Part shown: positions 1 to 64,000 of the stretch, one piece after another | Numbering within the stretch: position 1 is the stretch's first letter | How the letters are laid out: every line of letters begins with the position of its first letter | Source of the DNA: Naegleria gruberi | Taxonomy: Eukaryota | DNA: 64,000 bases | Strand: one strand, 5' to 3' | NCBI GenBank assembly: GCA_000004985.1 | Contig: GG738852.1 | Translations under genes and position numbers: made by a program | The notes under the pieces: generated by a model | What the model saw: the letters and a program-made list of their open reading frames with translations, nothing else | The model's database searches: none | Told to the model about the DNA's origin: nothing

Positions 1-3000
1 NNNNNNNNNNNNNNNNNNNNNNNNNNNNNNNNNNNNNNNNNNNNNNNNNNNNNNNNNNNNNNNNNNNNNNNNNNNNNNNNNNNNNNNNNNNNNNNNNNNN
101 NNNNNNNNNNNNNNNNNNNNNNNNNNNNNNNNNNNNNNNNNNNNNNNNNNNNNNNNNNNNNNNNNNNNNNNNNNNNNNNNNNNNNNNNNNNNNNNNNNNN
201 NNNNNNNNNNNNNNNNNNNNNNNNNNNNNNNNNNNNNNNNNNNNNNNNNNNNNNNNNNNNNNNNNNNNNNNNNNNNNNNNNNNNNNNNNNNNNNNNNNNN
301 NNNNNNNNNNNNNNNNNNNNNNNNNNNNNNNNNNNNNNNNNNNNNNNNNNNNNNNNNNNNNNNNNNNNNNNNNNNNNNNNNNNNNNNNNNNNNNNNNNNN
401 NNNNNNNNNNNNNNNNNNNNNNNNNNNNNNNNNNNNNNNNNNNNNNNNNNNNNNNNNNNNNNNNNNNNNNNNNNNNNNNNNNNNNNNNNNNNNNNNNNNN
501 NNNNNNNNNNNNNNNNNNNNNNNNNNNNNNNNNNNNNNNNNNNNNNNNNNNNNNNNNNNNNNNNNNNNNNNNNNNNNNNNNNNNNNNNNNNNNNNNNNNN
601 NNNNNNNNNNNNNNNNNNNNNNNNNNNNNNNNNNNNNNNNNNNNNNNNNNNNNNNNNNNNNNNNNNNNNNNNNNNNNNNNNNNNNNNNNNNNNNNNNNNN
701 NNNNNNNNNNNNNNNNNNNNNNNNNNNNNNNNNNNNNNNNNNNNNNNNNNNNNNNNNNNNNNNNNNNNNNNNNNNNNNNNNNNNNNNNNNNNNNNNNNNN
801 NNNNNNNNNNNNNNNNNNNNNNNNNNNNNNNNNNNNNNNNNNNNNNNNNNNNNNNNNNNNNNNNNNNNNNNNNNNNNNNNNNNNNNNNNNNNNNNNNNNN
901 NNNNNNNNNNNNNNNNNNNNNNNNNNNNNNNNNNNNNNNNNNNNNNNNNNNNNNNNNNNNNNNNNNNNNNNNNNNNNNNNNNNNNNNNNNNNNNNNNNNN
1001 NNNNNNNNNNNNNNNNNNNNNNNNNNNNNNNNNNNNNNNNNNNNNNNNNNNNNNNNNNNNNNNNNNNNNNNNNNNNNNNNNNNNNNNNNNNNNNNNNNNN
1101 NNNNNNNNNNNNNNNNNNNNNNNNNNNNNNNNNNNNNNNNNNNNNNNNNNNNNNNNNNNNNNNNNNNNNNNNNNNNNNNNNNNNNNNNNNNNNNNNNNNN
1201 NNNNNNNNNNNNNNNNNNNNNNNNNNNNNNNNNNNNNNNNNNNNNNNNNNNNNNNNNNNNNNNNNNNNNNNNNNNNNNNNNNNNNNNNNNNNNNNNNNNN
1301 NNNNNNNNNNNNNNNNNNNNNNNNNNNNNNNNNNNNNNNNNNNNNNNNNNNNNNNNNNNNNNNNNNNNNNNNNNNNNNNNNNNNNNNNNNNNNNNNNNNN
1401 NNNNNNNNNNNNNNNNNNNNNNNNNNNNNNNNNNNNNNNNNNNNNNNNNNNNNNNNNNNNNNNNNNNNNNNNNNNNNNNNNNNNNNNNNNNNNNNNNNNN
1501 NNNNNNNNNNNNNNNNNNNNNNNNNNNNNNNNNNNNNNNNNNNNNNNNNNNNNNNNNNNNNNNNNNNNNNNNNNNNNNNNNNNNNNNNNNNNNNNNNNNN
1601 NNNNNNNNNNNNNNNNNNNNNNNNNNNNNNNNNNNNNNNNNNNNNNNNNNNNNNNNNNNNNNNNNNNNNNNNNNNNNNNNNNNNNNNNNNNNNNNNNNNN
1701 NNNNNNNNNNNNNNNNNNNNNNNNNNNNNNNNNNNNNNNNNNNNNNNNNNNNNNNNNNNNNNNNNNNNNNNNNNNNNNNNNNNNNNNNNNNNNNNNNNNN
1801 NNNNNNNNNNNNNNNNNNNNNNNNNNNNNNNNNNNNNNNNNNNNNNNNNNNNNNNNNNNNNNNNNNNNNNNNNNNNNNNNNNNNNNNNNNNNNNNNNNNN
1901 NNNNNNNNNNNNNNNNNNNNNNNNNNNNNNNNNNNNNNNNNNNNNNNNNNNNNNNNNNNNNNNNNNNNNNNNNNNNNNNNNNNNNNNNNNNNNNNNNNNN
2001 NNNNNNNNNNNNNNNNNNNNNNNNNNNNNNNNNNNNNNNNNNNNNNNNNNNNNNNNNNNNNNNNNNNNNNNNNNNNNNNNNNNNNNNNNNNNNNNNNNNN
2101 NNNNNNNNNNNNNNNNNNNNNNNNNNNNNNNNNNNNNNNNNNNNNNNNNNNNNNNNNNNNNNNNNNNNNNNNNNNNNNNNNNNNNNNNNNNNNNNNNNNN
2201 NNNNNNNNNNNNNNNNNNNNNNNNNNNNNNNNNNNNNNNNNNNNNNNNNNNNNNNNNNNNNNNNNNNNNNNNNNNNNNNNNNNNNNNNNNNNNNNNNNNN
2301 NNNNNNNNNNNNNNNNNNNNNNNNNNNNNNNNNNNNNNNNNNNNNNNNNNNNNNNNNNNNNNNNNNNNNNNNNNNNNNNNNNNNNNNNNNNNNNNNNNNN
2401 NNNNNNNNNNNNNNNNNNNNNNNNNNNNNNNNNNNNNNNNNNNNNNNNNNNNNNNNNNNNNNNNNNNNNNNNNNNNNNNNNNNNNNNNNNNNNNNNNNNN
2501 NNNNNNNNNNNNNNNNNNNNNNNNNNNNNNNNNNNNNNNNNNNNNNNNNNNNNNNNNNNNNNNNNNNNNNNNNNNNNNNNNNNNNNNNNNNNNNNNNNNN
2601 NNNNNNNNNNNNNNNNNNNNNNNNNNNNNNNNNNNNNNNNNNNNNNNNNNNNNNNNNNNNNNNNNNNNNNNNNNNNNNNNNNNNNNNNNNNNNNNNNNNN
2701 NNNNNNNNNNNNNNNNNNNNNNNNNNNNNNNNNNNNNNNNNNNNNNNNNNNNNNNNNNNNNNNNNNNNNNNNNNNNNNNNNNNNNNNNNNNNNNNNNNNN
2801 NNNNNNNNNNNNNNNNNNNNNNNNNNNNNNNNNNNNNNNNNNNNNNNNNNNNNNNNNNNNNNNNNNNNNNNNNNNNNNNNNNNNNNNNNNNNNNNNNNNN
2901 NNNNNNNNNNNNNNNNNNNNNNNNNNNNNNNNNNNNNNNNNNNNNNNNNNNNNNNNNNNNNNNNNNNNNNNNNNNNNNNNNNNNNNNNNNNNNNNNNNNN

Positions 3001-6000
3001 NNNNNNNNNNNNNNNNNNNNNNNNNNNNNNNNNNNNNNNNNNNNNNNNNNNNNNNNNNNNNNNNNNNNNNNNNNNNNNNNNNNNNNNNNNNNNNNNNNNN
3101 NNNNNNNNNNNNNNNNNNNNNNNNNNNNNNNNNNNNNNNNNNNNNNNNNNNNNNNNNNNNNNNNNNNNNNNNNNNNNNNNNNNNNNNNNNNNNNNNNNNN
3201 NNNNNNNNNNNNNNNNNNNNNNNNNNNNNNNNNNNNNNNNNNNNNNNNNNNNNNNNNNNNNNNNNNNNNNNNNNNNNNNNNNNNNNNNNNNNNNNNNNNN
3301 NNNNNNNNNNNNNNNNNNNNNNNNNNNNNNNNNNNNNNNNNNNNNNNNNNNNNNNNNNNNNNNNNNNNNNNNNNNNNNNNNNNNNNNNNNNNNNNNNNNN
3401 NNNNNNNNNNNNNNNNNNNNNNNNNNNNNNNNNNNNNNNNNNNNNNNNNNNNNNNNNNNNNNNNNNNNNNNNNNNNNNNNNNNNNNNNNNNNNNNNNNNN
3501 NNNNNNNNNNNNNNNNNNNNNNNNNNNNNNNNNNNNNNNNNNNNNNNNNNNNNNNNNNNNNNNNNNNNNNNNNNNNNNNNNNNNNNNNNNNNNNNNNNNN
3601 NNNNNNNNNNNNNNNNNNNNNNNNNNNNNNNNNNNNNNNNNNNNNNNNNNNNNNNNNNNNNNNNNNNNNNNNNNNNNNNNNNNNNNNNNNNNNNNNNNNN
3701 NNNNNNNNNNNNNNNNNNNNNNNNNNNNNNNNNNNNNNNNNNNNNNNNNNNNNNNNNNNNNNNNNNNNNNNNNNNNNNNNNNNNNNNNNNNNNNNNNNNN
3801 NNNNNNNNNNNNNNNNNNNNNNNNNNNNNNNNNNNNNNNNNNNNNNNNNNNNNNNNNNNNNNNNNNNNNNNNNNNNNNNNNNNNNNNNNNNNNNNNNNNN
3901 NNNNNNNNNNNNNNNNNNNNNNNNNNNNNNNNNNNNNNNNNNNNNNNNNNNNNNNNNNNNNNNNNNNNNNNNNNNNNNNNNNNNNNNNNNNNNNNNNNNN
4001 NNNNNNNNNNNNNNNNNNNNNNNNNNNNNNNNNNNNNNNNNNNNNNNNNNNNNNNNNNNNNNNNNNNNNNNNNNNNNNNNNNNNNNNNNNNNNNNNNNNN
4101 NNNNNNNNNNNNNNNNNNNNNNNNNNNNNNNNNNNNNNNNNNNNNNNNNNNNNNNNNNNNNNNNNNNNNNNNNNNNNNNNNNNNNNNNNNNNNNNNNNNN
4201 NNNNNNNNNNNNNNNNNNNNNNNNNNNNNNNNNNNNNNNNNNNNNNNNNNNNNNNNNNNNNNNNNNNNNNNNNNNNNNNNNNNNNNNNNNNNNNNNNNNN
4301 NNNNNNNNNNNNNNNNNNNNNNNNNNNNNNNNNNNNNNNNNNNNNNNNNNNNNNNNNNNNNNNNNNNNNNNNNNNNNNNNNNNNNNNNNNNNNNNNNNNN
4401 NNNNNNNNNNNNNNNNNNNNNNNNNNNNNNNNNNNNNNNNNNNNNNNNNNNNNNNNNNNNNNNNNNNNNNNNNNNNNNNNNNNNNNNNNNNNNNNNNNNN
4501 NNNNNNNNNNNNNNNNNNNNNNNNNNNNNNNNNNNNNNNNNNNNNNNNNNNNNNNNNNNNNNNNNNNNNNNNNNNNNNNNNNNNNNNNNNNNNNNNNNNN
4601 NNNNNNNNNNNNNNNNNNNNNNNNNNNNNNNNNNNNNNNNNNNNNNNNNNNNNNNNNNNNNNNNNNNNNNNNNNNNNNNNNNNNNNNNNNNNNNNNNNNN
4701 NNNNNNNNNNNNNNNNNNNNNNNNNNNNNNNNNNNNNNNNNNNNNNNNNNNNNNNNNNNNNNNNNNNNNNNNNNNNNNNNNNNNNNNNNNNNNNNNNNNN
4801 NNNNNNNNNNNNNNNNNNNNNNNNNNNNNNNNNNNNNNNNNNNNNNNNNNNNNNNNNNNNNNNNNNNNNNNNNNNNNNNNNNNNNNNNNNNNNNNNNNNN
4901 NNNNNNNNNNNNNNNNNNNNNNNNNNNNNNNNNNNNNNNNNNNNNNNNNNNNNNNNNNNNNNNNNNNNNNNNNNNNNNNNNNNNNNNNNNNNNNNNNNNN
5001 NNNNNNNNNNNNNNNNNNNNNNNNNNNNNNNNNNNNNNNNNNNNNNNNNNNNNNNNNNNNNNNNNNNNNNNNNNNNNNNNNNNNNNNNNNNNNNNNNNNN
5101 NNNNNNNNNNNNNNNNNNNNNNNNNNNNNNNNNNNNNNNNNNNNNNNNNNNNNNNNNNNNNNNNNNNNNNNNNNNNNNNNNNNNNNNNNNNNNNNNNNNN
5201 NNNNNNNNNNNNNNNNNNNNNNNNNNNNNNNNNNNNNNNNNNNNNNNNNNNNNNNNNNNNNNNNNNNNNNNNNNNNNNNNNNNNNNNNNNNNNNNNNNNN
5301 NNNNNNNNNNNNNNNNNNNNNNNNNNNNNNNNNNNNNNNNNNNNNNNNNNNNNNNNNNNNNNNNNNNNNNNNNNNNNNNNNNNNNNNNNNNNNNNNNNNN
5401 NNNNNNNNNNNNNNNNNNNNNNNNNNNNNNNNNNNNNNNNNNNNNNNNNNNNNNNNNNNNNNNNNNNNNNNNNNNNNNNNNNNNNNNNNNNNNNNNNNNN
5501 NNNNNNNNNNNNNNNNNNNNNNNNNNNNNNNNNNNNNNNNNNNNNNNNNNNNNNNNNNNNNNNNNNNNNNNNNNNNNNNNNNNNNNNNNNNNNNNNNNNN
5601 NNNNNNNNNNNNNNNNNNNNNNNNNNNNNNNNNNNNNNNNNNNNNNNNNNNNNNNNNNNNNNNNNNNNNNNNNNNNNNNNNNNNNNNNNNNNNNNNNNNN
5701 NNNNNNNNNNNNNNNNNNNNNNNNNNNNNNNNNNNNNNNNNNNNNNNNNNNNNNNNNNNNNNNNNNNNNNNNNNNNNNNNNNNNNNNNNNNNNNNNNNNN
5801 NNNNNNNNNNNNNNNNNNNNNNNNNNNNNNNNNNNNNNNNNNNNNNNNNNNNNNNNNNNNNNNNNNNNNNNNNNNNNNNNNNNNNNNNNNNNNNNNNNNN
5901 NNNNNNNNNNNNNNNNNNNNNNNNNNNNNNNNNNNNNNNNNNNNNNNNNNNNNNNNNNNNNNNNNNNNNNNNNNNNNNNNNNNNNNNNNNNNNNNNNNNN

Positions 6001-9000
6001 NNNNNNNNNNNNNNNNNNNNNNNNNNNNNNNNNNNNNNNNNNNNNNNNNNNNNNNNNNNNNNNNNNNNNNNNNNNNNNNNNNNNNNNNNNNNNNNNNNNN
6101 NNNNNNNNNNNNNNNNNNNNNNNNNNNNNNNNNNNNNNNNNNNNNNNNNNNNNNNNNNNNNNNNNNNNNNNNNNNNNNNNNNNNNNNNNNNNNNNNNNNN
6201 NNNNNNNNNNNNNNNNNNNNNNNNNNNNNNNNNNNNNNNNNNNNNNNNNNNNNNNNNNNNNNNNNNNNNNNNNNNNNNNNNNNNNNNNNNNNNNNNNNNN
6301 NNNNNNNNNNNNNNNNNNNNNNNNNNNNNNNNNNNNNNNNNNNNNNNNNNNNNNNNNNNNNNNNNNNNNNNNNNNNNNNNNNNNNNNNNNNNNNNNNNNN
6401 NNNNNNNNNNNNNNNNNNNNNNNNNNNNNNNNNNNNNNNNNNNNNNNNNNNNNNNNNNNNNNNNNNNNNNNNNNNNNNNNNNNNNNNNNNNNNNNNNNNN
6501 NNNNNNNNNNNNNNNNNNNNNNNNNNNNNNNNNNNNNNNNNNNNNNNNNNNNNNNNNNNNNNNNNNNNNNNNNNNNNNNNNNNNNNNNNNNNNNNNNNNN
6601 NNNNNNNNNNNNNNNNNNNNNNNNNNNNNNNNNNNNNNNNNNNNNNNNNNNNNNNNNNNNNNNNNNNNNNNNNNNNNNNNNNNNNNNNNNNNNNNNNNNN
6701 NNNNNNNNNNNNNNNNNNNNNNNNNNNNNNNNNNNNNNNNNNNNNNNNNNNNNNNNNNNNNNNNNNNNNNNNNNNNNNNNNNNNNNNNNNNNNNNNNNNN
6801 NNNNNNNNNNNNNNNNNNNNNNNNNNNNNNNNNNNNNNNNNNNNNNNNNNNNNNNNNNNNNNNNNNNNNNNNNNNNNNNNNNNNNNNNNNNNNNNNNNNN
6901 NNNNNNNNNNNNNNNNNNNNNNNNNNNNNNNNNNNNNNNNNNNNNNNNNNNNNNNNNNNNNNNNNNNNNNNNNNNNNNNNNNNNNNNNNNNNNNNNNNNN
7001 NNNNNNNNNNNNNNNNNNNNNNNNNNNNNNNNNNNNNNNNNNNNNNNNNNNNNNNNNNNNNNNNNNNNNNNNNNNNNNNNNNNNNNNNNNNNNNNNNNNN
7101 NNNNNNNNNNNNNNNNNNNNNNNNNNNNNNNNNNNNNNNNNNNNNNNNNNNNNNNNNNNNNNNNNNNNNNNNNNNNNNNNNNNNNNNNNNNNNNNNNNNN
7201 NNNNNNNNNNNNNNNNNNNNNNNNNNNNNNNNNNNNNNNNNNNNNNNNNNNNNNNNNNNNNNNNNNNNNNNNNNNNNNNNNNNNNNNNNNNNNNNNNNNN
7301 NNNNNNNNNNNNNNNNNNNNNNNNNNNNNNNNNNNNNNNNNNNNNNNNNNNNNNNNNNNNNNNNNNNNNNNNNNNNNNNNNNNNNNNNNNNNNNNNNNNN
7401 NNNNNNNNNNNNNNNNNNNNNNNNNNNNNNNNNNNNNNNNNNNNNNNNNNNNNNNNNNNNNNNNNNNNNNNNNNNNNNNNNNNNNNNNNNNNNNNNNNNN
7501 NNNNNNNNNNNNNNNNNNNNNNNNNNNNNNNNNNNNNNNNNNNNNNNNNNNNNNNNNNNNNNNNNNNNNNNNNNNNNNNNNNNNNNNNNNNNNNNNNNNN
7601 NNNNNNNNNNNNNNNNNNNNNNNNNNNNNNNNNNNNNNNNNNNNNNNNNNNNNNNNNNNNNNNNNNNNNNNNNNNNNNNNNNNNNNNNNNNNNNNNNNNN
7701 NNNNNNNNNNNNNNNNNNNNNNNNNNNNNNNNNNNNNNNNNNNNNNNNNNNNNNNNNNNNNNNNNNNNNNNNNNNNNNNNNNNNNNNNNNNNNNNNNNNN
7801 NNNNNNNNNNNNNNNNNNNNNNNNNNNNNNNNNNNNNNNNNNNNNNNNNNNNNNNNNNNNNNNNNNNNNNNNNNNNNNNNNNNNNNNNNNNNNNNNNNNN
7901 NNNNNNNNNNNNNNNNNNNNNNNNNNNNNNNNNNNNNNNNNNNNNNNNNNNNNNNNNNNNNNNNNNNNNNNNNNNNNNNNNNNNNNNNNNNNNNNNNNNN
8001 NNNNNNNNNNNNNNNNNNNNNNNNNNNNNNNNNNNNNNNNNNNNNNNNNNNNNNNNNNNNNNNNNNNNNNNNNNNNNNNNNNNNNNNNNNNNNNNNNNNN
8101 NNNNNNNNNNNNNNNNNNNNNNNNNNNNNNNNNNNNNNNNNNNNNNNNNNNNNNNNNNNNNNNNNNNNNNNNNNNNNNNNNNNNNNNNNNNNNNNNNNNN
8201 NNNNNNNNNNNNNNNNNNNNNNNNNNNNNNNNNNNNNNNNNNNNNNNNNNNNNNNNNNNNNNNNNNNNNNNNNNNNNNNNNNNNNNNNNNNNNNNNNNNN
8301 NNNNNNNNNNNNNNNNNNNNNNNNNNNNNNNNNNNNNNNNNNNNNNNNNNNNNNNNNNNNNNNNNNNNNNNNNNNNNNNNNNNNNNNNNNNNNNNNNNNN
8401 NNNNNNNNNNNNNNNNNNNNNNNNNNNNNNNNNNNNNNNNNNNNNNNNNNNNNNNNNNNNNNNNNNNNNNNNNNNNNNNNNNNNNNNNNNNNNNNNNNNN
8501 NNNNNNNNNNNNNNNNNNNNNNNNNNNNNNNNNNNNNNNNNNNNNNNNNNNNNNNNNNNNNNNNNNNNNNNNNNNNNNNNNNNNNNNNNNNNNNNNNNNN
8601 NNNNNNNNNNNNNNNNNNNNNNNNNNNNNNNNNNNNNNNNNNNNNNNNNNNNNNNNNNNNNNNNNNNNNNNNNNNNNNNNNNNNNNNNNNNNNNNNNNNN
8701 NNNNNNNNNNNNNNNNNNNNNNNNNNNNNNNNNNNNNNNNNNNNNNNNNNNNNNNNNNNNNNNNNNNNNNNNNNNNNNNNNNNNNNNNNNNNNNNNNNNN
8801 NNNNNNNNNNNNNNNNNNNNNNNNNNNNNNNNNNNNNNNNNNNNNNNNNNNNNNNNNNNNNNNNNNNNNNNNNNNNNNNNNNNNNNNNNNNNNNNNNNNN
8901 NNNNNNNNNNNNNNNNNNNNNNNNNNNNNNNNNNNNNNNNNNNNNNNNNNNNNNNNNNNNNNNNNNNNNNNNNNNNNNNNNNNNNNNNNNNNNNNNNNNN

Positions 9001-12000
9001 NNNNNNNNNNNNNNNNNNNNNNNNNNNNNNNNNNNNNNNNNNNNNNNNNNNNNNNNNNNNNNNNNNNNNNNNNNNNNNNNNNNNNNNNNNNNNNNNNNNN
9101 NNNNNNNNNNNNNNNNNNNNNNNNNNNNNNNNNNNNNNNNNNNNNNNNNNNNNNNNNNNNNNNNNNNNNNNNNNNNNNNNNNNNNNNNNNNNNNNNNNNN
9201 NNNNNNNNNNNNNNNNNNNNNNNNNNNNNNNNNNNNNNNNNNNNNNNNNNNNNNNNNNNNNNNNNNNNNNNNNNNNNNNNNNNNNNNNNNNNNNNNNNNN
9301 NNNNNNNNNNNNNNNNNNNNNNNNNNNNNNNNNNNNNNNNNNNNNNNNNNNNNNNNNNNNNNNNNNNNNNNNNNNNNNNNNNNNNNNNNNNNNNNNNNNN
9401 NNNNNNNNNNNNNNNNNNNNNNNNNNNNNNNNNNNNNNNNNNNNNNNNNNNNNNNNNNNNNNNNNNNNNNNNNNNNNNNNNNNNNNNNNNNNNNNNNNNN
9501 NNNNNNNNNNNNNNNNNNNNNNNNNNNNNNNNNNNNNNNNNNNNNNNNNNNNNNNNNNNNNNNNNNNNNNNNNNNNNNNNNNNNNNNNNNNNNNNNNNNN
9601 NNNNNNNNNNNNNNNNNNNNNNNNNNNNNNNNNNNNNNNNNNNNNNNNNNNNNNNNNNNNNNNNNNNNNNNNNNNNNNNNNNNNNNNNNNNNNNNNNNNN
9701 NNNNNNNNNNNNNNNNNNNNNNNNNNNNNNNNNNNNNNNNNNNNNNNNNNNNNNNNNNNNNNNNNNNNNNNNNNNNNNNNNNNNNNNNNNNNNNNNNNNN
9801 NNNNNNNNNNNNNNNNNNNNNNNNNNNNNNNNNNNNNNNNNNNNNNNNNNNNNNNNNNNNNNNNNNNNNNNNNNNNNNNNNNNNNNNNNNNNNNNNNNNN
9901 NNNNNNNNNNNNNNNNNNNNNNNNNNNNNNNNNNNNNNNNNNNNNNNNNNNNNNNNNNNNNNNNNNNNNNNNNNNNNNNNNNNNNNNNNNNNNNNNNNNN
10001 NNNNNNNNNNNNNNNNNNNNNNNNNNNNNNNNNNNNNNNNNNNNNNNNNNNNNNNNNNNNNNNNNNNNNNNNNNNNNNNNNNNNNNNNNNNNNNNNNNNN
10101 NNNNNNNNNNNNNNNNNNNNNNNNNNNNNNNNNNNNNNNNNNNNNNNNNNNNNNNNNNNNNNNNNNNNNNNNNNNNNNNNNNNNNNNNNNNNNNNNNNNN
10201 NNNNNNNNNNNNNNNNNNNNNNNNNNNNNNNNNNNNNNNNNNNNNNNNNNNNNNNNNNNNNNNNNNNNNNNNNNNNNNNNNNNNNNNNNNNNNNNNNNNN
10301 NNNNNNNNNNNNNNNNNNNNNNNNNNNNNNNNNNNNNNNNNNNNNNNNNNNNNNNNNNNNNNNNNNNNNNNNNNNNNNNNNNNNNNNNNNNNNNNNNNNN
10401 NNNNNNNNNNNNNNNNNNNNNNNNNNNNNNNNNNNNNNNNNNNNNNNNNNNNNNNNNNNNNNNNNNNNNNNNNNNNNNNNNNNNNNNNNNNNNNNNNNNN
10501 NNNNNNNNNNNNNNNNNNNNNNNNNNNNNNNNNNNNNNNNNNNNNNNNNNNNNNNNNNNNNNNNNNNNNNNNNNNNNNNNNNNNNNNNNNNNNNNNNNNN
10601 NNNNNNNNNNNNNNNNNNNNNNNNNNNNNNNNNNNNNNNNNNNNNNNNNNNNNNNNNNNNNNNNNNNNNNNNNNNNNNNNNNNNNNNNNNNNNNNNNNNN
10701 NNNNNNNNNNNNNNNNNNNNNNNNNNNNNNNNNNNNNNNNNNNNNNNNNNNNNNNNNNNNNNNNNNNNNNNNNNNNNNNNNNNNNNNNNNNNNNNNNNNN
10801 NNNNNNNNNNNNNNNNNNNNNNNNNNNNNNNNNNNNNNNNNNNNNNNNNNNNNNNNNNNNNNNNNNNNNNNNNNNNNNNNNNNNNNNNNNNNNNNNNNNN
10901 NNNNNNNNNNNNNNNNNNNNNNNNNNNNNNNNNNNNNNNNNNNNNNNNNNNNNNNNNNNNNNNNNNNNNNNNNNNNNNNNNNNNNNNNNNNNNNNNNNNN
11001 NNNNNNNNNNNNNNNNNNNNNNNNNNNNNNNNNNNNNNNNNNNNNNNNNNNNNNNNNNNNNNNNNNNNNNNNNNNNNNNNNNNNNNNNNNNNNNNNNNNN
11101 NNNNNNNNNNNNNNNNNNNNNNNNNNNNNNNNNNNNNNNNNNNNNNNNNNNNNNNNNNNNNNNNNNNNNNNNNNNNNNNNNNNNNNNNNNNNNNNNNNNN
11201 NNNNNNNNNNNNNNNNNNNNNNNNNNNNNNNNNNNNNNNNNNNNNNNNNNNNNNNNNNNNNNNNNNNNNNNNNNNNNNNNNNNNNNNNNNNNNNNNNNNN
11301 NNNNNNNNNNNNNNNNNNNNNNNNNNNNNNNNNNNNNNNNNNNNNNNNNNNNNNNNNNNNNNNNNNNNNNNNNNNNNNNNNNNNNNNNNNNNNNNNNNNN
11401 NNNNNNNNNNNNNNNNNNNNNNNNNNNNNNNNNNNNNNNNNNNNNNNNNNNNNNNNNNNNNNNNNNNNNNNNNNNNNNNNNNNNNNNNNNNNNNNNNNNN
11501 NNNNNNNNNNNNNNNNNNNNNNNNNNNNNNNNNNNNNNNNNNNNNNNNNNNNNNNNNNNNNNNNNNNNNNNNNNNNNNNNNNNNNNNNNNNNNNNNNNNN
11601 NNNNNNNNNNNNNNNNNNNNNNNNNNNNNNNNNNNNNNNNNNNNNNNNNNNNNNNNNNNNNNNNNNNNNNNNNNNNNNNNNNNNNNNNNNNNNNNNNNNN
11701 NNNNNNNNNNNNNNNNNNNNNNNNNNNNNNNNNNNNNNNNNNNNNNNNNNNNNNNNNNNNNNNNNNNNNNNNNNNNNNNNNNNNNNNNNNNNNNNNNNNN
11801 NNNNNNNNNNNNNNNNNNNNNNNNNNNNNNNNNNNNNNNNNNNNNNNNNNNNNNNNNNNNNNNNNNNNNNNNNNNNNNNNNNNNNNNNNNNNNNNNNNNN
11901 NNNNNNNNNNNNNNNNNNNNNNNNNNNNNNNNNNNNNNNNNNNNNNNNNNNNNNNNNNNNNNNNNNNNNNNNNNNNNNNNNNNNNNNNNNNNNNNNNNNN

Positions 12001-15000
12001 NNNNNNNNNNNNNNNNNNNNNNNNNNNNNNNNNNNNNNNNNNNNNNNNNNNNNNNNNNNNNNNNNNNNNNNNNNNNNNNNNNNNNNNNNNNNNNNNNNNN
12101 NNNNNNNNNNNNNNNNNNNNNNNNNNNNNNNNNNNNNNNNNNNNNNNNNNNNNNNNNNNNNNNNNNNNNNNNNNNNNNNNNNNNNNNNNNNNNNNNNNNN
12201 NNNNNNNNNNNNNNNNNNNNNNNNNNNNNNNNNNNNNNNNNNNNNNNNNNNNNNNNNNNNNNNNNNNNNNNNNNNNNNNNNNNNNNNNNNNNNNNNNNNN
12301 NNNNNNNNNNNNNNNNNNNNNNNNNNNNNNNNNNNNNNNNNNNNNNNNNNNNNNNNNNNNNNNNNNNNNNNNNNNNNNNNNNNNNNNNNNNNNNNNNNNN
12401 NNNNNNNNNNNNNNNNNNNNNNNNNNNNNNNNNNNNNNNNNNNNNNNNNNNNNNNNNNNNNNNNNNNNNNNNNNNNNNNNNNNNNNNNNNNNNNNNNNNN
12501 NNNNNNNNNNNNNNNNNNNNNNNNNNNNNNNNNNNNNNNNNNNNNNNNNNNNNNNNNNNNNNNNNNNNNNNNNNNNNNNNNNNNNNNNNNNNNNNNNNNN
12601 NNNNNNNNNNNNNNNNNNNNNNNNNNNNNNNNNNNNNNNNNNNNNNNNNNNNNNNNNNNNNNNNNNNNNNNNNNNNNNNNNNNNNNNNNNNNNNNNNNNN
12701 NNNNNNNNNNNNNNNNNNNNNNNNNNNNNNNNNNNNNNNNNNNNNNNNNNNNNNNNNNNNNNNNNNNNNNNNNNNNNNNNNNNNNNNNNNNNNNNNNNNN
12801 NNNNNNNNNNNNNNNNNNNNNNNNNNNNNNNNNNNNNNNNNNNNNNNNNNNNNNNNNNNNNNNNNNNNNNNNNNNNNNNNNNNNNNNNNNNNNNNNNNNN
12901 NNNNNNNNNNNNNNNNNNNNNNNNNNNNNNNNNNNNNNNNNNNNNNNNNNNNNNNNNNNNNNNNNNNNNNNNNNNNNNNNNNNNNNNNNNNNNNNNNNNN
13001 NNNNNNNNNNNNNNNNNNNNNNNNNNNNNNNNNNNNNNNNNNNNNNNNNNNNNNNNNNNNNNNNNNNNNNNNNNNNNNNNNNNNNNNNNNNNNNNNNNNN
13101 NNNNNNNNNNNNNNNNNNNNNNNNNNNNNNNNNNNNNNNNNNNNNNNNNNNNNNNNNNNNNNNNNNNNNNNNNNNNNNNNNNNNNNNNNNNNNNNNNNNN
13201 NNNNNNNNNNNNNNNNNNNNNNNNNNNNNNNNNNNNNNNNNNNNNNNNNNNNNNNNNNNNNNNNNNNNNNNNNNNNNNNNNNNNNNNNNNNNNNNNNNNN
13301 NNNNNNNNNNNNNNNNNNNNNNNNNNNNNNNNNNNNNNNNNNNNNNNNNNNNNNNNNNNNNNNNNNNNNNNNNNNNNNNNNNNNNNNNNNNNNNNNNNNN
13401 NNNNNNNNNNNNNNNNNNNNNNNNNNNNNNNNNNNNNNNNNNNNNNNNNNNNNNNNNNNNNNNNNNNNNNNNNNNNNNNNNNNNNNNNNNNNNNNNNNNN
13501 NNNNNNNNNNNNNNNNNNNNNNNNNNNNNNNNNNNNNNNNNNNNNNNNNNNNNNNNNNNNNNNNNNNNNNNNNNNNNNNNNNNNNNNNNNNNNNNNNNNN
13601 NNNNNNNNNNNNNNNNNNNNNNNNNNNNNNNNNNNNNNNNNNNNNNNNNNNNNNNNNNNNNNNNNNNNNNNNNNNNNNNNNNNNNNNNNNNNNNNNNNNN
13701 NNNNNNNNNNNNNNNNNNNNNNNNNNNNNNNNNNNNNNNNNNNNNNNNNNNNNNNNNNNNNNNNNNNNNNNNNNNNNNNNNNNNNNNNNNNNNNNNNNNN
13801 NNNNNNNNNNNNNNNNNNNNNNNNNNNNNNNNNNNNNNNNNNNNNNNNNNNNNNNNNNNNNNNNNNNNNNNNNNNNNNNNNNNNNNNNNNNNNNNNNNNN
13901 NNNNNNNNNNNNNNNNNNNNNNNNNNNNNNNNNNNNNNNNNNNNNNNNNNNNNNNNNNNNNNNNNNNNNNNNNNNNNNNNNNNNNNNNNNNNNNNNNNNN
14001 NNNNNNNNNNNNNNNNNNNNNNNNNNNNNNNNNNNNNNNNNNNNNNNNNNNNNNNNNNNNNNNNNNNNNNNNNNNNNNNNNNNNNNNNNNNNNNNNNNNN
14101 NNNNNNNNNNNNNNNNNNNNNNNNNNNNNNNNNNNNNNNNNNNNNNNNNNNNNNNNNNNNNNNNNNNNNNNNNNNNNNNNNNNNNNNNNNNNNNNNNNNN
14201 NNNNNNNNNNNNNNNNNNNNNNNNNNNNNNNNNNNNNNNNNNNNNNNNNNNNNNNNNNNNNNNNNNNNNNNNNNNNNNNNNNNNNNNNNNNNNNNNNNNN
14301 NNNNNNNNNNNNNNNNNNNNNNNNNNNNNNNNNNNNNNNNNNNNNNNNNNNNNNNNNNNNNNNNNNNNNNNNNNNNNNNNNNNNNNNNNNNNNNNNNNNN
14401 NNNNNNNNNNNNNNNNNNNNNNNNNNNNNNNNNNNNNNNNNNNNNNNNNNNNNNNNNNNNNNNNNNNNNNNNNNNNNNNNNNNNNNNNNNNNNNNNNNNN
14501 NNNNNNNNNNNNNNNNNNNNNNNNNNNNNNNNNNNNNNNNNNNNNNNNNNNNNNNNNNNNNNNNNNNNNNNNNNNNNNNNNNNNNNNNNNNNNNNNNNNN
14601 NNNNNNNNNNNNNNNNNNNNNNNNNNNNNNNNNNNNNNNNNNNNNNNNNNNNNNNNNNNNNNNNNNNNNNNNNNNNNNNNNNNNNNNNNNNNNNNNNNNN
14701 NNNNNNNNNNNNNNNNNNNNNNNNNNNNNNNNNNNNNNNNNNNNNNNNNNNNNNNNNNNNNNNNNNNNNNNNNNNNNNNNNNNNNNNNNNNNNNNNNNNN
14801 NNNNNNNNNNNNNNNNNNNNNNNNNNNNNNNNNNNNNNNNNNNNNNNNNNNNNNNNNNNNNNNNNNNNNNNNNNNNNNNNNNNNNNNNNNNNNNNNNNNN
14901 NNNNNNNNNNNNNNNNNNNNNNNNNNNNNNNNNNNNNNNNNNNNNNNNNNNNNNNNNNNNNNNNNNNNNNNNNNNNNNNNNNNNNNNNNNNNNNNNNNNN

Positions 15001-18000
15001 NNNNNNNNNNNNNNNNNNNNNNNNNNNNNNNNNNNNNNNNNNNNNNNNNNNNNNNNNNNNNNNNNNNNNNNNNNNNNNNNNNNNNNNNNNNNNNNNNNNN
15101 NNNNNNNNNNNNNNNNNNNNNNNNNNNNNNNNNNNNNNNNNNNNNNNNNNNNNNNNNNNNNNNNNNNNNNNNNNNNNNNNNNNNNNNNNNNNNNNNNNNN
15201 NNNNNNNNNNNNNNNNNNNNNNNNNNNNNNNNNNNNNNNNNNNNNNNNNNNNNNNNNNNNNNNNNNNNNNNNNNNNNNNNNNNNNNNNNNNNNNNNNNNN
15301 NNNNNNNNNNNNNNNNNNNNNNNNNNNNNNNNNNNNNNNNNNNNNNNNNNNNNNNNNNNNNNNNNNNNNNNNNNNNNNNNNNNNNNNNNNNNNNNNNNNN
15401 NNNNNNNNNNNNNNNNNNNNNNNNNNNNNNNNNNNNNNNNNNNNNNNNNNNNNNNNNNNNNNNNNNNNNNNNNNNNNNNNNNNNNNNNNNNNNNNNNNNN
15501 NNNNNNNNNNNNNNNNNNNNNNNNNNNNNNNNNNNNNNNNNNNNNNNNNNNNNNNNNNNNNNNNNNNNNNNNNNNNNNNNNNNNNNNNNNNNNNNNNNNN
15601 NNNNNNNNNNNNNNNNNNNNNNNNNNNNNNNNNNNNNNNNNNNNNNNNNNNNNNNNNNNNNNNNNNNNNNNNNNNNNNNNNNNNNNNNNNNNNNNNNNNN
15701 NNNNNNNNNNNNNNNNNNNNNNNNNNNNNNNNNNNNNNNNNNNNNNNNNNNNNNNNNNNNNNNNNNNNNNNNNNNNNNNNNNNNNNNNNNNNNNNNNNNN
15801 NNNNNNNNNNNNNNNNNNNNNNNNNNNNNNNNNNNNNNNNNNNNNNNNNNNNNNNNNNNNNNNNNNNNNNNNNNNNNNNNNNNNNNNNNNNNNNNNNNNN
15901 NNNNNNNNNNNNNNNNNNNNNNNNNNNNNNNNNNNNNNNNNNNNNNNNNNNNNNNNNNNNNNNNNNNNNNNNNNNNNNNNNNNNNNNNNNNNNNNNNNNN
16001 NNNNNNNNNNNNNNNNNNNNNNNNNNNNNNNNNNNNNNNNNNNNNNNNNNNNNNNNNNNNNNNNNNNNNNNNNNNNNNNNNNNNNNNNNNNNNNNNNNNN
16101 NNNNNNNNNNNNNNNNNNNNNNNNNNNNNNNNNNNNNNNNNNNNNNNNNNNNNNNNNNNNNNNNNNNNNNNNNNNNNNNNNNNNNNNNNNNNNNNNNNNN
16201 NNNNNNNNNNNNNNNNNNNNNNNNNNNNNNNNNNNNNNNNNNNNNNNNNNNNNNNNNNNNNNNNNNNNNNNNNNNNNNNNNNNNNNNNNNNNNNNNNNNN
16301 NNNNNNNNNNNNNNNNNNNNNNNNNNNNNNNNNNNNNNNNNNNNNNNNNNNNNNNNNNNNNNNNNNNNNNNNNNNNNNNNNNNNNNNNNNNNNNNNNNNN
16401 NNNNNNNNNNNNNNNNNNNNNNNNNNNNNNNNNNNNNNNNNNNNNNNNNNNNNNNNNNNNNNNNNNNNNNNNNNNNNNNNNNNNNNNNNNNNNNNNNNNN
16501 NNNNNNNNNNNNNNNNNNNNNNNNNNNNNNNNNNNNNNNNNNNNNNNNNNNNNNNNNNNNNNNNNNNNNNNNNNNNNNNNNNNNNNNNNNNNNNNNNNNN
16601 NNNNNNNNNNNNNNNNNNNNNNNNNNNNNNNNNNNNNNNNNNNNNNNNNNNNNNNNNNNNNNNNNNNNNNNNNNNNNNNNNNNNNNNNNNNNNNNNNNNN
16701 NNNNNNNNNNNNNNNNNNNNNNNNNNNNNNNNNNNNNNNNNNNNNNNNNNNNNNNNNNNNNNNNNNNNNNNNNNNNNNNNNNNNNNNNNNNNNNNNNNNN
16801 NNNNNNNNNNNNNNNNNNNNNNNNNNNNNNNNNNNNNNNNNNNNNNNNNNNNNNNNNNNNNNNNNNNNNNNNNNNNNNNNNNNNNNNNNNNNNNNNNNNN
16901 NNNNNNNNNNNNNNNNNNNNNNNNNNNNNNNNNNNNNNNNNNNNNNNNNNNNNNNNNNNNNNNNNNNNNNNNNNNNNNNNNNNNNNNNNNNNNNNNNNNN
17001 NNNNNNNNNNNNNNNNNNNNNNNNNNNNNNNNNNNNNNNNNNNNNNNNNNNNNNNNNNNNNNNNNNNNNNNNNNNNNNNNNNNNNNNNNNNNNNNNNNNN
17101 NNNNNNNNNNNNNNNNNNNNNNNNNNNNNNNNNNNNNNNNNNNNNNNNNNNNNNNNNNNNNNNNNNNNNNNNNNNNNNNNNNNNNNNNNNNNNNNNNNNN
17201 NNNNNNNNNNNNNNNNNNNNNNNNNNNNNNNNNNNNNNNNNNNNNNNNNNNNNNNNNNNNNNNNNNNNNNNNNNNNNNNNNNNNNNNNNNNNNNNNNNNN
17301 NNNNNNNNNNNNNNNNNNNNNNNNNNNNNNNNNNNNNNNNNNNNNNNNNNNNNNNNNNNNNNNNNNNNNNNNNNNNNNNNNNNNNNNNNNNNNNNNNNNN
17401 NNNNNNNNNNNNNNNNNNNNNNNNNNNNNNNNNNNNNNNNNNNNNNNNNNNNNNNNNNNNNNNNNNNNNNNNNNNNNNNNNNNNNNNNNNNNNNNNNNNN
17501 NNNNNNNNNNNNNNNNNNNNNNNNNNNNNNNNNNNNNNNNNNNNNNNNNNNNNNNNNNNNNNNNNNNNNNNNNNNNNNNNNNNNNNNNNNNNNNNNNNNN
17601 NNNNNNNNNNNNNNNNNNNNNNNNNNNNNNNNNNNNNNNNNNNNNNNNNNNNNNNNNNNNNNNNNNNNNNNNNNNNNNNNNNNNNNNNNNNNNNNNNNNN
17701 NNNNNNNNNNNNNNNNNNNNNNNNNNNNNNNNNNNNNNNNNNNNNNNNNNNNNNNNNNNNNNNNNNNNNNNNNNNNNNNNNNNNNNNNNNNNNNNNNNNN
17801 NNNNNNNNNNNNNNNNNNNNNNNNNNNNNNNNNNNNNNNNNNNNNNNNNNNNNNNNNNNNNNNNNNNNNNNNNNNNNNNNNNNNNNNNNNNNNNNNNNNN
17901 NNNNNNNNNNNNNNNNNNNNNNNNNNNNNNNNNNNNNNNNNNNNNNNNNNNNNNNNNNNNNNNNNNNNNNNNNNNNNNNNNNNNNNNNNNNNNNNNNNNN

Positions 18001-19199
18001 NNNNNNNNNNNNNNNNNNNNNNNNNNNNNNNNNNNNNNNNNNNNNNNNNNNNNNNNNNNNNNNNNNNNNNNNNNNNNNNNNNNNNNNNNNNNNNNNNNNN
18101 NNNNNNNNNNNNNNNNNNNNNNNNNNNNNNNNNNNNNNNNNNNNNNNNNNNNNNNNNNNNNNNNNNNNNNNNNNNNNNNNNNNNNNNNNNNNNNNNNNNN
18201 NNNNNNNNNNNNNNNNNNNNNNNNNNNNNNNNNNNNNNNNNNNNNNNNNNNNNNNNNNNNNNNNNNNNNNNNNNNNNNNNNNNNNNNNNNNNNNNNNNNN
18301 NNNNNNNNNNNNNNNNNNNNNNNNNNNNNNNNNNNNNNNNNNNNNNNNNNNNNNNNNNNNNNNNNNNNNNNNNNNNNNNNNNNNNNNNNNNNNNNNNNNN
18401 NNNNNNNNNNNNNNNNNNNNNNNNNNNNNNNNNNNNNNNNNNNNNNNNNNNNNNNNNNNNNNNNNNNNNNNNNNNNNNNNNNNNNNNNNNNNNNNNNNNN
18501 NNNNNNNNNNNNNNNNNNNNNNNNNNNNNNNNNNNNNNNNNNNNNNNNNNNNNNNNNNNNNNNNNNNNNNNNNNNNNNNNNNNNNNNNNNNNNNNNNNNN
18601 NNNNNNNNNNNNNNNNNNNNNNNNNNNNNNNNNNNNNNNNNNNNNNNNNNNNNNNNNNNNNNNNNNNNNNNNNNNNNNNNNNNNNNNNNNNNNNNNNNNN
18701 NNNNNNNNNNNNNNNNNNNNNNNNNNNNNNNNNNNNNNNNNNNNNNNNNNNNNNNNNNNNNNNNNNNNNNNNNNNNNNNNNNNNNNNNNNNNNNNNNNNN
18801 NNNNNNNNNNNNNNNNNNNNNNNNNNNNNNNNNNNNNNNNNNNNNNNNNNNNNNNNNNNNNNNNNNNNNNNNNNNNNNNNNNNNNNNNNNNNNNNNNNNN
18901 NNNNNNNNNNNNNNNNNNNNNNNNNNNNNNNNNNNNNNNNNNNNNNNNNNNNNNNNNNNNNNNNNNNNNNNNNNNNNNNNNNNNNNNNNNNNNNNNNNNN
19001 NNNNNNNNNNNNNNNNNNNNNNNNNNNNNNNNNNNNNNNNNNNNNNNNNNNNNNNNNNNNNNNNNNNNNNNNNNNNNNNNNNNNNNNNNNNNNNNNNNNN
19101 NNNNNNNNNNNNNNNNNNNNNNNNNNNNNNNNNNNNNNNNNNNNNNNNNNNNNNNNNNNNNNNNNNNNNNNNNNNNNNNNNNNNNNNNNNNNNNNNNNN
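1..19199. other. Assembly gap (run of N)
   Basis: All positions are n; no sequence information. Confidence 0.99.
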
Positions 19200-19484
19200 A
19201 ATTCTGCATTTTTGAAACACTATAATGATTTAGTTGATGAGAATGAAAGAATTAAGAAAGAATTGGCTAGATATAAACAGGCAGTCAGAAATATGAATGA
19301 AATGATTAATCAAATGGTGAGCTGTTTAGATGAGTATCAAGATGTCTTTGCATTGGGAGACTCTATTGTGCATCATGATGATAAAACCATTGTGCTCACC
19401 CATAAAGAGAGAGCAAAGATTTGTGAATTAGGTGAGAAAACCTCTCAAATCATGCATGTTTGCTCTACCTACTTTGACGGTTAA
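19200..19484 (+). CDS. 3' end of a protein-coding gene truncated by the gap; hypothetical protein
   Basis: Reading frame open from the first real base to TAA at 19482-19484. The track ORF 19212..19484 begins at a TTG, not ATG. No recognisable domain. Confidence 0.4.
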   Translation, partial: NSAFLKHYNDLVDENERIKKELARYKQAVRNMNEMINQMVSCLDEYQDVFALGDSIVHHDDKTIVLTHKERAKICELGEKTSQIMHVCSTYFDG

Positions 19485-19675
19485 TTAATATCCAAATTAT
19501 TACGTTTATTGCATACATCATACACTTACAATAACATCTATTATTATTATTAATCTATCATCATATGAGTTTTAATTTTCAACAATAACAAAATATAACA
19601 ACATGATCCGAGGGAGAGAAAATTAATATTTGCCCAATGGTGAATAATAATACAAATAATTATTAGAATAAAAAA

Positions 19676-20695
19676 ATGTCAAACACAACTGCAGCTGAAA
19701 CCTATCTAGTTGGAAGTATTAATAACAAGGAATTTTTATCGAGAGGATTTATTGCAACAAGTTTTCAACAAATTGGACAACCTGCATCTTCTGCTTCATC
19801 GGTGGCTGATTTAGGAATTGATCTTCAAAATGATGATGAAATGATTGCATTTGTATTTAATTCTAAAATATCGGGAGGAAGTGATTCTACATTTATGGAG
19901 TATATAAGTGATATTCCATTCGACCAATTGGAAGAACAAATTCAATCACAAAATGATAACAGTAATGGCTCTTCAATAATTGACCCTAATGCTATAATAC
20001 CCTTGCTGAGAGAAGCTAGTTCTCTTATACGAGTAATTGATGGAAAAGATCCAACCCCAAATAGATTATTGGATGAACCAATTGATTTTAAAAGAGATGG
20101 GCAGAGTAGAGATGCCTTCACATTACAAGAAGGTCCATTTATTCCTACTCCTATCATTCAACCTTTGCTTGTTTTGAAACAATCAACAATTGTACAACCA
20201 CCACCAATTCCACCTCAATATAATAATGCAAATATTCCAACATCAATTTCCTCTCAACAATTACAAAATCAAATCAATCCTACACAAGTACAATCTCACA
20301 CCAGAATGGATTCAATTAAGAAAGAAAATCCAAACATGGAAAATAATGTACCATATCCATCTACACCTCAAGAAGCTGAGAGGATTATAGTAAGAACACC
20401 AATTCAACCAGTTGTTTCAACACCATTATCAAGTTACTCTGCTCAGACACCTCAGTCTGTAGAGAGTTCAATTGATCAATTTTCTGAAAATGGAGAAGAT
20501 AGTGCAGAAAAGAAAAAGAGAAAAAAGGAGAAGAAAGAGAAGAAGGAAAAGAAAGAAAAAAAGAAGGAAAAGAAGGATAAAAAAGAAAAGAAAGAAAAGA
20601 AGGAGAAGAAGGAAAAGAAGAAACGAAAGAAAGATGAAGAAGGCAGTTCTTCTGTTAAAATTACCATTCCAATTCCACAAATTGATCGTCAATAA
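19676..20695 (+). CDS. Hypothetical protein with a C-terminal lysine/glutamate (KEKKE)n repeat tail
   Basis: 339-aa ORF from ATG. Q/N/P/S-rich middle, then about 45 residues of KEKKEKK repeats encoded by a homopurine tract. No family recognised. Confidence 0.5.
   Translation: MSNTTAAETYLVGSINNKEFLSRGFIATSFQQIGQPASSASSVADLGIDLQNDDEMIAFVFNSKISGGSDSTFMEYISDIPFDQLEEQIQSQNDNSNGSSIIDPNAIIPLLREASSLIRVIDGKDPTPNRLLDEPIDFKRDGQSRDAFTLQEGPFIPTPIIQPLLVLKQSTIVQPPPIPPQYNNANIPTSISSQQLQNQINPTQVQSHTRMDSIKKENPNMENNVPYPSTPQEAERIIVRTPIQPVVSTPLSSYSAQTPQSVESSIDQFSENGEDSAEKKKRKKEKKEKKEKKEKKKEKKDKKEKKEKKEKKEKKKRKKDEEGSSSVKITIPIPQIDRQ
20509..20640 (+). repeat. About 130-nt homopurine (A/G only, 3 interruptions) tract encoding the KEKKE repeat
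   Basis: Read directly: aaagaaaaagagaaaaaaggagaagaaagagaagaaggaaaagaaag... with almost no pyrimidines on the + strand. Confidence 0.8.
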
Positions 20696-20784
20696 ATTAT
20701 TGTAAACATTGTGTGGATTATCTATTCTTTTAAAATGATTATCTGAATGGATTGTTAATTGTTTACAAAACTCTAATGTACAAT

Positions 20785-22176
20785 TTATTCTTGAATATTT
20801 CCATATTGTTTTCCAATATTTAATAGCTCAACGAGTACGTCTCGTTCCTTAATGTTAGCATTTAACAGTGACTCATAATTGATGAGTTCCAAATCTCTTT
20901 CTCTAGCTGCATCTCTCATTACTTGTATCATTTCCAATAACTTAGACTTGAGTATGGTGTTTTGCAATAAAAGCTTATTATTGATTGCTTGAAGAGTACC
21001 ATTCTCTTGTTGGAGTAATTCAGTCATTCTGGAATTTTCTTGAGTAATATCTTGAATCTTATCATGAGATCTTGTGAGAATGATTTGAATTGCAGATTCA
21101 TAATTTTCAATCTTGCTATTTTGCATTCTATTAATTTCCTGTTGAATAGCCAATTGTTCTTTCAATTGTTTGATCTGCTCTGCACTACCTTCACTCTTTG
21201 GGATATAGTTAGTCTGTTTAGCAGGTTCAATAAGATTTATACTTGAATTGGCTCGTTCTTCGAGAGTTGAAATTAGATTTGTTAATTGTTCAATTCTTAA
21301 TTTGAGAGTTAGATTTTCCTCATTTTTAAAATCCAATTCAGATTTCAAATCATGAAAAACAGAAGAATCTTGTAACATGGAGGTGCTAACTGTTTGATGA
21401 AGAAATGGTTCCAAATTGAGCATTGATCCAGTATTGATTGATGATGTAGTATTTGTAGTGGTTGTATTTCCCAAAGTATTTTCGAGAGAAATAATTTCAT
21501 CTGCATCGGAAAGTACAATAGAATCATCATTACGAATAATAGCACTACTTTCTAATGCTTCTTCCATAGATGAATTATATTGATTGTGGTAACGTCCAAC
21601 ACTTGGTGATGAATATGAATTAGGATCAATAATACTAGCCTCTCCAACACTTGTATTGAAAGAATTATTCAAAGAGGAAGGTTGGCTCTCGGATATTTTC
21701 CTAATACTTTCCTGTGTTTGTTTTAATTGATGATACAATTGATGAATACTTGATGATAAACCATCAAAAACTTGATTCACTTGTTCATACTCCTTACTAT
21801 GAGAATTTGAATGATTGGATGATATTGGAGAGTTTTCAAAATTTGAATTATTAATAACAGGATCGTCCTTTCTTGGAGTTTGATAATTATGTACAGTTGT
21901 TGGTGTATTTCCCATTGTTCCGAGTGGAATCATTACATTTTGTTTTCCTCCTCTTGATTGCAGACTTCTTCCAACTCCAATTACTGTTGCCGAAGCAGAT
22001 CCATAAGTAGTATTATTATTATTTGTTGTATTTCTTCTTACTCCAGTTTGATTACTTGCCGATATCAGCACTGATGCAGAGGGTATCGTAGAATTTGAAG
22101 AGGGAGGAAGATTTGGCGATGTTGAATTATTATTGTTATTCGTTGTTGCACTAATTACTAGTGGTGTAAGAGGCAT
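20785..22176 (-). CDS. Hypothetical Asn/Ser/Thr-rich protein with a C-terminal coiled-coil
   Basis: Track ORF 20785..22203 starts at TTG. The first ATG (MPLTPLV...) is about 22176. It has poly-N runs, a heptad-like C-terminus (LQAINNKLLLQNTILKSKLLEM...) and a TAA stop. Confidence 0.5.
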   Translation of the reverse strand: MPLTPLVISATTNNNNNSTSPNLPPSSNSTIPSASVLISASNQTGVRRNTTNNNNTTYGSASATVIGVGRSLQSRGGKQNVMIPLGTMGNTPTTVHNYQTPRKDDPVINNSNFENSPISSNHSNSHSKEYEQVNQVFDGLSSSIHQLYHQLKQTQESIRKISESQPSSLNNSFNTSVGEASIIDPNSYSSPSVGRYHNQYNSSMEEALESSAIIRNDDSIVLSDADEIISLENTLGNTTTTNTTSSINTGSMLNLEPFLHQTVSTSMLQDSSVFHDLKSELDFKNEENLTLKLRIEQLTNLISTLEERANSSINLIEPAKQTNYIPKSEGSAEQIKQLKEQLAIQQEINRMQNSKIENYESAIQIILTRSHDKIQDITQENSRMTELLQQENGTLQAINNKLLLQNTILKSKLLEMIQVMRDAARERDLELINYESLLNANIKERDVLVELLNIGKQYGNIQE

Positions 22177-22357
22177 TTTTTCATCAAATTGTCTTCCTCT
22201 CAATATCTACCAGATAATTAATAATACTATAGTATTATTGTTGTAAAGCTAGTAAATAGAGAATTGAAACAAATTGATCGATGAAAACTAATCAAAATAA
22301 CTTGTTCTTATTTTGAATCTATTGAACACTTGATGAAAACGTCACTCTTTGAAAAAA

Positions 22358-24216
22358 ATGAGAAAACGTGGTGATTCATCACCTACCACATCGGAATATT
22401 CTGATGTTACGAACCAACAGGAACAAATCACAACCTCATCATCACCAAGAATAGTACTCGAAGAGATTAATAATGATCACATAATTGTTGGGAATTATCA
22501 TCATCAATCTTCAAAGATATTTGCCAAAGTGGTAAAATTGGAACAATTGGTAAAACAAATTCATCAGAACAAGTATTATATTAAACGTATTAAATTTGTG
22601 AAAGATCAAAGTGAAGAAATAGTTTTAAATGAAAATGAAAAGGAACAATTTACTGATTTGTTGAACAAATTGAGAAGATTGATTCTTTCATCACCCGATC
22701 GTGAATCACTAGAAGAAAATGAAACTACTTTGGGTTGCATTAAAGATTCACTCAGGCAACACGTATGGCCTCTTCTACTTCATGATCCAGATCACTTGTG
22801 TAAGGATAAACAAACAGTATTTCACTTGACCAAGAAACTTGACAAGACTCACGAGCAGTATGAACAAGTGGAAAAGGATGTGGAGAGATCTCTTTTCAAG
22901 TTCTTAGCTCCATTCTTTGGAAGATATAACAAATCTATAGTCTATGTAAATACCTCGAATGCAAGCAGTACTAGTAATCTCTCTGGAGGAGTTTCGAAAA
23001 ATGTGGGTTCAAAAACAATGAATCTCGAACTCAATTACAAGAGAAAAAACCTTAGTCTTGTTGTCAACTCTATATTACAAACTGAAAAGAAATTAAAACA
23101 AAACGAAATTTTGGATGAGGAATCACCGGAGAAGTTGGCAGAAAAAGTTGGTCAATTATATTATTTTCAAGGCTTTCACGAGATTTGCTCAGTACTCTTA
23201 TTAACCTTCCAAGATTCTCTAGAGACAACTTTTAGATGTAGTTATAGACTTGCTATGAATCATTTTCATGATGCTATGCATTCTCTACATTTGGATGCCA
23301 TTATGAAAAAGTGTAGAATGATTATTAAAATTTTGGAAAAGGATGGGCACGACGATATTTGCCAAGTATTGAGGAAGAGTGATATGGATCAAGGACACTA
23401 TGCACTCAGTTGGATCTTGACATGGTTTGCTCATGTCATTGATCAAGACTGCCACGATAAGGAGGATGAAACAGAAACAGTAAGCACTTCCAGCAAAATT
23501 TTGAACGAAAATTGTAAGTATTTATTTTTACATCTTTAGATATATTCAAGATATTCTTTTTAATTTATTTATTTTGATATGTTTTGAAATTAATAGCAAT
23601 CATGCCAACACTTTTCATTGTGCAGACCCTGTTTGATGTCTTCCTTGCTGTTGGTAATCCAATGTTTGTAGTTTATGTAGCAGCCAGTGTTGTAATTGAA
23701 AGAAAGGAAGAATTATTAATCCTAAGAAATGGAGGATCTGTAGCAAGTGTGAGAGAAAAGTTATCTGCAGCATCTGGAGGTAGAACTGAAGTTGACTTCC
23801 CGTTCTCTGCAGACGAAGATGAGGAAAATTTGAACTATGTGGAATTTACTGTAGTATTTGGATTATTAAACAGATTCCCTAAAAATGTTACTCTGAGGTG
23901 GATTGAACGTGTCATTGGAAGGGCTCTCTCAATGTGGAAAGAGCACGACTATAGATCATTATTTGCTACAGAAATTCCAAACGATTCATTCCCATTCCCA
24001 TACATGAAAGAATGCGAACATTTAACAGAAAATTCTCCACCAGACTATTGGAGAGATGAGGAGGAGGAAAGATTGATACAGGAAGCCAAGAGGAAGGCTG
24101 CATCAAAGCATTCAGTAGTACCAGCAACTACCCTCATTGTAGGTGGTATTGCTTTGGCTATAGCAGTTTATATTTCTGCTCAATCATGGTTTTTTCAGTC
24201 GATACCCTTTAAATAG
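22358..24216 (+). CDS. TBC-domain Rab GTPase-activating protein, TBC1D20/Gyp8-like, with a C-terminal transmembrane anchor; 2 exons (about 22358-23513 and 23597-24216)
   Basis: Arg-finger motif VEKDVERSLF (IxxDxxR) and Gln-finger YYFQGFHEI (YxQ). The TBC domain continues in the downstream track ORF (MPTLFIVQTLFDVFLA...). A GTAAGT donor at about 23514 and an aatag acceptor at about 23596 join the frames (T+CA=Ser). Hydrophobic tail IVGGIALAIAVYISAQSWF. First ATG is at 22358; the track start 22349 is TTG. Confidence 0.7.
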
Positions 24217-24449
24217 GGTCATTCCAATATTTTTGAGAAGGTTCGGTAAATTATTGAGATGGATATTAGGAATTGGAATTAGTTGGAAAAGATTTCTTTA
24301 ACAATTTTCAGTAAATGATTTCAGTCCATAAATTCATATTGTTCCAATTAGATATTCAATCCTATGGTTATCGAAACAGAAAGTAATAATACAAATAATT
24401 CTTGACACATTCCTGGAAACAAACGTTAAAAATCGGTTCTTTTCAAAGG

Positions 24450-24462
24450 TTGGCGCCAAAAA
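24450..24462 (+). promoter_or_regulatory. E2F-like site TTGGCGCCAAA, about 27 bp upstream of the start codon
   Basis: Near-palindromic TTTSSCGC/GCGCCAAA core. GCGC is otherwise very rare in this AT-rich window. Confidence 0.45.
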
Positions 24463-24486
24463 AATTACAGATTTTCAGGAAAAAAA

Positions 24487-26109
24487 ATGTCTAGGCCCAA
24501 TCTACTTATTGATGATAGTTCCATGATGGCAAGGGAAACCCCTGTAAGGGAATACGAAGAAGAGGAGAGGACTCTTAATATGGGCTCATCATTCATAAAA
24601 CCATCACCAGTAGTTGCTCCTCAACGATCACCAAGATTTAATGAAGACGGAACAATAATAACTGTTGGAGGAAGGAATAGAGAAAGTAATATTTCTAAAT
24701 ATCCTGATTTGCCAAATTTTGAAATGTATGAATTTGATGAAATGGAAGAAGTGTTGGAGAGAATTATTAAGGAGAATGAATTTGTGGAAGAGGAGTTGTA
24801 TATTTTCGAGGCATTTCTAAAGAAAATGTCGGAAAGGAATGGTGTTGCACAGTCACAAGACAGAGATTTAACGCTCAACTCTAGTGCTATTATTAAAAAC
24901 GAACCAGGATCACAACTAGCAACTCCAACACATAAGGATAAAGTTGAAAAACAAAAACAGCAACAACCAGGAGTGCCTGTTCTGACCTCAGAGTCCATCA
25001 GTGAAATTAGCGACAATAGAATGCAAAGAAGAAAATCCATAGATAATGCTTCAGTTTCATCATTCGATGATGGAAGTGATGACGCCAGTTCTGTGGTCAG
25101 TAGTGGAACAACAGGTACAGGTAAAAAGAAAAAGAAGAGAAGACAAGCAGTTCAAGAATATCAACTAACATACGAAAATAAGATTGAAATTGGTTTGAAA
25201 GCTATTGATATTTTAAGAAACACAATAGAAAAGGAAAATAAGATTTACGAGAAGGAAATTGAGAGCATGAGAGCAAGAGTTCAAGAAGCAGATTTAGAAA
25301 TTGAGGAGGTTGATAAGGAACATTTGGAATTCAGAAAAGAAGTAGTTGAACCAAAAGAGGCTAGAAATCCTAATGACAAGGTACAGCTTGGATCTGCATT
25401 GGCTGCTGAGAAAATTGTACAATATTTCAAAAACAAACAACAACAAAAAGATACACTCCTTCACAAACTAAAATTGAAAATATCTGAAATGAGGAAACAA
25501 GTTGCCAAGTCCAAGACTCAACTTGAAAGTCGAGAACAATCAGGTGATCAACTAACCAAGACTGATTTTGACCAGCTCAAGATTGAAAATGGTCTCATGA
25601 ATAAGAAAATTGATGAAAGAAACAAGGAACTAGTCGATTTAAAGTTGAATACTGGAGCCCTTTTACAAAAGCTGTCGGCCCTCACAGAGAAGTTAAATTT
25701 ACTGAATCAAGACTCAAAACTATTCAACAAGGATATTGAAAAGAGTAAGAATGACCTAGATGCTCTGAAAGAGGAAATTGAGTTTGTTTTAAAGGACAAG
25801 GACATTGAATCGAATAGAAACCAGAAGATGGTTGCTCAACATGAACAAGTTAAGGTCCCTGAAATACTTTCATATATTAAATTGAAAGCCGAGTTGGATA
25901 TGTATAGAAAAGAATTAGCTAATTGGCAACGAAAAGTTGAAATTCAATCAATGAATGAAAGTAATACGAGAAAGAAACTTCAAGGAATGTTCATGTCAGG
26001 AAAGCAAAGGGTTCCTTCAGCTGGATCAACAAAGAGTGAAAGCAGTCTTTCAGGAATCTTGACAACAAATAACCAACTCTCGAGCAAACAACTATTCAAG
26101 AATATGTAA
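24487..26109 (+). CDS. Coiled-coil protein (540 aa); possibly related to the CCDC113/CCDC96 DUF4201 family (weak)
   Basis: Long intronless ORF, heptad-rich throughout. The segment QLKIENGLMNKKIDERNKELVDLKLNTGALL resembles what I recall of DUF4201, from memory only. Confidence 0.55.
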   Translation: MSRPNLLIDDSSMMARETPVREYEEEERTLNMGSSFIKPSPVVAPQRSPRFNEDGTIITVGGRNRESNISKYPDLPNFEMYEFDEMEEVLERIIKENEFVEEELYIFEAFLKKMSERNGVAQSQDRDLTLNSSAIIKNEPGSQLATPTHKDKVEKQKQQQPGVPVLTSESISEISDNRMQRRKSIDNASVSSFDDGSDDASSVVSSGTTGTGKKKKKRRQAVQEYQLTYENKIEIGLKAIDILRNTIEKENKIYEKEIESMRARVQEADLEIEEVDKEHLEFRKEVVEPKEARNPNDKVQLGSALAAEKIVQYFKNKQQQKDTLLHKLKLKISEMRKQVAKSKTQLESREQSGDQLTKTDFDQLKIENGLMNKKIDERNKELVDLKLNTGALLQKLSALTEKLNLLNQDSKLFNKDIEKSKNDLDALKEEIEFVLKDKDIESNRNQKMVAQHEQVKVPEILSYIKLKAELDMYRKELANWQRKVEIQSMNESNTRKKLQGMFMSGKQRVPSAGSTKSESSLSGILTTNNQLSSKQLFKNM

Positions 26110-26149
26110 AAATAATTAACTTTTACCCATTATTTCAGTATTTTACAAT

Positions 26150-26875
26150 TTACTTCTTTCTAAGGAAGGTTGCTCCATCTCCAATAACCTGCATTGATAT
26201 GTCCCATCTTTCATCAGTGTGTAACTGTTCGTTCATTTGTCTTATAATGTCAGTACCAGGAGAATGATCATCCTTGTCCATCACTTTAGTGGACCAAATA
26301 ACATTGTCAATAACCAACAAGCCATTCTGTCTCAATAACTTGTAAGCATACTCAACATATTCAAGTTGGTTATCCTTATCAGCATCAATGTATATGAAAT
26401 CGAATAGTTGTCCTTCCTTTTCAAGTTCCTTAAGAGAATCCAATGCAGGTTGCAAACGAAGATTAATTCTATCACTAACACCAGCCTTTTCCCAGTATGG
26501 TTTTCCAATACTGGTCCACTCTTGAGAAATATCTAAAGTTACTACCTTTCCTCCAACATTTTCACTTGCTAATGCAAAGCTTAGAGCTGAATATCCTGTA
26601 AAGCAACCAATATCAAGAATATTTGAAGCTCCCATCAATTTGATGATCATTTGTAACAATTGAGTTTGTTCTGGAAAGGACAGCATATATCCAGTCAATC
26701 CAAGCTTTTCCATTGTAACTTTTCTCAATTCTTCTAATACTGACTGCTCCCTCATACCAACTTGTCTCACATAGTTCAAGATTGGTTCCTCTACCAAGTA
26801 TCTGTATTTGATTCCTCCAATGTTTAGTGTTGTGCTCATTCTTTTTGATTTGTTATTGTCTTTCCAATAAGTCAT
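26150..26875 (-). CDS. Class I SAM-dependent O-methyltransferase, caffeoyl-CoA O-methyltransferase/COMTD1-like (O-MTase family 3)
   Basis: SAM-binding motif ILDIGCFTGYSALSFA (cf. LEIGVYTGYS). Metal/substrate motif FDFIYIDADKDNQLEY (cf. DFIFVDADKDNY). 241 aa, TAA stop. Confidence 0.85.
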   Translation of the reverse strand: MTYWKDNNKSKRMSTTLNIGGIKYRYLVEEPILNYVRQVGMREQSVLEELRKVTMEKLGLTGYMLSFPEQTQLLQMIIKLMGASNILDIGCFTGYSALSFALASENVGGKVVTLDISQEWTSIGKPYWEKAGVSDRINLRLQPALDSLKELEKEGQLFDFIYIDADKDNQLEYVEYAYKLLRQNGLLVIDNVIWSTKVMDKDDHSPGTDIIRQMNEQLHTDERWDISMQVIGDGATFLRKK

Positions 26876-27427
26876 ACCATTGATTATTTATAGGTCAGTA
26901 TGATCGGCCAGTTTCTTTCTCAATCCTCTCTGGAATCCAATTAGATGAAATGGTCAATTTTGCCAATGTATAAATTAAAGTGCGTCTAAAAAGTCCATTT
27001 CACATGAGATTTGTCTGTACAGAAATTTTTACAATATTAATACTCTCTTTACATGAACCCTTACTCTTTTCTCAATCTGCTTCAATCTCCTCAATAAAAA
27101 AAATCTCAATCAGTAAGAACTTTGCCCTAGCGCTGGAAAGCACGTTGAGTTCTCTTCTCGATAAAAATAGTGCCACCAAAGCTTTGCAAAAAAAAGATTC
27201 TCTTCATCATTCCGTACAAGTCCTGTCTTCTTGAAAAAAGTGGTTGATTTCTCTCTTCAAAAATTTTCATCATCAATATAGACAACAACAACAACAACAC
27301 CTATAATTATATTGACAATAGTTATTATTGATAGAGTGTAAATAATAGTATACTACTAACAAATTTAATATTTTGAGAGGAGGAAACGGAAATTCGTTTT
27401 TTTGATCATCTAGCCTTTTTATTGTGA

Positions 27428-28357
27428 ATGACATCACGACAATTAAGTTTGACCTGTAGTTTTGGGTGCTACTTTATGACTACTCGTTTTGATGAGCAAC
27501 AATGTCTCGGTACATCACTGACAAACAGTGATCACTCTGATAATGGCACAGCAGTTGATAATGTGTCGGTCACTTCTTCTTGTTCTTCCTCATCGTCAAC
27601 TTCCTCGAGTAACAATGATGTTGCAAGTAGTGATAAACAACAGCAAGTGGAACCATTCTATCACAAAATTCAAGAATTGTGCTCTTCAAGCCTACTAAAG
27701 TATAATCATGGAAAATATTATTATGCATTGCAAAGTTTCAATGAGTGTTTATCTATGGTTGAGAAGGAATTATCAAAACAAGGATTAGATTTGAACCATT
27801 CTACATTGGAAACAAATCAACCACAAGACAATACCAAAGCACTATACTTTTCAAATCAACTCTTAGACAACTCGAGTAGTACATGCCTTGTTGAACATAT
27901 CAATGAGGACTTTTTTGCAAACCTTTCCGATACATCACAAAACTATTACCTCTATTTATATTATCAATTGTGTTTCCAATTAGCCAAATGTCACTTTAAG
28001 CTAGGTCAATTAAGCAAGGCTTATTTTTATTTGTATAATATCTGTTCGAGATGTGAGAATATTACAAACGATCTTGAATATTCACTTCTCTTACATGAAG
28101 TAGAGCAAATGGTACTTTTTGATAAAGTGATAGACGATAACAAAACCACCTACAGTGAAGAACTAGAGAACTACAGATCACCAAAGAGGAAAAACTCCCT
28201 ACCAACAAGTAATGTTATACAATCGAGACTCAATCCAGCTATTCCAGCAAGCCACACTATTAATCCCAAATTATATTTCCCCTTAACTTATACTCCTGAA
28301 CAACGAGACGATTGGCAGTCCACATTTATGAAATATCAAAAGAAAGTTTGTAAATAA
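27428..28357 (+). CDS. Hypothetical protein (309 aa)
   Basis: ATG-initiated ORF, Ser-rich N-terminal part, no recognised domain. Confidence 0.45.
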   Translation: MTSRQLSLTCSFGCYFMTTRFDEQQCLGTSLTNSDHSDNGTAVDNVSVTSSCSSSSSTSSSNNDVASSDKQQQVEPFYHKIQELCSSSLLKYNHGKYYYALQSFNECLSMVEKELSKQGLDLNHSTLETNQPQDNTKALYFSNQLLDNSSSTCLVEHINEDFFANLSDTSQNYYLYLYYQLCFQLAKCHFKLGQLSKAYFYLYNICSRCENITNDLEYSLLLHEVEQMVLFDKVIDDNKTTYSEELENYRSPKRKNSLPTSNVIQSRLNPAIPASHTINPKLYFPLTYTPEQRDDWQSTFMKYQKKVCK

Positions 28358-28480
28358 TGTAAAACAATTAATGTAAATAGTATTTGTTTCTCGAATTTTT
28401 TATTCAATTTAGTTCTTCAACAGACAGAGTATAGATACAGAACTAGTAACTTGAATCTTTAAAGAATATGATATTTTATT

Positions 28481-29257
28481 TTACAAACTAGAGATGACAG
28501 AATCAATAACCTTTTCAAAAGTAGCATCACTTTCAGCAGCAATTGAACAAAATTCAATATTAACTGGAATGTTTCTGAATGTACTCCATCCTTCAAAAGT
28601 GAATTCCTTAGATTCAATCAATGGATTTGGTGCTGAGCTTGCATCTTCATCAATAGATTGATGTTGGTGTTTCTTAGTATTGTGAATAGTAATTAATTCC
28701 TTTTCAAGATCTCTCTTAATTTGATTCTTTACATAGAATGAAATATCGGACTTGTTGAAAATAATTGTAATTGCTGGTTTGACTTCATCTGTCAATTTTC
28801 TATCAGTCAAAATATCATATAAAAATCTATATATTTCAGAAAGAAAATAATCTCATTTCTAGTTATATTAAACTTACTCAGCATTTGCAGAAATATCCAA
28901 TTCAGAAGAGTCCAAAACATAAATCAATTGTTTGGTAATTGGTAAATATTCATTGATCAATTGTTTTCTAACTCTGGTAGAACCAGGAATATCAACAACC
29001 TCAATTTCCTTATCAAAGCTCTTATTTCCGAACTTGATTTTTGGAACAAACTTGGCATAATTTTCCTTTACGCTAGTGTGGCTTTGCACAATTTTTCCAT
29101 CCTTCAATTTAAAAAACAAGCATGTTTTTCCTGACTGACACAATCCGGTAATCATCAATGCATTTCCTTTCTTTGTACTCTTTCCCTTCAAAAAGATAAA
29201 AGCAATTGCTACAATCACCAACAATCCGATAATTGCAGTGAGAAGTGTTGCGTCCAT
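28481..29257 (-). CDS. SRPRB: Signal recognition particle receptor beta subunit (SR-beta); 2 exons (29257-28878 and 28826-28481) with a 51-nt intron
   Basis: N-terminal TM anchor (LLTAIIGLLVIVAIAFIFL), G1 motif ITGLCQSGKT, switch II DIPGSTRVR, G4 motif NKSD in the downstream exon. GTAAGT donor overlaps the apparent stop of the upstream track ORF. An atatatag acceptor restores the frame (GA+A=Glu). Confidence 0.75.
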
Positions 29258-29443
29258 TTTTTTTTAATCTATTTTTTATTTGTGTTCAAAGCTTCAAATA
29301 AGTTGTTCTTTGAAAGTGACGTCAATCTTTAGAAATGGTTGAAATTTTGAAACTCTGAATTATTTAATTTAATAAATTTAAAACAATTGATGACGAGTAA
29401 CAAAAGAGAGGAGTGTAAAAGTGAGCACCTAATGTTTGAAAAG

Positions 29444-29455
29444 TAGCGCCAAATT
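29444..29455 (+). promoter_or_regulatory. E2F-like site TAGCGCCAAAT, about 70 bp upstream of the first ATG of the cyclin-like gene
   Basis: GCGCCAAA core (reverse complement of TTTGGCGC). Confidence 0.4.
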
Positions 29456-29519
29456 TTCAAATTTTAAGGTTGAAAAAAATAGGTTGAGTGAGTTATTAAG
29501 TATTGAGAATAAAGGCTTG

Positions 29520-30377
29520 ATGGAAATAGTAACGGTATCTGATTTATCACTTTCCGAAGTGAAGGAAACAATGATTCAACAATGGAACAAACAATATACT
29601 CTGTGGGTTGAGTTTTGCTCTGTGTTTCTTTCCAAGAATACTAAAGTCACCGAATACATTTTACAGTTGTGCAGGAAGAATATTAAATGTAAAAATCCCT
29701 TAATTCATTATCATTCATTATTGATGATGTTTAAGGTATTGAAAAAGTGAGTACATCTAGAATTTCGATTTGTTCAAATGGCCACATTCTTCTTTAGAAA
29801 TTTGACAGAATATGATCCAACCCTCCTCGGATCAACATGTATCAATGTCCAGAGTAAGAGATTTGGAGAGGAAGGAATAGCTTTGGAATCAATTTTAAAT
29901 ACGACCAATAAGTATAGAAGAAAGCATAATTTGAATGAATTGACTGAAGAGAGCGTTAGAGAGTATGAAGTTCAAATTCTTGAAATAATAGAATATGAAA
30001 TCAATACAATATCATTGTTTGATTTTGTAGAGTTGCTCACTGGTTGTGTGTACGACTTGTCTTGCCCTCAAGTTATTCCCTTTGTGAAGGAGAAGTTTAT
30101 AGCGATGGCTTCAAAGCTTTACGATTACTTGTTATTTAAACCAGGTTTCTTGTCTCTCCAAAGAGATCCATGTTTGTTTGCAAGTACATTGATCTTTCTT
30201 TCCTCCAAGATTATAACCTCAAAGAGAAATGAGGCACTCCTGTCATGGCGTAAGTAATTTGTAATCAACTTTCTTAATATTTTGTTTGTCTACGGCTCAG
30301 TTTCTCATTTGTGTGAATGCGAAGTAAAAACAATCGAACAACTTGCTAATGAAATAGAACAACTCATTAAAGATTAA
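29520..30377 (+). CDS. Cyclin-fold-like hypothetical protein; 3 exons (about 29520-29746, 29798-30249, 30301-30377) with two 51-nt introns
   Basis: Track ORFs 29436..29750 and 29778..30257 share one frame and are separated by a single TGA. A GTGAGT donor at 29747 and a tctttag acceptor at 29796-97 remove the TGA and keep the frame (AA+A=Lys, then NLTEYDPT). A second GTAAGT donor overlaps the terminal TAA, and a ggctcag acceptor 51 nt later adds a 25-codon tail. LWVEFCSVFLS resembles the cyclin-box WLVEV motif. Confidence 0.45.
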
Positions 30378-30577
30378 ACCTCTTTCCAACTATCATGTGA
30401 ATCTTGTACCAGAATACAGCATGATTAAAATCGATCTGATAATTAAACAGTGACAACGAGATTGCTTGTCATCAAAACAACCCATCCCAAATCACCATCA
30501 AATGTTTCGTGGCTTGATTTTTAACATCACTCTAAAAAATATCCAAATCCCACCACCTCTTTTTCTCTGTCTAAAAA

Positions 30578-31481
30578 ATGGTAGGTTTTCTCATCAAGAT
30601 TTTGACAATCTAAAACAATATCTAATGCTAATGATGGTGATCATCAACATTCAATATATTGCGATAATCTAATATTAATAACAATAATACTATCATCATC
30701 ATGTTGATGTTAATATTTTTTATTTATTTCATGATGGATTTACAACAACAATAATAACAACTATTTGATGACGTGATGATTACCATAATATTACTGTGGC
30801 TAAACATTCTCTGCTATTTGTTATATTATAGACTACAACTGCTCAACCATACTACGATTGTATCCGTAAATCCCTCGAAGCTGCTTTGTGTCTTGAAAAC
30901 TTCCCATCTCAAGTCATTGAAAGACACAACAAGCCAGAAGTTGAAGTTGGGTACGTGTTAAAGAGTATTTCTAATCATTATTAACAAACCTATTCTACTC
31001 GTTATTTGACAATATATGTTGTGAAATTGTCAATTTGTGGATTAATGATGGCTCATTGTAATACACTTTGGATTTTAATGATATTCAACTAAACAGTACA
31101 AGCAGGGAATTGTTGCTCAACCCAATCATTATCAGCAAGGATAAATTTGATCGTTGCATGATTGAAGGATCAGTCAACTCTGTCAGAATCAGTCTTTCAT
31201 TCAAGAAGAACGACGATGTTGAAAGAATTATCTATAAGCGTTTTATGCACTTTTTGATGCAAAGAGCTGAACAATTCTTAGTTATGAGAAGAAAGCCAGT
31301 CGAAGGATATGATATCAGTTTCCTTGTTACCAACTTCCACATTGAAGATATGTTCAAGCAAAAGTTGATTGATTTCATTATTGGATTCATTGAAGACATT
31401 AACAAGGACATTAACAACATGAAGTTGCAATCAAGTGCTCGTGCTCGTGCTGTTGCCAAGAAGTATCTCGGAGCTTACTAA
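30578..31481 (+). CDS. ARPC4: Arp2/3 complex subunit 4 (ARPC4/Arc19); 3 exons (30578-30580 ATG only, about 30832-30950, about 31097-31481)
   Basis: Exon 3 matches ARPC4 nearly end to end ([56 protein letters not shown]). Exon 2 encodes [40 protein letters not shown], matching human MTATLRPYL...[25 protein letters not shown]|gtaggt donor; gtacgt donor for intron 2; an actaaac branch-like element before the acag acceptor. Confidence 0.85.
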
Positions 31482-31709
31482 ATTATTTAGTGTCAACCAC
31501 CTGTCTGACACAACTTGTAACATTTTAATTAAATTATTTATACATCATACACTTGTAAAATCATTATTTCTCATTCAGTAACTTGTAATTATTCACTATG
31601 ACATTTTGCCACTACTTCGTTTCTGGAAAGGAACATTCAGCTCCACTAGTCTATTATTATCAAAATTGCTGAATCATAACAACAAAAAAATACACTGAAC
31701 ATCATAACA

Positions 31710-32285
31710 ATGCCACCAAAGAAGAATAACAATCCTTCTCTCAACAAGGTCTCAAACAAGACCATTACTGTCGGAAATGTGCAAGGAGAACTTGTATTTA
31801 ATGGTGGATATCTCGGATTGAAGGGTGATCTTGTGGAAAGATGTTTGGACAATTTTCAGGATCAAATCAATGAACACTGTCCAAGCGAATATAAGAAAAA
31901 GAAGGATGACAGAGACAAGACTTCACATCATCACATTACTCTCATGTTAAAGCAAGATATCAAGAAGGCAACTGAATCTCTTAAAGATTCTTATCCATCT
32001 TTGTTACCAGCTGATATTTCTGCTGAAAATGTTACTGTTCAACACTTGTTGGATGCAATGGCAAAGGAAATTGATTTTTCAGAAATTACAGCACTAGGTG
32101 TTGGTAAACAAAAGAAGGCAGCAAATGAAACAGTATATATTGTTGTGGAATGGCCAAGCGCTTCTCACTTTTTGAAAAATGTTAATGCTGACACTAGAGA
32201 TTTCCATATAACTTTAGGATTTAAGGATACAGATATTCATGGAGTTGCAAAAAATAGAATGACATTAGTAAAAAAATCAGAATAA
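31710..32285 (+). CDS. Putative 2H phosphoesterase-superfamily protein (two H-phi-T-phi motifs); hypothetical
   Basis: 191-aa ORF. SHHHITLM near residue 75 and FHITLGF near residue 165, spacing typical of 2H/CPDase-like enzymes. Inference only. Confidence 0.4.
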   Translation: MPPKKNNNPSLNKVSNKTITVGNVQGELVFNGGYLGLKGDLVERCLDNFQDQINEHCPSEYKKKKDDRDKTSHHHITLMLKQDIKKATESLKDSYPSLLPADISAENVTVQHLLDAMAKEIDFSEITALGVGKQKKAANETVYIVVEWPSASHFLKNVNADTRDFHITLGFKDTDIHGVAKNRMTLVKKSE

Positions 32286-32286
32286 T

Positions 32287-34026
32287 TTAATATTGAGGAG
32301 CATAGGTGTTTGATTTTTGCATTTGACTTGGTCTTGAATTGTCGTCATCGTGTCTCTTTCGTTTGTTCTTATCATTTGATCGTGAACCAGAGTGTTTGGA
32401 AGTTTGAGTATTTGGTAATCTCCATTCTTGTAAACATTGATCTCTAATCTTGTTTTGCTTTTCTTGTATTTCCAAATATTTATCTTCAACAGCATTCTTA
32501 ATTCTTTGGAGTGAATTGATTTGAGATTTGGCAATCACAGTATTTGTATCACTCAAATACTTGTTAAACATTTCATCCTTCTCAATGACATTGCAATCGA
32601 CCAATGATTTGATATTTTCACGGTTGGATAATCTAATATTAACGTCAAACAGATAATTTACAATTTGTGGTTGACGTTTTCTTAATCCCTTACAAATGAC
32701 GTATCTTTCAGAGTTGGCAGGTCTAGATGAGAGTGGCTTTACAATCATTACTTTTTCATAATTTTGGTAAAGAATGTACATGAGAGAGGCAGAGAACCAA
32801 GTATTCAAGTCAAACAATTTACAAACAAAAGAACCACCTCTTCTAGTAATCATCAATCCTGTCAAAATTTGACATAATACCAATTGATGAGTGAGGTATT
32901 CTTGAGAATTTTCAACACCATGAACAGAGAAACCACCATCTGCAGTTACAAGAGCAACACCTCTTCCATTAGTTCCTTGGTCAATAGCCTTACTTAGAGC
33001 ACGAATATTTTCATTCTTAGTTATATCACCTGTTCCATCTTCACCATAGTTGACTTCAAAATTGTCATGAGGTGATTCTGGATTGAATCTATTTAATTTC
33101 CAGTCATCTTTCTTATTTTTCAAAGTAAATCCCCAACCCTTAGCTTTATCTGTCTTGAATCTATAATAGAGGTATTCTGTAAAACCTCCAGGTCCAGCAC
33201 AAATATCTGCAAAATAGAGAATACCATTTTCTTCAGGTAATCTGACAAGAGTTGTCAAGTCAGAAATTCTATCAATATTTGCCAATTTAATGGCAGCTCT
33301 ATTTTGGAAAATAGATCTACCAATTCTTTCATATGGATTCGATCTATATCTAGCATCAGTAAATATTTTTTCATCTACAGAATCGAATTGTGATTTCAAA
33401 TCAAAAATTTGTTGAACTTGTTGAACATTAACAAACGGAGATAAATTTCCTTCAACATATTTTTGTCCATTATTATTCATTGAAGCTGATAAATCCAATG
33501 TTGTATTATCAGGTCTTACAATGGAAAACTCTGGTGCATTTTCACTTAATGGTTCAATACAAGTCATCCACGATACATCTTCCTTGTATGGATAATCTGT
33601 CATATCAGGGTCATGTGTTTGAATAGTAAAATGTTCAGGAAGATTTGATGAATAATGAGCAGAAGTATTTGATCCTAAACCTGCTCTTCCTTGTTGTTGT
33701 TGTAATTCAATAGCACTTGCACTTCCTTGATTATTCTTTCCTAAACCTTCTCCAACTTTAAAACCCATCTTTTCCATCATCATCAATACTTTTTGTGAAG
33801 CATTCTTCTTGACCATACTAGTAAATGGATTAGAAATGTGTGATTTTGCAGAAACACGTTCAAAATCAGGATCGTTAGAAAATATATCATGATGATAATT
33901 AGATTCTTCTCCGGAATTATCATACATGGAATTATCTTCTTCTTGATGATCATCATCGTCCTCATCATTGTCGACAAGAGGATTAGAACGTGATGGTGCA
34001 TACATTGATTGCATTGGATCAAACAT
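32287..34026 (-). CDS. Cap-specific mRNA (nucleoside-2'-O-)-methyltransferase, CMTR1-like: G-patch plus RrmJ/FtsJ-type methyltransferase, lacking guanylyltransferase-like and WW domains
   Basis: G-patch MEKMGFKVGEGLGKNNQGSASAIELQQQQGRAGLG. SAM motif FADICAGPGGFTEYL. K-D-K-E tetrad candidates RAAIKLANID / ALVTADGGFSV / VCKLFD / SERYVICKG. Acidic poly-D N-terminus. 579 aa. Confidence 0.75.
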   Translation of the reverse strand: MFDPMQSMYAPSRSNPLVDNDEDDDDHQEEDNSMYDNSGEESNYHHDIFSNDPDFERVSAKSHISNPFTSMVKKNASQKVLMMMEKMGFKVGEGLGKNNQGSASAIELQQQQGRAGLGSNTSAHYSSNLPEHFTIQTHDPDMTDYPYKEDVSWMTCIEPLSENAPEFSIVRPDNTTLDLSASMNNNGQKYVEGNLSPFVNVQQVQQIFDLKSQFDSVDEKIFTDARYRSNPYERIGRSIFQNRAAIKLANIDRISDLTTLVRLPEENGILYFADICAGPGGFTEYLYYRFKTDKAKGWGFTLKNKKDDWKLNRFNPESPHDNFEVNYGEDGTGDITKNENIRALSKAIDQGTNGRGVALVTADGGFSVHGVENSQEYLTHQLVLCQILTGLMITRRGGSFVCKLFDLNTWFSASLMYILYQNYEKVMIVKPLSSRPANSERYVICKGLRKRQPQIVNYLFDVNIRLSNRENIKSLVDCNVIEKDEMFNKYLSDTNTVIAKSQINSLQRIKNAVEDKYLEIQEKQNKIRDQCLQEWRLPNTQTSKHSGSRSNDKNKRKRHDDDNSRPSQMQKSNTYAPQY

Positions 34027-34383
34027 TTTTTTGTTGTTGGTTTTATTTTAAGTTTTTTTGTTTTGCCTTTGTTACAACCACACAAGGTCAATGAATGGAG
34101 TGAATTAATTCAAGGGTCATTCAAAAGAATAATCATGTAGCTACAGAAACTACTAGATAAAGAGCCATTGTCGGTTCAAATAATCATATTCCTATCAAAC
34201 CCACTCAGAGTGGTTGAGTCTGTACTCGGTCAGATACCTTTGAAGATGAAGGGTTCAATCAACTTGTTCCCTTAACTGAATCAACACTAACGTTCATTGC
34301 AAAAGAATTATCGGGAATGTTTGAACACCTTAATCTCTGCTTAGAAATGGAAAAATTCGCAGAAAAAATACCTTATTTTCATC

Positions 34384-35814
34384 ATGAGTGAATTGACGAA
34401 ACTCTTTGAGGATGAGAACTTGAAGAAGAACATTTCATCCCTCCTTTTCTTTATGAGTGAAGTCGAGAAGATAGTAGAAAATCCCACTAGTTATGACCTT
34501 CATATCGCTCTGTATATGGGTGTTGAAAAATTGAAAGATTTTCGATTAAGAACCAAACAGTATAAATTCTGGAAATTCGAGAATGTTATTCCTTTGGATG
34601 TCTATACTGTTACTTCGAAGGAGTGTATTTTAGATGCAAAGCTAACTAAGAATGTTATTTGTACAGAATTGATGGAAGAAGAAAGTGAGAAAGCCAGGGC
34701 TGAGCTCTTGCAAAATGAAGACAGCAAGCAAAAGAACTCGGGCAAAAATAAGAAGAATTCACTTACTAGCAAGGAAAGGAAGAAAACAAGTTCAACAGAC
34801 AACTCAAAGTTAGCTACTCCAGAAAGAAGAGAAGATGTCTCAAAGGAATCAAGGTCTAACTCCAAAGAGAAAAAGGAAAAAGAGTGTTCGAAACCAAATG
34901 TCTCAACAACAATTGTTCCAGTGAGAGAGAATGAAAGTATTCCCAAAACCGACAGTGTTAGAAAGGAAATAACAGGGTCTTTACATACCAATGAACAAGA
35001 AGGTAATCCTTTACCTCTTGCTACAACTTCCATTGATACTCAACTAATATTAAAAGTCATGAATAGAAGATTTGATGCTATTGAAGGAGAATTTGGTGCC
35101 TTCAAAACTGGGTTTGATGAATTAGAAAAAAGATTTGGTGCTTTAGAAGAAAGATTTGGTGTTTTAGAAGAAAGATTTGATGTATTAGAAGAAAGATTTG
35201 ATGTATTAGAAGAAAAATTTGATGTATTAGAAAAAAGATTTGATACAATGGAAAATAGAATCTCTTCTGCAATTGGTATGCTTTATGAAATGAGTTTAGA
35301 GCAGATGTTAAAAGATGAAGGCTTTGAGGTCGAATGCAACGTTGTTTATGACGAGAAAAAATTTGGCCCTCAATTTGACAAGTTAAAGAAAGCCAAGACT
35401 TTAAAAAATACCTGGAATAATTGTTTGCGCAATTTAGAACAACAAAAGAGAATTTCTACAACTCAAAGGTATTCCCTTTCTTTCTACTCTCCATCAATTG
35501 AGTTTAACTTTATTGTTAGAGATAATGAAAGAGTTACAACCCTAGTTGTTGAGGCATCCACTAACAACTTGACAGGAAATGCTCTTATTGTTAAGATGCT
35601 CCAATTGGAACGACAAGTAAGATTCTTCCAGGCTTGTAATTGTAATAATTTAGATTACGTAGCATTTATATCCCCAAGCTTGTTTACTAACACAAATGCT
35701 GAAATGTCAAAACTAATAACTGAGTTTCCAGGAGTATTTGAGAATTTAAAAAACTACAAAGCAAAAGGCAGGCTGTTCTTCAACAGAAAAGGAGCAAGGC
35801 TAAAAATTGAATAA
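34384..35814 (+). CDS. Hypothetical protein with seven tandem EERFDVL heptads; its last ~17 codons lie inside a dispersed ~165-bp repeat
   Basis: 476-aa ORF. K/S/E-rich middle, tandem ERFGALEERFGVLEERFDVLEERFDVLEEKFDVLEKRFDT, C-terminal FFNRKGARLKIE*. Confidence 0.55.
   Translation: MSELTKLFEDENLKKNISSLLFFMSEVEKIVENPTSYDLHIALYMGVEKLKDFRLRTKQYKFWKFENVIPLDVYTVTSKECILDAKLTKNVICTELMEEESEKARAELLQNEDSKQKNSGKNKKNSLTSKERKKTSSTDNSKLATPERREDVSKESRSNSKEKKEKECSKPNVSTTIVPVRENESIPKTDSVRKEITGSLHTNEQEGNPLPLATTSIDTQLILKVMNRRFDAIEGEFGAFKTGFDELEKRFGALEERFGVLEERFDVLEERFDVLEEKFDVLEKRFDTMENRISSAIGMLYEMSLEQMLKDEGFEVECNVVYDEKKFGPQFDKLKKAKTLKNTWNNCLRNLEQQKRISTTQRYSLSFYSPSIEFNFIVRDNERVTTLVVEASTNNLTGNALIVKMLQLERQVRFFQACNCNNLDYVAFISPSLFTNTNAEMSKLITEFPGVFENLKNYKAKGRLFFNRKGARLKIE
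35095..35250 (+). repeat. Tandem 21-bp coding repeat (ttagaagaaagatttgatgta x about 7)
   Basis: Direct reading of the DNA, mirrored in the heptad protein repeat. Confidence 0.8.
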
Positions 35815-35935
35815 GCTAAAATTTAGATTTATTTAGTTTATTTTTGGTAAATTATGAAAGAAATTGGATTAAGGATAAAGATCAAAATTATACAATAAAC
35901 TTAGAATTTCTTATGCTTTTTAACAAATGGTGATT
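35760..35935 (+). repeat. Copy 1 of a ~165-175 bp direct repeat: 3' end of gene 34384..35814 plus downstream spacer plus a pseudo 3' end of the DEAD-box gene
   Basis: About 88% identical to 37320-37495, including an identical 37-mer aaacttagaatttcttatgctttttaacaaatggt. The minus-strand reading gives SPFVKKHKKF*. Confidence 0.8.
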
Positions 35936-36003
35936 AAATGAATTGATTGTTAGCAGAATAAGAGTAAACTTATTGGATTAGATGTTTCAGATCTTCCAAG
36001 AAA

Positions 36004-37245
36004 TTAATATTGTGCATCTTGGTTTTGAACATTTATGGGCTTAGTATTAAATTCTAACAATTGCTTATTTACAACCAAGAGTGTCTTCTCTACAAGTTCT
36101 CTTAATTCTTTAATTTCAAGTTCTACTATTTGCTTTGCGTCATTGAGATATGCTAGAGAGGCTTCATACTGATTTGAGGTGAAGAACAAGGATCTATTAT
36201 TTCTCACTGTATGAATAATTGCATAGCAATATAAATAAATGAACTTTGCACACCTTGTCGTGTGGCAACTAATCTCTAAATTACTACCATTTTTCAAACA
36301 ATCAACATGAATTCCATGAAAATACCCAGTTTTTTCCTTACTCAACAAACTCTCAGAAATGTTACTATACTGATCATCTCCAGGAAGCGATAGTATTTCT
36401 CCTTCCTCAACAAATCTAACCATACTTCCAGAAAGGCCAACTGTTGCACAGCCATGTTGCTGTTTTCCTGTATTCGAGAGAGTTGTTTCTCCAAAAGAGG
36501 CTATCATTTCACTATGACCAGACAATACACCTTGGAGCTTACTAGACACTTCACTGATTACAGCTTCCTTCTCATCTTCAATCAATACAACTTCTCCATT
36601 TTCCATAATTCTTTTGACAACACTTTCAGTAACAAACAAGTCCATGACACAAGAAGGTACACCTCCAATTACAGCACAATTATATGGACATGTTGCAAGT
36701 TTCTTTGGCAACTTGGGCACAACAATGTTTCCTACCAATTCAGGAGGCACACAAACCAGTGCTAAATCAACCTGCGAATACTCCTTATTTAAATCTCTTG
36801 TTTCACGAGTGAGTATTTGCCTAGACCTGAACAAACCAGTTTGAAAGTCAACTTTTTGTGCTCTTCCAACAATATGATCAGCTGATAAACCAAAGCAAGT
36901 AGTGATAAAGTTAACATTTCCTTCTAAATCTCCAGCTATTCGAGCAGTTGTTCCAATATAGGCTGTAAAATCAAAGCTAGACTTTACATGTACAAGTGTA
37001 TTATCATTTCTATTCTCAAGCATAATAGGTGTTCGGGAAACTGTTGAAACTCTGGGAAGCAGAAGAGTAAGATTTTCTTCCCACGAAGGAGGTTTGCTAG
37101 ATACCAAACCAGAGTCATCCACTAGGATTGATAGTCTTGAGAGCTTGGATACCTTTGGAACTATTGGAGTCTCTGATTTGAATTTAACAAGAATACCTTC
37201 TTTTGTTCTTGTAGCCTTTCTTGGGGGTTTTTTGAGTGAGGTCAT
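36004..37245 (-). CDS. Hypothetical protein (413 aa), family not recognised; sits between the two repeat copies
   Basis: ATG-initiated ORF, TAA stop. Weak ASKHA-like DxG (ILVDDSGLV) and an ENG tripeptide (IMENGEVV). No confident assignment. Confidence 0.5.
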   Translation of the reverse strand: MTSLKKPPRKATRTKEGILVKFKSETPIVPKVSKLSRLSILVDDSGLVSSKPPSWEENLTLLLPRVSTVSRTPIMLENRNDNTLVHVKSSFDFTAYIGTTARIAGDLEGNVNFITTCFGLSADHIVGRAQKVDFQTGLFRSRQILTRETRDLNKEYSQVDLALVCVPPELVGNIVVPKLPKKLATCPYNCAVIGGVPSCVMDLFVTESVVKRIMENGEVVLIEDEKEAVISEVSSKLQGVLSGHSEMIASFGETTLSNTGKQQHGCATVGLSGSMVRFVEEGEILSLPGDDQYSNISESLLSKEKTGYFHGIHVDCLKNGSNLEISCHTTRCAKFIYLYCYAIIHTVRNNRSLFFTSNQYEASLAYLNDAKQIVELEIKELRELVEKTLLVVNKQLLEFNTKPINVQNQDAQY

Positions 37246-37319
37246 GAAGAATTTTTTTTAGCTTATTCGATACTTGATTAAAATATCATCAGCATCTCTT
37301 AATAAAACAAAATGATTTT

Positions 37320-37495
37320 AAAAACAAAACACAAGTTGTTCTTCAATAGAAAAGGAACAATATCAAAAATTGAATAAGATTAATTTAGATTTAATTTAGT
37401 TTGTTTTTTTGGTAAATTGGGAAGGAGATTGGATTAAGGAATGATCAAAATTATACAATAAACTTAGAATTTCTTATGCTTTTTAACAAATGGTT
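37320..37495 (+). repeat. Copy 2 of the ~165-175 bp direct repeat; contains the true last 10 codons and stop of the DEAD-box gene plus a relic of the + gene C-terminus (LFFNRKGTISKIE*)
   Basis: Alignment by eye against 35760-35935. Both coding relics stay in frame. Confidence 0.8.
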
Positions 37496-39437
37496 TGCTT
37501 TCACCACCATTGTTATCATTATTCCATGACGATGATCCACCATTGTTATTATCATTATTCCAGTTATTATTGTAACCACCACGGCCACCACCTCTACCAC
37601 CACGACCTCCTCTGAAGCCACCTCTTCCGCCTCTTCCACCTCTACCACCACGACCTCCTCTAAAGTCATCCTTTTCAGTATTGGCATCTAAGAATTCCAT
37701 CAAGCCTCTCTTCTTTGGATTGGCATCTTCAGTGGATTCTTCTTGATTCGATTCTTCTGCTTGTGGAGTTTCTTCTTCCTTATTAAATCTGTTGAATTTC
37801 TTATCGTTATTGAATGATGGTTTGTTGTCATTGTACTTGTCAAAGTTCTTCTTGAAACCACCTCCATTATTATTATTTTGGAAGCCACCTCTGCTCTTCA
37901 AACCAAATGATGATTTCAAACCTTCTTCATCAAAATCATTCATCTTGAAACCCAACTTTCTAGCAAACATATTGAAAACACTACCATAAGTATTAACAAG
38001 TTTGAAAGCATCTCTATTCAATTGATTATTTTGGACAATTGAACAAACTTCTCTTTGAATTTCATCCAATTCTCTATCAGTAACCTTATTATCAAGTTCA
38101 CCAAGCTTTTCCCAATCTTTTTCATCTTCCTTATCACTATTCAACATCATGTTAAAGTATTGGAGAGCAACTTCCTTTTCTCTTGGAGTCAAGAAGAGAA
38201 CTGAGAGACCCTTCTTACCAGCTCTAGCAGTTCTACCTGCTCTGTGGAAATAATCGGCAGGTTGTTCTGGAATATCAAATTGAACAATCAAATCGACATT
38301 AGGGAAATCGAGACCTCTGGCAGCAACGTTAGTAGCAACCAAAATACCAGGATTTCTATCTTCCATAAATTGGAAGAAAATTTCACTTCTCTTTTCTTGT
38401 GTCATATTTCCGCTCAATTGAACAACATTTCCAACTCCTGATGCATTTTGTAAAACAGTTGTTGCAAATTCTACTGACAATTTTGTACTGACGAAAGTAA
38501 TAATCTTCTTATCTACATTATTTCTCAAAACTGAAACGAGAGCAGCCATCTTTTTATCATTTGGAACTTCATAATATCTTTGTTCCAAAGTAGAAACTCT
38601 CTTTGAACCTCCATTATCAAGACCAAGTTTCATAATATCATTCTTTAAAGAAATATGAGCCAAATCATCAACCTTATCAGTCATTGTGGCAGAGAAGAGA
38701 TAGGTTTGACGTTGTTTTGGTAATTGCATAACAATCTTTTTCAAAGTTTCTTCAAAACCAGAATCCAACAAACGATCAGCTTCATCCAAAATAAAGAATT
38801 TAAGATGAGTGCAATCAAGACTTTCTCTTTGAATGTGATCCAAACATTTACCTGGTGAGGCAATTAAAACTCTAACAGTTGGATCAGCTAATTGAGCTTG
38901 TTCAACAGAAACCTTGTTACCTCCGATAACACAAGCAGCCTTATAATTAGTATGTTTTAACAACTTGTCAGCAACAGTTTGAATTTGCAAAGCCAATTCT
39001 CTTGTTGGAGCCAAAACCATAATATAAATACCATGAACATTCTTTTCATTTTCCATCATACAGGACAATGATGGAACCAAGAAGGCAAGAGTTTTACCTT
39101 GACCTGTAGCTGCTTGAGCAATAATATCCTTTCCCTTACCCTTTTCTCCGAGAGCATTTGGAATTGTTAAATGTTGGATAGCAGTCATGTATTCAAATCC
39201 GAACTCCTTCTTTAAAGATTTTAATAATTGTGGATGAATTCCTTCGACTTCTTCAAATTTCATTTTAGAAGCAACAGCATTACCTTCGGCATCTTCAGTG
39301 ACTGGAAGCACGATAGTTTCAACAGATTGCTTCTTTCTGAGTTGAACATTTTCAGAAGCATCAAGTGTTGAGACGTTACCACTGGCATCCTTCAATGTCT
39401 TGGTACCATTCTTGTTAAATTTGATGTGAGCAGGCAT
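37464..39437 (-). CDS. ATP-dependent DEAD-box RNA helicase with a C-terminal RGG/GAR tail
   Basis: Q motif (FEEVEGIHPQLL...TAIQ), motif I AQAATGQGKT, Ia LAPTRELALQI, II DEAD, III SAT, VI HRAGRTARAG. C-terminal GRGGRGGRGGRGGFRGGRGGRGG. Confidence 0.9.
   Translation of the reverse strand: MPAHIKFNKNGTKTLKDASGNVSTLDASENVQLRKKQSVETIVLPVTEDAEGNAVASKMKFEEVEGIHPQLLKSLKKEFGFEYMTAIQHLTIPNALGEKGKGKDIIAQAATGQGKTLAFLVPSLSCMMENEKNVHGIYIMVLAPTRELALQIQTVADKLLKHTNYKAACVIGGNKVSVEQAQLADPTVRVLIASPGKCLDHIQRESLDCTHLKFFILDEADRLLDSGFEETLKKIVMQLPKQRQTYLFSATMTDKVDDLAHISLKNDIMKLGLDNGGSKRVSTLEQRYYEVPNDKKMAALVSVLRNNVDKKIITFVSTKLSVEFATTVLQNASGVGNVVQLSGNMTQEKRSEIFFQFMEDRNPGILVATNVAARGLDFPNVDLIVQFDIPEQPADYFHRAGRTARAGKKGLSVLFLTPREKEVALQYFNMMLNSDKEDEKDWEKLGELDNKVTDRELDEIQREVCSIVQNNQLNRDAFKLVNTYGSVFNMFARKLGFKMNDFDEEGLKSSFGLKSRGGFQNNNNGGGFKKNFDKYNDNKPSFNNDKKFNRFNKEEETPQAEESNQEESTEDANPKKRGLMEFLDANTEKDDFRGGRGGRGGRGGRGGFRGGRGGRGGGRGGYNNNWNNDNNNGGSSSWNNDNNGGESKPFVKKHKKF
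37530..37680 (-). repeat. GC-rich tandem imperfect 9-nt repeat encoding the RGG tail
   Basis: ccacctctaccaccacgacctcctct... units read on the + strand. Confidence 0.6.
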
Positions 39438-39583
39438 GTTTAGGTTGCTGTTTTTTTTTCAAAGCAAAATGTTCAACAATTTTGTTGTTTGAATTTTTGA
39501 CCTCATTGATCGTCTTGTTAAATATTCAAATCATAACTCATATTGATATTCTATTGTTACGACTTTTGTTGTGGGGTAAATGA

Positions 39584-40576
39584 TTAATATCTTCTTTTAT
39601 TGTGAGGAGGTTGATAATTACTGTTATTGTTATAATACCTCTTTTGGGCTCCTCCACTATTGTTATTAGAATAATTACGATTATTGCTAGTATTGGAATA
39701 GGAATTATTAGAATGTTCATTTGATCCCCCAACATTTCGTCTAGATTCTCTGGATTCTTCATTGGAACGTTGCTGTTTGTTTTTTCTAATGGTATTCTCA
39801 ATGTCACTCAATCCAACCAGTGAAGATGAATTATCATTGAGAACATTGAGATAAACTGCCTTTGGTCGTTTGTACATTTCCTTAATGTGTTTTTCAACAA
39901 ATTCCAATTCATCTCTTGTTGTATTGAATAAGAGCCACCAAGCAGGATTCTCAGGTAAGACTCGGGAATGTTCCTTTGCTGACATGTAAACAGCTCCACA
40001 AGCAATCACTTGAGGTTTTGCACTCAGACTTAAAACAGAACATCTCAAAGCATCATTACAATAATTCCAAGCAGTTTGTGTTAAATCCTCATGTCCTTCA
40101 AGGATGTGCATGACAAACAAAATGTATTGATGAGGCAATTCAATATTATAGAATGTAAATCCTAATTCAATGAGAATGTATCTCTCCGTTCTTATTAAAT
40201 GTGATTTTAAAAGTTCCACAATATCTGGTGAAATGTAATACAATTCCGGATAGATAATATCGATAAAAACTTGTAAAAAGTGAAAAATTGATCGGTGTGT
40301 TTCTTGAATTTTACAACTAATAAAAAGACTAGCCATAGCAACATGTCTCACACAAAATTCCTTCATTGACTTTTTCATATAAAATCGATGAAAAATTATT
40401 TGTGCATGAGAAATGGTTGTTTGAGGTAATTCCAACAATATTCCGGCATCTTGAATTAGTTGGCATGCATATAACTGCAAATTGGTTTCATCATTTTCCG
40501 AGAGTTGATCTTTCCGTGATGGAGTTTCATTTTTAATAAATTCGAGAGGGATAAGTGGTGGAGAGGTGTCTTTCAT
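39584..40576 (-). CDS. Cyclin L (transcription/splicing cyclin) with a C-terminal Arg/Ser/Asn-rich tail
   Basis: [27 protein letters not shown] vs human [55 protein letters not shown] vs [42 protein letters not shown] vs HWFLLFGATEEEIQ. Confidence 0.85.
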   Translation of the reverse strand: [330 protein letters not shown]

Positions 40577-40695
40577 TTTTTTTTAATCAAATATGTTTTT
40601 ATTTTATCAAAATTATATGTGTTGGCCATAGATTAATACTAGTTTTTTTGAATTGAGTACTCTTTCATCAGTTTAAAAGCTTGATGGAAGCTCAA

Positions 40696-41247
40696 TTAAT
40701 TTAATTCCAATTCTACAAGGCAAAGAGCAATGAATCTATTGGAATCCACATTGAATAAATCTGAAACATGACACAAATCTCTTGATGTGTATCCTCGTTG
40801 TTCTTTTCCTTCAAATTTCAACTTTTTCACAATTCTCAAGGTAAGGTAAAATTCTCCTAATTCAGTGTCATCCTCCTCGTTAAGGATTTTTATTAGAATA
40901 GCCACAAACTTTGCTTTCTTTCCCATATTCTTTCCAATATTCTTGTATTTGAGATTGAGTTGTTTCTGTTGTTTGATGGCTGTTCCAACAGATTTGCAAG
41001 ATTTAGTCGATAGTTTTTGTAGAACATTAACAGGTAATCCTTCTGGAATGATAGGTCCTCGATCACTGACTTGCTCATCACAACAACAACAACTGTATGC
41101 ACCATGATAGTGCAATCGAAAATGAGAAATTTCAATAATGAGTGTATTCATTCGCAAATTGTGGAAAGGTGTAGCAAAGGTAACTGTGAGAGTGGTATTA
41201 ATTCCTGATATGTTGAATATCTTTGTCTGAGTGTTTGAGCTGCTCAT
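40696..41247 (-). CDS. Hypothetical protein (183 aa) with a CCCC cluster
   Basis: ATG ORF, no recognised family. Confidence 0.4.
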   Translation of the reverse strand: MSSSNTQTKIFNISGINTTLTVTFATPFHNLRMNTLIIEISHFRLHYHGAYSCCCCDEQVSDRGPIIPEGLPVNVLQKLSTKSCKSVGTAIKQQKQLNLKYKNIGKNMGKKAKFVAILIKILNEEDDTELGEFYLTLRIVKKLKFEGKEQRGYTSRDLCHVSDLFNVDSNRFIALCLVELELN

Positions 41248-41799
41248 GACTTTCTTTTTTCAAAACGTGAAATTGAAACGTGACAATGGGCAGTATTACC
41301 AATCTGCACAATTATAAATCACGATCTTAATCTAATTCTATTTATAACAATTCTCTATTTTTGTTCACTGGTCACATTAAGCGAGAAGTTGTTGAGACCT
41401 TTCCAATAGGCACTCGAGTCACAACTTTTTTATTTCTTTATTGTTGAGTCTAATTTTTTTAATACTGATACTAATATGTGTAATATAGCTGATTCTCTAT
41501 TATTTTATTTTAAAATATTGAATCCATTGAGAAAATACTCTCAGATTAGGATCTGGTTTTTCCTTTAAAAAAATCCTTGAGGCAATTTGAAATAAGCTGG
41601 TTCAACATTTAATATCAGCAGCTAAAGACCTTGGGTCATGGATTACCATTGCTGACTGGACAGCATGATACTGCTTGTTTATGCCCAAGGTGACCATTTT
41701 AATTTAATATTGATAAACTTGTGAATGAAATTTGTGAAACTCAAAAATCAAATAAAAGCATAAAATGTTGAGTTAAATTTAGAATCAAACAACAAAAAA

Positions 41800-42192
41800 A
41801 TGTCCAAAGACACATCAAAGAATAATGCAAATAACAATGCAAGACTCATAAATTTATATCGTCATTGTACTTTAGGATTAAAATTGAATGAAAGTTTACA
41901 AGACTTGAAAGAACAAGATAAAATCTCGGAAGACGTTATTGAAAGGGTGATGAAGGTATATGATAAATGTGTCTGTAATGCCCTCAGCAATAAATTGAGC
42001 AACAAGGTTTCCTTCAAAGCCGGATGTACAACTTTTAATTTCAACAATAATGTCTATGTATGGATGCTAAATGATGTGAATTTAAAGATGGGAAATACAA
42101 AACTTGATACATTAGATTTTGTCAAGGTTGTGGCTTGTGAAGGAACTACAACAACAACGAAAAAGACAAAAAAGAGAAAGAGTCAAGATTAA
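41800..42192 (+). CDS. TOA2: Transcription initiation factor IIA gamma (small) subunit
   Basis: LYRHCTLGLKLNESLQDL..., NKVSFKAGCTTFNFNNNVYVWMLNDVNLKMG..LDFVKVVACEG aligns with human GTF2A2 (LYRNTTLGNSLQESLDEL..., [39 protein letters not shown]). Confidence 0.9.
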   Translation: MSKDTSKNNANNNARLINLYRHCTLGLKLNESLQDLKEQDKISEDVIERVMKVYDKCVCNALSNKLSNKVSFKAGCTTFNFNNNVYVWMLNDVNLKMGNTKLDTLDFVKVVACEGTTTTTKKTKKRKSQD

Positions 42193-42390
42193 TCATCTCT
42201 ATACTCTAAGAGTCTTGTAAATATTGTTAATTATTATTTATTATTCACCACAAGATTTAATCCGCCACTTTGTGATGGTGATGCAAATTATTTTCAATTC
42301 AAAATTTCTATTAGCTTCCTAACTTGTTTTCTCCTTTCCCAATCTGTATTGATCATTCAATTATTATTAATTCATACAATGTAATTAAAC

Positions 42391-42702
42391 TTAATCGGTC
42401 TTTGATGATTTTTGTTGTTCAGCTTCATGTTGCTTTTTTATCAATTTCAATCTTTGAATTTCTGTTTGCACTGCTCTATCACTTTGAACAGTACGCAATC
42501 CTTGTTCCTCCAATTTATTGTAGCACATTTTGAGGCCGTAAACTTCCTTTTGACAAGCTACCCAACGATGATTGTTAGATTCCAAACATTGATCCATATC
42601 CCAGTATTGTTTAGCACAAGGTCCGAGACCTGCAACAATATTATCAATATCGTTCATGTCTACTTCATTGGATGATGTTGATTCGTTGGTCTTGTTGGTC
42701 AT
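42391..42702 (-). CDS. Twin Cx9C (CHCH-domain) mitochondrial intermembrane-space protein, Cmc/Cox19-like
   Basis: CAKQYWDMDQC and CQKEVYGLKMC, both C-x9-C, 10 residues apart. 103 aa. Confidence 0.6.
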   Translation of the reverse strand: MTNKTNESTSSNEVDMNDIDNIVAGLGPCAKQYWDMDQCLESNNHRWVACQKEVYGLKMCYNKLEEQGLRTVQSDRAVQTEIQRLKLIKKQHEAEQQKSSKTD

Positions 42703-42745
42703 TTTTAAAATAAATTATTATTAAAATTAAATAATCAAAAAAGGT

Positions 42746-44857
42746 TTAATTTGTATTTTTATTCTTTTGGAATGAGCTATTTACCAATTGTTTACAATCA
42801 AAAATAAATACACGTAATAATTGAGAAAAGAATGTCACTTCGTTTGGATTTTCCACATATTCGTCAACCTCTTCAAGTGTTTGGAAATCATTGAGTTTCA
42901 GTTTTGGATATGATTCTCTAATAATAGTAAAAACTTGGTCCTCTGATGGGTAATTTCCGTACTTAGAGTAAATTTCCTCTCCTATTTCACTAATAATCAT
43001 TGAAACGTTTGTAAGTAATTGTCTATTAGTATTGACCTTTTTCAAATTTCTCTCCATCCAATCCAATAGCTCATCAAATACAGCACTTTGTCTTACAAAA
43101 TGATAAATCATTTGTTCATGATGTTTTCTTGTTGGTAAGAAGGCCTCTCCTTTAAGAATACCAAGATTAAACAATTTCAAAACCTTTTCCAATAGTTGAG
43201 ATGCCTTTTCCTTATCCTTACTACAATTATCCTTGGCAATAATATCACAAATCATTGTGAGAGCCTTCCATAGTGTATCCCAATCAACAGCAAATCTGAC
43301 ACGATACTTTCTACTTTGACAAATCAGTAAATGGATTGCAGAGAGGGCTCTCATTGCTAAATCGACTGGAAAATGTTTTCTCTGAAGGTGATGGAATATG
43401 AAATCAATTAGTAATTCCATAAGTACCTTGGCAAGTGTGCCGTATCCATTATATTGATTCTTAACAAAGACTGCCTTTTCCTTTTTGAATAGGAAAAAAT
43501 CAAGTTTCGTATTAATATCAAAAATGTACTTTCTAAAAACTTTCTTTTCAATTAAACATAATATCACTAATAAACAAAAATGTGTATAGTACTGGCTGGT
43601 AATATCTTCTGAAGTCTTTGAGAGTGTGCTATTGTTATTGACATGTTTGGTGGTATAGAATGGTTCTTGGAATAGAATTGAGGTAAATTTCAAAAATTCT
43701 TGGAAAATGAGAGGGCACAATTTAGTTGTTTTGGTTTTTTGCAATTCATCGAGTTGATCCTTGATATTTCTCTTTGGAGAGTCGGTTTTTTCATCAGATA
43801 TTTGAGCAAGTGATCTTGTCATTGAGCCTACAAAATCCTTATTATGATTGGCAAGTTCATAGAGCAAGAGTAGGGATCCTGAGATTTCATTAACACTTCT
43901 TGCTTTCTTACTAACTTGTTCAGTTGAGGAGCCAAATATACTAGACCATACATAATTTACAATTCCTGGTTGTTCTATTGATTTTTCAAAATCCTCATTC
44001 CAAACCAATAAAAATTTGGTAATAACATCTGCAAGTGCTATCATTGAAGATGGTTTTTGAATAGAGCCAATGTGAGCAATATACTTGTTATCAGTTTCGT
44101 ATTTTCTATAGTTGCAAAGTAGTGAAAGACAAATAATGGCATTCTTTTTCATCTTTCCTGAAAATGAAGGGTCTTCAATAACAAAGAGTAGTGGCTCAAA
44201 CACATCAACTAGAGTAAAGTAATCTATAATAGCATTTTGATTGGCATTATCTGCTCCTGTTAGTAAAATAATAAATAAAGCAAGAGTCATTTGTTTAACC
44301 TTTTTAACATCTTTTAACAGTAATTGACAACTCTTGGAAAGGAGGATTTTAAAAAATTCATCAGCACTTTGGAATCCACAAACCAAACTCATTATTCTCA
44401 CACTAAAATTATTCCACTTTTTCGAAAATAATCCTTTAAATATTATACAAAGTGTTTGAATGGCATTGGCCCTTCTAATTTGTGAATCATCATTCAAGTA
44501 AAATAGGCACTTCAAACAAAATGGATTCAATATCGTTTGTTCTATATTCATCAATTCCTCCTCAGTTTGTAGTACAATGGTATTTTCCAAAAATCCTATA
44601 TTAATTTTCAACAAGAACAGTTCATCCCAATAAGAATCTGGCTTTTCGAAAGGTTTGTTAGTTTCATCCCGATAGTTAAAGATTGTCTCGATCATGGCTA
44701 TATACTTCTCTCGGAACACTCCCGATGATCCATTAGTGCTAGTTATTTGTTGTAAAGAGGAGATTTGATTTTTTGGTGTGAGAGAGCCACTAGATGAAGA
44801 TGCGCTCATTTTTTTTAAGTGAATCTTCTTACCAACCACGTAATTGGCACGTGTCAT
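42746..44857 (-). CDS. Large conserved-looking hypothetical protein (703 aa), possibly alpha-helical
   Basis: Intronless ATG ORF, TAA stop. N-terminal motif EKYIAMIETIFNYRDETNKPFEKPDSYWDELFLLKIN. I cannot name the family. Confidence 0.5.
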   Translation of the reverse strand: MTRANYVVGKKIHLKKMSASSSSGSLTPKNQISSLQQITSTNGSSGVFREKYIAMIETIFNYRDETNKPFEKPDSYWDELFLLKINIGFLENTIVLQTEEELMNIEQTILNPFCLKCLFYLNDDSQIRRANAIQTLCIIFKGLFSKKWNNFSVRIMSLVCGFQSADEFFKILLSKSCQLLLKDVKKVKQMTLALFIILLTGADNANQNAIIDYFTLVDVFEPLLFVIEDPSFSGKMKKNAIICLSLLCNYRKYETDNKYIAHIGSIQKPSSMIALADVITKFLLVWNEDFEKSIEQPGIVNYVWSSIFGSSTEQVSKKARSVNEISGSLLLLYELANHNKDFVGSMTRSLAQISDEKTDSPKRNIKDQLDELQKTKTTKLCPLIFQEFLKFTSILFQEPFYTTKHVNNNSTLSKTSEDITSQYYTHFCLLVILCLIEKKVFRKYIFDINTKLDFFLFKKEKAVFVKNQYNGYGTLAKVLMELLIDFIFHHLQRKHFPVDLAMRALSAIHLLICQSRKYRVRFAVDWDTLWKALTMICDIIAKDNCSKDKEKASQLLEKVLKLFNLGILKGEAFLPTRKHHEQMIYHFVRQSAVFDELLDWMERNLKKVNTNRQLLTNVSMIISEIGEEIYSKYGNYPSEDQVFTIIRESYPKLKLNDFQTLEEVDEYVENPNEVTFFSQLLRVFIFDCKQLVNSSFQKNKNTN

Positions 44858-45022
44858 TCAGATTGTAATGCATCACATTCAATTATTAATTCGTAGAATT
44901 GAAAATAAAACTGTTATCTGTTTTATTCAGAATAAAGAAACTTTTTTTAAAACAAGGTAAAAGAAGAATCAGAGTCCAGATATTTAGTTTGGCAAATGTC
45001 TTCCACTGGTAAAGTTCAGTTA

Positions 45023-46331
45023 CTACTTTTGAATATTCAGCGTTTTGCTGGATACAAACGGAATAGTAGAATTATCAAAAACACCCGACCTTGATTCGGT
45101 AGGTTTGAAAGGGTAACTTAATTGTTTTTCCTTTGCATCTTTTCTTGTGATGGATCTAACTGGATCAATAAACTTCTCAGAGGCAAGAATAGTCTCTACA
45201 GGAATAACATCCTTCTTTTTCTTACATGGTACATAATTCTTTTTGGAGACTAGAGTAATTAGTTTCAATGTTGTTATTGTTATTCATTAGGTTAATTAAG
45301 CATTACTTACTTCTTGTATCTTTTTCAATCATATTCTCAAACCTAATGACTTCCTTATCTGTATCGTATTTACAAGAGTTTTGAATTGATCTTTCATAAG
45401 TCTTTTCTTTGATTGATACAACCTCTTCTGGTGGTTTGAAAGGGCCATGTCTTTTATCCTTATATCTCATTTTGTCCTTATCATTAATCGGTGGTAGAGG
45501 TTTATCCCTTTCTTGAAGATTTCCTTTAATTTGATCTGGATACAGGTAGGCAAGGGATGGATGTGTTTTCAGTTCCGAATTGTTGGATCTCATCAGAGTT
45601 GAATTTACAGGAACAACCTTCTTATTTTGAAGACTGTTAATATATTCAGTTTTTGCAACGTATCTCAATTGGTCTTCTACTGGAATTCCATATACAGTAT
45701 CCTCGGAAATATATCTATGATTTGGTTTGTAAACACCAGGAATGGCCTTTGTACTGACAAGGTGATGAAGGGACTTTGAATATTCTTGAAATTTTTCGTA
45801 GTCTTTCTTTTCCTTTTCATCTTGCATTTCCTCAGTTCTTTGTTGCTTGTATTGTTGTACATATTCGTTTGTGAGAGAACTTTGATGTTCAACAAAGGCC
45901 AAATACTCCTTTCTCTTATAATAATTATGTACATATTTTCTCACCCAAAATCCTCTGAATATCCTTTGAATTTGAGCTGCACAATAGTGATAGAGTTGAA
46001 TTCGCTCCTGTTTTTCTCGTTCCTCTTGCAGAAGTCTTTTCAATTTCCTTCCATAAAGATGTCCTCTAAATACTCTCTGAATTGTAATTACTTTATGTCT
46101 GAATTTAAGGAATGCACTTCTTACAATCCATCTTCTGTATGTTTTTTGAATTGAGAGCGCAGCCTTGTTTTCCTTATCTCTATTTGATTCCGCCTCCCTT
46201 TAAAATTTGTCAATTAATTATTCAATCCAATTTATATAATGATCGTACCTTCTGGCTTGAAAGAAACTCTCCATCACAATATCGGGAGAGAGTTCTAAGA
46301 AGATTTTAGGTCTATTTGTTCCTACAGACAT
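45023..46331 (-). CDS. IQ calmodulin-binding motif protein; 3 exons (46331-46249, about 46197-45311, about 45249-45023) with 51-nt and 61-nt introns
   Basis: Three IQ motifs (ALSIQKTYRRWIVRSAF, VITIQRVFRGHLYGRK, AAQIQRIFRGFWVRKY). Track ORF 45303..46043 starts at TTG with the frame open upstream. Exon 1 is ATG..AGAAG|gtacga, acceptor ttttaaag. GTAAGT donor overlaps the TAA at 45303, and a ctctag acceptor joins to track ORF 45023..45268 in phase (A+TC=Ile). Confidence 0.6.
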
Positions 46332-46592
46332 TTTTTTCAAGTTGTTTGACCAGTAAATTAAATGGCGGGAAATCATCTTCCATCACCTTTTACTTACCTT
46401 GAATCAAACGAAGCCTATTCTATTTCTGACAAATTGATAAATAGAATAATCTTCTATTGTTTTAACTATTAATTATGAAAATAAATCCTTTCGATAACAT
46501 CGCTTTATTCTCTCTAAATACCATATTTATTCAAATAGTACGCAGTTGAGTGACTCATCTATTTTTCTAAGGAATGAAAATTGTAGTTTTTT

Positions 46593-46604
46593 AGCGCCAA
46601 ATTT
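46593..46604 (+). promoter_or_regulatory. E2F-like site TAGCGCCAAAT, about 115 bp upstream of the ATG at 46715
   Basis: GCGCCAAA core. Confidence 0.4.
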
Positions 46605-46714
46605 CATTCCACTCTTTCACACCTGTTAAGGCTTTTTCATTGTTATTAAAATAACACTCTTAAAAAAACATTCAAAGTCAACTATCCTCACATACTAAAT
46701 GAAACTCATCAACA

Positions 46715-48076
46715 ATGGACAGAAGTGACTACGACAGTGAAGATGATCAGCAAAACTGGACAATCCCTGATACACAGGAGCAAGAAGAAGATACCACACC
46801 TCTCTTTGAGAATGTTTCACCTCAACCAAAATCTAGCGAAAGAGATTCGGTTCATCTTCATCAACTATATTACATTGACCAAGGTGAATGGAATGATTTC
46901 CAGAATAATCAGCAATCAAATCAACTCTCTCCAACATTGGATAATGTATCACCTAGCCTTGACTCTTCTCAATACCATCTTCAAGATAATCTTCTTCTAG
47001 GTATTAAGCAAGAGCCACCAACAACAACATTAGACAAGGCTCTTCTCATTGGAACCTCTCTTCCTAGCTTTATCAGAAAGAAACTTCCCAAAGAGGAGCA
47101 AGAAAAATTTGCCAACACCCGACTGCTCATGTTCAACAGAGATTATTTCTTTGCAGTGATGGACGAGGAGAACGACGAATTGGATCGCTTGGTATGCATT
47201 GATAAGGCTGACCTTACTCTCAATCCAAAAGATGATAATTATTCTGTAAAGAGAAGGCGAACATTTGCAACTTCCGATGATGAAGAAGAATCGATTGATA
47301 GTGAGTGTGACCTGTATGTTGATGAGGCAGAATCAGACGAATCAGCAGACTATAAAGAATATGAAGAATATGTGGATTTTGAAGAAGAGGATGTAGCAGA
47401 GGAAGAAATAGAAAAACCCAAACCTGTGAAACCTAAAAGAACAAGAGCTTCATCCTCAAAAGAAAATAGAGTTTCATCTTTATCATCCCAAATTGCTTCA
47501 TCTTCCTCCTCCGCAGAAAACTCATCCTCCACTGTACATAGAGTTTCATCAACATCAGATACAATACTTGTTCACTTCTTTGCAGATAAGATTGAGGAAG
47601 GAAGATACCTATCCTCCACTATTTATGCTCCGTGCAGAACTAAAACAGGAGCAAAAGCAGTCAAACCAAATGCCTATGTAAATAAGAGAACCACCATCAA
47701 ACAAACCGACAAGACACTGCTGCTAACAATTAGTAATCCATTTGGGAATTTAAATAGACATGATTTTGAAATTTGCATCATTGTGGATGATAGTTTCCAT
47801 GGAGAGGAATTAAAAGTGAGGGATCAGTTGAATGATAAGGAAATGCTTGTGAAAAAATTGATAAAAGACCCAGAAGAAGAAGACCTACTAACAATTGTAC
47901 ATCAGAAAAAGGTTGAAGAAGGATGGGAAATTGGTTGTCAAGTTAGCACTTCAAATAATTTTGGATGGAAATCAAAGCACAAGTATTACAAATTTCTAAT
48001 TCTATCCAACATTCAAAATGTCCACTCATGTGTTTCCGAAGAATTTAGAGTCTCTCAAAATGTAAGTTTTGTCTAA
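46715..48076 (+). CDS. Hypothetical acidic protein (453 aa in the main exon), possibly extended by two C-terminal mini-exons to about 48237
   Basis: ATG ORF, D/E-rich N-terminal half. A GTAAGT donor lies 2 codons before the stop. The downstream mini-exons would encode CAQNMRQSNKK and KKKQKKRKKHIS*. Confidence 0.5.
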   Translation: MDRSDYDSEDDQQNWTIPDTQEQEEDTTPLFENVSPQPKSSERDSVHLHQLYYIDQGEWNDFQNNQQSNQLSPTLDNVSPSLDSSQYHLQDNLLLGIKQEPPTTTLDKALLIGTSLPSFIRKKLPKEEQEKFANTRLLMFNRDYFFAVMDEENDELDRLVCIDKADLTLNPKDDNYSVKRRRTFATSDDEEESIDSECDLYVDEAESDESADYKEYEEYVDFEEEDVAEEEIEKPKPVKPKRTRASSSKENRVSSLSSQIASSSSSAENSSSTVHRVSSTSDTILVHFFADKIEEGRYLSSTIYAPCRTKTGAKAVKPNAYVNKRTTIKQTDKTLLLTISNPFGNLNRHDFEICIIVDDSFHGEELKVRDQLNDKEMLVKKLIKDPEEEDLLTIVHQKKVEEGWEIGCQVSTSNNFGWKSKHKYYKFLILSNIQNVHSCVSEEFRVSQNVSFV

Positions 48077-48267
48077 TTCCATGAATGCTTAATCTTAATA
48101 TTCCTCTCCTTCATCAGTGTGCTCAAAACATGAGACAGTCCAATAAGAAAAAGTAAGTCAATTGTTCAATGCCTTATTTCTTTACATTATTTTTAAAAAG
48201 AAAAAAGCAAAAGAAGAGAAAAAAACATATTTCCTAGATTGATTTTTTAATAAATTAGATCAATATG

Positions 48268-50679
48268 TTACTGAGTTGTAGCTCCAATAAATAAATCTTC
48301 TTCTTCGTCTCTCATTTCATCATCAGTTAAGGTGGCTTCTGTTTGAGTAGCTTCTCTATTTTCTGTTTGAGTTACTTCTTGTCTTTCTGGCTCATTCTCA
48401 TCTTCGGTATCTGAGAGAATTTCATTATCATTCTCTTCACCAATCTCAAGCCATTCCTCAATCTTCTTCTTCATAATGTGACGAACTTGTTCAAGTGCAT
48501 GATGGGAGTACCAACCTGATTTTGGATCACATTCTGCATTTTGATTCCACACATACTCTCTCAATCCTAGTTCTTCACCTGATTTGATGCCCAAAAGTAC
48601 ACCATAGGTTATTGGTATCTTTTCGTCCTTTTCTGCCATAATAATATTTTGTGCAGATGATAATCTAATATCACACAATTGATAAAACACTTGAATTTGT
48701 GTTGGTACTGAATTAAATTCATATGAAGCATTGTCATCATTTTCACCTTGATTCGTGTTTGCATTGGTACTCAAAACTGAAGAGGTTGCATTTGGTGCCA
48801 CGTTTTCATTTTCATTGTTTGGCTGGTCCTTATTTTGTCCTGAATACAAGTAATCATGCAAGTCAATGTGTAAATCAGTTCTTCTCTTTGGAAGACGTCT
48901 GAATTTGTTTGTTTCCATTTCGTCATCCTTCTTTTTACCTGCCAATGCATTGATTTTTGGTCTCAACTCTTGAGGAATTCTAAAATCTAACATTTGATAA
49001 TAGGCAGCACCCACATCTTTTTTAGGGTCGTAACCATATCGCACCCATAACATTCTCCAAGGACCACTCTTGTAGTGATAGGCAATTCTTGGAAGTACCA
49101 TTCTGAGTTTCCATCTATCCTTTCTACCTTCAAACTTACTTGTAATGGCACTTCTGGACCACATTGGTCTGATTTTTCTACTCTTTGAATCAGATAAATT
49201 GTCAATTGCTGATTCTTCATTTTCATTGTCAGGATAACCAAATAATTTTCTCAATTTCTTTTCCATATCAGTGTACAATTCCTTATCTTTAGCATTGACA
49301 ATATCTGGAGGTGGACCTGTTGGAACTTCATCTTCAAAGTTAATTTCAACACAATGAGGAACGTATTGCTTATTTTTCTTAATTAATCTCTTAAAATTGG
49401 AGCTACCATCGTGAGAAACGATTGGTACGACCTCTGAAAGTGGATTTTGCTTAAAGGCATAATCCATTGGCATGTCAAAACGTGAGAATATTGGTGGAGG
49501 TAAATCTAGCATTGCCTTATGATGTTTGGTATTCTTTCCTGTATGAGGATGCTCCAATGATGCTCTAGAAAGAAAAACCGTCGAGGTGGCTTCTGACAAT
49601 TCATCAGAATAATAAATACTTCTTTGTTGTGAGTTACGTGCATCTTGGTTTAAAGCTGTCGATGACTTGTTAGAATTGACATCATCTGTGTGCATTTCAT
49701 CTCCTTCATCTCCAATATTCGAAAAATTATTGCTAGCAGCATTTTCAGTTCCATTTTGATCATCATCCATAGATTGATCCAAATCGACATATTTTGGTTG
49801 AATATATTGAAAATCAGACATTCCTTTAAAATTCACAGTTTTTGAAATAGTTCCAATAACACTAATTTCCGAATTTGATGAGTCATACCTCGTGACTACC
49901 TTATCTCCAATAACTTTTTTAACTTTCTTTCTTCTGATTCGAACGAGTAAATTATTTGTTGAAGTGGCATCACCATAAACTGGATGACAACTCATAAAAT
50001 TGCCAGGTCTAAATCTACATTCCAAAAATTTAGAATCAGAATTTGGTGCTTCTTGTTCTTTCGAATTTTTACCATTTGCTATTGTTTGAGATGGTGGAGG
50101 TGGTGACTTTTTGTGTAATTTCTGAATACTTTTCATTCCTCCGAGCATTTGAATGGCATTCGAAACATTTTTCACTCTTCCAGGAAATAATACCATTGTA
50201 TATTTAGTTTCTGGTATTGAATAAATTGGAGCCTTTTCATAATTCATAGCTGGTGCCAGATATGAAATGATAGAAGCTTGCTGAGGTGTTACTACAGGGA
50301 CAGGTTGTCCAACCATCATGGAAGGAGATGTTGCATCATAGATAGGAATTGCTGAACCCAAATGTATTGATGGTGGTGGTATTAATGGTACTTCGGAATT
50401 GTTAATTGTGACTGGTTGTGTTCCTCCTTCTTCATTCTGTATTTGTGTTGGTTGATAGGAGGAGGAGAAGGATGAATTATTGTCATCATTGTCCACTATC
50501 ATCATGACTCCAACATTGCTGTTATTAGTTTCATGATTATTATTATTATTATTAAAATTATTTTCTTGTTGTTCCTGATTAACTACTACTACTTCCGAAT
50601 GGGGTGGTGTATTGTTTGTTCCATCTTCTTGTTGACTGTTTCGTTGTCGCCACAGTTGGTATTCTTGTTGGCTTATCAT
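48268..50679 (-). CDS. Putative TFIIIC subunit tau95/GTF3C5-like protein (803 aa)
   Basis: RPMWSRSAITSKF...LPRIAYHYKSGPWRMLWVRYGYDPKKDVGAAYYQMLDFRIPQ matches my recollection of the conserved GTF3C5 block (RPxWSR...AYYFxTGPWRxLWIRYGYDPR...YQVLDFRI). Recalled from memory, not searched. Confidence 0.5.
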   Translation of the reverse strand: MISQQEYQLWRQRNSQQEDGTNNTPPHSEVVVVNQEQQENNFNNNNNNHETNNSNVGVMMIVDNDDNNSSFSSSYQPTQIQNEEGGTQPVTINNSEVPLIPPPSIHLGSAIPIYDATSPSMMVGQPVPVVTPQQASIISYLAPAMNYEKAPIYSIPETKYTMVLFPGRVKNVSNAIQMLGGMKSIQKLHKKSPPPPSQTIANGKNSKEQEAPNSDSKFLECRFRPGNFMSCHPVYGDATSTNNLLVRIRRKKVKKVIGDKVVTRYDSSNSEISVIGTISKTVNFKGMSDFQYIQPKYVDLDQSMDDDQNGTENAASNNFSNIGDEGDEMHTDDVNSNKSSTALNQDARNSQQRSIYYSDELSEATSTVFLSRASLEHPHTGKNTKHHKAMLDLPPPIFSRFDMPMDYAFKQNPLSEVVPIVSHDGSSNFKRLIKKNKQYVPHCVEINFEDEVPTGPPPDIVNAKDKELYTDMEKKLRKLFGYPDNENEESAIDNLSDSKSRKIRPMWSRSAITSKFEGRKDRWKLRMVLPRIAYHYKSGPWRMLWVRYGYDPKKDVGAAYYQMLDFRIPQELRPKINALAGKKKDDEMETNKFRRLPKRRTDLHIDLHDYLYSGQNKDQPNNENENVAPNATSSVLSTNANTNQGENDDNASYEFNSVPTQIQVFYQLCDIRLSSAQNIIMAEKDEKIPITYGVLLGIKSGEELGLREYVWNQNAECDPKSGWYSHHALEQVRHIMKKKIEEWLEIGEENDNEILSDTEDENEPERQEVTQTENREATQTEATLTDDEMRDEEEDLFIGATTQ

Positions 50680-50738
50680 TTTTTTAATGTTGTGGAAACT
50701 TTAAACTGACACTTTTTAATTGTTGTTGAAAATTATTA

Positions 50739-51944
50739 CTATTTATTTTCTCTTCTTTCTTTGATTTCTCCCAAGAGCTTGTCCTTTTTAAGCGAGAATT
50801 CAGTTTTAATTCTTTCCATTTCTTCCATGAGTGCCTTTTTGTAATTTTCAACAATTTCATTGTTTGCATTGGAGTATTCTTGTCTGGTATGTTTTTGAAC
50901 TTGCAGTTCATTTTCAATATGTACCTCATTTACACTATCATTCGAGTCATCAGAGGTAGCAGATTTGTTAAGGAGTTCCATTCCTGACTGAGATGATCTC
51001 ATTTTAGTTAAGGTTGACCTGTCAAAAGGAAGCTTTTCTTCCGTTACAAACTCTTCATTAAGGTATTCCCTCATGTTGTATTGCACTAGGTTTGGAAGTT
51101 GCTCCTTAACGGAATCTTCTTCTAATACTAGAGGGTTTTGGTCAATGTTGAATATGATAAGGCTCTTTGGTAAGTTTTCCAAATCACAATATTCAATTAC
51201 ATTATTGGATAAGTCAAGGTATTGAAGTTTGTGGTTATCTGCCAATTCATTTTCCACACGTTTAATCTTGTTATCAAATAATGCTAAAAATACAAGGTGT
51301 GGCAAATATCTAAACTCATCAGATAACTCTGTAATAAAATTCTATTCTATGGTCAATAAATTTCATTCACTAAAACTTACACATTGCAGATAAATATGAG
51401 TCAAATGGCCATACAAATCCAAATTTTCAATTACATGAATATTACTACGATCCAAATTTAACTTTTTAAGCTCGAATAATGAAGTGTACAACTCGTCCTC
51501 ATCAGTTGGAATCTCAGTGAGACACTTGTCTGCCACTAACTTGGGTGTTATCTTTGTTGGTTTTTTGACTACTGTAGATTGAGTACGTTCCTTTTTCAAG
51601 TCATTTTCCATGTCCTTTATTGAATAAAATCCTTCACCAAGACCATCAGATTCATCATTATTCAGGTCAATATTTTCCGATAGAGTGCTTGATGTATCAT
51701 TGATCTCCACTTCTTGTTTCTCCTGTTCTTGTTGTTGCTTGGAGGGAGTAGAAGATTTTGATTCAGTCTTTTTTGCCACCTTTGGTTGTTGAGATGTTAC
51801 TACTGCACTTTTTGTAGTATTATTATTACGTTGTGGTTGTACAGTGTTTGGTGTTCTTTCCGATAAGGATTTGTTACTAGCCGAAGAGGTTGTAGTTTTT
51901 GTTGTTTTTGCACCTGTTGTTGTACTAGTTTTGGCGCCAATCAT
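50739..51944 (-). CDS. Leucine-rich-repeat protein with a C-terminal coiled-coil; 2 exons (51944-51381 and about 51326-50739)
   Basis: LRRs (LNLDRSNIHVIENLDLYGHLTHIYLQC | LSDEFRYLPHLVFLALFDNKIKRVENEL..LQYLDLSNNVIEYCDLENLPKSLIIFNIDQNPL). GTAAGT donor directly after TGT at 51381; the phase-0 acceptor acagag gives a 54-nt intron. S/T-rich N-terminus. Confidence 0.6.
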
Positions 51945-52012
51945 TTTTTTTTGTAGTTGAAAGTAATTTAAGGAAGCAACTCAAGCAACCAACCCAACCT
52001 GGTATCGGAAAA

Positions 52013-53167
52013 CTAATTATTTTCCCTTGTTGTGGGAGTGATTACTGGGTTTTTGCATGAGAGTTCTTCATTGAGGAAGGTAAATATATCGATCATACTC
52101 TTCATTAAGAATGCAAAGCAATTGGTATGAGTAAAATTGGCCGCCAAACAACCTAAAGGAACATAAAAAGCATTGGTCTGTAGAAGAAATTCAAAGAGAC
52201 TCTCATTCTCTTCACAAACATCCCAAGCAGCTGACCACTCTAAAAAGTATTCATAATAATACCTAAAGGTACCATGCTCATCAATGTTCCACACTGGTTT
52301 GCATGAAAGGAGTGACTCAGAGTGATCTCTTCTCACTCCATTAATTCCAACTAATTCCATCTTTAAAAGATTACTTAAAATTTTGTTCATGTCGGCAGAA
52401 ATTAAATATACAGTGGTTTGGTACTGTTCTCCAGAAAAAGATATTTCTATTTGCTTTTTTTCAAAATATGGATTTAGGGATTGGGTAGGAAGCCTAAGTG
52501 GAATTGAAAGCTTAGTCAATGTTCTCGTATAATCATTCACTGACTCTCCATTTACAGTAACACTCACTTGTCCAATAGTTTGTGTATCAAAATTGATTTG
52601 TACATATTCTCTTGGATTTCCAAAGTAAAAAGTTCTAAATAAATTGATCGTCAAATCCTTGTTATTTCTTCCTCTAACAACTTCATGAGAATTGGCAATT
52701 TTACGTAAAACATCATCGCTCAACAATTGCAACAACCTGTCAGACACGATACTGAACACCAATTTTTTCTGAAGTGGATTGAGTGTATTATCTGCAATTT
52801 GTTTGTTAAAATTATCTACATTGGTTGGATTTCTAATTAGATACTTGATGACTTTGTATCGAAGACTATTCTTTCCTCTAGCATCAATATCATAGGCATC
52901 TAGTGTTAATCTTCCGATCAGACTTTGATTGGTAATCTTCACCCTAGTTGCATTTCTAGATCGTTTATGAATATTAATTTCATTATTTGTGATGGTTTTA
53001 ATAACACTCTTTGTTTTCGTAATGTACACTAGTGTACGCACATTGTCGAGTGATAAATCCTCATCATATAGAGCACTTCCAGACTTGGACTCTATAAGTG
53101 ATGAAGAATTATAATCCTCTGATGATGTTGTTTTTCCACCTTCTTCTTCGTTCGTTTCCATCAACAC
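52013..53167 (-). CDS. Hypothetical protein (384 aa)
   Basis: ATG ORF, TAG stop, no recognised family. Confidence 0.45.
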   Translation of the reverse strand: MLMETNEEEGGKTTSSEDYNSSSLIESKSGSALYDEDLSLDNVRTLVYITKTKSVIKTITNNEINIHKRSRNATRVKITNQSLIGRLTLDAYDIDARGKNSLRYKVIKYLIRNPTNVDNFNKQIADNTLNPLQKKLVFSIVSDRLLQLLSDDVLRKIANSHEVVRGRNNKDLTINLFRTFYFGNPREYVQINFDTQTIGQVSVTVNGESVNDYTRTLTKLSIPLRLPTQSLNPYFEKKQIEISFSGEQYQTTVYLISADMNKILSNLLKMELVGINGVRRDHSESLLSCKPVWNIDEHGTFRYYYEYFLEWSAAWDVCEENESLFEFLLQTNAFYVPLGCLAANFTHTNCFAFLMKSMIDIFTFLNEELSCKNPVITPTTRENN

Positions 53168-53314
53168 ACAGATTGTTTAAAAATTTGAGTATCCTTGACA
53201 ACAGGGTTTTGGCTGTATGGCAATATTTTTTGTTTGATGAATTTTATTATTTTTAAATTGTAGGCTGAAGAATGGAAAATTTAATTGTATTGGAAATATG
53301 ACTTCACTAATATT

Positions 53315-56113
53315 TTATTGTAAAAATTGAGAAATCCATTGACAAATATTGGCAGAGGCTAACCTGGCTTCTTTAGAATAATCAATCATATTCAGATAAC
53401 CATGACCAAGAGCATCATATAATTGGATCTTGACTCTACCTCCATTGTTTTTGGCAATACGTTTGGCCATATAAATTCCATCATCAAAGAGAGGATCCAA
53501 AGCACCCATATCAAAATAGGTTGGAGGGAACTTTTTCAACACTTCCTCGTCAATCATAGCAGGAGAAACGAATGGATTTTCAAAGGCATTATCAGAATCC
53601 TTACAGTAAAGCTCTCCACACAATCTCAAAAAGTTAATATTTACAAGTGGTTCAATAACAGAGATTTGACGTGAAGGTGAAGGTGAAAAATCAAGATATG
53701 TCACTGGATAACTCAAAACCAAAGCATCTGGTAATCTGATACCGTCTCTGATTGCTCTTTGAGCAACAGCCAAAGTCAAATTACCTCCAGCACTATCACC
53801 TGCTATAACAATTCGTTTCAGAGGTGCTCCTAATACCTTCTCGCAATTGGCTAATAGCCATTGATAGGCTGCATAACATTCCTCAATTTGAACCGGGAAT
53901 TTCTCTTGAGGAGATCTTCTATAATCTACAGAAATTATTGGAATGTGCATTTCAGAGCACCATCTTCTCAAGTAAATTTCATGACTGAAACTTTCCATGG
54001 CAATAAAACCACCACCATGAATGTGTAAAATGATAGAACCATCGAATGTATTCTTTCCTGCTTCTTCCTGTTTGGTTTTAATGGAATTAATGGCTTTCAT
54101 AATTTGTGAAAGGTATGGGAACTCTTGTTGCTGGCTTGTGATGTACTCTGGAGCTTCGCTGAGTGGTTTAGTTGATAAGAGTCTGAGCCCAATTTCTTGG
54201 AAGTTGTGATTCTTCATGGATTCCTCCATCGCACCATAGTAGAATTCCATGGCTGAACTTCCCTCTTTAACATCCTCAAATCCTTCCATATTTGGGTACA
54301 TATTTGTAGTAGAACTGTTAAACTCAATTGGTGTCTTGGTAGTATCTGTTTTTTCCTCTTCAGACAATTCATCTTCATCCTCAGAGTAGTAGACTTGTAA
54401 CTTTTCAGTTTGATCGTTTTCGTTATTATTACCAAATAGAATGATGGAACTGTTTTGTGGAGCCTCCTTAGAGACACTAACATATTCAAATTCATCACCA
54501 TCAATATCTAATCCAACACTATCAACAATTTTTCTATTTGGGAATGGTATATTAAACTTTTGACTTGTTTCAATGTAAGGATATCCTAAATAAGTAAAAG
54601 TCTTGATGAATTTGTTGTTATCTTGAATATTCCAAAACTCACTACTGGCAATTGGATTCTTATTAAATAAATCTACACAATTTTCGGCTGCAGTCTTTGG
54701 ATTCACCAAATAGTAAGCACTAGCTGCATAGAATATCAAATCTTTTTTCAACTTGCTTGGAATATCTTGAGTATGACCGAAACTAGCAGTTGCTTTTACA
54801 ATCAATGCCAAGAACCAGGCAACTTCAGAATCATAGAATGATCCAATATGCTCCATAAATGCAGATGGTTTTACATTTTTCAATTCTTCCATGTCCCCAA
54901 TTTTAATACTTTGAGAGAATGGAATGAATGAAGAGTTATTGGTATCAATCTTGTCAATTCTTTCCTGTAGAAGAGTATTTGAAACAGTAACCATAGTTTT
55001 TAAAACTTGGAATTTTTGTTGATAAATATCAAGCCACTTTTCATACTTTCCATCACTGACAGAGAAGAAGAATGATCCTCTATTTTTGATTACCTTATTG
55101 ATATCATTGATACATTCCTTGAAAGTGTAAATTATAACTAGAAAACATCCTCTGAAATGGAATGCAGAATCTATAAAATTAAGATCAAATGAGGCCATAT
55201 TTTTAGAATGAGAGGTACAATAAGTTTCTTCCAATTTCGATTGATTTGGATACCTATCATTTTTCAATAATTCTAGTTGGACTAGCTTGTTTTTCAATTG
55301 TTTTAAATATCCTTCAATTTCCTTTGAAAGTTCTAAAATGCATTTCAACAATAAATAAATATTGCCATTGGATAAATTATTTTCATATTTCTTTGCTTCT
55401 GAAAGGAATAGGCTCTTTGATGACATGACTATTTCCAAAGTATTATCAATCAATGTAAATCTATCTTCAGGTCCTTCAATAGAAAATAAACTATTCTGAT
55501 GATAGAAAATGTCCAAACCATACAAATCTTGATTTTCGGGTTGATATTTTAAAATTGGTTCTTCTTGATCGACTTGAGAAAATTTAGAAAAATCAACATT
55601 TTGCACATTATCGGTATCAAAGTAGGAAGAAGGTGACGAAGATGAAGTATTGGCAAATTGTTCTACCATAGATGATTGATCCGTTATTAATTTACCATCA
55701 TGATCGTTGCTATTCTCATTTACGAGAGGAACTTTTGGTGGTGAACTCATTTTTTCTATTGTTTGTTCGATATTACTTCTCTCTTCTATTGAGGATCTCT
55801 TGTGGTGTGAAGATTTTATTTTTGGGTGAATATTAGCTTTGATAATATTGTGATCTCCAAGCAATGAAGGAATCCATTTCAAAAATCGAAGGGATTTGGA
55901 AGCATGTTTATCCACAACGCTTTCAATATTTTCAGTATCTTGCGAATGATAAGATGATTCTAATTGAGAGGTTGAACGAGATCTTGTAGATGGAAGTACT
56001 GATAAATTTTTAGAATTACCAAGAGAAAGATGGGGAAGAAAGGTTCCGAAATGAAATCCAGGCATTTTGTAATGGAGAGTGGTTGAGTGATTTTTCAATA
56101 ATACTTTTTTCAT
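53315..56113 (-). CDS. LIPE: Hormone-sensitive lipase (HSL/LIPE family) with HSL_N domain and a long low-complexity N-terminal extension
   Basis: Catalytic HIHGGGFIAMESFSHEIYLRRWCSEMHIPIISVDY...IVIAGDSAGGNL matches human [30 protein letters not shown]...ICLAGDSAGGNL. HSL_N-like NRGSFFF..., EFWNIQDNNKF (cf. FWKAFWNI). The track ORF extends to 56347 but overlaps the upstream gene in another frame. First ATGs are about 56113 and 56065. Confidence 0.85.
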   Translation of the reverse strand: MKKVLLKNHSTTLHYKMPGFHFGTFLPHLSLGNSKNLSVLPSTRSRSTSQLESSYHSQDTENIESVVDKHASKSLRFLKWIPSLLGDHNIIKANIHPKIKSSHHKRSSIEERSNIEQTIEKMSSPPKVPLVNENSNDHDGKLITDQSSMVEQFANTSSSSPSSYFDTDNVQNVDFSKFSQVDQEEPILKYQPENQDLYGLDIFYHQNSLFSIEGPEDRFTLIDNTLEIVMSSKSLFLSEAKKYENNLSNGNIYLLLKCILELSKEIEGYLKQLKNKLVQLELLKNDRYPNQSKLEETYCTSHSKNMASFDLNFIDSAFHFRGCFLVIIYTFKECINDINKVIKNRGSFFFSVSDGKYEKWLDIYQQKFQVLKTMVTVSNTLLQERIDKIDTNNSSFIPFSQSIKIGDMEELKNVKPSAFMEHIGSFYDSEVAWFLALIVKATASFGHTQDIPSKLKKDLIFYAASAYYLVNPKTAAENCVDLFNKNPIASSEFWNIQDNNKFIKTFTYLGYPYIETSQKFNIPFPNRKIVDSVGLDIDGDEFEYVSVSKEAPQNSSIILFGNNNENDQTEKLQVYYSEDEDELSEEEKTDTTKTPIEFNSSTTNMYPNMEGFEDVKEGSSAMEFYYGAMEESMKNHNFQEIGLRLLSTKPLSEAPEYITSQQQEFPYLSQIMKAINSIKTKQEEAGKNTFDGSIILHIHGGGFIAMESFSHEIYLRRWCSEMHIPIISVDYRRSPQEKFPVQIEECYAAYQWLLANCEKVLGAPLKRIVIAGDSAGGNLTLAVAQRAIRDGIRLPDALVLSYPVTYLDFSPSPSRQISVIEPLVNINFLRLCGELYCKDSDNAFENPFVSPAMIDEEVLKKFPPTYFDMGALDPLFDDGIYMAKRIAKNNGGRVKIQLYDALGHGYLNMIDYSKEARLASANICQWISQFLQ

Positions 56114-56177
56114 TTTTGTGGTTTCAAAAAGAAAAGATATTAGAATGGAAATAACACAAAATGTAACAATACGAATT

Positions 56178-57797
56178 TTATTTGAAGGAATCGTAAAACT
56201 CTTCTTCGACATTGAAGAAATCCATATCTCCATCTTCTTGCTCTGGTTTTCCACTGAAGATTGATTCCTGGTAGGTATCATCACTATCAAGACGGAAAAT
56301 GTTTTCCACCAGTAAGGGCTGCTTCTCTTTACTTTGATATTCATCATCTATTACTAATTCTTCCTCATGCTCTGGAATCTTTTGACTTTTGATTTGCTTT
56401 GAATTATCATTCCTTCTCAATTCTTCCACCTCATGTTTTAATGTTTCATTTTCTCGAGTAAATTCATGGTTTATCTTTCTCAGTTTAGAGTTGATTTCTA
56501 TTAATTTCTTTCCCTCAGTCTTTAATAGATTATTTTGTTTGACCTGATCCTCCAATTGACGATACAATCCTTGAAACATTAGATTGGAGTAATAGAAGGA
56601 TGGATCCCAAAGCTGGTGTTGAAAGTTTACAGGTATTTGGGTGTTATCTGTAGTAATTGGTGGAGGTATTAAACTTTCAACATTCGAGCTTGTAAGTGGA
56701 GTTTGTTGATTCAAAAGGGCAATCATTGATTCCTGTGAAAGTGCAGATGGGTCATCTGTGGTATATGCCTCACTGGTTGCAAATGGCAGAGCTGCTTCCA
56801 TATCTTCGTCTGTTGTGCTTGCAGCAGCAGCAGTAGCAAATGATGTTGTTTTTTCTAAATCATTTGCAAGAGCTTGATAACTTTCCCTCTCAAAAGAACT
56901 GATTTCACCAAACGAAGACGATGCCAATCCACTTGGGCTAGCTTGAGTTTTTTTCGTAGATTCTTGTTGATCCTCTTCCTTTCGTTTCCTCTTCTTCTTT
57001 CCGTCGACACTTTCTGTGCTATTCTCTTTAGATGAAGAGCTACCCTTCACATTACTCAACACTGGAAATCCCTTCATTGACATGTAGAGATCAACCTTGG
57101 TATCGCTATAATTTGTGAAAGCTAATAGGATTTTAAAATCGCCTGTTCTCTCCTCACCATCACACAAGTAACTCTTCTGACAAAAACATTGGGACTGATA
57201 GCAAGTTCCCTTCTTCTCCAACTTGGACATGGTTGTGACTTTTCTCATCTTATCAAAGAAAGCAAACGAATAAATGCCAGGATAATTGGTACCATCAATT
57301 CCATCAATCAAAAAAGCCTTTCGGGAAAAATTGGTTGCACTCAATCTACATTCTATTGTATTTCTATCTTTAGGGTTTAATACATTGTGCTGTTGGAGAA
57401 AGCCATCAAGAATTGTTTTTAATTTTACAATTGTGCCATGTACTTCATCCGATGTTATTTTACTCTTTGATTTGGTAATGACTTGTTCATTCAGTTGTGC
57501 AAGATTTTCTGCGGTTAGAGTGAGCGGTCTATTGTCTCCACTGTCATCAACCAACAACTGATAAAAAGTCTCACTATAATTGGCCATTTTTTCTTGTTGA
57601 TTTGATTCGGAGAACAAACATATTAGTTTACTTGTGTTGAAACACAACCTTTCTTGTTGCAATACACAAGTTGGAATTTGGCAATAATTATCATAGTAGT
57701 ATGAGCATAGATATAAGAATAATTGTGGCTTGCTGAAATACTGAAAGTCACTTGAATTCAATTTTCGGAAGGAAAATGCTCTATCTGATTCTTTCAT
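56178..57797 (-). CDS. Hypothetical protein (539 aa; may start at the internal ATG MANYSETF, about 57587)
   Basis: ORF with an acidic C-terminus and a C-terminal coiled-coil (LKHEVEELRRNDNS). The N-terminal 70 codons overlap a duplicated ~85-bp element. Confidence 0.5.
   Translation of the reverse strand: MKESDRAFSFRKLNSSDFQYFSKPQLFLYLCSYYYDNYCQIPTCVLQQERLCFNTSKLICLFSESNQQEKMANYSETFYQLLVDDSGDNRPLTLTAENLAQLNEQVITKSKSKITSDEVHGTIVKLKTILDGFLQQHNVLNPKDRNTIECRLSATNFSRKAFLIDGIDGTNYPGIYSFAFFDKMRKVTTMSKLEKKGTCYQSQCFCQKSYLCDGEERTGDFKILLAFTNYSDTKVDLYMSMKGFPVLSNVKGSSSSKENSTESVDGKKKRKRKEEDQQESTKKTQASPSGLASSSFGEISSFERESYQALANDLEKTTSFATAAAASTTDEDMEAALPFATSEAYTTDDPSALSQESMIALLNQQTPLTSSNVESLIPPPITTDNTQIPVNFQHQLWDPSFYYSNLMFQGLYRQLEDQVKQNNLLKTEGKKLIEINSKLRKINHEFTRENETLKHEVEELRRNDNSKQIKSQKIPEHEEELVIDDEYQSKEKQPLLVENIFRLDSDDTYQESIFSGKPEQEDGDMDFFNVEEEFYDSFK
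57607..57690 (+). repeat. Copy 1 of an ~85-bp direct repeat (about 95% identity with 58082-58165); contains an imperfect inverted repeat
   Basis: ggagaacaaac-tatta-tttacttgt-ttgaaacacaa-ctttcttgttgcaatacacaagttggaatttgg shared by both copies. Confidence 0.8.
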
Positions 57798-58081
57798 TAG
57801 TTCATCATCATTTAATAATTAATGGGCTATTTTCGGATTGTGATTGGAATGAACGTCTTTAACAAAATTTAGGAAAATAATTGGAAAATTATATGTGGAT
57901 TAGAACAATTAAATTTGGATTTTTGAATATTTAATTTAATAACGTTTATTTTAACAATACCTGGAAAGATATGTAAGCTTGTTGCCAACTCGGAGTCTAC
58001 TAAGATCACTAAACTGTTACATTTTCAAATTGCTTATATAATCAACATATTCCTACTTGATCAAAATCGAGACACAACAAT

Positions 58082-58165
58082 GGAGAACAAACGTATTAAT
58101 TTACTTGTATTGAAACACAATCTTTCTTGTTGCAATACACAAGTTGGAATTTGGATTCTATAATG
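58082..58165 (+). repeat. Copy 2 of the ~85-bp direct repeat, intergenic; the minus strand keeps a pseudo-coding frame (TCVLQQERLCFNTSKLI...)
   Basis: Alignment by eye with 57607-57690. Confidence 0.8.
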
Positions 58166-58408
58166 TGCTGACAGGTTGGAGAAATATTTTTGATTTCCAC
58201 TATCCCCTTAAGAATGTAATGGCTTTCGTATTTGAATAATATTTTAGGTTTTGTGATTTATTGTAGATTCCTACTCTTTCTCAAGTATCGTTGAAAAAAA
58301 AGTGTAAATGAATCATTCCTTGAGAGTCAAGGCTTAATTTCCTGACAATCATAATCTTCTTCTCACTAACAATATGAGCTATTAATGAGTATTCAATAGG
58401 AATGAGAT

Positions 58409-59074
58409 TTACTTTCTGTCTAAAATTGTTGCAACACCAGGCAATTCCCACTTCTTTTCTAACCATACTTTCTTAATGTACATGTAGAAAAAGTCAGCAT
58501 ACAATACAGTTTGAATCAATCCGGCTAACCAAGCATTATAAGGTGAATAACCTTCACCAAAATATCTATAAACCCAATTCAAAATGTAAAAGACACGATA
58601 TCCTCCCAAAGTGAAAACATAATGTGAAGTAATAGCTTCAGCTCCTCCTTTCTTTGTCAATAAGAATAATTGTGGCATGATGGCAAGACTTTCTAAAAAG
58701 ATACTAAAAGTCCACAATAATTCGAATACAGAATAATCATCAGTAAAGATAATACCCAAAATAATAGAAGGAACAATGAGGAAATAAAGTGGGAATGTAT
58801 CACTTTGTGTATCATAGGTTGCACGATATTTAGTTCTCATCAAGTAAACAATAGCAATAGATGAAGCAAGGAAGAAAATCTTCATAAGAGTATTATAAAG
58901 AGAAATGAAGGAAGTAAATAAATCAATTCCGTATCTACAAATAAAAACAATAACATATAAAAATTGTGTTCTTAAAGACACTCCAGCACAATTTTTCAAC
59001 ATGATCATCTTGTAGAGAAGTAAGCAAATTGATCCAAGGTGAAGAAAATCACCAAATAAACGGAAAATATTCAT
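58409..59074 (-). CDS. ERD2: ER lumen protein-retaining receptor (KDEL receptor, ERD2)
   Basis: MNIFRLFGDFLHLGSICLLLYK..SCAGVSLRTQ..ISLYNT..LWTFSIFLESLAIMPQLFL..GGAEAITSHYVF..YILNWVYRY..LIQTVLYADFFYMYI aligns along the whole length with human KDELR1. Confidence 0.92.
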   Translation of the reverse strand: MNIFRLFGDFLHLGSICLLLYKMIMLKNCAGVSLRTQFLYVIVFICRYGIDLFTSFISLYNTLMKIFFLASSIAIVYLMRTKYRATYDTQSDTFPLYFLIVPSIILGIIFTDDYSVFELLWTFSIFLESLAIMPQLFLLTKKGGAEAITSHYVFTLGGYRVFYILNWVYRYFGEGYSPYNAWLAGLIQTVLYADFFYMYIKKVWLEKKWELPGVATILDRK

Positions 59075-59295
59075 CTTCTTGTCCTCCGATTAAATAATTT
59101 TTTTTTAAAATAAATAAGCTGCAAAAAGTACAATAACGTAATGCCACGTATTTGGCTCTTTGAACTTTCATACGTCTGACTATGCTTGCTATTGTAGTAC
59201 TATTATAAATTCTCTTTCCATTCAATATACATCATCATCAGGTAGGAAAAGAGGAATTTCTTCTTTCACAAGTTGAAAATGAATTTATAGTTCGA

Positions 59296-59308
59296 CCGCG
59301 CCAAAATT
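59296..59308 (+). promoter_or_regulatory. E2F-like site CGCGCCAAAAT, about 35 bp upstream of the ATG at 59340
   Basis: GCGCCAAAA core. Confidence 0.4.
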
Positions 59309-59339
59309 TGAAAAAGAAAAAAAAGAAAATTAAAATTTG

Positions 59340-60485
59340 ATGATCATGGCCAATAAATCAGCGAGCAAGAAGAAGGCAGAAAAGAGTGAAGCTGATGCCC
59401 TACCATCAGATAATCACCTACCAGCAGAAGACTATCTTGTAAAATTTATTAATTTTAAACCAAATGAGAAAGGAGAAGTTAAATTACCTCCAAATTCGAG
59501 TTATCTGAGAAAGAGTAAAAGGCTTGCTAAACTTTTGGAAGAAAATTCGTGGAAATTAGTGGAGAGTGATCGTCTCAATTCTAAAAAACATGTGTATAAT
59601 AAGAGTCAATTTGTAGAGAGTGCATCTATTGATGAAATTGTCAAATTGTCATCTAGTCAATCAACTTTAAATATTGGTGCCACGAGCAATTCGAAGAGTT
59701 CACAAAAATCATCATCAAAATCATCATCTTCAAAATCTTCGTCATCGACAACAACCAAGAGAAAGGCTCCAGCCACTAAATCATCATCAAAATCATCAAA
59801 AAAGAAAAAGAAGGAAGAATCTGAAGAAGAAATTGATTATGAGAGTGACGATTCGAGTGAGGAGGATATTATTTTAGAGGATAGTGACGAAGATGAAGAA
59901 GTAAAACCAAAAGTTTACAATACCAGAAGTAGAAAAGGTGCTGCTACCACCACAACAGCTGCAACAAGTAAACCAACAACAACGAGCACTGGATCAAAGA
60001 GTTCAGAATCCAAAGAAGAAAAGCCCACTAAATCAAAGAGCTCAGAATCATCCTCTTTGAATAAAACCGAAACCAAATCCAAGACAAAAACCGAAACCAA
60101 AACTATTTCCAAACCAACAGGAAAGACAACAACAGCTTCAACAAAAACTATTGATTCATTCTTTAAGGCAGCACCAAAGAAGAAACAGGAAGAGGAACCA
60201 GTAGTAAATGAAAAAAGTGAGGAAGAAGAGGAAGAAAAGAAAACAACCCCAAGAAAATTCAATAGAGTTGGTCGATCTGCCACCACTCCAGAGAAATCAT
60301 CACCATCTACAAATACCAAGACCACTACTACATCTCAAGAGCCTACCAAAAAGATTGAGCCTACCAGGACAGAAAATGGAAAGATTGATTTTTCTCAATT
60401 CATGAATACCAACACTAATGTTTCCCAATCTCCATTCTCTCCTTCAAAAAATTTGACAAACAAACGAGTTGCATCAACCAAGTAA
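59340..60485 (+). CDS. Lys/Ser-rich acidic nuclear-type protein with a PIP-box-like motif (TIDSFFK); possible DNA polymerase delta subunit 3-like architecture
   Basis: First ATG at 59340 (track start 59337 is TTG). Structured N-terminus, long K/S/T/E low-complexity middle, KTIDSFFKAAPKK near the C-terminus, second degenerate motif KIDFSQFM. Confidence 0.45.
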   Translation: MIMANKSASKKKAEKSEADALPSDNHLPAEDYLVKFINFKPNEKGEVKLPPNSSYLRKSKRLAKLLEENSWKLVESDRLNSKKHVYNKSQFVESASIDEIVKLSSSQSTLNIGATSNSKSSQKSSSKSSSSKSSSSTTTKRKAPATKSSSKSSKKKKKEESEEEIDYESDDSSEEDIILEDSDEDEEVKPKVYNTRSRKGAATTTTAATSKPTTTSTGSKSSESKEEKPTKSKSSESSSLNKTETKSKTKTETKTISKPTGKTTTASTKTIDSFFKAAPKKKQEEEPVVNEKSEEEEEEKKTTPRKFNRVGRSATTPEKSSPSTNTKTTTTSQEPTKKIEPTRTENGKIDFSQFMNTNTNVSQSPFSPSKNLTNKRVASTK

Positions 60486-60775
60486 ATTAATTTATTTTCA
60501 TTTCAAATCTTAATCTTATCAAAAACAACCACTTGTCAACAAGACTCAGTCCACAGAGACTGTGAGTGACAGCAAAATGAATTGAAATAAACCAAGATTA
60601 TTGTTAAATGAAGGTATGCAATTCAGGTACACCAACAATCAAATCGTGTTCAGAAAGTTTTCAAAATTTTATTGGGTAGGCAAGTTCGTAAGAACAATCA
60701 AAAATTAGAGGGAATTCGCATTAAGGGGTCTATAGGGTTTTAAATCTAGGTTGTGAGTTTGAGAATTTAATTCAT

Positions 60776-62494
60776 TTAGAACATTCCACCTCCCATTCCT
60801 CCCATACCTCCCATACCGCCCATTGGTGGCATATCAGAGTCCTTCTTTGGAGTCAAAACAACCATAGCTTCAGTGGTGGTCATGAGGGAAGCAACAGAGG
60901 CAGCATCGACCAAAGCAGTCTTGACGACCTTAGTTGGATCAATAATACCTTGTTCGAACATGTTAACAAAGACTCCCTTAGAAGCATCGAAACCTTGGGT
61001 TGGTTCAGTATAACCCAAAACACGTTCAGAAATGACAGCACCTTCCAAACCAGCATTTTGAGCAATCATCTTGAGTGGCATACGGATAGCATTTTGAACA
61101 ATCTTGACACCAACCTTTTGATCTTCAACAGTCAATTCGGAAATCAACTTGTCCAAAGTCTTGGAGGCAAAAGTCAAAGCAGTACCACCACCAGCGACAA
61201 TACCTTCAGCAACAGCAGCCTTAGTGGCGTTCAAAGCATCAGTAACACGATCCTTCTTTTCACCAACTTCAACTTCTGAGGAACCACCAATCTTCAACAA
61301 GGCAACACCACCAGACAATTTACCTAATCTTTCTCTGAACTTTTCAGCTTCGAATGAAGAAACATCAGCTCTTTGCAATTGTTCACGAATAGCGTCACAT
61401 CTTTCAGCAATAGCTTCCTTAGCACCAGAACCATTCATAATGACAGTTTCATCCTTAGTGATGGTAATCTTTTCAGCACTACCATACCATTCAATTTCTG
61501 GATTTTCAATCTTCATACCCAAATCCTTGCTGACCAAAGTAGCACCAGTCAAAACAGCAATATCTTGCAAATTGTTCTTTCTATTGTCACCGAAACCTGG
61601 AGCCTTGACAGCACAAACTTGAGAACCAGCCTTGATTCTGTTCAAAATCAAAGTGTTCAAAGCTTCACCTTCAACATCTTCAGCAATAATCAACAATGGT
61701 CTCTTATTGTTGAGGGCATATTGCAATGGCTTGATAATATCAACAATTGATGAAATCTTTGAATCATAAACCAAAATAACTGGCTTTTCCAAAACACAAG
61801 TTTGAGTCTTTGTTTCAGTCATAAAGTATGGAGAAATGTATCCTCTATCAAATCTCATACCTTCAACAACTTCCAAAACGTTATCCATAGTATGACCATC
61901 TTCAACAGTGATGACACCTTCTTGACCAACTTTTTCCATAGCATTGGCAATCAATTCACCAATATCTCTATCACCGTTAGCAGAAATAGTAGCAACTTGA
62001 GTAATTTCTTCCTTTGATGTAATTTCCTTGGTTTGTTTCTTTAAACTTTCAATAACTTGCTTGACAGCCAAATCAATACCTCTCTTCAAATCCATTGGAT
62101 TCATACCAGAAGCAGCAGCCTTACAACCTTCAGAGAAGATACCATAAGTAAGAACAGTAGCAGTGGTAGTACCATCACCAGCAGCATCGTTGGCCTTTGA
62201 GGCAACATCTTTAATGAGTTGAGCACCGAGATTTTCCATATTATCTTCCAATTCAATGTGTTTAGCAACAGTAACACCATCCTTGGTGATCTTTGGTGAA
62301 CCATATGATTGTTGCAAGACAACATTTCTACCCTTTGGACCGAGAGTGGTAGCAACAGCCTTGTAGAGTTTTTCAACACCAGCCAAGAGCTTTCTTCTAC
62401 CAGCATCAGCGTAGAAAATATCCTTGCTAACATTTCTTTGTTGGTTGTTCAACAATTGAATGACTGCTCTATGATTGATTCTTCTATTCAACAT
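60776..62494 (-). CDS. HSP60: Mitochondrial chaperonin HSP60 (GroEL family)
   Basis: [12 protein letters not shown], the ATP-binding GroEL signature. C-terminal (GGM)n tail [15 protein letters not shown]. Presequence [13 protein letters not shown]. The track ORF extends 33 codons upstream of this ATG. Confidence 0.95.
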
Positions 62495-63357
62495 TGTGAG
62501 GATGTATGTGTTTGTTGTTGTGTTATTTTTTGTGTGGTTTTTTGCGTTTTTCAATTGATTGATAAAAAGCTTGTGGAATGCGTTGTTGTTCAATCAAAAT
62601 TTGAAGTCACCCAAGCAAGCAAGGAATGAAAATTGTTTTAAATCCGATAAACTCAACCATGGCGAAACGATTCCGATAATTAATTTAATTGCATTGTTAA
62701 TATTTGTTAGTAATGCAAGAGTGGAAGTAAAATGTTTATTGATCATTAATATTTTAATGAATGGGTAACAAGGTACATAAAAGCACTTTGGCTTGCAAAT
62801 AAATGACGGAATTTCGTAAATTCCATTTCTTCCGATAAATTACAAAATTAAAAATGAAATAGCCGTTACACAGTGCTCGGAATTGGTATTGGCTTACAGT
62901 CATAAACACATTACCATTAACTTATGGTTTTGACATACCAAACATTATTAGAATCAAAACAGCCAACCTCATCAACTACAAAAAGTCCTCAGAAATATAT
63001 AATAGTTTGGAACAACTCAAAGGAAGAAACTTTACGATAATGTTGCTGAACTTATAGCATAGCAATCCCATGAAGAGGCTTCCAAAATCCAAAGCTTCAA
63101 TCAACACTGTAGTACGAAATCTCCATACATATTCTTCAAAACTATGATGGACCAATTGCTTCAGATTACAATATCAACAATTAATCAAAAACACCAACTA
63201 AATATTCAACTTAACAAAGTCAAATAAAAATATTAAAATAAATAATTAATTGAATGAAAGAATAATAATATATTGAATAATTAATTTAATTCCATTATTA
63301 TTATTCAAAATTTTAATATAAATTATTAATAATATTTAAAAAATTTGTCATAAAAAA

Positions 63358-64000
63358 ATGCCATCAAAACCCATAATTCTTTCCGATGAGGATTTGGCAC
63401 ACCCAGAACTTTCAAATTATGAAGTAAATGATATTTCTGCTTTGGAATTTGAAGTTGTGGCAAAATGTGGTCCAAAGGCTCGTGTTGGTAAATTAAAATT
63501 ACCACATCACATGGCAAATACACCAATTTTCATGCCTGTCGGTACTCAAGGAACAGTGAAAGGATTAACTTGCAAACAATTAGAAGACCTAGGATGTGAA
63601 ATTATTCTCGGAAATACATATCACTTGGGTTTAAGACCTGGACCACAAATTTTAGAAGATGCTGGAGGTCTTCACAAATTTATGAATTGGAAGAGGAATA
63701 TTCTTACTGATAGTGGAGGTTTTCAAATGGTTTCCTTGTTGGATTTGGCCGATATTACAGAAGAAGGTGTCACTTTCCAATCTCCTCATGATGGTTCACA
63801 AATGTTATTAACACCTGAACAATCCATGTCTATTCAAAATAATATTGGAGGTGATATTATGATGGCACTTGATGATGTTATTAGTACTGTTTCGACAGAT
63901 ATGCAACGATTTGAAGAAGCCACATGGAGAACTCTAAGATGGATTGACAGATGTATCAAAAGTCACAAAAGACCAACTCAACAAAATTTGTTTGGTATTG
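63358..64000 (+). CDS. QTRT1: Queuine tRNA-ribosyltransferase catalytic subunit (QTRT1), 5' part; the gene runs off the window end
   Basis: [46 protein letters not shown]. Frame open from ATG at about 63358 to the window edge; absent from the track because there is no stop. Confidence 0.85.

Follow-up and report, generated by a model that had tools for sequence, protein, structure and literature searches.

A promoter-proximal E2F-type word in Naegleria gruberi, found before two axonemal genes and others

Does a short word that recurs just upstream of start codons in the AT-rich genome of Naegleria gruberi serve as a site for E2F-family transcription factors, and if so, which genes would it mark? 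The window in which the word was noticed, a stretch of 64,000 nucleotides from strain NEG-M, holds 44,801 bases of real sequence (positions 1-19199 are N), with 33% GC and a CpG observed/expected ratio of 0.41. GCGC occurs ten times in these 44.8 kb, five times within the word GCGCCAAA. This word is present in 5 copies against 0.15 +/- 0.39 expected (maximum 2) from 100 dinucleotide-preserving shuffles, none of which reached five copies or more. The form TTTSSCGC is matched 6 times against 0.97 expected, and one-mismatch variants of GCGCCAAA lacking the palindrome arms are not enriched (14 against 10.65). The E2F-type sites of the window are as follows.

24450..24460, plus strand: TTGGCGCCAAA, with an exact GCGCCAAA at 24453-24460, 26 nt upstream of the CFAP263 ATG at 24487
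29446..29453, plus strand: (TA)GCGCCAAA(TTTT), 66 nt upstream of the ATG at 29520
46364..46372, minus strand: TTTCCCGCC, 32 nt upstream of the FAP305/SPATA17 ATG at 46331
46594..46601, plus strand: (TTTA)GCGCCAAA(TTT), 113 nt upstream of the ATG at 46715
51930..51940, minus strand: TTGGCGCCAAA, with an exact GCGCCAAA at 51930-51937, overlapping codons 2-5 (I-G-A-K) of a leucine-rich repeat (LRR) gene, in sense
59298..59305, plus strand: (CC)GCGCCAAA(ATTTGAA), 34 or 40 nt upstream of the ATG at 59340 or 59346

All five copies of GCGCCAAA lie between -121 and +7 of an ATG and are sense with respect to the gene. Promoter-proximal sense space makes up 5.0% of the two-strand sequence, and arithmetic on this share gives a probability of ~3e-7 that all five would fall there by chance; GCGCCAAA is also the sole GC-containing 8-mer common to at least 5 of the 27 promoter-proximal segments (-150..+15). 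The original prediction of a recurrent E2F-type motif near start codons is thus borne out, the word being strongly over-represented, promoter-proximal and a match to the E2F consensus. The four plus-strand copies it listed are all exact, with the third at 46594-46601, one position from where it had been placed. A fifth copy, inside a coding sequence, was held to be probably coincidental, but it occupies codons 3-5, runs in the gene's direction like the other four and is unlikely by chance. It begins at +7 of a minus-strand ORF whose ATG at 51944 stands in the usual A-run context (aaaaaaaaATG), and it is probably a real site at the start of the LRR gene.

As 45 kb were examined in a window picked for the motif, chance clustering has to be considered, as do copies of a dispersed repeat. 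The flanks of the GCGCCAAA copies are unrelated, with no likeness past 8-13 nt, so the word is not a dispersed repeat, and together with the shuffles, the bias in position and orientation and the conservation in other species described below, this effectively refutes both. A general core-promoter or start-site element, initiator-like and without specific regulatory meaning, would fit promoters that are AT-rich and compact and in which the word stays at a short, fairly constant distance from the ATG. That distance nevertheless ranges from +7 to -121. Only 6 of the window's 27 gene starts carry a site, a density that is no fair estimate given how the window was picked, and in other loci ~2 of the 33 non-query families do by our own count. 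The gene starts of housekeeping genes in the window (HSP60, KDEL receptor, ARPC4, TFIIA-gamma and a DEAD-box helicase) do not have the motif, and an element of such general purpose is improbable.

The genes that follow the sites are these.

24487..26109, plus strand: CFAP263/CCDC113 gene (NAEGRDRAFT_63907), encoding an axonemal coiled-coil protein
29520..30378, plus strand: gene 2, three exons encoding a 251-aa helical protein, introns 29747-29797 and 30250-30300, model read from the sequence
45303..46331, minus strand: FAP305/SPATA17 homologue, intron 46198-46248
46715..48076, plus strand: gene 3 (NAEGRDRAFT_46726), whose product is acidic in its N-terminal half and ends in an all-beta domain
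50739..51944, minus strand: gene 5, the LRR gene, 388 aa, intron 51342-51380
59340..60485, plus strand: gene 4, encoding a low-complexity protein that is K/S/T-rich and in which TKTIDSFF is internal

The product of the first gene is an exact match to XP_002680736, carries the UniRef name cilia- and flagella-associated protein 263 and matches Pfam CCDC113_CCDC96_CC at 8e-38, an identity that had been missed. The FAP305/SPATA17 homologue is an IQ-motif protein of the axonemal central apparatus, which in a PDB sequence search finds Chlamydomonas FAP305 (7n6g_4Q, 2.8e-25) and SPATA17 (9ijj_3B, 1.6e-19), with Xenopus SPATA17 also among its homologues. This minus-strand gene had gone unreported, and no gene had been linked to its site, the sixth in the window.

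Gene 2 had been described as cyclin-fold-like and gene 4 as a PIP-box protein resembling Pol delta subunit 3, neither of which could be upheld. Gene 2 matches Cyclin_N below the cut-off (E = 0.013-0.12), has no match in a PDB sequence search, and the AlphaFold model of its exon 2 is all-helical with a pLDDT of 47. Gene 4 has no Pfam match at E <= 10, to the Pol delta subunit 3 family or any other, and its TKTIDSFF is internal and has no PIP-box Q; in strain L001 (98.4% identical) its site is intact, flanked by two substitutions and a 6-bp indel. The gene 3 family is found only in Naegleria and Willaertia, and its upstream site is absent before the N. lovaniensis homologue, with a different CG-rich block upstream of that in N. 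fowleri. The gene 5 protein has a disordered N-terminus, SDS22-type leucine-rich repeats (Pfam LRR_8, 6.7e-14; PDB matches to generic LRR proteins) and a C-terminal coiled coil. The targets were expected to be of classical E2F types, yet none of the six is demonstrably a replication or cell-cycle gene, and no G1/S gene (MCM, PCNA, RNR and the like) is recognisable in ~170 kb of Naegleria-clade sequence. In the window the putative regulon includes two axonemal genes and none recognisable as an S-phase gene.

The sites of these two genes, CFAP263 and FAP305, keep their position in distant relatives with which the promoters cannot otherwise be aligned. Before CFAP263 the core is kept at similar ATG spacing in N. 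fowleri and N. lovaniensis (both CCCGCCAAA) and in a JGI metagenomic Naegleria (GGCGCCCAAA), and it reads AGCGCTAAA in Willaertia magna; among orthologues it lies 21-56 nt before the ATG, and in N. fowleri it is the sole CGCCAAA in 14 kb. Before FAP305 it is kept, at the position seen in N. gruberi, in N. lovaniensis (CGCGCCAAAAA, 31 nt from the ATG) and an ENA metagenomic Naegleria (CCCGCCAAAAAA, 27 nt), followed in the orthologous promoters by a shared block, TTTACTGG. Loci of N. fowleri and N. lovaniensis totalling 99 kb contain CGCCAAA 8 times, both strands counted, so a chance sense match in a given 100-nt promoter has a probability of ~0.004. An unrelated coiled-coil/IQ gene has a site ~45 nt upstream of its ATG in N. 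lovaniensis (TTTCCCGC, L011:4578) and N. fowleri (TTTGCCGC, L012:4487), here in the TTTSSCGC orientation. Across nine sites CGCCAAA is invariant and preceded by S, giving for Naegleria the consensus SCGCCAAA(A), equal to TTTGGCGS, from which the remoter relatives Willaertia (GCGCTAAA) and Acrasis (CCGCCCAAC) depart. Motif, enrichment, position, orientation and conservation at two genes were all observed directly; the cis-element is genuine and apparently undescribed in the Naegleria lineage.

At the conserved sites the core is either GGCGCC or GGCGGG and the side of the A/T run varies, FAP305 having a T-run 5' of the core in N. gruberi (TTTCCCGCC) and an A-run 3' of it, at the same position, in its orthologues (GCGCCAAAAA). 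Such exchange fits recognition of double-stranded DNA by an E2F-family protein. It also bears on whether the word might instead work at the RNA level, as a part of the 5'UTR that an RNA-binding protein recognises or that influences translation, which would suit five copies of GCGCCAAA that are all sense and near, or once inside, the start of a coding sequence. An RNA element would be intolerant of strand inversion, whereas the FAP305 run changes side, the coiled-coil/IQ gene has the other orientation and two sites are palindromic, making a role in the transcript highly improbable.

The word is probably a promoter-proximal site for a Naegleria E2F-family transcription factor. The objection that the genome might lack an E2F/DP gene does not apply, as E2F, DP and DEL are in N. 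gruberi sequence sets and the Rb homologue that was sought is among the published sequences (NgruE2F, NgruDP, NgruDEL and NgruRB; supplement of PMC4862756). The earlier remark that the motif argues against a yeast was correct in spirit, the organism now being identified directly as N. gruberi. NgruE2F matches Pfam E2F_TDP (1.3e-28) and E2F_CC-MB (7.8e-32), and against the DNA-binding domain of human E2F4 (1cf7_A, 2.8e-25) its recognition helix is identical, and a stretch of 23 residues is shared without change; NgruDP contains RRRVYDALNVLMALNIISK, and NgruDEL is a two-domain DEL/E2F7-8-like protein. SELEX, ChIP-exo and structures have shown that E2F/DP and E2F8 prefer TTGGCGGGAA (= TTCCCGCCAA), that E2F homodimers bind GGCGCC and that E2F reads 3-4 flanking A/T through the minor groove (PMC4686757). 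The Naegleria sites TTGGCGCCAAA, CCCGCCAAAAA and TTTCCCGCC are exactly published E2F variants.

Candidate binders are an E2F-DP heterodimer, an E2F homodimer (at GGCGCC palindromes) or the two-domain DEL protein. The RRxYD helices of the winged-helix domains would read the CGC/GCG core, with an N-terminal arginine reading the adjoining A/T run via the narrow minor groove. The sites fall 20-115 nt before the ATG or, in one case, within the first codons, and so probably coincide with the transcription start or immediately precede it; a factor bound there, alone or joined by the RB homologue, may turn a subset of genes on or off in concert. We infer the binding of these proteins to the sites, the acting member and the direction and timing of regulation.

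It is possible, though unlikely, that a different and perhaps lineage-specific factor driving the amoeba-to-flagellate programme recognises the word and that its likeness to E2F sites is coincidental. Both identifiable targets are axonemal, no classical E2F target in the sequence examined has a site, and Naegleria is without RFX, FOXJ1 and XAP5, the controller of its cilia genes being unknown (PMC12183034). In both axonemal promoters TTAC(A/T)G also stands 6-12 nt past the core, hinting at a composite element. The match to E2F sites, however, exceeds the 8-mer, extending to the GGCGCC/GGCGGG alternation, to A/T runs that may precede or follow the core and to palindromes of the form TTGGCGCCAA, and no such alternative factor is known. 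With the DNA-contact helices of E2F and DP unchanged, these proteins would bind the sites unless occluded.

The closest relatives of these sites are those of the animal and plant E2F-DP-RB system (TTTSSCGC; TTGGCGGGAA), which share the CGC/GCG core, flanking A/T run, GGCGCC palindromes and promoter-proximal position, with the same protein family and identical recognition helices in N. gruberi. The classical targets there are G1/S genes, whereas those predicted in Naegleria include no G1/S gene and two axonemal structural ones. In plant DEL and other atypical E2F7/8 proteins a further likeness is found, as CCCGCCAAAA, present in N. fowleri, N. lovaniensis and N. gruberi FAP305, is the other strand of the E2F8-preferred TTGGCGGGAA, and N. 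gruberi has a two-domain DEL protein. Atypical E2Fs are repressors, and since typical and atypical members have indistinguishable site preferences (PMC4686757), the sequence cannot tell which would act.

Use of such a word well beyond cell-cycle genes has a precedent in Cryptosporidium parvum, another compact AT-rich protist genome, where no upstream motif is more abundant than the E2F-like DTTGSCGCCH and TTTGGCGGGAAV, likewise inferred from sequence ahead of binding data (PMC3734150). There the motif precedes most gene clusters and RB is absent, whereas Naegleria encodes RB and has the motif before a minority of genes.

For cilia the parallels are with Multicilin-E2F4/5-DP1, which in the multiciliated cells of vertebrates controls genes for centrioles and cilia (PMC4083089; review PMC12183034), and with Stentor, in which E2F is induced and needed whilst the ciliary array is rebuilt during oral-apparatus regeneration, its predicted targets being co-expressed with centriole genes (PMC9371601). 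The vertebrate system likewise has E2F-family sites before ciliary-apparatus genes and operates in a cell that makes basal bodies independently of the regular division cycle, but it acts chiefly on genes of centriole biogenesis and on upstream regulators, and it requires geminin-family cofactors. Stentor, like Naegleria, is a protist; its predicted targets are not ciliary structural genes, and its case is backed by RNAi where that of Naegleria is backed by sequence. The link between E2F-type sites and flagellar genes in Naegleria, drawn from two axonemal genes, is suggestive.

The octamer GCGCCAAA is found five times in the window, on the plus strand at 24453, 29446, 46594 and 59298 and on the minus strand at 51930, against 0.15 copies expected, with none of 100 shuffles reaching five. 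The degenerate word TTTSSCGC is also in excess (6 observed vs 0.97 expected in the window), and no enrichment is seen in the window for variants of the motif with one mismatch. Positions 1-19199 are a run of N, either a scaffold gap or padding, and real sequence makes up 70% of the window; these 44,801 bases have 33% G+C and an observed/expected ratio of 0.41 for CpG vs 0.83 for GpC, and half of their 10 occurrences of GCGC are inside the motif.

Over-representation and clustering at gene starts were assessed in these 44.8 kb together with about 125 kb of related loci, with approximate start codons placed for 27 genes from open reading frames and Pfam matches. A run of 6-9 A is typical before start codons throughout the window (aaaaaaaATG), which guided the choice of start codon, and it is also found in N. 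fowleri, N. lovaniensis and Willaertia. All five copies of GCGCCAAA lie between -121 and +7 relative to the start codon of one of the 27 genes and read in the same direction as that gene. Such promoter-proximal space in the sense orientation makes up 5.0% of the sequence counted over both strands, which gives a probability of about 3e-7 for all five landing in it. The word is the sole GC-containing 8-mer common to five of the 27 promoter-proximal segments, and the flanks of its copies are alike over at most 8-13 nt, which excludes a dispersed repeat. The original prediction of a recurrent, enriched motif near start codons is borne out, and its site coordinates were correct to within one base.

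The fifth copy, part of a TTGGCGCCAAA that spans codons 2-5 of a minus-strand leucine-rich repeat (LRR) gene, had been set aside as probably coincidental, but it has the same orientation to its gene as the other four, and the ATG of that gene, at 51944, has the usual A-run context. As only 0.15 copies of GCGCCAAA are expected window-wide, a chance copy at this gene start is very unlikely. A sixth site is the TTTSSCGC match at 46365-46372 on the minus strand, TTTCCCGCC, which ends 32 nt before a minus-strand ATG at 46331.

Genes of the window with an E2F-type site at their start
24487-26109, plus strand: gene 1, CFAP263/CCDC113, axonemal coiled-coil protein (Pfam 8e-38)
29520-30378, plus strand: gene 2, three exons, 251-aa helical protein
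46715-48076, plus strand: gene 3, NAEGRDRAFT_46726, family confined to Naegleria and Willaertia
59340-60485, plus strand: gene 4, K/S-rich protein
ATG 46331, minus strand: FAP305/SPATA17, IQ protein of the axonemal central apparatus, two exons
ATG 51944, minus strand: LRR gene, 388 aa, leucine-rich repeats and coiled coil

Nine sites aligned on their core share CGCCAAA without variation, with G or C before it and A/T after it, giving the consensus SCGCCAAAA; CGCCAAA with its preceding S is TTTGGCGS when read on the other strand. Structural, SELEX and ChIP-exo work has found that E2F/DP heterodimers and the atypical E2F8 favour TTGGCGGGAA, that GGCGCC is the site of E2F homodimers and that three or four A/T in a row are read via a narrowed minor groove (PMC4686757). 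The five copies of GCGCCAAA and the one of TTTCCCGCC agree with TTTSSCGC / TTGGCGGGAA, having the CGC/GCG core and the flanking 3-4 A/T, and the putative Naegleria sites are exactly these published E2F forms. Recognition as double-stranded DNA is suggested by their orientation, as the A/T run swaps side at FAP305, the TTTSSCGC orientation is the one used at locus L011 of N. lovaniensis and L012 of N. fowleri, and palindromes occur. A bipartite element of the CDE/CHR (DREAM) type, brought to mind by TTTGAA/TTCAAA after some sites, was rejected because TTYRAA is common in AT-rich DNA and is missing from half the sites, and a CCAAT box was discounted since the sites have CCAAA instead.

The original prediction was made to depend on the genome having an E2F/DP gene, and sequences for E2F, DP and DEL (a two-domain, E2F7/8-like protein) do exist, being given with that of RB in the supplement of PMC4862756. 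NgruE2F matches Pfam E2F_TDP at 1.3e-28, and also E2F_CC-MB, and matches the DNA-binding domain of human E2F4 (1cf7_A) at 2.8e-25 with the recognition helix (23 residues) unchanged. NgruDP contains RRRVYDALNVLMALNIISK, and both E2F and DP are encoded with a winged-helix domain and the RRxYD contact motif. Going by their sequences, the NgruE2F/NgruDP proteins should bind these sites unless occluded.

The best-supported reading, and one that is probably correct, is that an E2F-family protein would bind the sites, placed at the transcription start or a little upstream of it, and once bound would co-regulate a subset of genes. The analysis establishes the sequence facts, the conservation and that the factors are present; binding and the sign and timing of regulation are inferred. 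Candidate binders are E2F-DP, the DEL protein or, on the palindromes, an E2F homodimer, with RB a likely modulator; the acting member cannot be told from sequence, as typical and atypical E2Fs do not differ in the sites they prefer (PMC4686757).

CFAP263 orthologues with their flanks were taken from three Naegleria (N. fowleri, N. lovaniensis and one from a JGI metagenome) and from Willaertia magna; those of FAP305 came from N. lovaniensis and a Naegleria of an ENA metagenome. The orthologous promoters are too diverged for a MAFFT alignment to inform, so the comparison was anchored on the motif instead. Although unalignable overall, every one of these promoters has an E2F-type core, and its distance from the ATG is similar throughout.

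E2F-type sites before CFAP263 and FAP305, with distance to the ATG
CFAP263, N. gruberi: GGCGCCAAA, 26 nt
CFAP263, N. fowleri: CCCGCCAAA, 38 nt
CFAP263, N. lovaniensis: CCCGCCAAA, 56 nt
CFAP263, JGI metagenomic contig: GGCGCCCAAA, 21 nt
CFAP263, Willaertia magna: AGCGCTAAA, 26 nt
FAP305, N. gruberi: TTTCCCGCC, 32 nt
FAP305, N. lovaniensis: CGCGCCAAA, 31 nt
FAP305, ENA metagenomic contig: CCCGCCAAA, 27 nt

Within 14 kb of N. fowleri the sole CGCCAAA is the copy before CFAP263, and 99 kb of N. fowleri and N. lovaniensis contain eight on both strands, thus the chance of a sense match in a given 100-nt promoter is about 0.004. At FAP305 the core is fixed and the A/T run is 3' in the orthologues and 5' in N. 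gruberi, a swap of side compatible with an E2F site but not with an RNA element. In a 98.4%-identical strain (contig L001) two substitutions and an indel are found beside the site of gene 4, with the site itself intact. Conservation in orthologous promoters is seen at CFAP263 and FAP305 and not at gene 3, the site of which is not kept before the N. lovaniensis homologue; the CFAP263 locus of Acrasis kona, with a gene model that is open to doubt, yielded no clean site. Scans of JGI metagenomes with FAP305 and with the CFAP263 alignment gave no relatives. Contigs L001 and L002 (ENA ERZ929261, PRJEB11402) are 98.4-99.5% identical to the window region, which indicates a closely related strain in that public metagenome sample, and Naegleria species further removed are represented by contigs in JGI sample 3300002220 and ENA ERZ27315067.

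An unrelated coiled-coil/IQ gene has TTTCCCGC in N. lovaniensis and TTTGCCGC in N. fowleri, about 45 nt before the ATG in both, with an additional GCGCCAAA at -176 in N. lovaniensis, and it apparently belongs to the same regulon.

E2F-type sites of the coiled-coil/IQ gene (unannotated protein of about 876 aa)
L011 (N. lovaniensis): 4402-4409 and 4531-4538
L012 (N. fowleri): 4431-4438

A canonical GCGCGAAA (TTTCGCGC on the other strand) is also found at 21064-21071 of the N. lovaniensis locus L008, about 110 nt before a DnaJ/Hsp40 gene at the edge of the locus.

The genes downstream of the motif had been taken to include classical E2F target types. None of the six site-bearing genes, whose products are CFAP263, FAP305/SPATA17, a protein with LRRs and a coiled coil, a helical protein of 251 aa, one specific to Naegleria and Willaertia and one rich in K/S, is a demonstrable DNA-replication or cell-cycle gene, and the claim is thus unsupported. 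The open reading frame at 24487-26109 is an exact match to XP_002680736 (NAEGRDRAFT_63907), and the FAP305 gene matches PDB entries 7n6g_4Q (2.8e-25) and 9ijj_3B (1.6e-19), with Xenopus SPATA17 among its homologues. Gene 2 matches Cyclin_N at E = 0.013 in the first gene model and 0.12 in the corrected one, both under the 23-bit cut-off; a PDB sequence search gave no match at E <= 5, and the predicted model of exon 2 is all-helical with a pLDDT of 47, too poor for a structure search. The C-terminal domain of the gene 3 product is confidently predicted to be a beta-sandwich, for which a fold search returned weak Ig-fold matches only. Gene 4 had been called Pol-delta-subunit-3-like, an identity that was rejected, as no Pfam family, CDC27/Pol32 included, matches even at E <= 10, and its TKTIDSFF, which lacks the Q and is followed by about 120 residues before the C-terminus, is neither a canonical nor a C-terminal PIP box (QxxIxxFF). 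A homologue search with gene 4 returned nothing, low-complexity words having saturated the candidates.

The site is absent from the HSP60, KDEL receptor (XP_002680919 by exact protein look-up), ARPC4, TFIIA-gamma, TFIIIC-tau95, DEAD-box helicase and cap methyltransferase genes of the window, and from its one clear cyclin (39584-40576, minus strand). The genes here are compact and intron-poor and the organism is a heterolobosean amoeboflagellate. The reference annotation seems imperfect at 39584-40576, where the cyclin reading frame has 330 aa vs an annotated partial protein of 231 aa, at 46715-48076, where gene 3 is annotated with 461 aa vs 453 aa in the reading frame (identical over residues 1-450), and at 29520-31481. 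For the three plus-strand genes lying within 29520-32285 there are only two accession numbers, so one of them, possibly gene 2, may be unannotated. Exact look-ups of the spliced models of the LRR gene, FAP305, gene 2 and gene 4 matched no annotated protein, and no mention of the window's gene identifiers was found in paper texts.

A second block, TTAC(A/T)G (as ATTACAG, TTTACTGG or GTTACAG), is found 6-12 nt after the E2F-type core and about 22-25 nt before the ATG.

Positions of TTAC(A/T)G
Window 24465-24471, plus strand
Window 46351-46358, minus strand
L008 (N. lovaniensis): 9973-9980
L011 (N. lovaniensis): 4556-4562
L012 (N. fowleri): 4454-4460

It is carried by both axonemal promoters of the window, by N. 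lovaniensis FAP305 and by the coiled-coil/IQ gene in both N. lovaniensis and N. fowleri; just these two of the 27 window promoters have it, and there is no general enrichment (2 vs 1.4 expected). The block could serve as an initiator or start site, or make up the second part of a composite element.

CpG is strongly depleted between 19200 and 64000, thus the CpG of the E2F-type sites is among the few retained. N. gruberi methylates cytosine and possesses Tet-like enzymes, and typical E2F binding is sensitive to CpG methylation; the sites might act as methylation-sensitive switches.

To our knowledge the promoter architecture of Naegleria, and of Heterolobosea generally, is essentially undescribed. 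A full-text literature search found no paper tying E2F sites or this word to Naegleria promoters; the cis-element and its pathway are in themselves well known. A precedent for E2F-like upstream motifs in a compact protist genome is provided by Cryptosporidium (PMC3734150). A conserved and sharply positioned E2F-type site provides a first concrete cis-element for the deep-branching Naegleria lineage, and it supports the E2F/DP/RB module and its DNA specificity being as old as the last eukaryotic common ancestor.

The more interesting aspect is which genes bear the site. The two axonemal genes recognised in the window both have it in conserved form, and it is rare elsewhere (about 2 of the 33 gene families, queries left aside, in the loci that were fetched). 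RFX, FOXJ1 and XAP5 are missing from Naegleria, and what regulates its cilia genes, with their very fast and synchronous induction, is acknowledged to be unknown (PMC12183034). Centriole genes are driven by E2F4/5 with multicilin in vertebrate multiciliated cells (PMC4083089), whereas in Naegleria the sites are at two axonemal genes; E2F is also required for regeneration of the oral apparatus in Stentor (PMC9371601). Published RNA-seq of mitotic synchrony and of differentiation has shown that Naegleria central-pair genes are unexpectedly up in both (PMC10802493), and FAP305 is itself a protein of the central apparatus. Together, the absent regulators, the vertebrate and Stentor cases and the central-pair induction make a connection between E2F and the flagellum plausible.

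It is a tentative and rather doubtful proposal, drawn from two genes in a window chosen for its motif, that the E2F-type site, possibly with TTAC(A/T)G, is a main cis-element of the Naegleria flagellar-apparatus programme, with the ancient E2F/DP/RB module, and not RFX/FOXJ1/XAP5, turning on axonemal and basal-body genes at cell-cycle exit, as the amoeba makes its basal bodies and flagella de novo. Were the flagellar link a small-sample accident, the finding would be of little importance. If the proposal is true, such control in Naegleria would parallel that by E2F4/5 and multicilin in multiciliated cells of vertebrates, as either an independent or an ancestral counterpart, and could account for the rise of central-pair genes in both mitosis and differentiation.

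What the first reader, a model, noticed from the sequence alone, without database searches (positions are those of the whole stretch)
29436..30377. Apparent in-frame TGA between two ORFs is removed by a 51-nt intron; the gene has two 51-nt introns and a cyclin-like fold
Track ORFs 29436..29750 and 29778..30257 are in the same frame, separated only by a TGA at 29748-29750 plus 27 nt. A GTGAGT donor begins at 29747 and a tctttAG acceptor ends at 29797, exactly 51 nt apart. Splicing keeps the frame (AA+A=Lys, then NLTEYDPT) and skips both the TGA and the internal ATG. The terminal TAA of the second ORF is itself inside a GTAAGT donor (30250). A ggctcAG acceptor 51 nt later opens a 25-codon final exon (LSHLCECEVKTIEQLANEIEQLIKD*). 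Two independent exact 51-nt introns match the 51-nt introns of SR-beta and the IQ gene and argue for a real spliced gene rather than readthrough or pseudogenisation
Basis: seen in the sequence. Interest (0 to 1): 0.5.

Follow-up and report, generated by a model that had tools for sequence, protein, structure and literature searches.

The report
Mis-annotated three-exon cyclin-like gene
The apparent stop codon between two reading frames sits in an ordinary short intron of a Naegleria gruberi gene for a very divergent cyclin-like protein, so this is a correction to a truncated public gene model and not new biology.

Summary
GTGAGT starts at 29747 and an AG ends at 29797. GTAAGT starts at 30250 and an AG ends at 30300. 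Both intervals are 51 nt, and removing them joins three reading frames in phase.

The window is Naegleria gruberi. The public model (NAEGRDRAFT_63911, 159 aa) is the middle ORF alone.

Relatives in N. fowleri, Willaertia magna and two environmental contigs all carry GT-AG introns at these two places. The phases match (2 and 1) but the lengths differ: 42-98 nt for the first intron and 34-136 nt for the second. Several of those lengths are not multiples of three, so readthrough is impossible in those relatives. The spliced proteins (241-251 aa where the contig is complete) align end to end, with a conserved W|LSH[LI] motif across junction 2.

The real start is the conserved ATG at 29520 (MEI...), giving 251 aa, not about 284.

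Four of the eight introns I could support in the window are exactly 51 nt. No transcript data could be reached. This is an ordinary result of low interest.

The parts
29258..29519 (.). Intergenic region between the divergently oriented SR-beta gene (start codon at 29257, minus strand) and the cyclin-like gene. It presumably holds a shared promoter and the 5' UTR. It includes the in-frame but non-coding ORF extension 29436-29519.
   Evidence: ORF list. GC is 26%. The first ATG at 29520 matches the MEI/MDI N-termini of the relatives. SR-beta lies divergently upstream in N. fowleri as well.
29520..29746 (+). Exon 1: the ATG plus 75 complete codons and 2 bases. It encodes MEIVTV...FKVLK plus two bases of a Lys codon.
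   Evidence: It aligns end to end (residues 1-75 to profile positions 1-72) with a profile of the four relatives, at 43 bits and E 1.6e-15. It is absent from the public 159-aa model.
29747..29797 (+). Intron 1: 51 nt, GTGAGT...TCTTTAG, phase 2. It contains the in-frame TGA (29748-29750) and the ATG (29778) that the public model uses as its start.
   Evidence: Same-phase introns lie at the same place, within one codon, in N. fowleri (98 nt), W. magna (42 nt), and the environmental contigs L004 (51 nt) and L005 (44 nt).
29798..30249 (+). Exon 2: 452 nt, residues 76-227 counting the split codons. It holds the second half of the first cyclin box and the C-terminal helical half.
   Evidence: Identical to the body of XP_002680738.1. 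phmmer finds four relatives at E 1e-13 to 4e-7.
30250..30300 (+). Intron 2: 51 nt, GTAAGT...GGCTCAG, phase 1. If it is retained, the frame ends at TAA 30255-30257.
   Evidence: A phase-1 intron lies at the identical alignment column, the Leu after an invariant Trp, in all four relatives (136, 42, 34 and 47 nt).
30301..30377 (+). Exon 3: 77 nt, encoding (L)SHLCECEVKTIEQLANEIEQLIKD and the stop codon TAA at 30375-30377.
   Evidence: The junction motif is W|LSHL here, W|LSHI in N. fowleri and L005, W|LSSI in L004 and W|LGNI in W. magna. Sequence similarity of the exon alone is weak: 3.9 bits, although at the correct profile positions 223-243.

Best explanation
This is one protein-coding gene of Naegleria gruberi with three exons (29520-29746, 29798-30249, 30301-30377). 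It is interrupted by two ordinary U2-type GT-AG introns of 51 nt each. The spliceosome removes both, which takes out the TGA, the internal ATG and the TAA. The result is a 756-nt coding sequence for a 251-residue all-helical protein.

The protein is a very divergent member of the cyclin-box superfamily. Its first cyclin box (about residues 40-145) is split by intron 1 between the second and third helices. ORF2 alone, which is the public 159-aa model NAEGRDRAFT_63911, is therefore a truncated domain.

The family keeps the Lys/Glu pair that contacts the kinase in canonical cyclins, so the most likely role is as a CDK partner.

Shown here: the splice signals, restoration of the frame, conservation of intron position and phase, collinearity of the proteins, and the cyclin-box homology of the orthologues.
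Inferred: that splicing actually happens in N. gruberi RNA, and that the protein binds a CDK.
For: - Sequence and frame.
- Identity of the window: the middle ORF is 100% identical to XP_002680738.1 / D2V4U6 of N. gruberi.
- Orthologues: N. fowleri FDP41_000311 (locus L001, with SR-beta divergently upstream as in the window) and W. magna ABK040_001734 (L002), plus environmental contigs L004 and L005.
- Intron maps: intron 1 is 51/98/42/51/44 nt, always phase 2. Intron 2 is 51/136/42/34/47 nt, always phase 1 and at the same column. The lengths 98, 136, 34, 44 and 47 are not multiples of three, so only splicing keeps the frame there.
- Three-exon proteins of 251, 246, 249 and 241 aa are collinear.
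- Exon 1 scores 43 bits (E 1.6e-15) against a profile of the relatives.
- Cyclin: Pfam Cyclin_N scores 23.9 bits (N. fowleri, residues 40-140) and 27.0 bits (W. magna, residues 47-141), both spanning junction 1. The spliced N. gruberi protein scores 12.5 bits over residues 43-145. ORF2 alone gives no hit.
- A profile of the five proteins against PDB lists cyclin D1/D3 first (E 0.03-0.15). Family-invariant K96 and E133 align with cyclin D1 K112 and E141.
- Local intron habit: four of eight supported introns in the window are exactly 51 nt. The SR-beta one is confirmed by a single SRPRB match of 93 bits across the junction.
Against: - No RNA evidence was available. The exact spliced product is not among 15 billion public proteins, and the exact junction strings are absent from the metagenome collection.
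- The N. gruberi protein on its own fails the Pfam Cyclin_N cut-off (12.5 against 23 bits).
- The W. magna model has low overall confidence (pLDDT 59, with 70-87 only over residues 31-135), so a second cyclin box is not demonstrated.
- Exon 3 alone has negligible sequence similarity to the relatives (3.9 bits).
- In the MAFFT alignment, intron 1 of N. gruberi lies one codon upstream of the other four.
- CDK binding is inference only.
Confidence: 0.88

Rival explanations
1. The public model is right. ORF2 alone (ATG 29778 to TAA 30257, 159 aa) is the gene, and the upstream ORF and the downstream 25 codons are non-coding or belong to something else.
For: This is the only N. gruberi product on record. 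An ATG and a stop are present.
Against: - The first 7 residues (MATFFFR) and the last 2 (RK) of that model are translated intron and have no counterpart in the relatives.
- Exon 1 is clearly homologous to the N-termini of the orthologues (E 1.6e-15).
- The Cyclin_N match of the orthologues starts about 35 residues upstream of junction 1, so ORF2 alone begins in the middle of the domain and gives no Pfam hit.
Confidence: 0.03
2. The TGA at 29748 is read through or recoded (Sec, Trp or a suppressor), giving one unspliced protein with a 17-residue insert.
For: Intron 1 is a multiple of three and has no other in-frame stop, so readthrough would keep the frame.
Against: - The N. fowleri intron at this position is 98 nt and the L005 one is 44 nt, which shift the frame. 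The W. magna one has an in-frame TAA.
- The 17 inserted residues are not conserved.
- TGA, TAA and TAG all behave as stops in the neighbouring homology-supported genes.
- Readthrough cannot rescue the second site, where exon 3 continues only after 51 nt that hold stops in all three frames.
Confidence: 0.01
3. The locus is a decaying pseudogene, and the stops are disabling mutations that happen to resemble splice sites.
For: The N. gruberi protein is the most divergent member and scores lowest against Cyclin_N.
Against: - Both stops fall exactly in consensus donors, at positions where all relatives have introns.
- There are no other stops or frameshifts in 756 nt.
- The invariant residues of the family are all kept (20 invariant columns).
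Confidence: 0.02
4. The introns are real but are partly retained on purpose. Retaining either one ends translation early (76 aa or 228 aa), so splicing efficiency would tune the level of the cyclin. This does not exclude the main explanation.
For: Each intron brings an in-frame stop immediately after the donor. Intron retention is reported as the dominant form of alternative splicing across eukaryotes including N. gruberi (PMC6142364).
Against: There is no expression data for this gene. An early in-frame stop is the common state of short introns and needs no special explanation.
Confidence: 0.12

Closest known systems
Short U2-type (GT-AG) spliceosomal introns of Naegleria and other Heterolobosea
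   Same: - GTRAGT donors, YAG acceptors and a length in the short class.
- Position and phase are conserved between genera.
- Neighbouring genes in the window have the same kind of intron: SR-beta 51 nt, IQ 51 and 61 nt, TBC 83 nt, ARPC4 146 and 251 nt.
   Different: Nothing unusual. The only oddity is that both introns, and two more nearby, are exactly 51 nt. That fits a sharp minimum-length class and not a special mechanism.
N. fowleri FDP41_000311 (XP_044569125.1, 'Cyclin N-terminal domain-containing protein') and Willaertia magna ABK040_001734 (KAL9650678.1)
   Same: - Orthologues at 25-30% identity over the full length.
- Same three-exon structure and same N-terminus (MEI...).
- The same divergent SR-beta neighbour in N. 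fowleri.
   Different: - The N. gruberi copy is more divergent and falls below the Pfam threshold.
- The public N. fowleri model reads through intron 2. The W. magna model adds an extra terminal intron. The N. gruberi model lacks exons 1 and 3.
Canonical cyclins (Pfam PF00134 Cyclin_N; for example cyclin D1, B1, A2, F, H)
   Same: - An all-helical cyclin-box fold.
- The E-x-x-[IV]-L-x-x-L-x-[FY] helix-5 motif.
- Invariant Lys and Glu aligned with cyclin D1 K112 and E141. That these are the kinase-contact residues, equivalent to cyclin A K266 and E295, is from my own knowledge and was not tested here.
   Different: - Sequence similarity is at the detection limit: phmmer of exon 2 against 1.84 billion representatives finds no canonical cyclin at E <= 0.001.
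- The protein is short (251 aa) and has no long N-terminal regulatory region.
- The family was seen only in Naegleria, Willaertia and two environmental contigs.
- No subfamily could be assigned. A second cyclin box was not confidently modelled.

Membership tests
U2-type GT-AG spliceosomal intron | 5' splice site GT with an extended GTRAGT-like consensus | tested here: met
   GTGAGT at 29747 and GTAAGT at 30250.
U2-type GT-AG spliceosomal intron | 3' splice site AG, preceded by a pyrimidine | tested here: met
   tctttAG ends at 29797 and ggctcAG ends at 30300.
U2-type GT-AG spliceosomal intron | Removal restores one continuous reading frame whose product is homologous to relatives across the junction | tested here: met
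   The 756-nt CDS gives a 251-aa product collinear with four relatives. Exon 1 scores 43 bits and exon 2 scores 102 bits against their profile. The W|LSH[LI] motif spans junction 2.
U2-type GT-AG spliceosomal intron | Intron position and phase shared with orthologues while intron sequence and length are free to vary | tested here: met
   Intron 2 is at an identical column and is phase 1 in all five sequences. Intron 1 is phase 2 in all five, with N. gruberi one codon off in an indel-rich stretch. Lengths range from 34 to 136 nt.
U2-type GT-AG spliceosomal intron | Spliced junction observed in RNA | not testable with these tools
   The spliced product is not among the public proteins and the junction strings are absent from the metagenome contigs. 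N. gruberi RNA-seq exists (PRJEB23822, cited in PMC6142364) but cannot be reached from here.
U2-type GT-AG spliceosomal intron | Recognisable branch-point motif upstream of the acceptor | not tested
   I only looked by eye. A CTTAAT is present in intron 2, and nothing clear in intron 1. No N. gruberi branch-point model was available.
Cyclin (Pfam PF00134 Cyclin_N / cyclin-box superfamily) | Match to the Cyclin_N profile at or above the curated cut-off (23 bits) | tested here: inconclusive
   The spliced N. gruberi protein scores 12.5 bits (E 0.12), below the cut-off, and ORF2 alone gives no hit. The orthologues score 23.9 bits (N. fowleri) and 27.0 bits (W. magna), above the cut-off. Membership of the N. 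gruberi protein rests on transitive homology.
Cyclin (Pfam PF00134 Cyclin_N / cyclin-box superfamily) | Five-helix cyclin-box fold | tested here: met
Cyclin (Pfam PF00134 Cyclin_N / cyclin-box superfamily) | Conserved Lys and Glu of the first cyclin box that contact the CDK | tested here: met
   K96 and E133 are invariant in the five-sequence family. In the profile-to-PDB alignment they pair with cyclin D1 K112 and E141. Their role in kinase contact is from my own knowledge.
Cyclin (Pfam PF00134 Cyclin_N / cyclin-box superfamily) | Second (C-terminal) cyclin box | tested here: inconclusive
   Five helices are predicted in residues 142-226 of the W. magna model, but at pLDDT below 50. There is no Cyclin_C Pfam hit.
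Cyclin (Pfam PF00134 Cyclin_N / cyclin-box superfamily) | Binds and activates a cyclin-dependent kinase; periodic expression or regulated destruction | not testable with these tools
   This needs biochemistry or expression data.

The most novel reading that the evidence does not exclude
The gene belongs to a cyclin-box family confined to Heterolobosea (Naegleria, Willaertia and uncultured relatives). The family is so diverged that no canonical cyclin is detectable by sequence search. It could be a lineage-specific cyclin subfamily with its own kinase partner, or a cyclin-box protein that has left CDK regulation altogether. It has been overlooked in N. gruberi because the public model is truncated.
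Probability: 0.35. Interest if true: 0.25.

Novelty: new member of a known kind. Interest (0 to 1): 0.14.

Why it matters
The practical value is a corrected gene model. NAEGRDRAFT_63911 should be a 251-aa three-exon protein, not a 159-aa fragment. The N. fowleri and W. magna models also need repair at their 3' ends.

The correction adds one divergent cyclin-like protein to the Naegleria cell-cycle inventory, where cyclin-CDK pairing is still undefined (PMC13556005). It also illustrates that very short introns carrying in-frame stops are easy for gene callers to miss in this genome. It does not change any concept.

Tried and rejected
- The spliced 251-aa protein could not be submitted to the search of protein representatives or structure prediction. 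I used exon 2 and the orthologues instead.
- phmmer of the spliced protein against PDB gave no hit.
- A word-indexed search with the spliced protein and with the family profile returned only N. gruberi ORF2 and the W. magna protein.
- The look-up of encoding contigs for P0001 returned 'not on record'.
- An alignment that included the exon-1 peptide as a separate row was misaligned by MAFFT and discarded.
- Exact searches for the two spliced junctions in metagenome contigs found nothing.
- The N. gruberi genome paper is not held, and no paper mentions the gene identifiers. The only genome-wide figure I obtained is a mean intron length of 203 bp (PMC8296547), which says nothing about the mode.
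- My first expectation for donor hexamers was wrong because it included the run of N. Recomputed, GT[AG]AGT is not enriched in the window: 24 observed against 33.6 +/- 6.2 expected. The argument therefore rests on where the donors sit, not on how many there are.
- Considered and rejected: TGA recoding, a pseudogene, and two separate genes (see the rival explanations).

Full report
**Observation.** The window is N from 1 to 19199. The real sequence is 19200-64000, with 33.6% GC. In it, ORFs 29436..29750 and 29778..30257 share a frame and are separated by a TGA at 29748-29750.

GTGAGT starts at 29747 and an AG ends at 29797. GTAAGT starts at 30250 and an AG ends at 30300. Both intervals are 51 nt. 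Removing them joins 29520-29746, 29798-30249 and 30301-30377 into 756 nt with no internal stop. The split codons are AA|A (Lys) and C|TT (Leu).

The in-frame TAA that ends ORF2 (30255-30257) only overlaps the last base of the donor hexamer. The ORF boundary at 29436 is a TTG after a stop. The first ATG is at 29520, so the product is 251 aa, not about 284.

**Chance.** GT[AG]AGT is not over-represented in the window: 24 sites on both strands against 33.6 +/- 6.2 in first-order Markov simulations. What is non-random is where the sites sit. Four of the 49 open stretches of at least 100 codons end within 6 nt of such a hexamer. These are the two here, SR-beta and the IQ gene. Simulations give 0.69 such cases per roughly 95 ORFs.

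**Identity of the locus.** ORF2 is identical to XP_002680738.1 / EFC47994.1 / D2V4U6, 'predicted protein' NAEGRDRAFT_63911 of Naegleria gruberi, 159 aa. The public model is therefore the middle ORF alone. It starts at an ATG inside the proposed intron 1 and stops in the proposed intron 2. Neither the spliced 251-aa sequence nor the exon-1 peptide is in the 15-billion-protein collection. No paper mentions the identifiers.

**Relatives.** phmmer of exon 2 against 1.84 billion representatives found only four real relatives, at E 1e-13 to 4e-7:
- N. fowleri FDP41_000311 (233 aa, named 'Cyclin N-terminal domain-containing protein' in UniRef);
- Willaertia magna ABK040_001734 (231 aa);
- two environmental ORFs.

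Their DNA was fetched as L001, L002, L004 (with L003 a second copy) and L005. In N. fowleri the SR-beta gene lies divergently upstream, as it does in the window.

**Intron comparison.** I rebuilt three-exon models by script.

| Sequence | Intron 1 (nt) | Intron 2 (nt) |
|---|---|---|
| N. gruberi | 51 | 51 |
| N. fowleri | 98 | 136 |
| W. magna | 42 | 42 |
| L004 | 51 | 34 |
| L005 | 44 | 47 |

- Intron 1 is phase 2 in all five sequences. It follows the ...[FY]K[VY][LM]K motif.
- Intron 2 is phase 1 in all five. It splits the Leu codon after an invariant Trp, at the identical alignment column.
- The junction motif across intron 2 is W|LSHL, W|LSHI, W|LGNI, W|LSSI and W|LSHI.
- In the MAFFT alignment, intron 1 of N. 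gruberi sits one codon upstream of the other four. It is next to an indel-rich stretch, so I treat this as the same position within alignment uncertainty.
- Several of the lengths (98, 136, 34, 44, 47) are not multiples of three. In those species only splicing keeps the frame, which rules out readthrough as the ancestral mechanism.
- The three-exon proteins are 251, 246, 249 and 241 aa. L005 is cut at its 5' end. All are collinear from the conserved MEI/MDI start to the C-terminus, with 20 invariant columns.
- Against a profile of the four relatives, N. gruberi exon 1 scores 43 bits (E 1.6e-15, residues 1-75 on profile positions 1-72). Exon 2 scores 102 bits. Exon 3 scores only 3.9 bits, but at the right place.

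Support for exon 3 therefore comes mainly from the conserved intron and the junction motif, not from similarity of the exon itself.

**Cyclin question.** Pfam results:
- The spliced N. gruberi protein matches Cyclin_N weakly (12.5 bits, E 0.12, residues 43-145, which cross junction 1).
- ORF2 alone gives no match.
- The spliced orthologues pass the curated cut-off of 23 bits. N. fowleri scores 23.9 bits over residues 40-140 and W. magna scores 27.0 bits over residues 47-141. Both matches cross junction 1.

A profile of the five spliced proteins against PDB lists cyclin D1 and D3 first (E 0.03-0.15), then cyclin Y. An earlier profile listed cyclin H first. In the cyclin D1 alignment, the family-invariant K96 and E133 pair with D1 K112 and E141. 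From my own knowledge these correspond to the kinase-contact Lys and Glu of cyclin A.

**Local intron habit.** I could support eight introns in the window by homology or by ORF joining.

| Gene | Coordinates | Strand | Length (nt) | Support |
|---|---|---|---|---|
| SR-beta | 28827-28877 | minus | 51 | joined protein gives one SRPRB match of 93 bits against 52 bits for exon 1 alone |
| cyclin-like, intron 1 | 29747-29797 | plus | 51 | see above |
| cyclin-like, intron 2 | 30250-30300 | plus | 51 | see above |
| IQ gene | 46198-46248 | minus | 51 | joined protein gives three IQ motifs, 38 bits |
| IQ gene | 45250-45310 | minus | 61 | same calls |
| TBC/RabGAP | 23514-23596 | plus | 83 | |
| ARPC4 | 30951-31096 | plus | 146 | full-length ARPC4 match 1-165/167, 262 bits |
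| ARPC4 | 30581-30831 | plus | 251 | follows an ATG-only first exon; same calls |

Four of the eight are exactly 51 nt. The published mean of 203 bp for the genome (PMC8296547) does not speak to the mode.

**What it is.** This is an ordinary spliced gene with two short U2-type introns, encoding a very divergent cyclin-box protein. Its relatives were seen only in Naegleria, Willaertia and two environmental contigs. The rivals are each contradicted by the comparative data: ORF2 as a stand-alone gene, TGA recoding, and a pseudogene. Partial intron retention as a regulatory layer cannot be excluded, but nothing points to it.

**What is missing.** There is no direct RNA evidence. The exact junction strings are absent from the metagenome collection.

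**Verdict.** In kind this is a gene-model correction plus a new, divergent member of a known superfamily. Interest is low.

Noticed in passing
window 1-19199: The first 19,199 bases of the window are N. Only 19200-64000 is real sequence, with 33.6% GC. Composition statistics taken over the whole window are misleading.
   Followed up: yes
L001:3760-3895 (N. fowleri VFQX01000002.1): The public N. fowleri model FDP41_000311 reads through intron 2 and ends ...WCKYWERKIISVIE*. Splicing a 136-nt GTAAGT...AATAG intron instead gives W|LSHITGEDDDVIQEHTKELFKLLVED*, which matches the other species. The corrected protein is 246 aa.
   Followed up: yes
L002:3749-3835 (W. magna JBEGDK010000079.1): The public W. 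magna model ABK040_001734 appears to splice an extra small intron near the 3' end (...MSNV*). Reading straight on gives ...MSVEEIEKKGNDLYDRMFNKEK*, which aligns with exon 3 of N. gruberi. The corrected protein is 249 aa.
   Followed up: partly
window 30578-31484 (+): The ARPC4 gene has a first exon consisting of the ATG alone (30578-30580). It is followed by a 251-nt intron (GTAGGT...TATAG) and then a 146-nt intron (30951-31096). The three-exon protein of 168 aa covers Pfam ARPC4 positions 1-165 of 167, at 262 bits.
   Followed up: yes
window 45250-46331 (-): The IQ-motif gene has two introns. One is 51 nt with a GTACGA donor (46198-46248) and the other is 61 nt (45250-45310).
   Followed up: yes
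L004:1561-1594: In the environmental relative (JGI metagenome 3300002220), the only intron 2 that restores the conserved W|LSSIC... continuation is 34 nt long. That is unusually short for a spliceosomal intron. I did not check it further.
   Followed up: no
window 19200-64000: The strong donor hexamers GTAAGT and GTGAGT are somewhat rarer than a first-order Markov model predicts (24 against 33.6 +/- 6.2). This could reflect avoidance of cryptic donors in this gene-dense sequence.
   Followed up: no
window 31710-32285 (+) and 32287-34026 (-): The downstream neighbours are a 2H phosphoesterase domain protein and a G-patch plus FtsJ methyltransferase protein. The downstream gene order differs from N. 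fowleri and W. magna, where a Pcf11-like CID protein follows the cyclin-like gene.
   Followed up: partly
window 51315-51380 (-): The LRR-protein gene (51944 downwards) has a GTAAGT donor at 51380. Several in-frame acceptors are possible, giving introns of 39, 54 or 66 nt. I did not work out which one is used.
   Followed up: no

What the first reader, a model, noticed from the sequence alone, without database searches (positions are those of the whole stretch)
32287..34026. Minimal CMTR1-like cap 2'-O-methyltransferase (G-patch plus RrmJ only) in a genome with fungal-type codon usage
The 579-aa protein joins a textbook G-patch to an RrmJ/FtsJ methyltransferase with a plausible K-D-K-E tetrad, the domain pair diagnostic of metazoan CMTR1. 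It lacks the guanylyltransferase-like and WW domains and has an acidic poly-D N-terminus. Cap1 methyltransferases are not a feature of budding or fission yeasts, so this is unexpected given the otherwise yeast-like codon and intron style. It would be a compact form of the enzyme if it is active
Basis: partly seen in the sequence, partly recalled or inferred. Interest (0 to 1): 0.5.

Follow-up and report, generated by a model that had tools for sequence, protein, structure and literature searches.

The report
Naegleria cap1 mRNA methyltransferase (short CMTR1)
This is the already catalogued Naegleria gruberi copy of CMTR1, the enzyme that 2'-O-methylates the first nucleotide after the mRNA cap; it has the short G-patch-plus-methyltransferase form already described for single-celled eukaryotes, and the genome is an amoeboflagellate's, not a fungus's, so the finding is real but ordinary.

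Summary
Window 32287..34026 (-) is an uninterrupted 579-aa ORF with a G-patch (Pfam E=7e-13) and an FtsJ/RrmJ methyltransferase domain (E=6.5e-33).

It is a CMTR1 orthologue. It matches human CMTR1 at E=6e-88, against 3e-8 for Trm7 and 8e-5 for Spb1. All 14 catalytic, m7G-pocket and triphosphate-contact positions of human CMTR1 are identical. An AlphaFold model superposes on the human catalytic domain 4N48 with TM 0.88.

The framing is wrong. The protein is 100% identical to Naegleria gruberi XP_002680908.1 (NAEGRDRAFT_46720, UniProt D2V4U8), which UniRef already names CMTR1. The genome is heterolobosean, not fungal.

The guanylyltransferase-like and WW domains are truly absent. The protein ends 41 aa after the methyltransferase domain, a convergent gene's stop codon lies 1 nt beyond its own, and N. 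fowleri and Willaertia orthologues end at the same place. This short form was described for unicellular eukaryotes by Werner et al. 2011. Trypanosome TbMTr1 and the isolated human catalytic domain show it is active.

Modest extras: a second, catalytically intact paralogue that arose before the Naegleria/Willaertia split; a conserved C-terminal KRKR motif; and a start codon 4 residues upstream of the deposited model. Interest is low.

The parts
32287..34026 (-). Complete single-exon coding sequence (579 aa plus TAA stop) of the Naegleria gruberi CMTR1 orthologue (NAEGRDRAFT_46720, paralogue A)
   Evidence: ORF listing. 100% identity to XP_002680908.1/D2V4U8 over its 575 aa. Contiguous alignment to human CMTR1 residues 55-549 with no frame breaks.
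33799..34026 (-). Disordered, acidic N-terminal region (aa 1-76), including VDNDEDDDDHQEEDN at aa 18-32. The first ATG (MFDP...) is probably the true start, 4 codons upstream of the deposited model.
   Evidence: pLDDT is 30-35 over aa 1-76. The peptide was read back. N. fowleri and Willaertia orthologues also begin MFDP, whereas the deposited N. gruberi model starts at M5.
33673..33783 (-). G-patch domain (aa 82-118), the predicted docking and activation module for a DEAH-box helicase of the Prp43/DHX15 type
   Evidence: Pfam PF01585 E=7.4e-13. The glycine pattern aligns with human CMTR1 and is conserved across homologues: G92, G96, G101, G116 and G118 are nearly invariant. The function is inferred from human CMTR1-DHX15 work (PMC6232587, PMC6071836).
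32392..33639 (-). Cap1 methyltransferase catalytic domain (aa 130-545), equivalent to the crystallised and active human fragment 126-550. It comprises the N-terminal cap-binding extension, the Rossmann-fold core and the C-terminal helical extension.
   Evidence: pLDDT is mostly above 90. Foldseek to 4N48 gives TM 0.88, 39% identity, E=1.4e-35. phmmer to 4n48_A gives E=3.6e-79. Identity to human over this region is 44%.
32686..33309 (-). FtsJ/RrmJ Rossmann core (aa 240-447). It carries SAM-binding motif I FADICAGPGGF (aa 272-282, nt 33181-33213) and the catalytic K247 (33286-33288), D363 (32938-32940), K403 (32818-32820) and E440 (32707-32709).
   Evidence: Pfam PF01728 E=6.5e-33. Residue mapping to human K239/D364/K404/E441. 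The four catalytic positions are invariant in all 36 aligned homologues. Coordinates verified.
33349..33396 (-). m7G-pocket and triphosphate-contact residues of the N-terminal extension: K211, D215 and R226 (human K203, D207, R218). They act together with E372, N373 and Q375 (nt 32902-32913) and R243, R435 and N438.
   Evidence: Roles are taken from the human crystal structure paper (PMC3941023). All are identical here and in both heterolobosean paralogues.
32290..32391 (-). Short disordered C-terminal tail (aa 546-579) that occupies the place of the animal GTase-like and WW domains. It contains a basic KNKRKR motif (aa 553-558, nt 32353-32370), a candidate nuclear localisation signal.
   Evidence: pLDDT is below 50 over aa 548-579. 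The KRKR motif is conserved in N. fowleri, Willaertia A and Willaertia B. There is no hit to the animal GTase-like/WW profile. The NLS role is an inference and was not tested.

Best explanation
The gene encodes the Naegleria gruberi orthologue of CMTR1 (hMTr1/FTSJD2), the S-adenosylmethionine-dependent enzyme that converts cap0 (m7GpppN) to cap1 (m7GpppNm) on RNA polymerase II transcripts.

Proposed mechanism:
- The N-terminal extension of the catalytic domain forms the pocket for the m7G. K211 is the floor, D215 and N373 read the base, and E372 stacks on it.
- An arginine cluster (R226, R243, R435), with Q375 and N438, holds the triphosphate bridge and the first phosphates.
- K247-D363-K403-E440 activate the 2'-OH of the first transcribed nucleotide for methyl transfer from SAM, which is bound at motif I (FADICAGPGGF).
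- The G-patch most likely recruits and activates a Prp43/DHX15-type DEAH helicase that opens structured 5' ends.
- The C-terminal KRKR motif probably provides nuclear import.

What is shown here: domain content, orthology, retention of every known functional residue, the fold, and true absence of the GTase-like/WW module.

What is inferred: catalytic activity, the helicase partner, nuclear localisation, and how the enzyme reaches nascent transcripts. It lacks the GTase-like domain that docks human CMTR1 on the Pol II stalk and the WW domain that binds Ser5-P CTD.
For: - Domains: Pfam FtsJ and G-patch.
- Sequence: human CMTR1 is the best solved relative at E=6.4e-88 over query aa 39-545. ASFV EP424R scores 4e-16, Trm7/FTSJ1 3e-8 and Spb1/FTSJ3 about 1e-4.
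- Functional residues: 14 of 14 positions from the human structure (PMC3941023) are identical. Ten are invariant and four vary in only a few sequences across 36 homologues; all 14 are kept in both Naegleria/Willaertia paralogues.
- Fold: the AlphaFold model has pLDDT above 90 over aa 130-545 and superposes on 4N48 with TM 0.88.
- Named homologues: the hits from animals, a dictyostelid and a cryptophyte that carry a functional name are nearly all called CMTR1; a few nematode entries and one JGI entry are labelled RrmJ/RlmE-type. The exact protein is named CMTR1 by UniRef.
- Activity of the short form: the trypanosome orthologue without the GTase-like domain has cap1 activity (PMC3113572). Human fragment 126-550 is active in vitro (PMC3941023).
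- G-patch role: it binds DHX15 in the human enzyme (PMC6232587, PMC6071836).
Against: - No biochemical or cap-composition data exist for Naegleria. No paper in the searched library mentions Naegleria together with CMTR1.
- In human CMTR1, deleting the GTase-like domain impairs activity, and that domain anchors the enzyme to the Pol II stalk (PMC11139899). Co-transcriptional recruitment must therefore work differently here, or methylation may be less tightly coupled to transcription.
- A second intact paralogue exists. Which of the two is the main mRNA cap1 enzyme is unknown.
- No CMTR2 sequence was available for a direct comparison. That discrimination rests on architecture, CMTR1-specific pocket residues and the much weaker match to ASFV EP424R, which Werner et al. 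place on the hMTr2 side.
Confidence: 0.9

Rival explanations
1. One of the two heterolobosean paralogues has shifted specificity. The window gene (A) might act on a subset of RNAs such as snRNAs, or on the second nucleotide (cap2-like), while paralogue B is the general mRNA cap1 enzyme, or the reverse.
For: There are two paralogues at 54% identity in N. gruberi and two in Willaertia. The duplication predates the genus split: the A clade and the A+B clade each have 100% bootstrap support. Long retention of both copies suggests non-redundant roles. The tails differ: A has a 41-aa KRKR tail and B about 105 aa of R/D/N/Y-rich low complexity. Werner et al. 2011 note that cap methyltransferases changed specificity during evolution.
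Against: All 14 cap- and RNA-contact and catalytic positions are identical in A and B, so nothing in the known active site points to a different target nucleotide. Werner et al. also report lineage-specific hMTr1 duplications in mosquitoes and infer no new function from them.
Confidence: 0.2
2. It is an rRNA/tRNA 2'-O-methyltransferase of the Trm7/Spb1/RlmE type that happens to carry a G-patch, not a cap enzyme.
For: The Pfam family FtsJ is shared with those enzymes. NCBIfam gives weak hits to rrmJ/RlmE at 23.8 and 16.3 bits. A few nematode homologues are auto-labelled 'ribosomal RNA large subunit methyltransferase J'.
Against: The NCBIfam hits are far below their cut-offs of 300 and 269 bits. 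PDB E-values are 80 orders of magnitude weaker than for CMTR1. Fold matches to FTSJ1, Trm7 and Spb1 cover only the Rossmann core of about 210-290 aligned columns, with query TM about 0.3. The CMTR1-specific m7G pocket and arginine cluster are intact.
Confidence: 0.01
3. The short form is an artefact: a truncated gene model, or a decaying gene whose C-terminal GTase-like/WW exons lie elsewhere or were recently lost.
For: Animal CMTR1 carries about 290-320 further residues. Other genes in the window appear to have introns; the ARPC4 ORF, for example, starts at Pfam profile position 41.
Against: The stop codon is followed 1 nt later by the stop of a convergent 2H phosphoesterase gene. No reading frame of the window matches the animal C-terminal profile. 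N. fowleri and Willaertia orthologues end at the same place with a conserved KRKR tail. N. fowleri has the same convergent neighbour. Protein identity of 79% and 72% across these species, with all functional sites kept, argues for purifying selection.
Confidence: 0.01
4. The gene was acquired from a giant virus or another foreign source rather than inherited vertically.
For: Werner et al. 2011 describe the cap methyltransferase family as horizontally mobile, with transfers between eukaryotes and viruses. Independently, from general knowledge, amoebae host giant viruses.
Against: The protein sits in a heterolobosean clade with two paralogues in two genera, and that clade sits among other eukaryotic sequences. 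GC content is 0.33, like the surrounding window. The G-patch plus methyltransferase architecture is the cellular one. The nearest viral structure, ASFV EP424R, is far more distant.
Confidence: 0.02

Closest known systems
Human CMTR1 (hMTr1/FTSJD2; PDB 4N48, 8P4E)
   Same: It has a G-patch followed by an RrmJ-type catalytic domain with the same N-terminal cap-binding extension and C-terminal helical extension. Identity is 42% over 479 aligned residues. All 14 catalytic, cap and triphosphate contact residues are identical. Fold TM is 0.88.
   Different: It lacks the GTase-like domain, which docks on the Pol II stalk RPB4/7, and the WW domain, which binds Ser5-P CTD; in their place is a 41-aa tail. 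The basic NLS-like motif is C-terminal (KNKRKR, aa 553-558), whereas the human NLS is reported with the N-terminal domains. The N-terminus is strongly acidic and disordered.
Trypanosoma brucei TbMTr1 (kinetoplastid cap1 methyltransferase)
   Same: It belongs to the hMTr1 branch of Werner et al. 2011, lacks the GTase-like domain and has experimentally shown cap1 activity (PMC3113572). By established taxonomy (not tested here) kinetoplastids and Heterolobosea are both placed in Discoba. It is the best functional precedent for a short CMTR1.
   Different: From general knowledge, not tested here, TbMTr1 is about 370 aa and has no G-patch, whereas the Naegleria protein keeps one.
Short CMTR1 homologues of other non-animal eukaryotes (Tieghemostelium P0020, Guillardia P0072, Funneliformis P0028, environmental protist sequences)
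   Same: They have the same MTase-only or G-patch-plus-MTase architecture, with no match to the animal GTase-like/WW profile, and the same catalytic tetrad. Identity is 33-50%.
   Different: Many carry long low-complexity C-terminal tails of 100-370 aa. The Naegleria A-type protein has one of the shortest tails. Some diverge at m7G-pocket positions, for example Guillardia at R218, E373 and N374.
N. gruberi paralogue B (NAEGRDRAFT_65760, XP_002679002.1)
   Same: It has the same architecture and all 14 functional positions. It forms a clade with the window protein at 100% bootstrap support.
   Different: It is only 54% identical, has an R/D/N/Y-rich tail of about 105 aa in place of the KRKR tail, and lies on a different scaffold.
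ASFV EP424R / CMTR2 branch and Trm7/FTSJ1, Spb1/FTSJ3, RlmE
   Same: They share the RrmJ-type Rossmann fold and the K-D-K-E chemistry of 2'-O-ribose methylation.
   Different: They are far more distant: E=4e-16 (EP424R), 3e-8 (Trm7) and 8e-5 (Spb1), against 6e-88 for CMTR1. Per Werner et al. 2011, CMTR2 has two RFM domains and no G-patch. The rRNA/tRNA enzymes lack the cap-binding extension, matching only the core with query TM about 0.3.

Membership tests
CMTR1 (cap-specific mRNA nucleoside-2'-O-methyltransferase 1, hMTr1 orthologues) | RrmJ/FtsJ-type Rossmann-fold methyltransferase domain | tested here: met
   Pfam PF01728 E=6.5e-33, 114.6 bits against a cut-off of 24.1. The predicted fold matches 4N48 with TM 0.88.
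CMTR1 (cap-specific mRNA nucleoside-2'-O-methyltransferase 1, hMTr1 orthologues) | Catalytic K-D-K-E tetrad (human K239, D364, K404, E441) and SAM-binding motif I | tested here: met
   K247, D363, K403 and E440 align to the human residues and are invariant in 36 homologues. Motif I is FADICAGPGGF against human FADVCAGPGGF.
CMTR1 (cap-specific mRNA nucleoside-2'-O-methyltransferase 1, hMTr1 orthologues) | CMTR1-type m7G pocket and arginine cluster (human K203, D207, E373, N374; R218, R235, R436; Q376, N439; N234) | tested here: met
   All are identical: K211, D215, E372, N373, R226, R243, R435, Q375, N438 and N242. Their roles come from PMC3941023.
CMTR1 (cap-specific mRNA nucleoside-2'-O-methyltransferase 1, hMTr1 orthologues) | Closer to CMTR1 than to any other RrmJ-family enzyme (CMTR2 branch, Trm7, Spb1, RlmE, viral cap methyltransferases) | tested here: met
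   PDB sequence search gives CMTR1 6e-88, EP424R 4e-16, Trm7 3e-8 and Spb1 8e-5. The fold ranking is the same. Hits that carry a functional name are nearly all called CMTR1. Caveat: no cellular CMTR2, TbMTr1-3 or VP39 sequences were available for a joint tree.
CMTR1 (cap-specific mRNA nucleoside-2'-O-methyltransferase 1, hMTr1 orthologues) | G-patch domain N-terminal to the methyltransferase domain | tested here: met
   Pfam PF01585 E=7.4e-13 at aa 82-118. It aligns with the human G-patch.
CMTR1 (cap-specific mRNA nucleoside-2'-O-methyltransferase 1, hMTr1 orthologues) | Cap1 methyltransferase activity on m7GpppN-RNA | not testable with these tools
   This needs an enzyme assay or cap analysis. 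The precedents are TbMTr1 and human fragment 126-550, both active without the C-terminal module.
Animal-type full-length CMTR1 architecture (NLS, G-patch, RFM, GTase-like, WW) | Non-catalytic guanylyltransferase-like domain C-terminal to the methyltransferase domain | tested here: not met
   A profile of 13 animal C-terminal modules hits 92 of 115 homologue tails but not this protein, its heterolobosean relatives, or any frame of the window. The tail is 41 aa. The convergent gene's stop lies 1 nt after this gene's stop.
Animal-type full-length CMTR1 architecture (NLS, G-patch, RFM, GTase-like, WW) | C-terminal WW domain that binds Ser5-phosphorylated Pol II CTD | tested here: not met
   There is no PF00397 hit at E<=1, whereas the bird orthologue P0039 gives WW at E=3e-5. 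There is no room for it in the 41-aa tail.
Animal-type full-length CMTR1 architecture (NLS, G-patch, RFM, GTase-like, WW) | Nuclear localisation signal | tested here: inconclusive
   There is no N-terminal basic cluster; the N-terminus is acidic. A conserved C-terminal KNKRKR/KRKR motif is a candidate NLS, but no predictor or experiment was applied.
Trm7/Spb1/RlmE rRNA-tRNA 2'-O-methyltransferases | Scores at or above the family thresholds, and the whole domain matches | tested here: not met
   NCBIfam rrmJ gives 23.8 bits against a cut-off of 300, and RlmE gives 16.3 against 269. Only the Rossmann core aligns structurally.

The most novel reading that the evidence does not exclude
Heterolobosea may run a more elaborate cap-methylation system than a plain cap1. 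Naegleria and Willaertia have kept two catalytically intact CMTR1 paralogues since before the genera split. Werner et al. 2011 separately place an N. gruberi protein in the TbMTr2 (cap2) branch. If the paralogues act on different nucleotides or RNA classes, multiply ribose-methylated caps would predate the kinetoplastid cap4 within Discoba. In addition, these short enzymes must reach nascent RNA without the Pol II stalk- and CTD-binding domains used in animals. That points to an undescribed recruitment route, for example through the G-patch/DEAH helicase or the conserved C-terminal tail.
Probability: 0.15. Interest if true: 0.45.

Novelty: already known. Interest (0 to 1): 0.12.

Why it matters
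It matters little beyond correct bookkeeping. The gene is a public, automatically named CMTR1 orthologue, and its short architecture is the form already described for unicellular eukaryotes.

Its modest value is comparative. It shows a discoban (heterolobosean) CMTR1 that keeps the G-patch and a completely human-like cap pocket while lacking the Pol II-docking modules. That supports the view that G-patch plus methyltransferase is the older core and the GTase-like/WW module a later addition.

The retained duplicate, together with the published TbMTr2-like gene, makes Naegleria a reasonable organism in which to ask when multi-methylated caps arose in the lineage leading to trypanosomes.

Tried and rejected
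- An exact-sequence look-up of the 579-aa ORF product found nothing. The deposited model starts at Met5; the 575-aa form was then found by homology and by exact look-up.
- A look-up of the paralogue's genomic context failed because it is not on record.
- The first Biopython bootstrap tree timed out. It was redone with vectorised Kimura distances.
- One literature query was rejected for syntax. 'Naegleria' plus 'CMTR1' returned no paper.
- I considered whether the convergent 2H phosphoesterase (2H-SAK) forms a functional unit with the cap enzyme. The pairing is conserved in N. fowleri but not in Willaertia, so I treat it as local synteny.
- I considered the nearby DEAD-box helicase as a G-patch partner and rejected it. 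G-patch cofactors act on DEAH-box helicases such as DHX15, and this neighbour is a DEAD-box protein.
Full report
**1. Observation**

The reported ORF is real and sits at the stated coordinates. Window 32287..34026 on the minus strand encodes 579 aa, from ATG to TAA. In-frame stops lie upstream of the ATG.

Pfam finds an FtsJ/RrmJ methyltransferase domain at aa 240-447 (E=6.5e-33, 114.6 bits against a gathering score of 24.1). It finds a G-patch at aa 82-118 (E=7.4e-13, 48.6 bits against 22). The acidic run VDNDEDDDDHQEEDN is at aa 18-32. None of this can be explained by chance.

**2. Source organism**

The first 19,199 bases of the window are N, so real sequence starts at 19200. The GC fraction of the real sequence is 0.31-0.38.

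The best database hit is 100% identical over its 575 aa. It is 'predicted protein [Naegleria gruberi]': EFC48164.1, XP_002680908.1, NAEGRDRAFT_46720, UniProt D2V4U8, on a 938,756-bp scaffold. UniRef already names it 'Cap-specific mRNA (nucleoside-2'-O-)-methyltransferase 1'. The next hits are Naegleria fowleri (79%) and Willaertia magna (72%).

The genome is therefore that of a heterolobosean amoeboflagellate, not a fungus. This removes the reason the finding was considered surprising.

**3. Orthology with CMTR1**

*Sequence.* Against all PDB chains, human CMTR1 matches at E=6.4e-88 over query residues 39-545 (human 55-549). That span covers the G-patch, the linker, the catalytic domain and its C-terminal helices in one uninterrupted alignment. 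The ASFV enzyme EP424R scores 4e-16, Trm7/FTSJ1 about 3e-8 and Spb1/FTSJ3 about 1e-4. NCBIfam rrmJ/RlmE models score 24 and 16 bits against cut-offs of 300 and 269.

*Functional residues.* I took the functional residues of human CMTR1 from the crystal-structure paper (PMC3941023):
- m7G pocket: K203, D207, E373, N374
- triphosphate contacts and arginine cluster: R218, R235, R436, Q376, and position 439
- 2'-OH of nucleotide 2: N234
- active site: K239, D364, K404, and E441 as the fourth member of the K-D-K-E tetrad (the paper names the first three)

Mapped through the alignment, all 14 are identical in the window protein: K211, D215, E372, N373, R226, R243, R435, Q375, N438, N242, K247, D363, K403, E440. 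Position 439 is written 'D439' in the paper's text but is Asn in the deposited human chain and Asn here. Motif I reads FADICAGPGGF against human FADVCAGPGGF.

*Fold.* An AlphaFold2 model built on a 36-sequence alignment has pLDDT mostly above 90 over aa 130-545. The N-terminus (aa 1-76) and C-terminus (aa 548-579) are disordered. Foldseek against the PDB ranks human CMTR1 first: 4N48 at TM 0.88, 39% identity, E about 1e-35. EP424R follows at TM about 0.70. The rRNA/tRNA enzymes align only on the Rossmann core of about 210-290 aligned columns.

Neither is met.

**4. The missing C-terminal module**

The protein ends 41 residues after the conserved '...CLQEWRLP' helix that closes the catalytic domain. 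Animal CMTR1 continues for about 290-320 residues.

I built a profile from 13 animal C-terminal regions (GTase-like plus WW). It recognises 92 of 115 homologue tails. It finds nothing in this protein, in its heterolobosean relatives, or in any of the six frames of the window. A tblastn with a vertebrate tail gives only noise at E=7.

There is also no room for further exons. The stop codon at 32287-32289 is separated by a single base from the stop (32283-32285) of a convergent gene. N. fowleri and Willaertia orthologues end at the same place, and N. fowleri has the same convergent neighbour. The short form is therefore genuine and under selection.

**5. The short form is already known**

Werner et al. 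[quoted passage not shown] The isolated human catalytic fragment 126-550 is also active in vitro (PMC3941023).

In my own survey the animal C-terminal module is also missing from these homologues:
- Tieghemostelium, a dictyostelid
- Guillardia, a cryptophyte
- Funneliformis, a glomeromycete; the deposited entry is marked partial and stops 3 residues after the catalytic domain, so it says little about a tail
- many unnamed environmental sequences, even those with long low-complexity tails

Apart from the named animals, the module appears only in two unnamed sequences (P0016, P0024) that branch next to them. G-patch plus methyltransferase is thus the general eukaryotic form, and the GTase-like/WW module looks like a later addition.

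Funneliformis also shows that some early-diverging fungi have an apparently intact CMTR1-like catalytic domain.

**6. Mechanism**

Shown here: the domain set, the fold and the retention of every residue known to bind cap0 RNA and to catalyse methyl transfer.

Inferred: the enzyme binds m7GpppN-RNA in the CMTR1 manner and transfers a methyl group from SAM to the 2'-OH of nucleotide 1.

In human cells the G-patch binds the DEAH helicase DHX15, which helps with structured 5' ends (PMC6232587, PMC6071836). The Naegleria G-patch keeps the consensus glycines, so a Prp43/DHX15-type partner is the likeliest reading.

Human CMTR1 is anchored to the Pol II stalk (RPB4/7) by the GTase-like domain and binds Ser5-P CTD through the WW domain (PMC11139899). 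Both are absent here, so recruitment must use another route or be looser. This is the one open mechanistic question.

A basic KNKRKR motif at aa 553-558 is conserved in N. fowleri and in both Willaertia paralogues. It is a plausible NLS, placed at the opposite end of the protein from the human NLS.

**7. Extras specific to this lineage**

N. gruberi has a second paralogue, NAEGRDRAFT_65760 (XP_002679002.1), at 54% identity and on another scaffold. Willaertia also has two.

In a neighbour-joining tree (339 columns, 200 bootstraps), the A-type proteins form a clade at 100% support: the window protein, N. fowleri and Willaertia A. The A and B types together form a heterolobosean clade, also at 100%. 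The duplication therefore predates the Naegleria/Willaertia split.

Both paralogues retain all 14 functional positions. Werner et al. mention N. gruberi only in the TbMTr2 (cap2) branch. Naegleria may therefore have at least three cap ribose methyltransferases. Whether that means caps beyond cap1 is untested.

A small annotation point: the orthologues in N. fowleri and Willaertia begin MFDP..., like the full ORF. The deposited N. gruberi model starts at Met5, so the first ATG at 34026 is probably the true start.

**8. Verdict**

The 'fungal genome, therefore unexpected' framing is wrong.

Both the gene and its architecture are already known: the gene through database annotation, the architecture through published description of the short form in protists. 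It is a well-preserved, ordinary housekeeping gene, so interest is low.

The only reading with some novelty is that the retained duplicate, together with the TbMTr2-like gene, reflects a richer cap-methylation system in Heterolobosea. I rate that at roughly 15%.

Noticed in passing
window 31710-32285 (+): The convergent neighbour encodes a 191-aa stand-alone 2H phosphoesterase of the 'Swiss Army Knife' RNA-repair type (Pfam 2H-SAK PF22547, E=3.4e-19). It has two HxT motifs (HHHITL, FHITLG). Its TAA stop is separated by one base from the TAA stop of the CMTR1 gene, so the 3' UTRs must overlap. The pairing is conserved in N. fowleri (57-bp gap) but not in Willaertia.
   Followed up: partly
window 1-19199: The first 19,199 bases of the window are N and real sequence starts at 19200. 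The window appears to be padded at, or to overlap, a scaffold end or gap.
   Followed up: yes
window 34015-34026 (-): The deposited N. gruberi protein model (575 aa) starts at the second Met (MQSMYAP...). The ORF's first ATG gives MFDPMQSM..., and N. fowleri and Willaertia orthologues also start MFDP. The public gene model is probably 4 codons short.
   Followed up: yes
window 37464-39437 (-); L003 1048-3063: A 657-aa DEAD-box helicase (DEAD plus Helicase_C) lies about 3.4 kb upstream of the CMTR1 gene. Willaertia also has a 641-aa DEAD-box helicase about 3 kb upstream of its CMTR1 orthologue, on the other strand relative to it. This looks like residual microsynteny. It is not the DEAH type that G-patches activate.
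   Followed up: partly
window 34384-35814 (+): A 476-aa ORF divergent from the CMTR1 gene has a Lys/Ser-rich middle and a run of near-perfect 7-residue repeats (FGALEER FGVLEER FDVLEER FDVLEEK FDVLEKR). Pfam gives only a sub-threshold coiled-coil hit (DUF7310). Its function is unknown.
   Followed up: no
window 31068-31481 (+): This is an ARP2/3 complex subunit ARPC4 (PF05856, E=2.7e-56). The ORF matches the profile only from position 41 of 167, so the N-terminal ~40 residues are probably on an upstream exon and the gene likely contains an intron.
   Followed up: no
window 24487-26109 (+) and 26150-26875 (-): There is a CCDC113/CCDC96-type coiled-coil protein (E=8e-38); from general knowledge this is a ciliary family, which would fit Naegleria's flagellate stage. 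Next to it is a 241-aa class I O-methyltransferase of the catechol/caffeoyl-CoA type (Methyltransf_3, E=3.5e-56).
   Followed up: no
window 39584-40576 (-), 42746-44857 (-), 22349-23539 (+): Other recognisable genes in the window are a cyclin with a cyclin-T2-like C-terminal domain, an ARMH3-family armadillo-like protein and a RabGAP-TBC protein. Several long ORFs have no Pfam match (19676-20695, 20785-22203, 27428-28357, 36004-37245, 46715-48076).
   Followed up: no
P0005 / P0013 / P0121 (paralogue B; not in the window): The deposited N. gruberi paralogue B model starts inside the G-patch (MGYKEGEGLGK...). A related environmental sequence (P0013) carries a full G-patch preceded by a long N-terminal region, and a 631-aa cluster member (P0121) exists. 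The public paralogue B model is therefore probably truncated at its 5' end.
   Followed up: partly

What the first reader, a model, noticed from the sequence alone, without database searches (positions are those of the whole stretch)
35760..37495. Gene of unknown family inserted at a convergent 3'-3' junction, flanked by a ~165-bp direct duplication of the target
Two ~165-175 bp segments (35760-35935 and 37320-37495, about 88% identical, sharing an identical 37-mer) flank the 1.24-kb minus-strand gene 36004..37245. Each copy carries in frame both the last ~13 codons of the + gene 34384..35814 and the last ~10 codons of the DEAD-box gene 37464..39437. Copy 1 supplies the real + gene end and a relic SPFVKKHKKF*. 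Copy 2 supplies the real DEAD-box end and a relic LFFNRKGTISKIE*. The simplest reading is that the two neighbours once met at an ~88-bp spacer, and the intervening gene arrived by an event that duplicated that junction. This is structurally odd for a gene of ordinary appearance, and the inserted protein has no family I can recognise
Basis: seen in the sequence. Interest (0 to 1): 0.6.

Follow-up and report, generated by a model that had tools for sequence, protein, structure and literature searches.

The report
Relocated gene flanked by duplicated gene-ends
In the amoeba Naegleria gruberi, a 1.4-kb piece of DNA carrying one protease-like gene sits between two tail-to-tail genes whose ends and spacer were copied on both sides of it; a distant relative of that gene shows the same footprint in another organism, so the event may recur.

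Summary
Window 35758-35931 and 37321-37494 are direct copies (152/177 identical, last 52 nt identical) around a 1389-bp insert whose only gene is 36004..37245(-). This gene is N. gruberi NAEGRDRAFT_46722.

Each copy holds the 3' coding end of orf476, an 86-nt spacer and the 3' coding end of the DEAD-box gene. The outer halves are the working gene ends; the inner halves are relics. The DEAD-box C-terminus (KP..KKHKKF*) is conserved in N. lovaniensis and N. fowleri, so the relic comes from that gene and not from a generic repeat.

A second strain assembly (99.5% identical) has the same arrangement, so this is not an assembly artefact.

The gene does belong to a family. It is small and, as far as sampled, heterolobosean (Willaertia, N. 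gruberi, environmental contigs). It has His/Asp/GxSGS motifs and weak but consistent fold matches to chymotrypsin-like serine proteases.

A 31%-identical relative on a metagenome contig is flanked by a 307-bp, 94%-identical duplication of a different convergent junction.

My best reading is DNA-level relocation of a single-gene cassette into a staggered break whose long overhangs were filled in. Neither insert shows transposon or retrocopy hallmarks. Whether this family is unusually mobile remains open.

The parts
34384..35814 (+). Left neighbour orf476 (N. gruberi XP_002680740.1, NAEGRDRAFT_46721). A coiled-coil protein with 7-aa tandem repeats. Its real 3' end, the last 19 codons plus the stop, lies inside copy 1.
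35758..35931 (.). Copy 1 of the duplicated convergent junction. It holds the real orf476 3' end (to 35814), an 86-nt spacer (35815-35900) and the relic of the DEAD-box 3' end.
35901..35933 (-). Relic of the DEAD-box C-terminus, SPFVKKHKKF*. It is 31/31 identical to the real end within the repeat and is preceded by an in-frame stop.
35932..37320 (-). Inserted segment of 1389 bp: orf413 with 75 nt of its own 5' flank and 72 nt of its own 3' flank. It has no poly(A) tract, no terminal inverted repeats and no second gene.
36004..37245 (-). orf413 (N. gruberi XP_002680909.1, NAEGRDRAFT_46722). Member of a small family seen so far only in heteroloboseans. Candidate catalytic motifs are SADHIVG (His), VDLALV (Asp) and GLSGSMV (Ser). 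It probably has a chymotrypsin-like protease fold followed by a C-terminal helical domain. GC3 is 0.261, the same as its neighbours.
37321..37494 (.). Copy 2 of the duplicated junction. It holds the relic of the orf476 3' end, an 86-nt spacer (37378-37463) and the real DEAD-box 3' end (37464-37494).
37321..37377 (+). Relic of the orf476 C-terminus, ...KLFFNRKGTISKIE*. It now lies in the region upstream of orf413.
37464..39437 (-). Right neighbour, a DEAD-box RNA helicase (DDX18/HAS1-like) with an RGG-rich tail. It is 76% identical to N. lovaniensis and 74% to N. fowleri, and its C-terminus is conserved.

Best explanation
The window is Naegleria gruberi NEG-M. orf476 (+) and the DEAD-box helicase gene (-) once abutted tail to tail across an 86-bp spacer.

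A 1.39-kb DNA segment carrying one complete gene, orf413, with about 75 nt of its own flank on each side, was inserted into that junction at the DNA level. The target was opened by two nicks on opposite strands about 174 bp apart, one inside the last codons of each neighbour. The resulting long single-stranded overhangs were filled in and the fragment was joined between them by end joining.

The junction is therefore present on both sides of the insert. Both neighbours keep an intact 3' end on the outside, and dead copies of those ends lie on the inside.

What is shown:
- the duplication, the relics and their derivation from the neighbours;
- the single-gene content of the insert;
- persistence of the arrangement in a second strain;
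- an independent second case around a distant family member.

What is inferred:
- the staggered-break and fill-in mechanism;
- that the event was a relocation, since no close paralogue was found, rather than a duplication whose donor was later lost.

The cargo is a native-looking, lineage-restricted gene that probably encodes a divergent chymotrypsin-fold serine protease with a helical C-terminal domain. I see it as a passenger in the event, not the agent of it.
For: Repeat and relics.

The DEAD-box C-terminus is conserved in two other Naegleria species, so the copy 1 relic comes from that gene.

Independent assembly of a second strain has the same layout.

Second case, contig L006:
- 473-778 and 2253-2559 are 289/307 identical and flank a 1474-bp insert that carries family member P0127.
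- Copy 1 holds the real end of a + strand gene plus a relic of the last 33 codons of a Rhomboid gene.
- Copy 2 holds a decayed relic of the + gene's last 62 codons (premature stop, 1-nt insertion) plus the real Rhomboid end.

Features of both inserts:
- The duplication lengths differ (174 vs 307 bp) and the boundaries are sharp.
- The two inserts share no terminal motifs and have no TIRs and no poly(A).

Context:
- Insert composition matches the host (GC 0.366, GC3 0.261).
- The surrounding genes are ordinary housekeeping genes.
- There is no RNA gene or tRNA at the site.

Precedent: filled-in overhangs from paired staggered single-strand breaks are an established explanation for duplications of tens to hundreds of bp at rearrangement breakpoints (PMC7584159, read, citing Ranz et al. 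2007 and Kehrer-Sawatzki et al. 2005).
Against: - No empty site was found. The three related genomes available share no synteny here, so the pre-insertion state is inferred only from the relics.
- The donor locus is unknown.
- Two of five examined family loci show this rare footprint, and none of roughly 60 other genes in about 110 kb of heterolobosean DNA does. That hints at something specific to this family, which a generic break-repair accident does not explain.
- The 52-nt perfectly identical block inside an otherwise roughly 80%-identical repeat needs an extra assumption, either gene conversion or constraint.
- The staggered-nick step is not directly testable from sequence. A replication template-switch would leave the same product.
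Confidence: 0.55

Rival explanations
1. The orf413 family is itself a mobile genetic unit of a previously undescribed kind in Heterolobosea. It would be a single-gene cassette that repeatedly integrates at convergent 3'-3' gene junctions, making target duplications of 170-310 bp. The mechanism would depend on the element or its product, or on a helper encoded elsewhere.
For: - Two independent insertions of distant family members (31% identity) share one architecture: both sit at convergent junctions, both duplicate both coding ends, and the inserts are 1389 and 1474 bp.
- No comparable gene-flanking duplication was seen in about 110 kb of other heterolobosean sequence.
- The family is patchy, multi-copy and decays readily. 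There is a 2-bp frameshift in a second N. gruberi strain, a frameshifted and deleted copy in L008, a frame break in L006, and a paralogue that has lost His and Ser.
Against: - The insert ends show no conserved sequence, TIRs or hairpins.
- The duplication length is not fixed.
- The only product looks like a protease, not a DNA enzyme.
- Paralogues are 25-36% identical and there is no burst of near-identical copies.
- Three other loci (L005, L008, L011/L012) lack flanking repeats, and L011 is not at a convergent junction.
- After allowing for how the first case was found, one further case in four loci is only suggestive.
Confidence: 0.17
2. Replication-based template switching (FoSTeS/MMBIR-like). 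A nascent strand copying the junction jumped to the orf413 donor locus, copied 1.39 kb, and returned 174 bp upstream of where it left. This gives junction-insert-junction without any staggered break.
For: - The product is identical to what is observed.
- Variable duplication length is expected under this model.
- Convergent gene ends are plausible sites of fork stalling. This last point is inference from general knowledge and was not tested.
Against: - No microhomology is visible at the four accessible boundaries, although the donor sequences needed to judge this are unavailable.
- The model does not explain why the same family was hit twice.
Confidence: 0.15
3. Retroposition. An orf413 mRNA was reverse-transcribed and inserted by a LINE's target-primed machinery, with an unusually distant second-strand nick producing a long target duplication.
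For: - Naegleria carries APE/RT LINEs. One sits just downstream of the DEAD-box orthologue in N. fowleri.
- orf413 is an uninterrupted ORF.
- The insert is roughly transcript-sized.
Against: - Neither insert has a poly(A) tract at its 3' end, including the young one (6% divergence) in L006.
- The L006 copy has a frame break that GT..AG introns of 47-59 nt would repair.
- The N. fowleri LINE has an ordinary direct repeat of about 25 bp, not 174-307 bp.
Confidence: 0.05
4. Two separate events: first a tandem duplication of the 174-bp junction, and later an insertion of the gene exactly between the two copies. Alternatively, the repeat is an assembly artefact.
For: Short tandem duplications are common. 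Elsewhere in the window there is a 73-nt direct repeat 473 bp apart.
Against: - It requires the insertion to land precisely at the copy boundary, twice, in two organisms.
- An artefact is excluded by the 25 differences between copies and by the independent contig L001.
Confidence: 0.05

Closest known systems
Breakpoint duplications from paired staggered single-strand breaks (the 'isochromatid' model for Drosophila and primate inversions; Ranz et al. 2007 and Kehrer-Sawatzki et al. 2005, as summarised in PMC7584159)
   Same: - Target sequence of tens to hundreds of bp is duplicated on both sides of the rearranged segment.
- The length is variable and the boundaries are sharp.
- No element-specific ends or enzyme are needed.
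- Repair is by fill-in and end joining.
   Different: - Here the rearranged segment is a 1.4-kb single-gene insert, so the duplications are direct rather than inverted.
- The nicks fall inside the coding ends of two convergent genes.
- The same gene family is involved in two independent events.
Target-site duplications of transposons and LINE-mediated retrocopies
   Same: An inserted segment is flanked by a direct duplication of the target.
   Different: - Those duplications are typically short and characteristic of the element, for example about 25 bp at the N. fowleri LINE seen here.
- This case has 174 and 307 bp, with no TIRs, no transposase or RT, and no poly(A).
Campbell-type or site-specific integration restoring a target gene's 3' end (integrative elements at tRNA genes)
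   Same: The target gene's 3' end is duplicated, so the gene stays intact after integration.
   Different: - No integrase is present.
- The duplicated sequence is target-specific and differs between the two events, so the insert cannot have carried it in.
- Both neighbours' ends are duplicated.
PA-clan (chymotrypsin-fold) serine peptidases of the S1B/S1C and viral 3C-like/astrovirus type
   Same: - His, Asp and Ser occur in that order, with motifs of the kind xxAxHV, D(L/I)xL(V/L) and GxSGSxV.
- Fold searches return only such proteases for the beta-rich part.
   Different: - There is no significant sequence or profile match.
- A long insertion separates Asp and Ser.
- There is an extra N-terminal region and a C-terminal helical domain.
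- The family has been found only in heteroloboseans and related environmental contigs.

Membership tests
PA-clan (chymotrypsin-fold) serine peptidase | Catalytic His, Asp and Ser in that order, within the conserved motifs | tested here: met
   Alignment A1. His (SADHIVG / TAQHVIG / TCKHVVG), Asp (DLALV / DLELV / DIQLF / DIVLL) and GxSGS (GLSGS / GFSGS / GYSGS) are conserved in orf413, P0122, P0123, P0127 and, apart from an ambiguous Asp column (DNLKLV), P0124. The N. gruberi paralogue P0129 has lost His and Ser.
PA-clan (chymotrypsin-fold) serine peptidase | Double beta-barrel fold | tested here: inconclusive
PA-clan (chymotrypsin-fold) serine peptidase | Significant match to a curated protease profile or to a solved protease sequence | tested here: not met
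   Pfam gives nothing for orf413. Trypsin_2 scores E = 0.25 for one of eight members. A profile search of PDB sequences returns nothing.
PA-clan (chymotrypsin-fold) serine peptidase | Peptidase activity | not testable with these tools
   This needs expression and an activity assay, with Ser-to-Ala and His-to-Ala mutants as controls.
Cut-and-paste DNA transposon | Terminal inverted repeats or conserved element ends, a transposase gene, and a short target duplication of fixed length | tested here: not met
   There are no TIRs in either insert and no similarity between the ends of the two inserts. The only ORF is protease-like. The duplications are 174 and 307 bp.
LINE-mediated processed retrocopy | 3' poly(A) tract abutting the target duplication, and absence of introns | tested here: not met
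   Neither insert has an A-run at its 3' end. The L006 copy has a frame break compatible with a retained GT..AG intron of 47-59 nt. orf413 itself is uninterrupted, which is uninformative.
Staggered-break insertion with filled-in overhangs | Direct duplication of target sequence on both sides, with sharp boundaries and a length that varies between events | tested here: met
   174 bp at 86% identity and 307 bp at 94% identity, with relic gene ends on the inside and functional ends on the outside.
Staggered-break insertion with filled-in overhangs | An unoccupied ancestral junction in a relative, and an identifiable donor locus | not testable with these tools
   N. lovaniensis, N. fowleri and Willaertia share only the DEAD-box gene with this region.
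Site-specific (integrase/att) integrative element | A recombinase gene, and the same att core at independent insertions | tested here: not met
   Neither insert has a recombinase. The two duplicated junctions are unrelated sequences: orf476/DEAD-box versus gene A/Rhomboid.

The most novel reading that the evidence does not exclude
The orf413 family marks a new class of eukaryotic mobile gene in Heterolobosea. It would be a roughly 1.4-kb single-gene cassette, without transposase, RT or terminal repeats, that relocates into convergent gene junctions with target duplications of 170-310 bp that preserve both neighbours. If so, it would also expose the mechanism behind the extreme gene-order scrambling between Naegleria species.
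Probability: 0.12. Interest if true: 0.85.

Novelty: new variant of a known kind. Interest (0 to 1): 0.45.

Why it matters
Gene order around this locus is completely different between N. gruberi and N. lovaniensis or N. fowleri, and how single genes move in these compact genomes is not known.

This locus, together with the independent L006 case, preserves a readable footprint of one such move. A gene-sized DNA insert sits inside a long duplication that keeps both convergent neighbours intact.

If a genome-wide scan finds more such footprints, it would give a concrete and testable mechanism for gene relocation in Heterolobosea. If they cluster on this family, it would point to a new kind of mobile gene.

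The work also attaches a first structural hypothesis, a divergent chymotrypsin-fold protease, to a set of 'predicted proteins' that had no annotation.

Tried and rejected
- **Synteny test.** I fetched DEAD-box orthologue loci with 10-kb flanks from N. lovaniensis, N. fowleri and Willaertia. tblastx shows that only the helicase gene is shared with the window, so no empty site could be shown.
- **Family extension.** A profile search with the family alignment returned only two members already known, because the candidate cap was filled. The metagenome scan gave one spurious locus, L007, with no tblastn match to the family. The viral-contig scan found nothing. The full alignment A1 was too divergent for the search for related loci.
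- **N. gruberi records.** Exact look-ups of N. gruberi gene products found no encoding contig. The locus of the paralogue NAEGRDRAFT_48741 and of Willaertia KAL9654252 could therefore not be examined.
- **Structure.** The single-sequence AlphaFold model was useless (pLDDT 34). The afdb50 library was unavailable.
- **Sequence-level protease assignment.** Not significant.
- **Literature.** Searches for the locus tags and for run ERR1078381 found nothing.
- **Hypotheses rejected.**
  - Foreign or viral origin: composition equals the neighbours and there are no viral relatives.
  - The 174-bp unit as a dispersed repeat: the DEAD-box C-terminus is ancestral.
  - An RNA gene or tRNA as the target.
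- **An idea of mine that did not hold.** I thought the perfectly conserved 52-nt block might reflect reuse of the duplicated DEAD-box 3' UTR as orf413's terminator. L006 does not support this: there the better-conserved part lies 5' of the family gene.
Full report
**What the window is.** Positions 1-19199 are N padding, and real sequence starts at 19200. The DNA is about 33% GC. The exact products of two ORFs are N. gruberi proteins: orf413 is XP_002680909.1 (NAEGRDRAFT_46722) and orf476 is XP_002680740.1 (NAEGRDRAFT_46721), both on a 938,756-bp scaffold. The DEAD-box helicase at 37464..39437(-) is 76% identical to its N. lovaniensis orthologue, 74% to N. fowleri and 62% to Willaertia magna. 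Surrounding genes are ordinary: an FtsJ/G-patch methyltransferase, a cyclin, an ARMH3-like protein and a 2H phosphoesterase.

**The observation.** The repeat finder and a gapped local alignment give copy 1 = 35758-35931 and copy 2 = 37321-37494. Identity is 152/177 (85.9%), and blastn self-comparison gives E = 1e-49.
- Copy 1 holds the real end of orf476 (stop at 35812-35814), an 86-nt spacer, and SPFVKKHKKF* on the minus strand (35901-35933).
- Copy 2 holds ...LFFNRKGTISKIE* (37336-37377), an 86-nt spacer, and the real DEAD-box end SKPFVKKHKKF*.
- The identical block is 52 nt (35880-35931), not 37. Identity elsewhere is about 80%. A run that long occurs in 0.2% of column shuffles.
- I have no tested explanation for that heterogeneity. 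Gene conversion and shared constraint are both possible.

**Is the duplication real?** The copies differ at 25 positions. An independent Logan contig from run ERR1078381 (L001, 2401 bp, 99.5% identical) runs from inside the DEAD-box gene through copy 2 and the whole insert, and stops 15 nt into copy 1. In that strain orf413 has three synonymous changes, one non-synonymous change and a 2-bp deletion in a CTCTCT run that breaks the frame.

**Direction of the event.** The DEAD-box C-terminus KP..KKHKKF* is conserved in N. lovaniensis and N. fowleri. The fragment in copy 1 is therefore a relic of that gene and not a generic repeat into which two ORFs happen to run. The ancestral state must have been orf476 and DEAD-box meeting 3' to 3' across the 86-nt spacer. 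The present state is junction, 1389-bp insert (35932-37320), junction.

**The insert.** It carries only orf413, with 75 nt of 5' flank and 72 nt of 3' flank. It has no poly(A), no terminal inverted repeats and no RNA gene. Its composition is that of the host: GC 0.366 and GC3 0.261, against 0.21-0.31 for six neighbouring genes.

**Related genomes.** In N. lovaniensis the DEAD-box gene is followed on the same strand by TrmO, a class-I tRNA synthetase and an Arf GTPase. N. fowleri is the same, with a LINE (RT plus APE endonuclease) inserted between the helicase and TrmO. Willaertia is different again. tblastx shows that only the helicase is shared with the window. The orf476/DEAD-box junction is therefore specific to the N. 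gruberi lineage, and an empty site could not be found with the data reachable here.

**The protein.**
- Pfam finds nothing, and the word-indexed search found only the Logan fragment.
- An exhaustive phmmer search found relatives: two Willaertia magna proteins (KAL9642786, 34% identity, E = 6e-30; KAL9654252), an N. gruberi paralogue (XP_002677804.1, in the cluster of P0126), and environmental proteins P0123, P0127 and P0128. Those three all come from one sample, present as ERZ27315067, SRR636569 and JGI 3300002220. One hit, a mollusc dachsous-like repeat protein, I judge spurious.
- The alignment shows conserved blocks LLLPRVS, N(I/V)DF, GNxxF(I/L)T, (S/T)AxHV, D(L/I)xL(V/L), VVPQ(I/V)PP, YNCAV, GHSC(S/T)T..G(F/Y)SGSxVRF, P(I/V)FHGIH and KFIYLYC. 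This is a His...Asp...GxSGS order typical of chymotrypsin-fold serine proteases.
- The paralogue has lost the His and the nucleophile Ser.
- With the eight-sequence alignment AlphaFold gives a weak model (pLDDT 44.6, pTM 0.51).
  - All 50 best Foldseek PDB hits are chymotrypsin-fold proteases (arterivirus nsp4, astrovirus protease, Rv3671c, HtrA, trypsins) at E of about 1e-3.
  - The viral structure library gives the same families.
- Sequence-level support is not significant.
- I therefore call it a probable divergent PA-clan protease domain followed by a helical C-terminal domain, and I do not file it as a proven member.

**A second case.** This is the result that changes how the finding should be read. 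On the 5.5-kb metagenome contig L006, family member P0127 is 31% identical to orf413. It lies in a 1474-bp insert (779-2252) flanked by 473-778 and 2253-2559, which are 289/307 identical.
- Copy 1 holds the real last 62 codons of a + strand gene (14-658), a 21-nt spacer, and a relic of the last 33 codons of a Rhomboid gene.
- Copy 2 holds a decaying relic of the first gene (a premature stop and a 1-nt insertion) and the real end of the Rhomboid gene at 2461-3144(-).
- This is the same architecture at an unrelated convergent junction, so it is an independent event.
- The two inserts share no terminal sequence, and the younger one also lacks poly(A).
- The L006 copy has a frame break that GT..AG introns of 47-59 nt would repair.

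**Other family loci.** The Willaertia locus L005 and the contigs L008 and L011/L012 show no flanking duplication. L011 is not at a convergent junction, and L008 is a frameshifted, internally deleted pseudogene.

**Background rate.** In about 110 kb of heterolobosean DNA (the window plus L002-L005) the only other direct repeat of 60 nt or more separated by non-repeat sequence is a 73-nt intergenic pair; the third hit is the tandem coding repeat inside orf476. After allowing for how the first case was ascertained, one more case among four loci is suggestive of a family-specific tendency. It is not proof.

**Mechanism.** The product is target-insert-target, with the length varying between events (174 and 307 bp). 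It has blunt-looking boundaries, no element ends, no poly(A) and no recombinase.
- This fits insertion of a DNA fragment into a break made by two nicks on opposite strands, followed by fill-in of the long overhangs and end joining.
- The same logic is accepted for duplications at inversion breakpoints in Drosophila and primates (PMC7584159). The difference is that an insertion gives direct rather than inverted copies.
- A replication template-switch would give the same product and cannot be excluded without the donor locus.
- Retroposition is unlikely. The N. fowleri LINE next to the orthologous helicase gene has a direct repeat of about 25 bp, which shows what LINE target duplications look like in this genus.
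- Because both nicks fell within the coding ends, the duplication is what kept both neighbours intact. That is probably also why such events survive at convergent junctions.
- No close paralogue of either inserted gene was found. The events therefore look like relocations, or like duplications whose donors were lost.

**Verdict.**
- The 'no family' statement is corrected.
- The mechanism is a variant of a known class of rearrangement footprint.
- The open and more interesting possibility is that this gene family is unusually mobile. I give that about 0.12-0.17.

Noticed in passing
window 1-19199: This stretch is entirely N. Real sequence begins at 19200, so the window starts off the end of the scaffold or in padding.
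   Followed up: yes
L006 473-778 and 2253-2559 (ENA ERZ27315067 k141_736654): A 307-bp, 94%-identical direct duplication of a different convergent junction (unknown + gene / Rhomboid) flanks a 1474-bp insert that carries a distant orf413 homologue. This is an independent second instance of the same architecture.
   Followed up: yes
L001 (Logan ERR1078381), equivalent to window 36481-36482: In a second N. gruberi-like strain (99.5% identical), orf413 has a 2-bp deletion in a CTCTCT run that splits it into 275-aa and 139-aa ORFs. The gene may be dispensable or polymorphic, or this may be an assembly error.
   Followed up: partly
L003 12052-12076 and 15993-16017 (N. fowleri VFQX01000011.1): A LINE (RT plus APE endonuclease, 1249 aa, minus strand) is inserted between the DEAD-box orthologue and TrmO, which are adjacent in N. 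lovaniensis. It is flanked by a 25-nt direct repeat (23/25 identical) that ends 2 nt into the TrmO ATG.
   Followed up: partly
window 37464-39437 vs L002/L003/L004: There is no conserved gene order on either side of the DEAD-box gene between N. gruberi and N. lovaniensis, N. fowleri or Willaertia within 10 kb. Only the helicase itself matches.
   Followed up: yes
window 57609-57681 and 58082-58154: A 73-nt direct repeat, 94.5% identical and 473 bp apart, lies in the intergenic region between a 539-aa ORF and the 221-aa membrane-protein ORF at 58409..59074(-). Its origin is unexplained.
   Followed up: no
window 35046-35280 (inside orf476): Eight tandem 21-nt units encode the heptad (R/K)F(D/G)xLEE. 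There are weak Pfam hits to the coiled-coil families DUF7310 and DUF3782. The function of orf476 is unknown.
   Followed up: no
N. gruberi XP_002677804.1 (P0129), alignment A1: The N. gruberi paralogue of orf413 has Ser in place of the motif His and Lys in place of the GxSGS nucleophile. It is probably a pseudo-enzyme.
   Followed up: partly
L008 1619-2657 (ENA ERZ27315067 k141_851471): This family member is closest to the orf413 N-terminus but is split over three reading frames and lacks the equivalent of residues 200-270. The same 136-aa product appears in three independent assemblies, so it is likely a true pseudogene.
   Followed up: partly
L005 4722-5946 (Willaertia magna JBEGDK010000159.1): A 1.2-kb stretch that matches itself in reverse complement (65-71% identity) lies immediately upstream of the Willaertia homologue P0122.
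   Followed up: no
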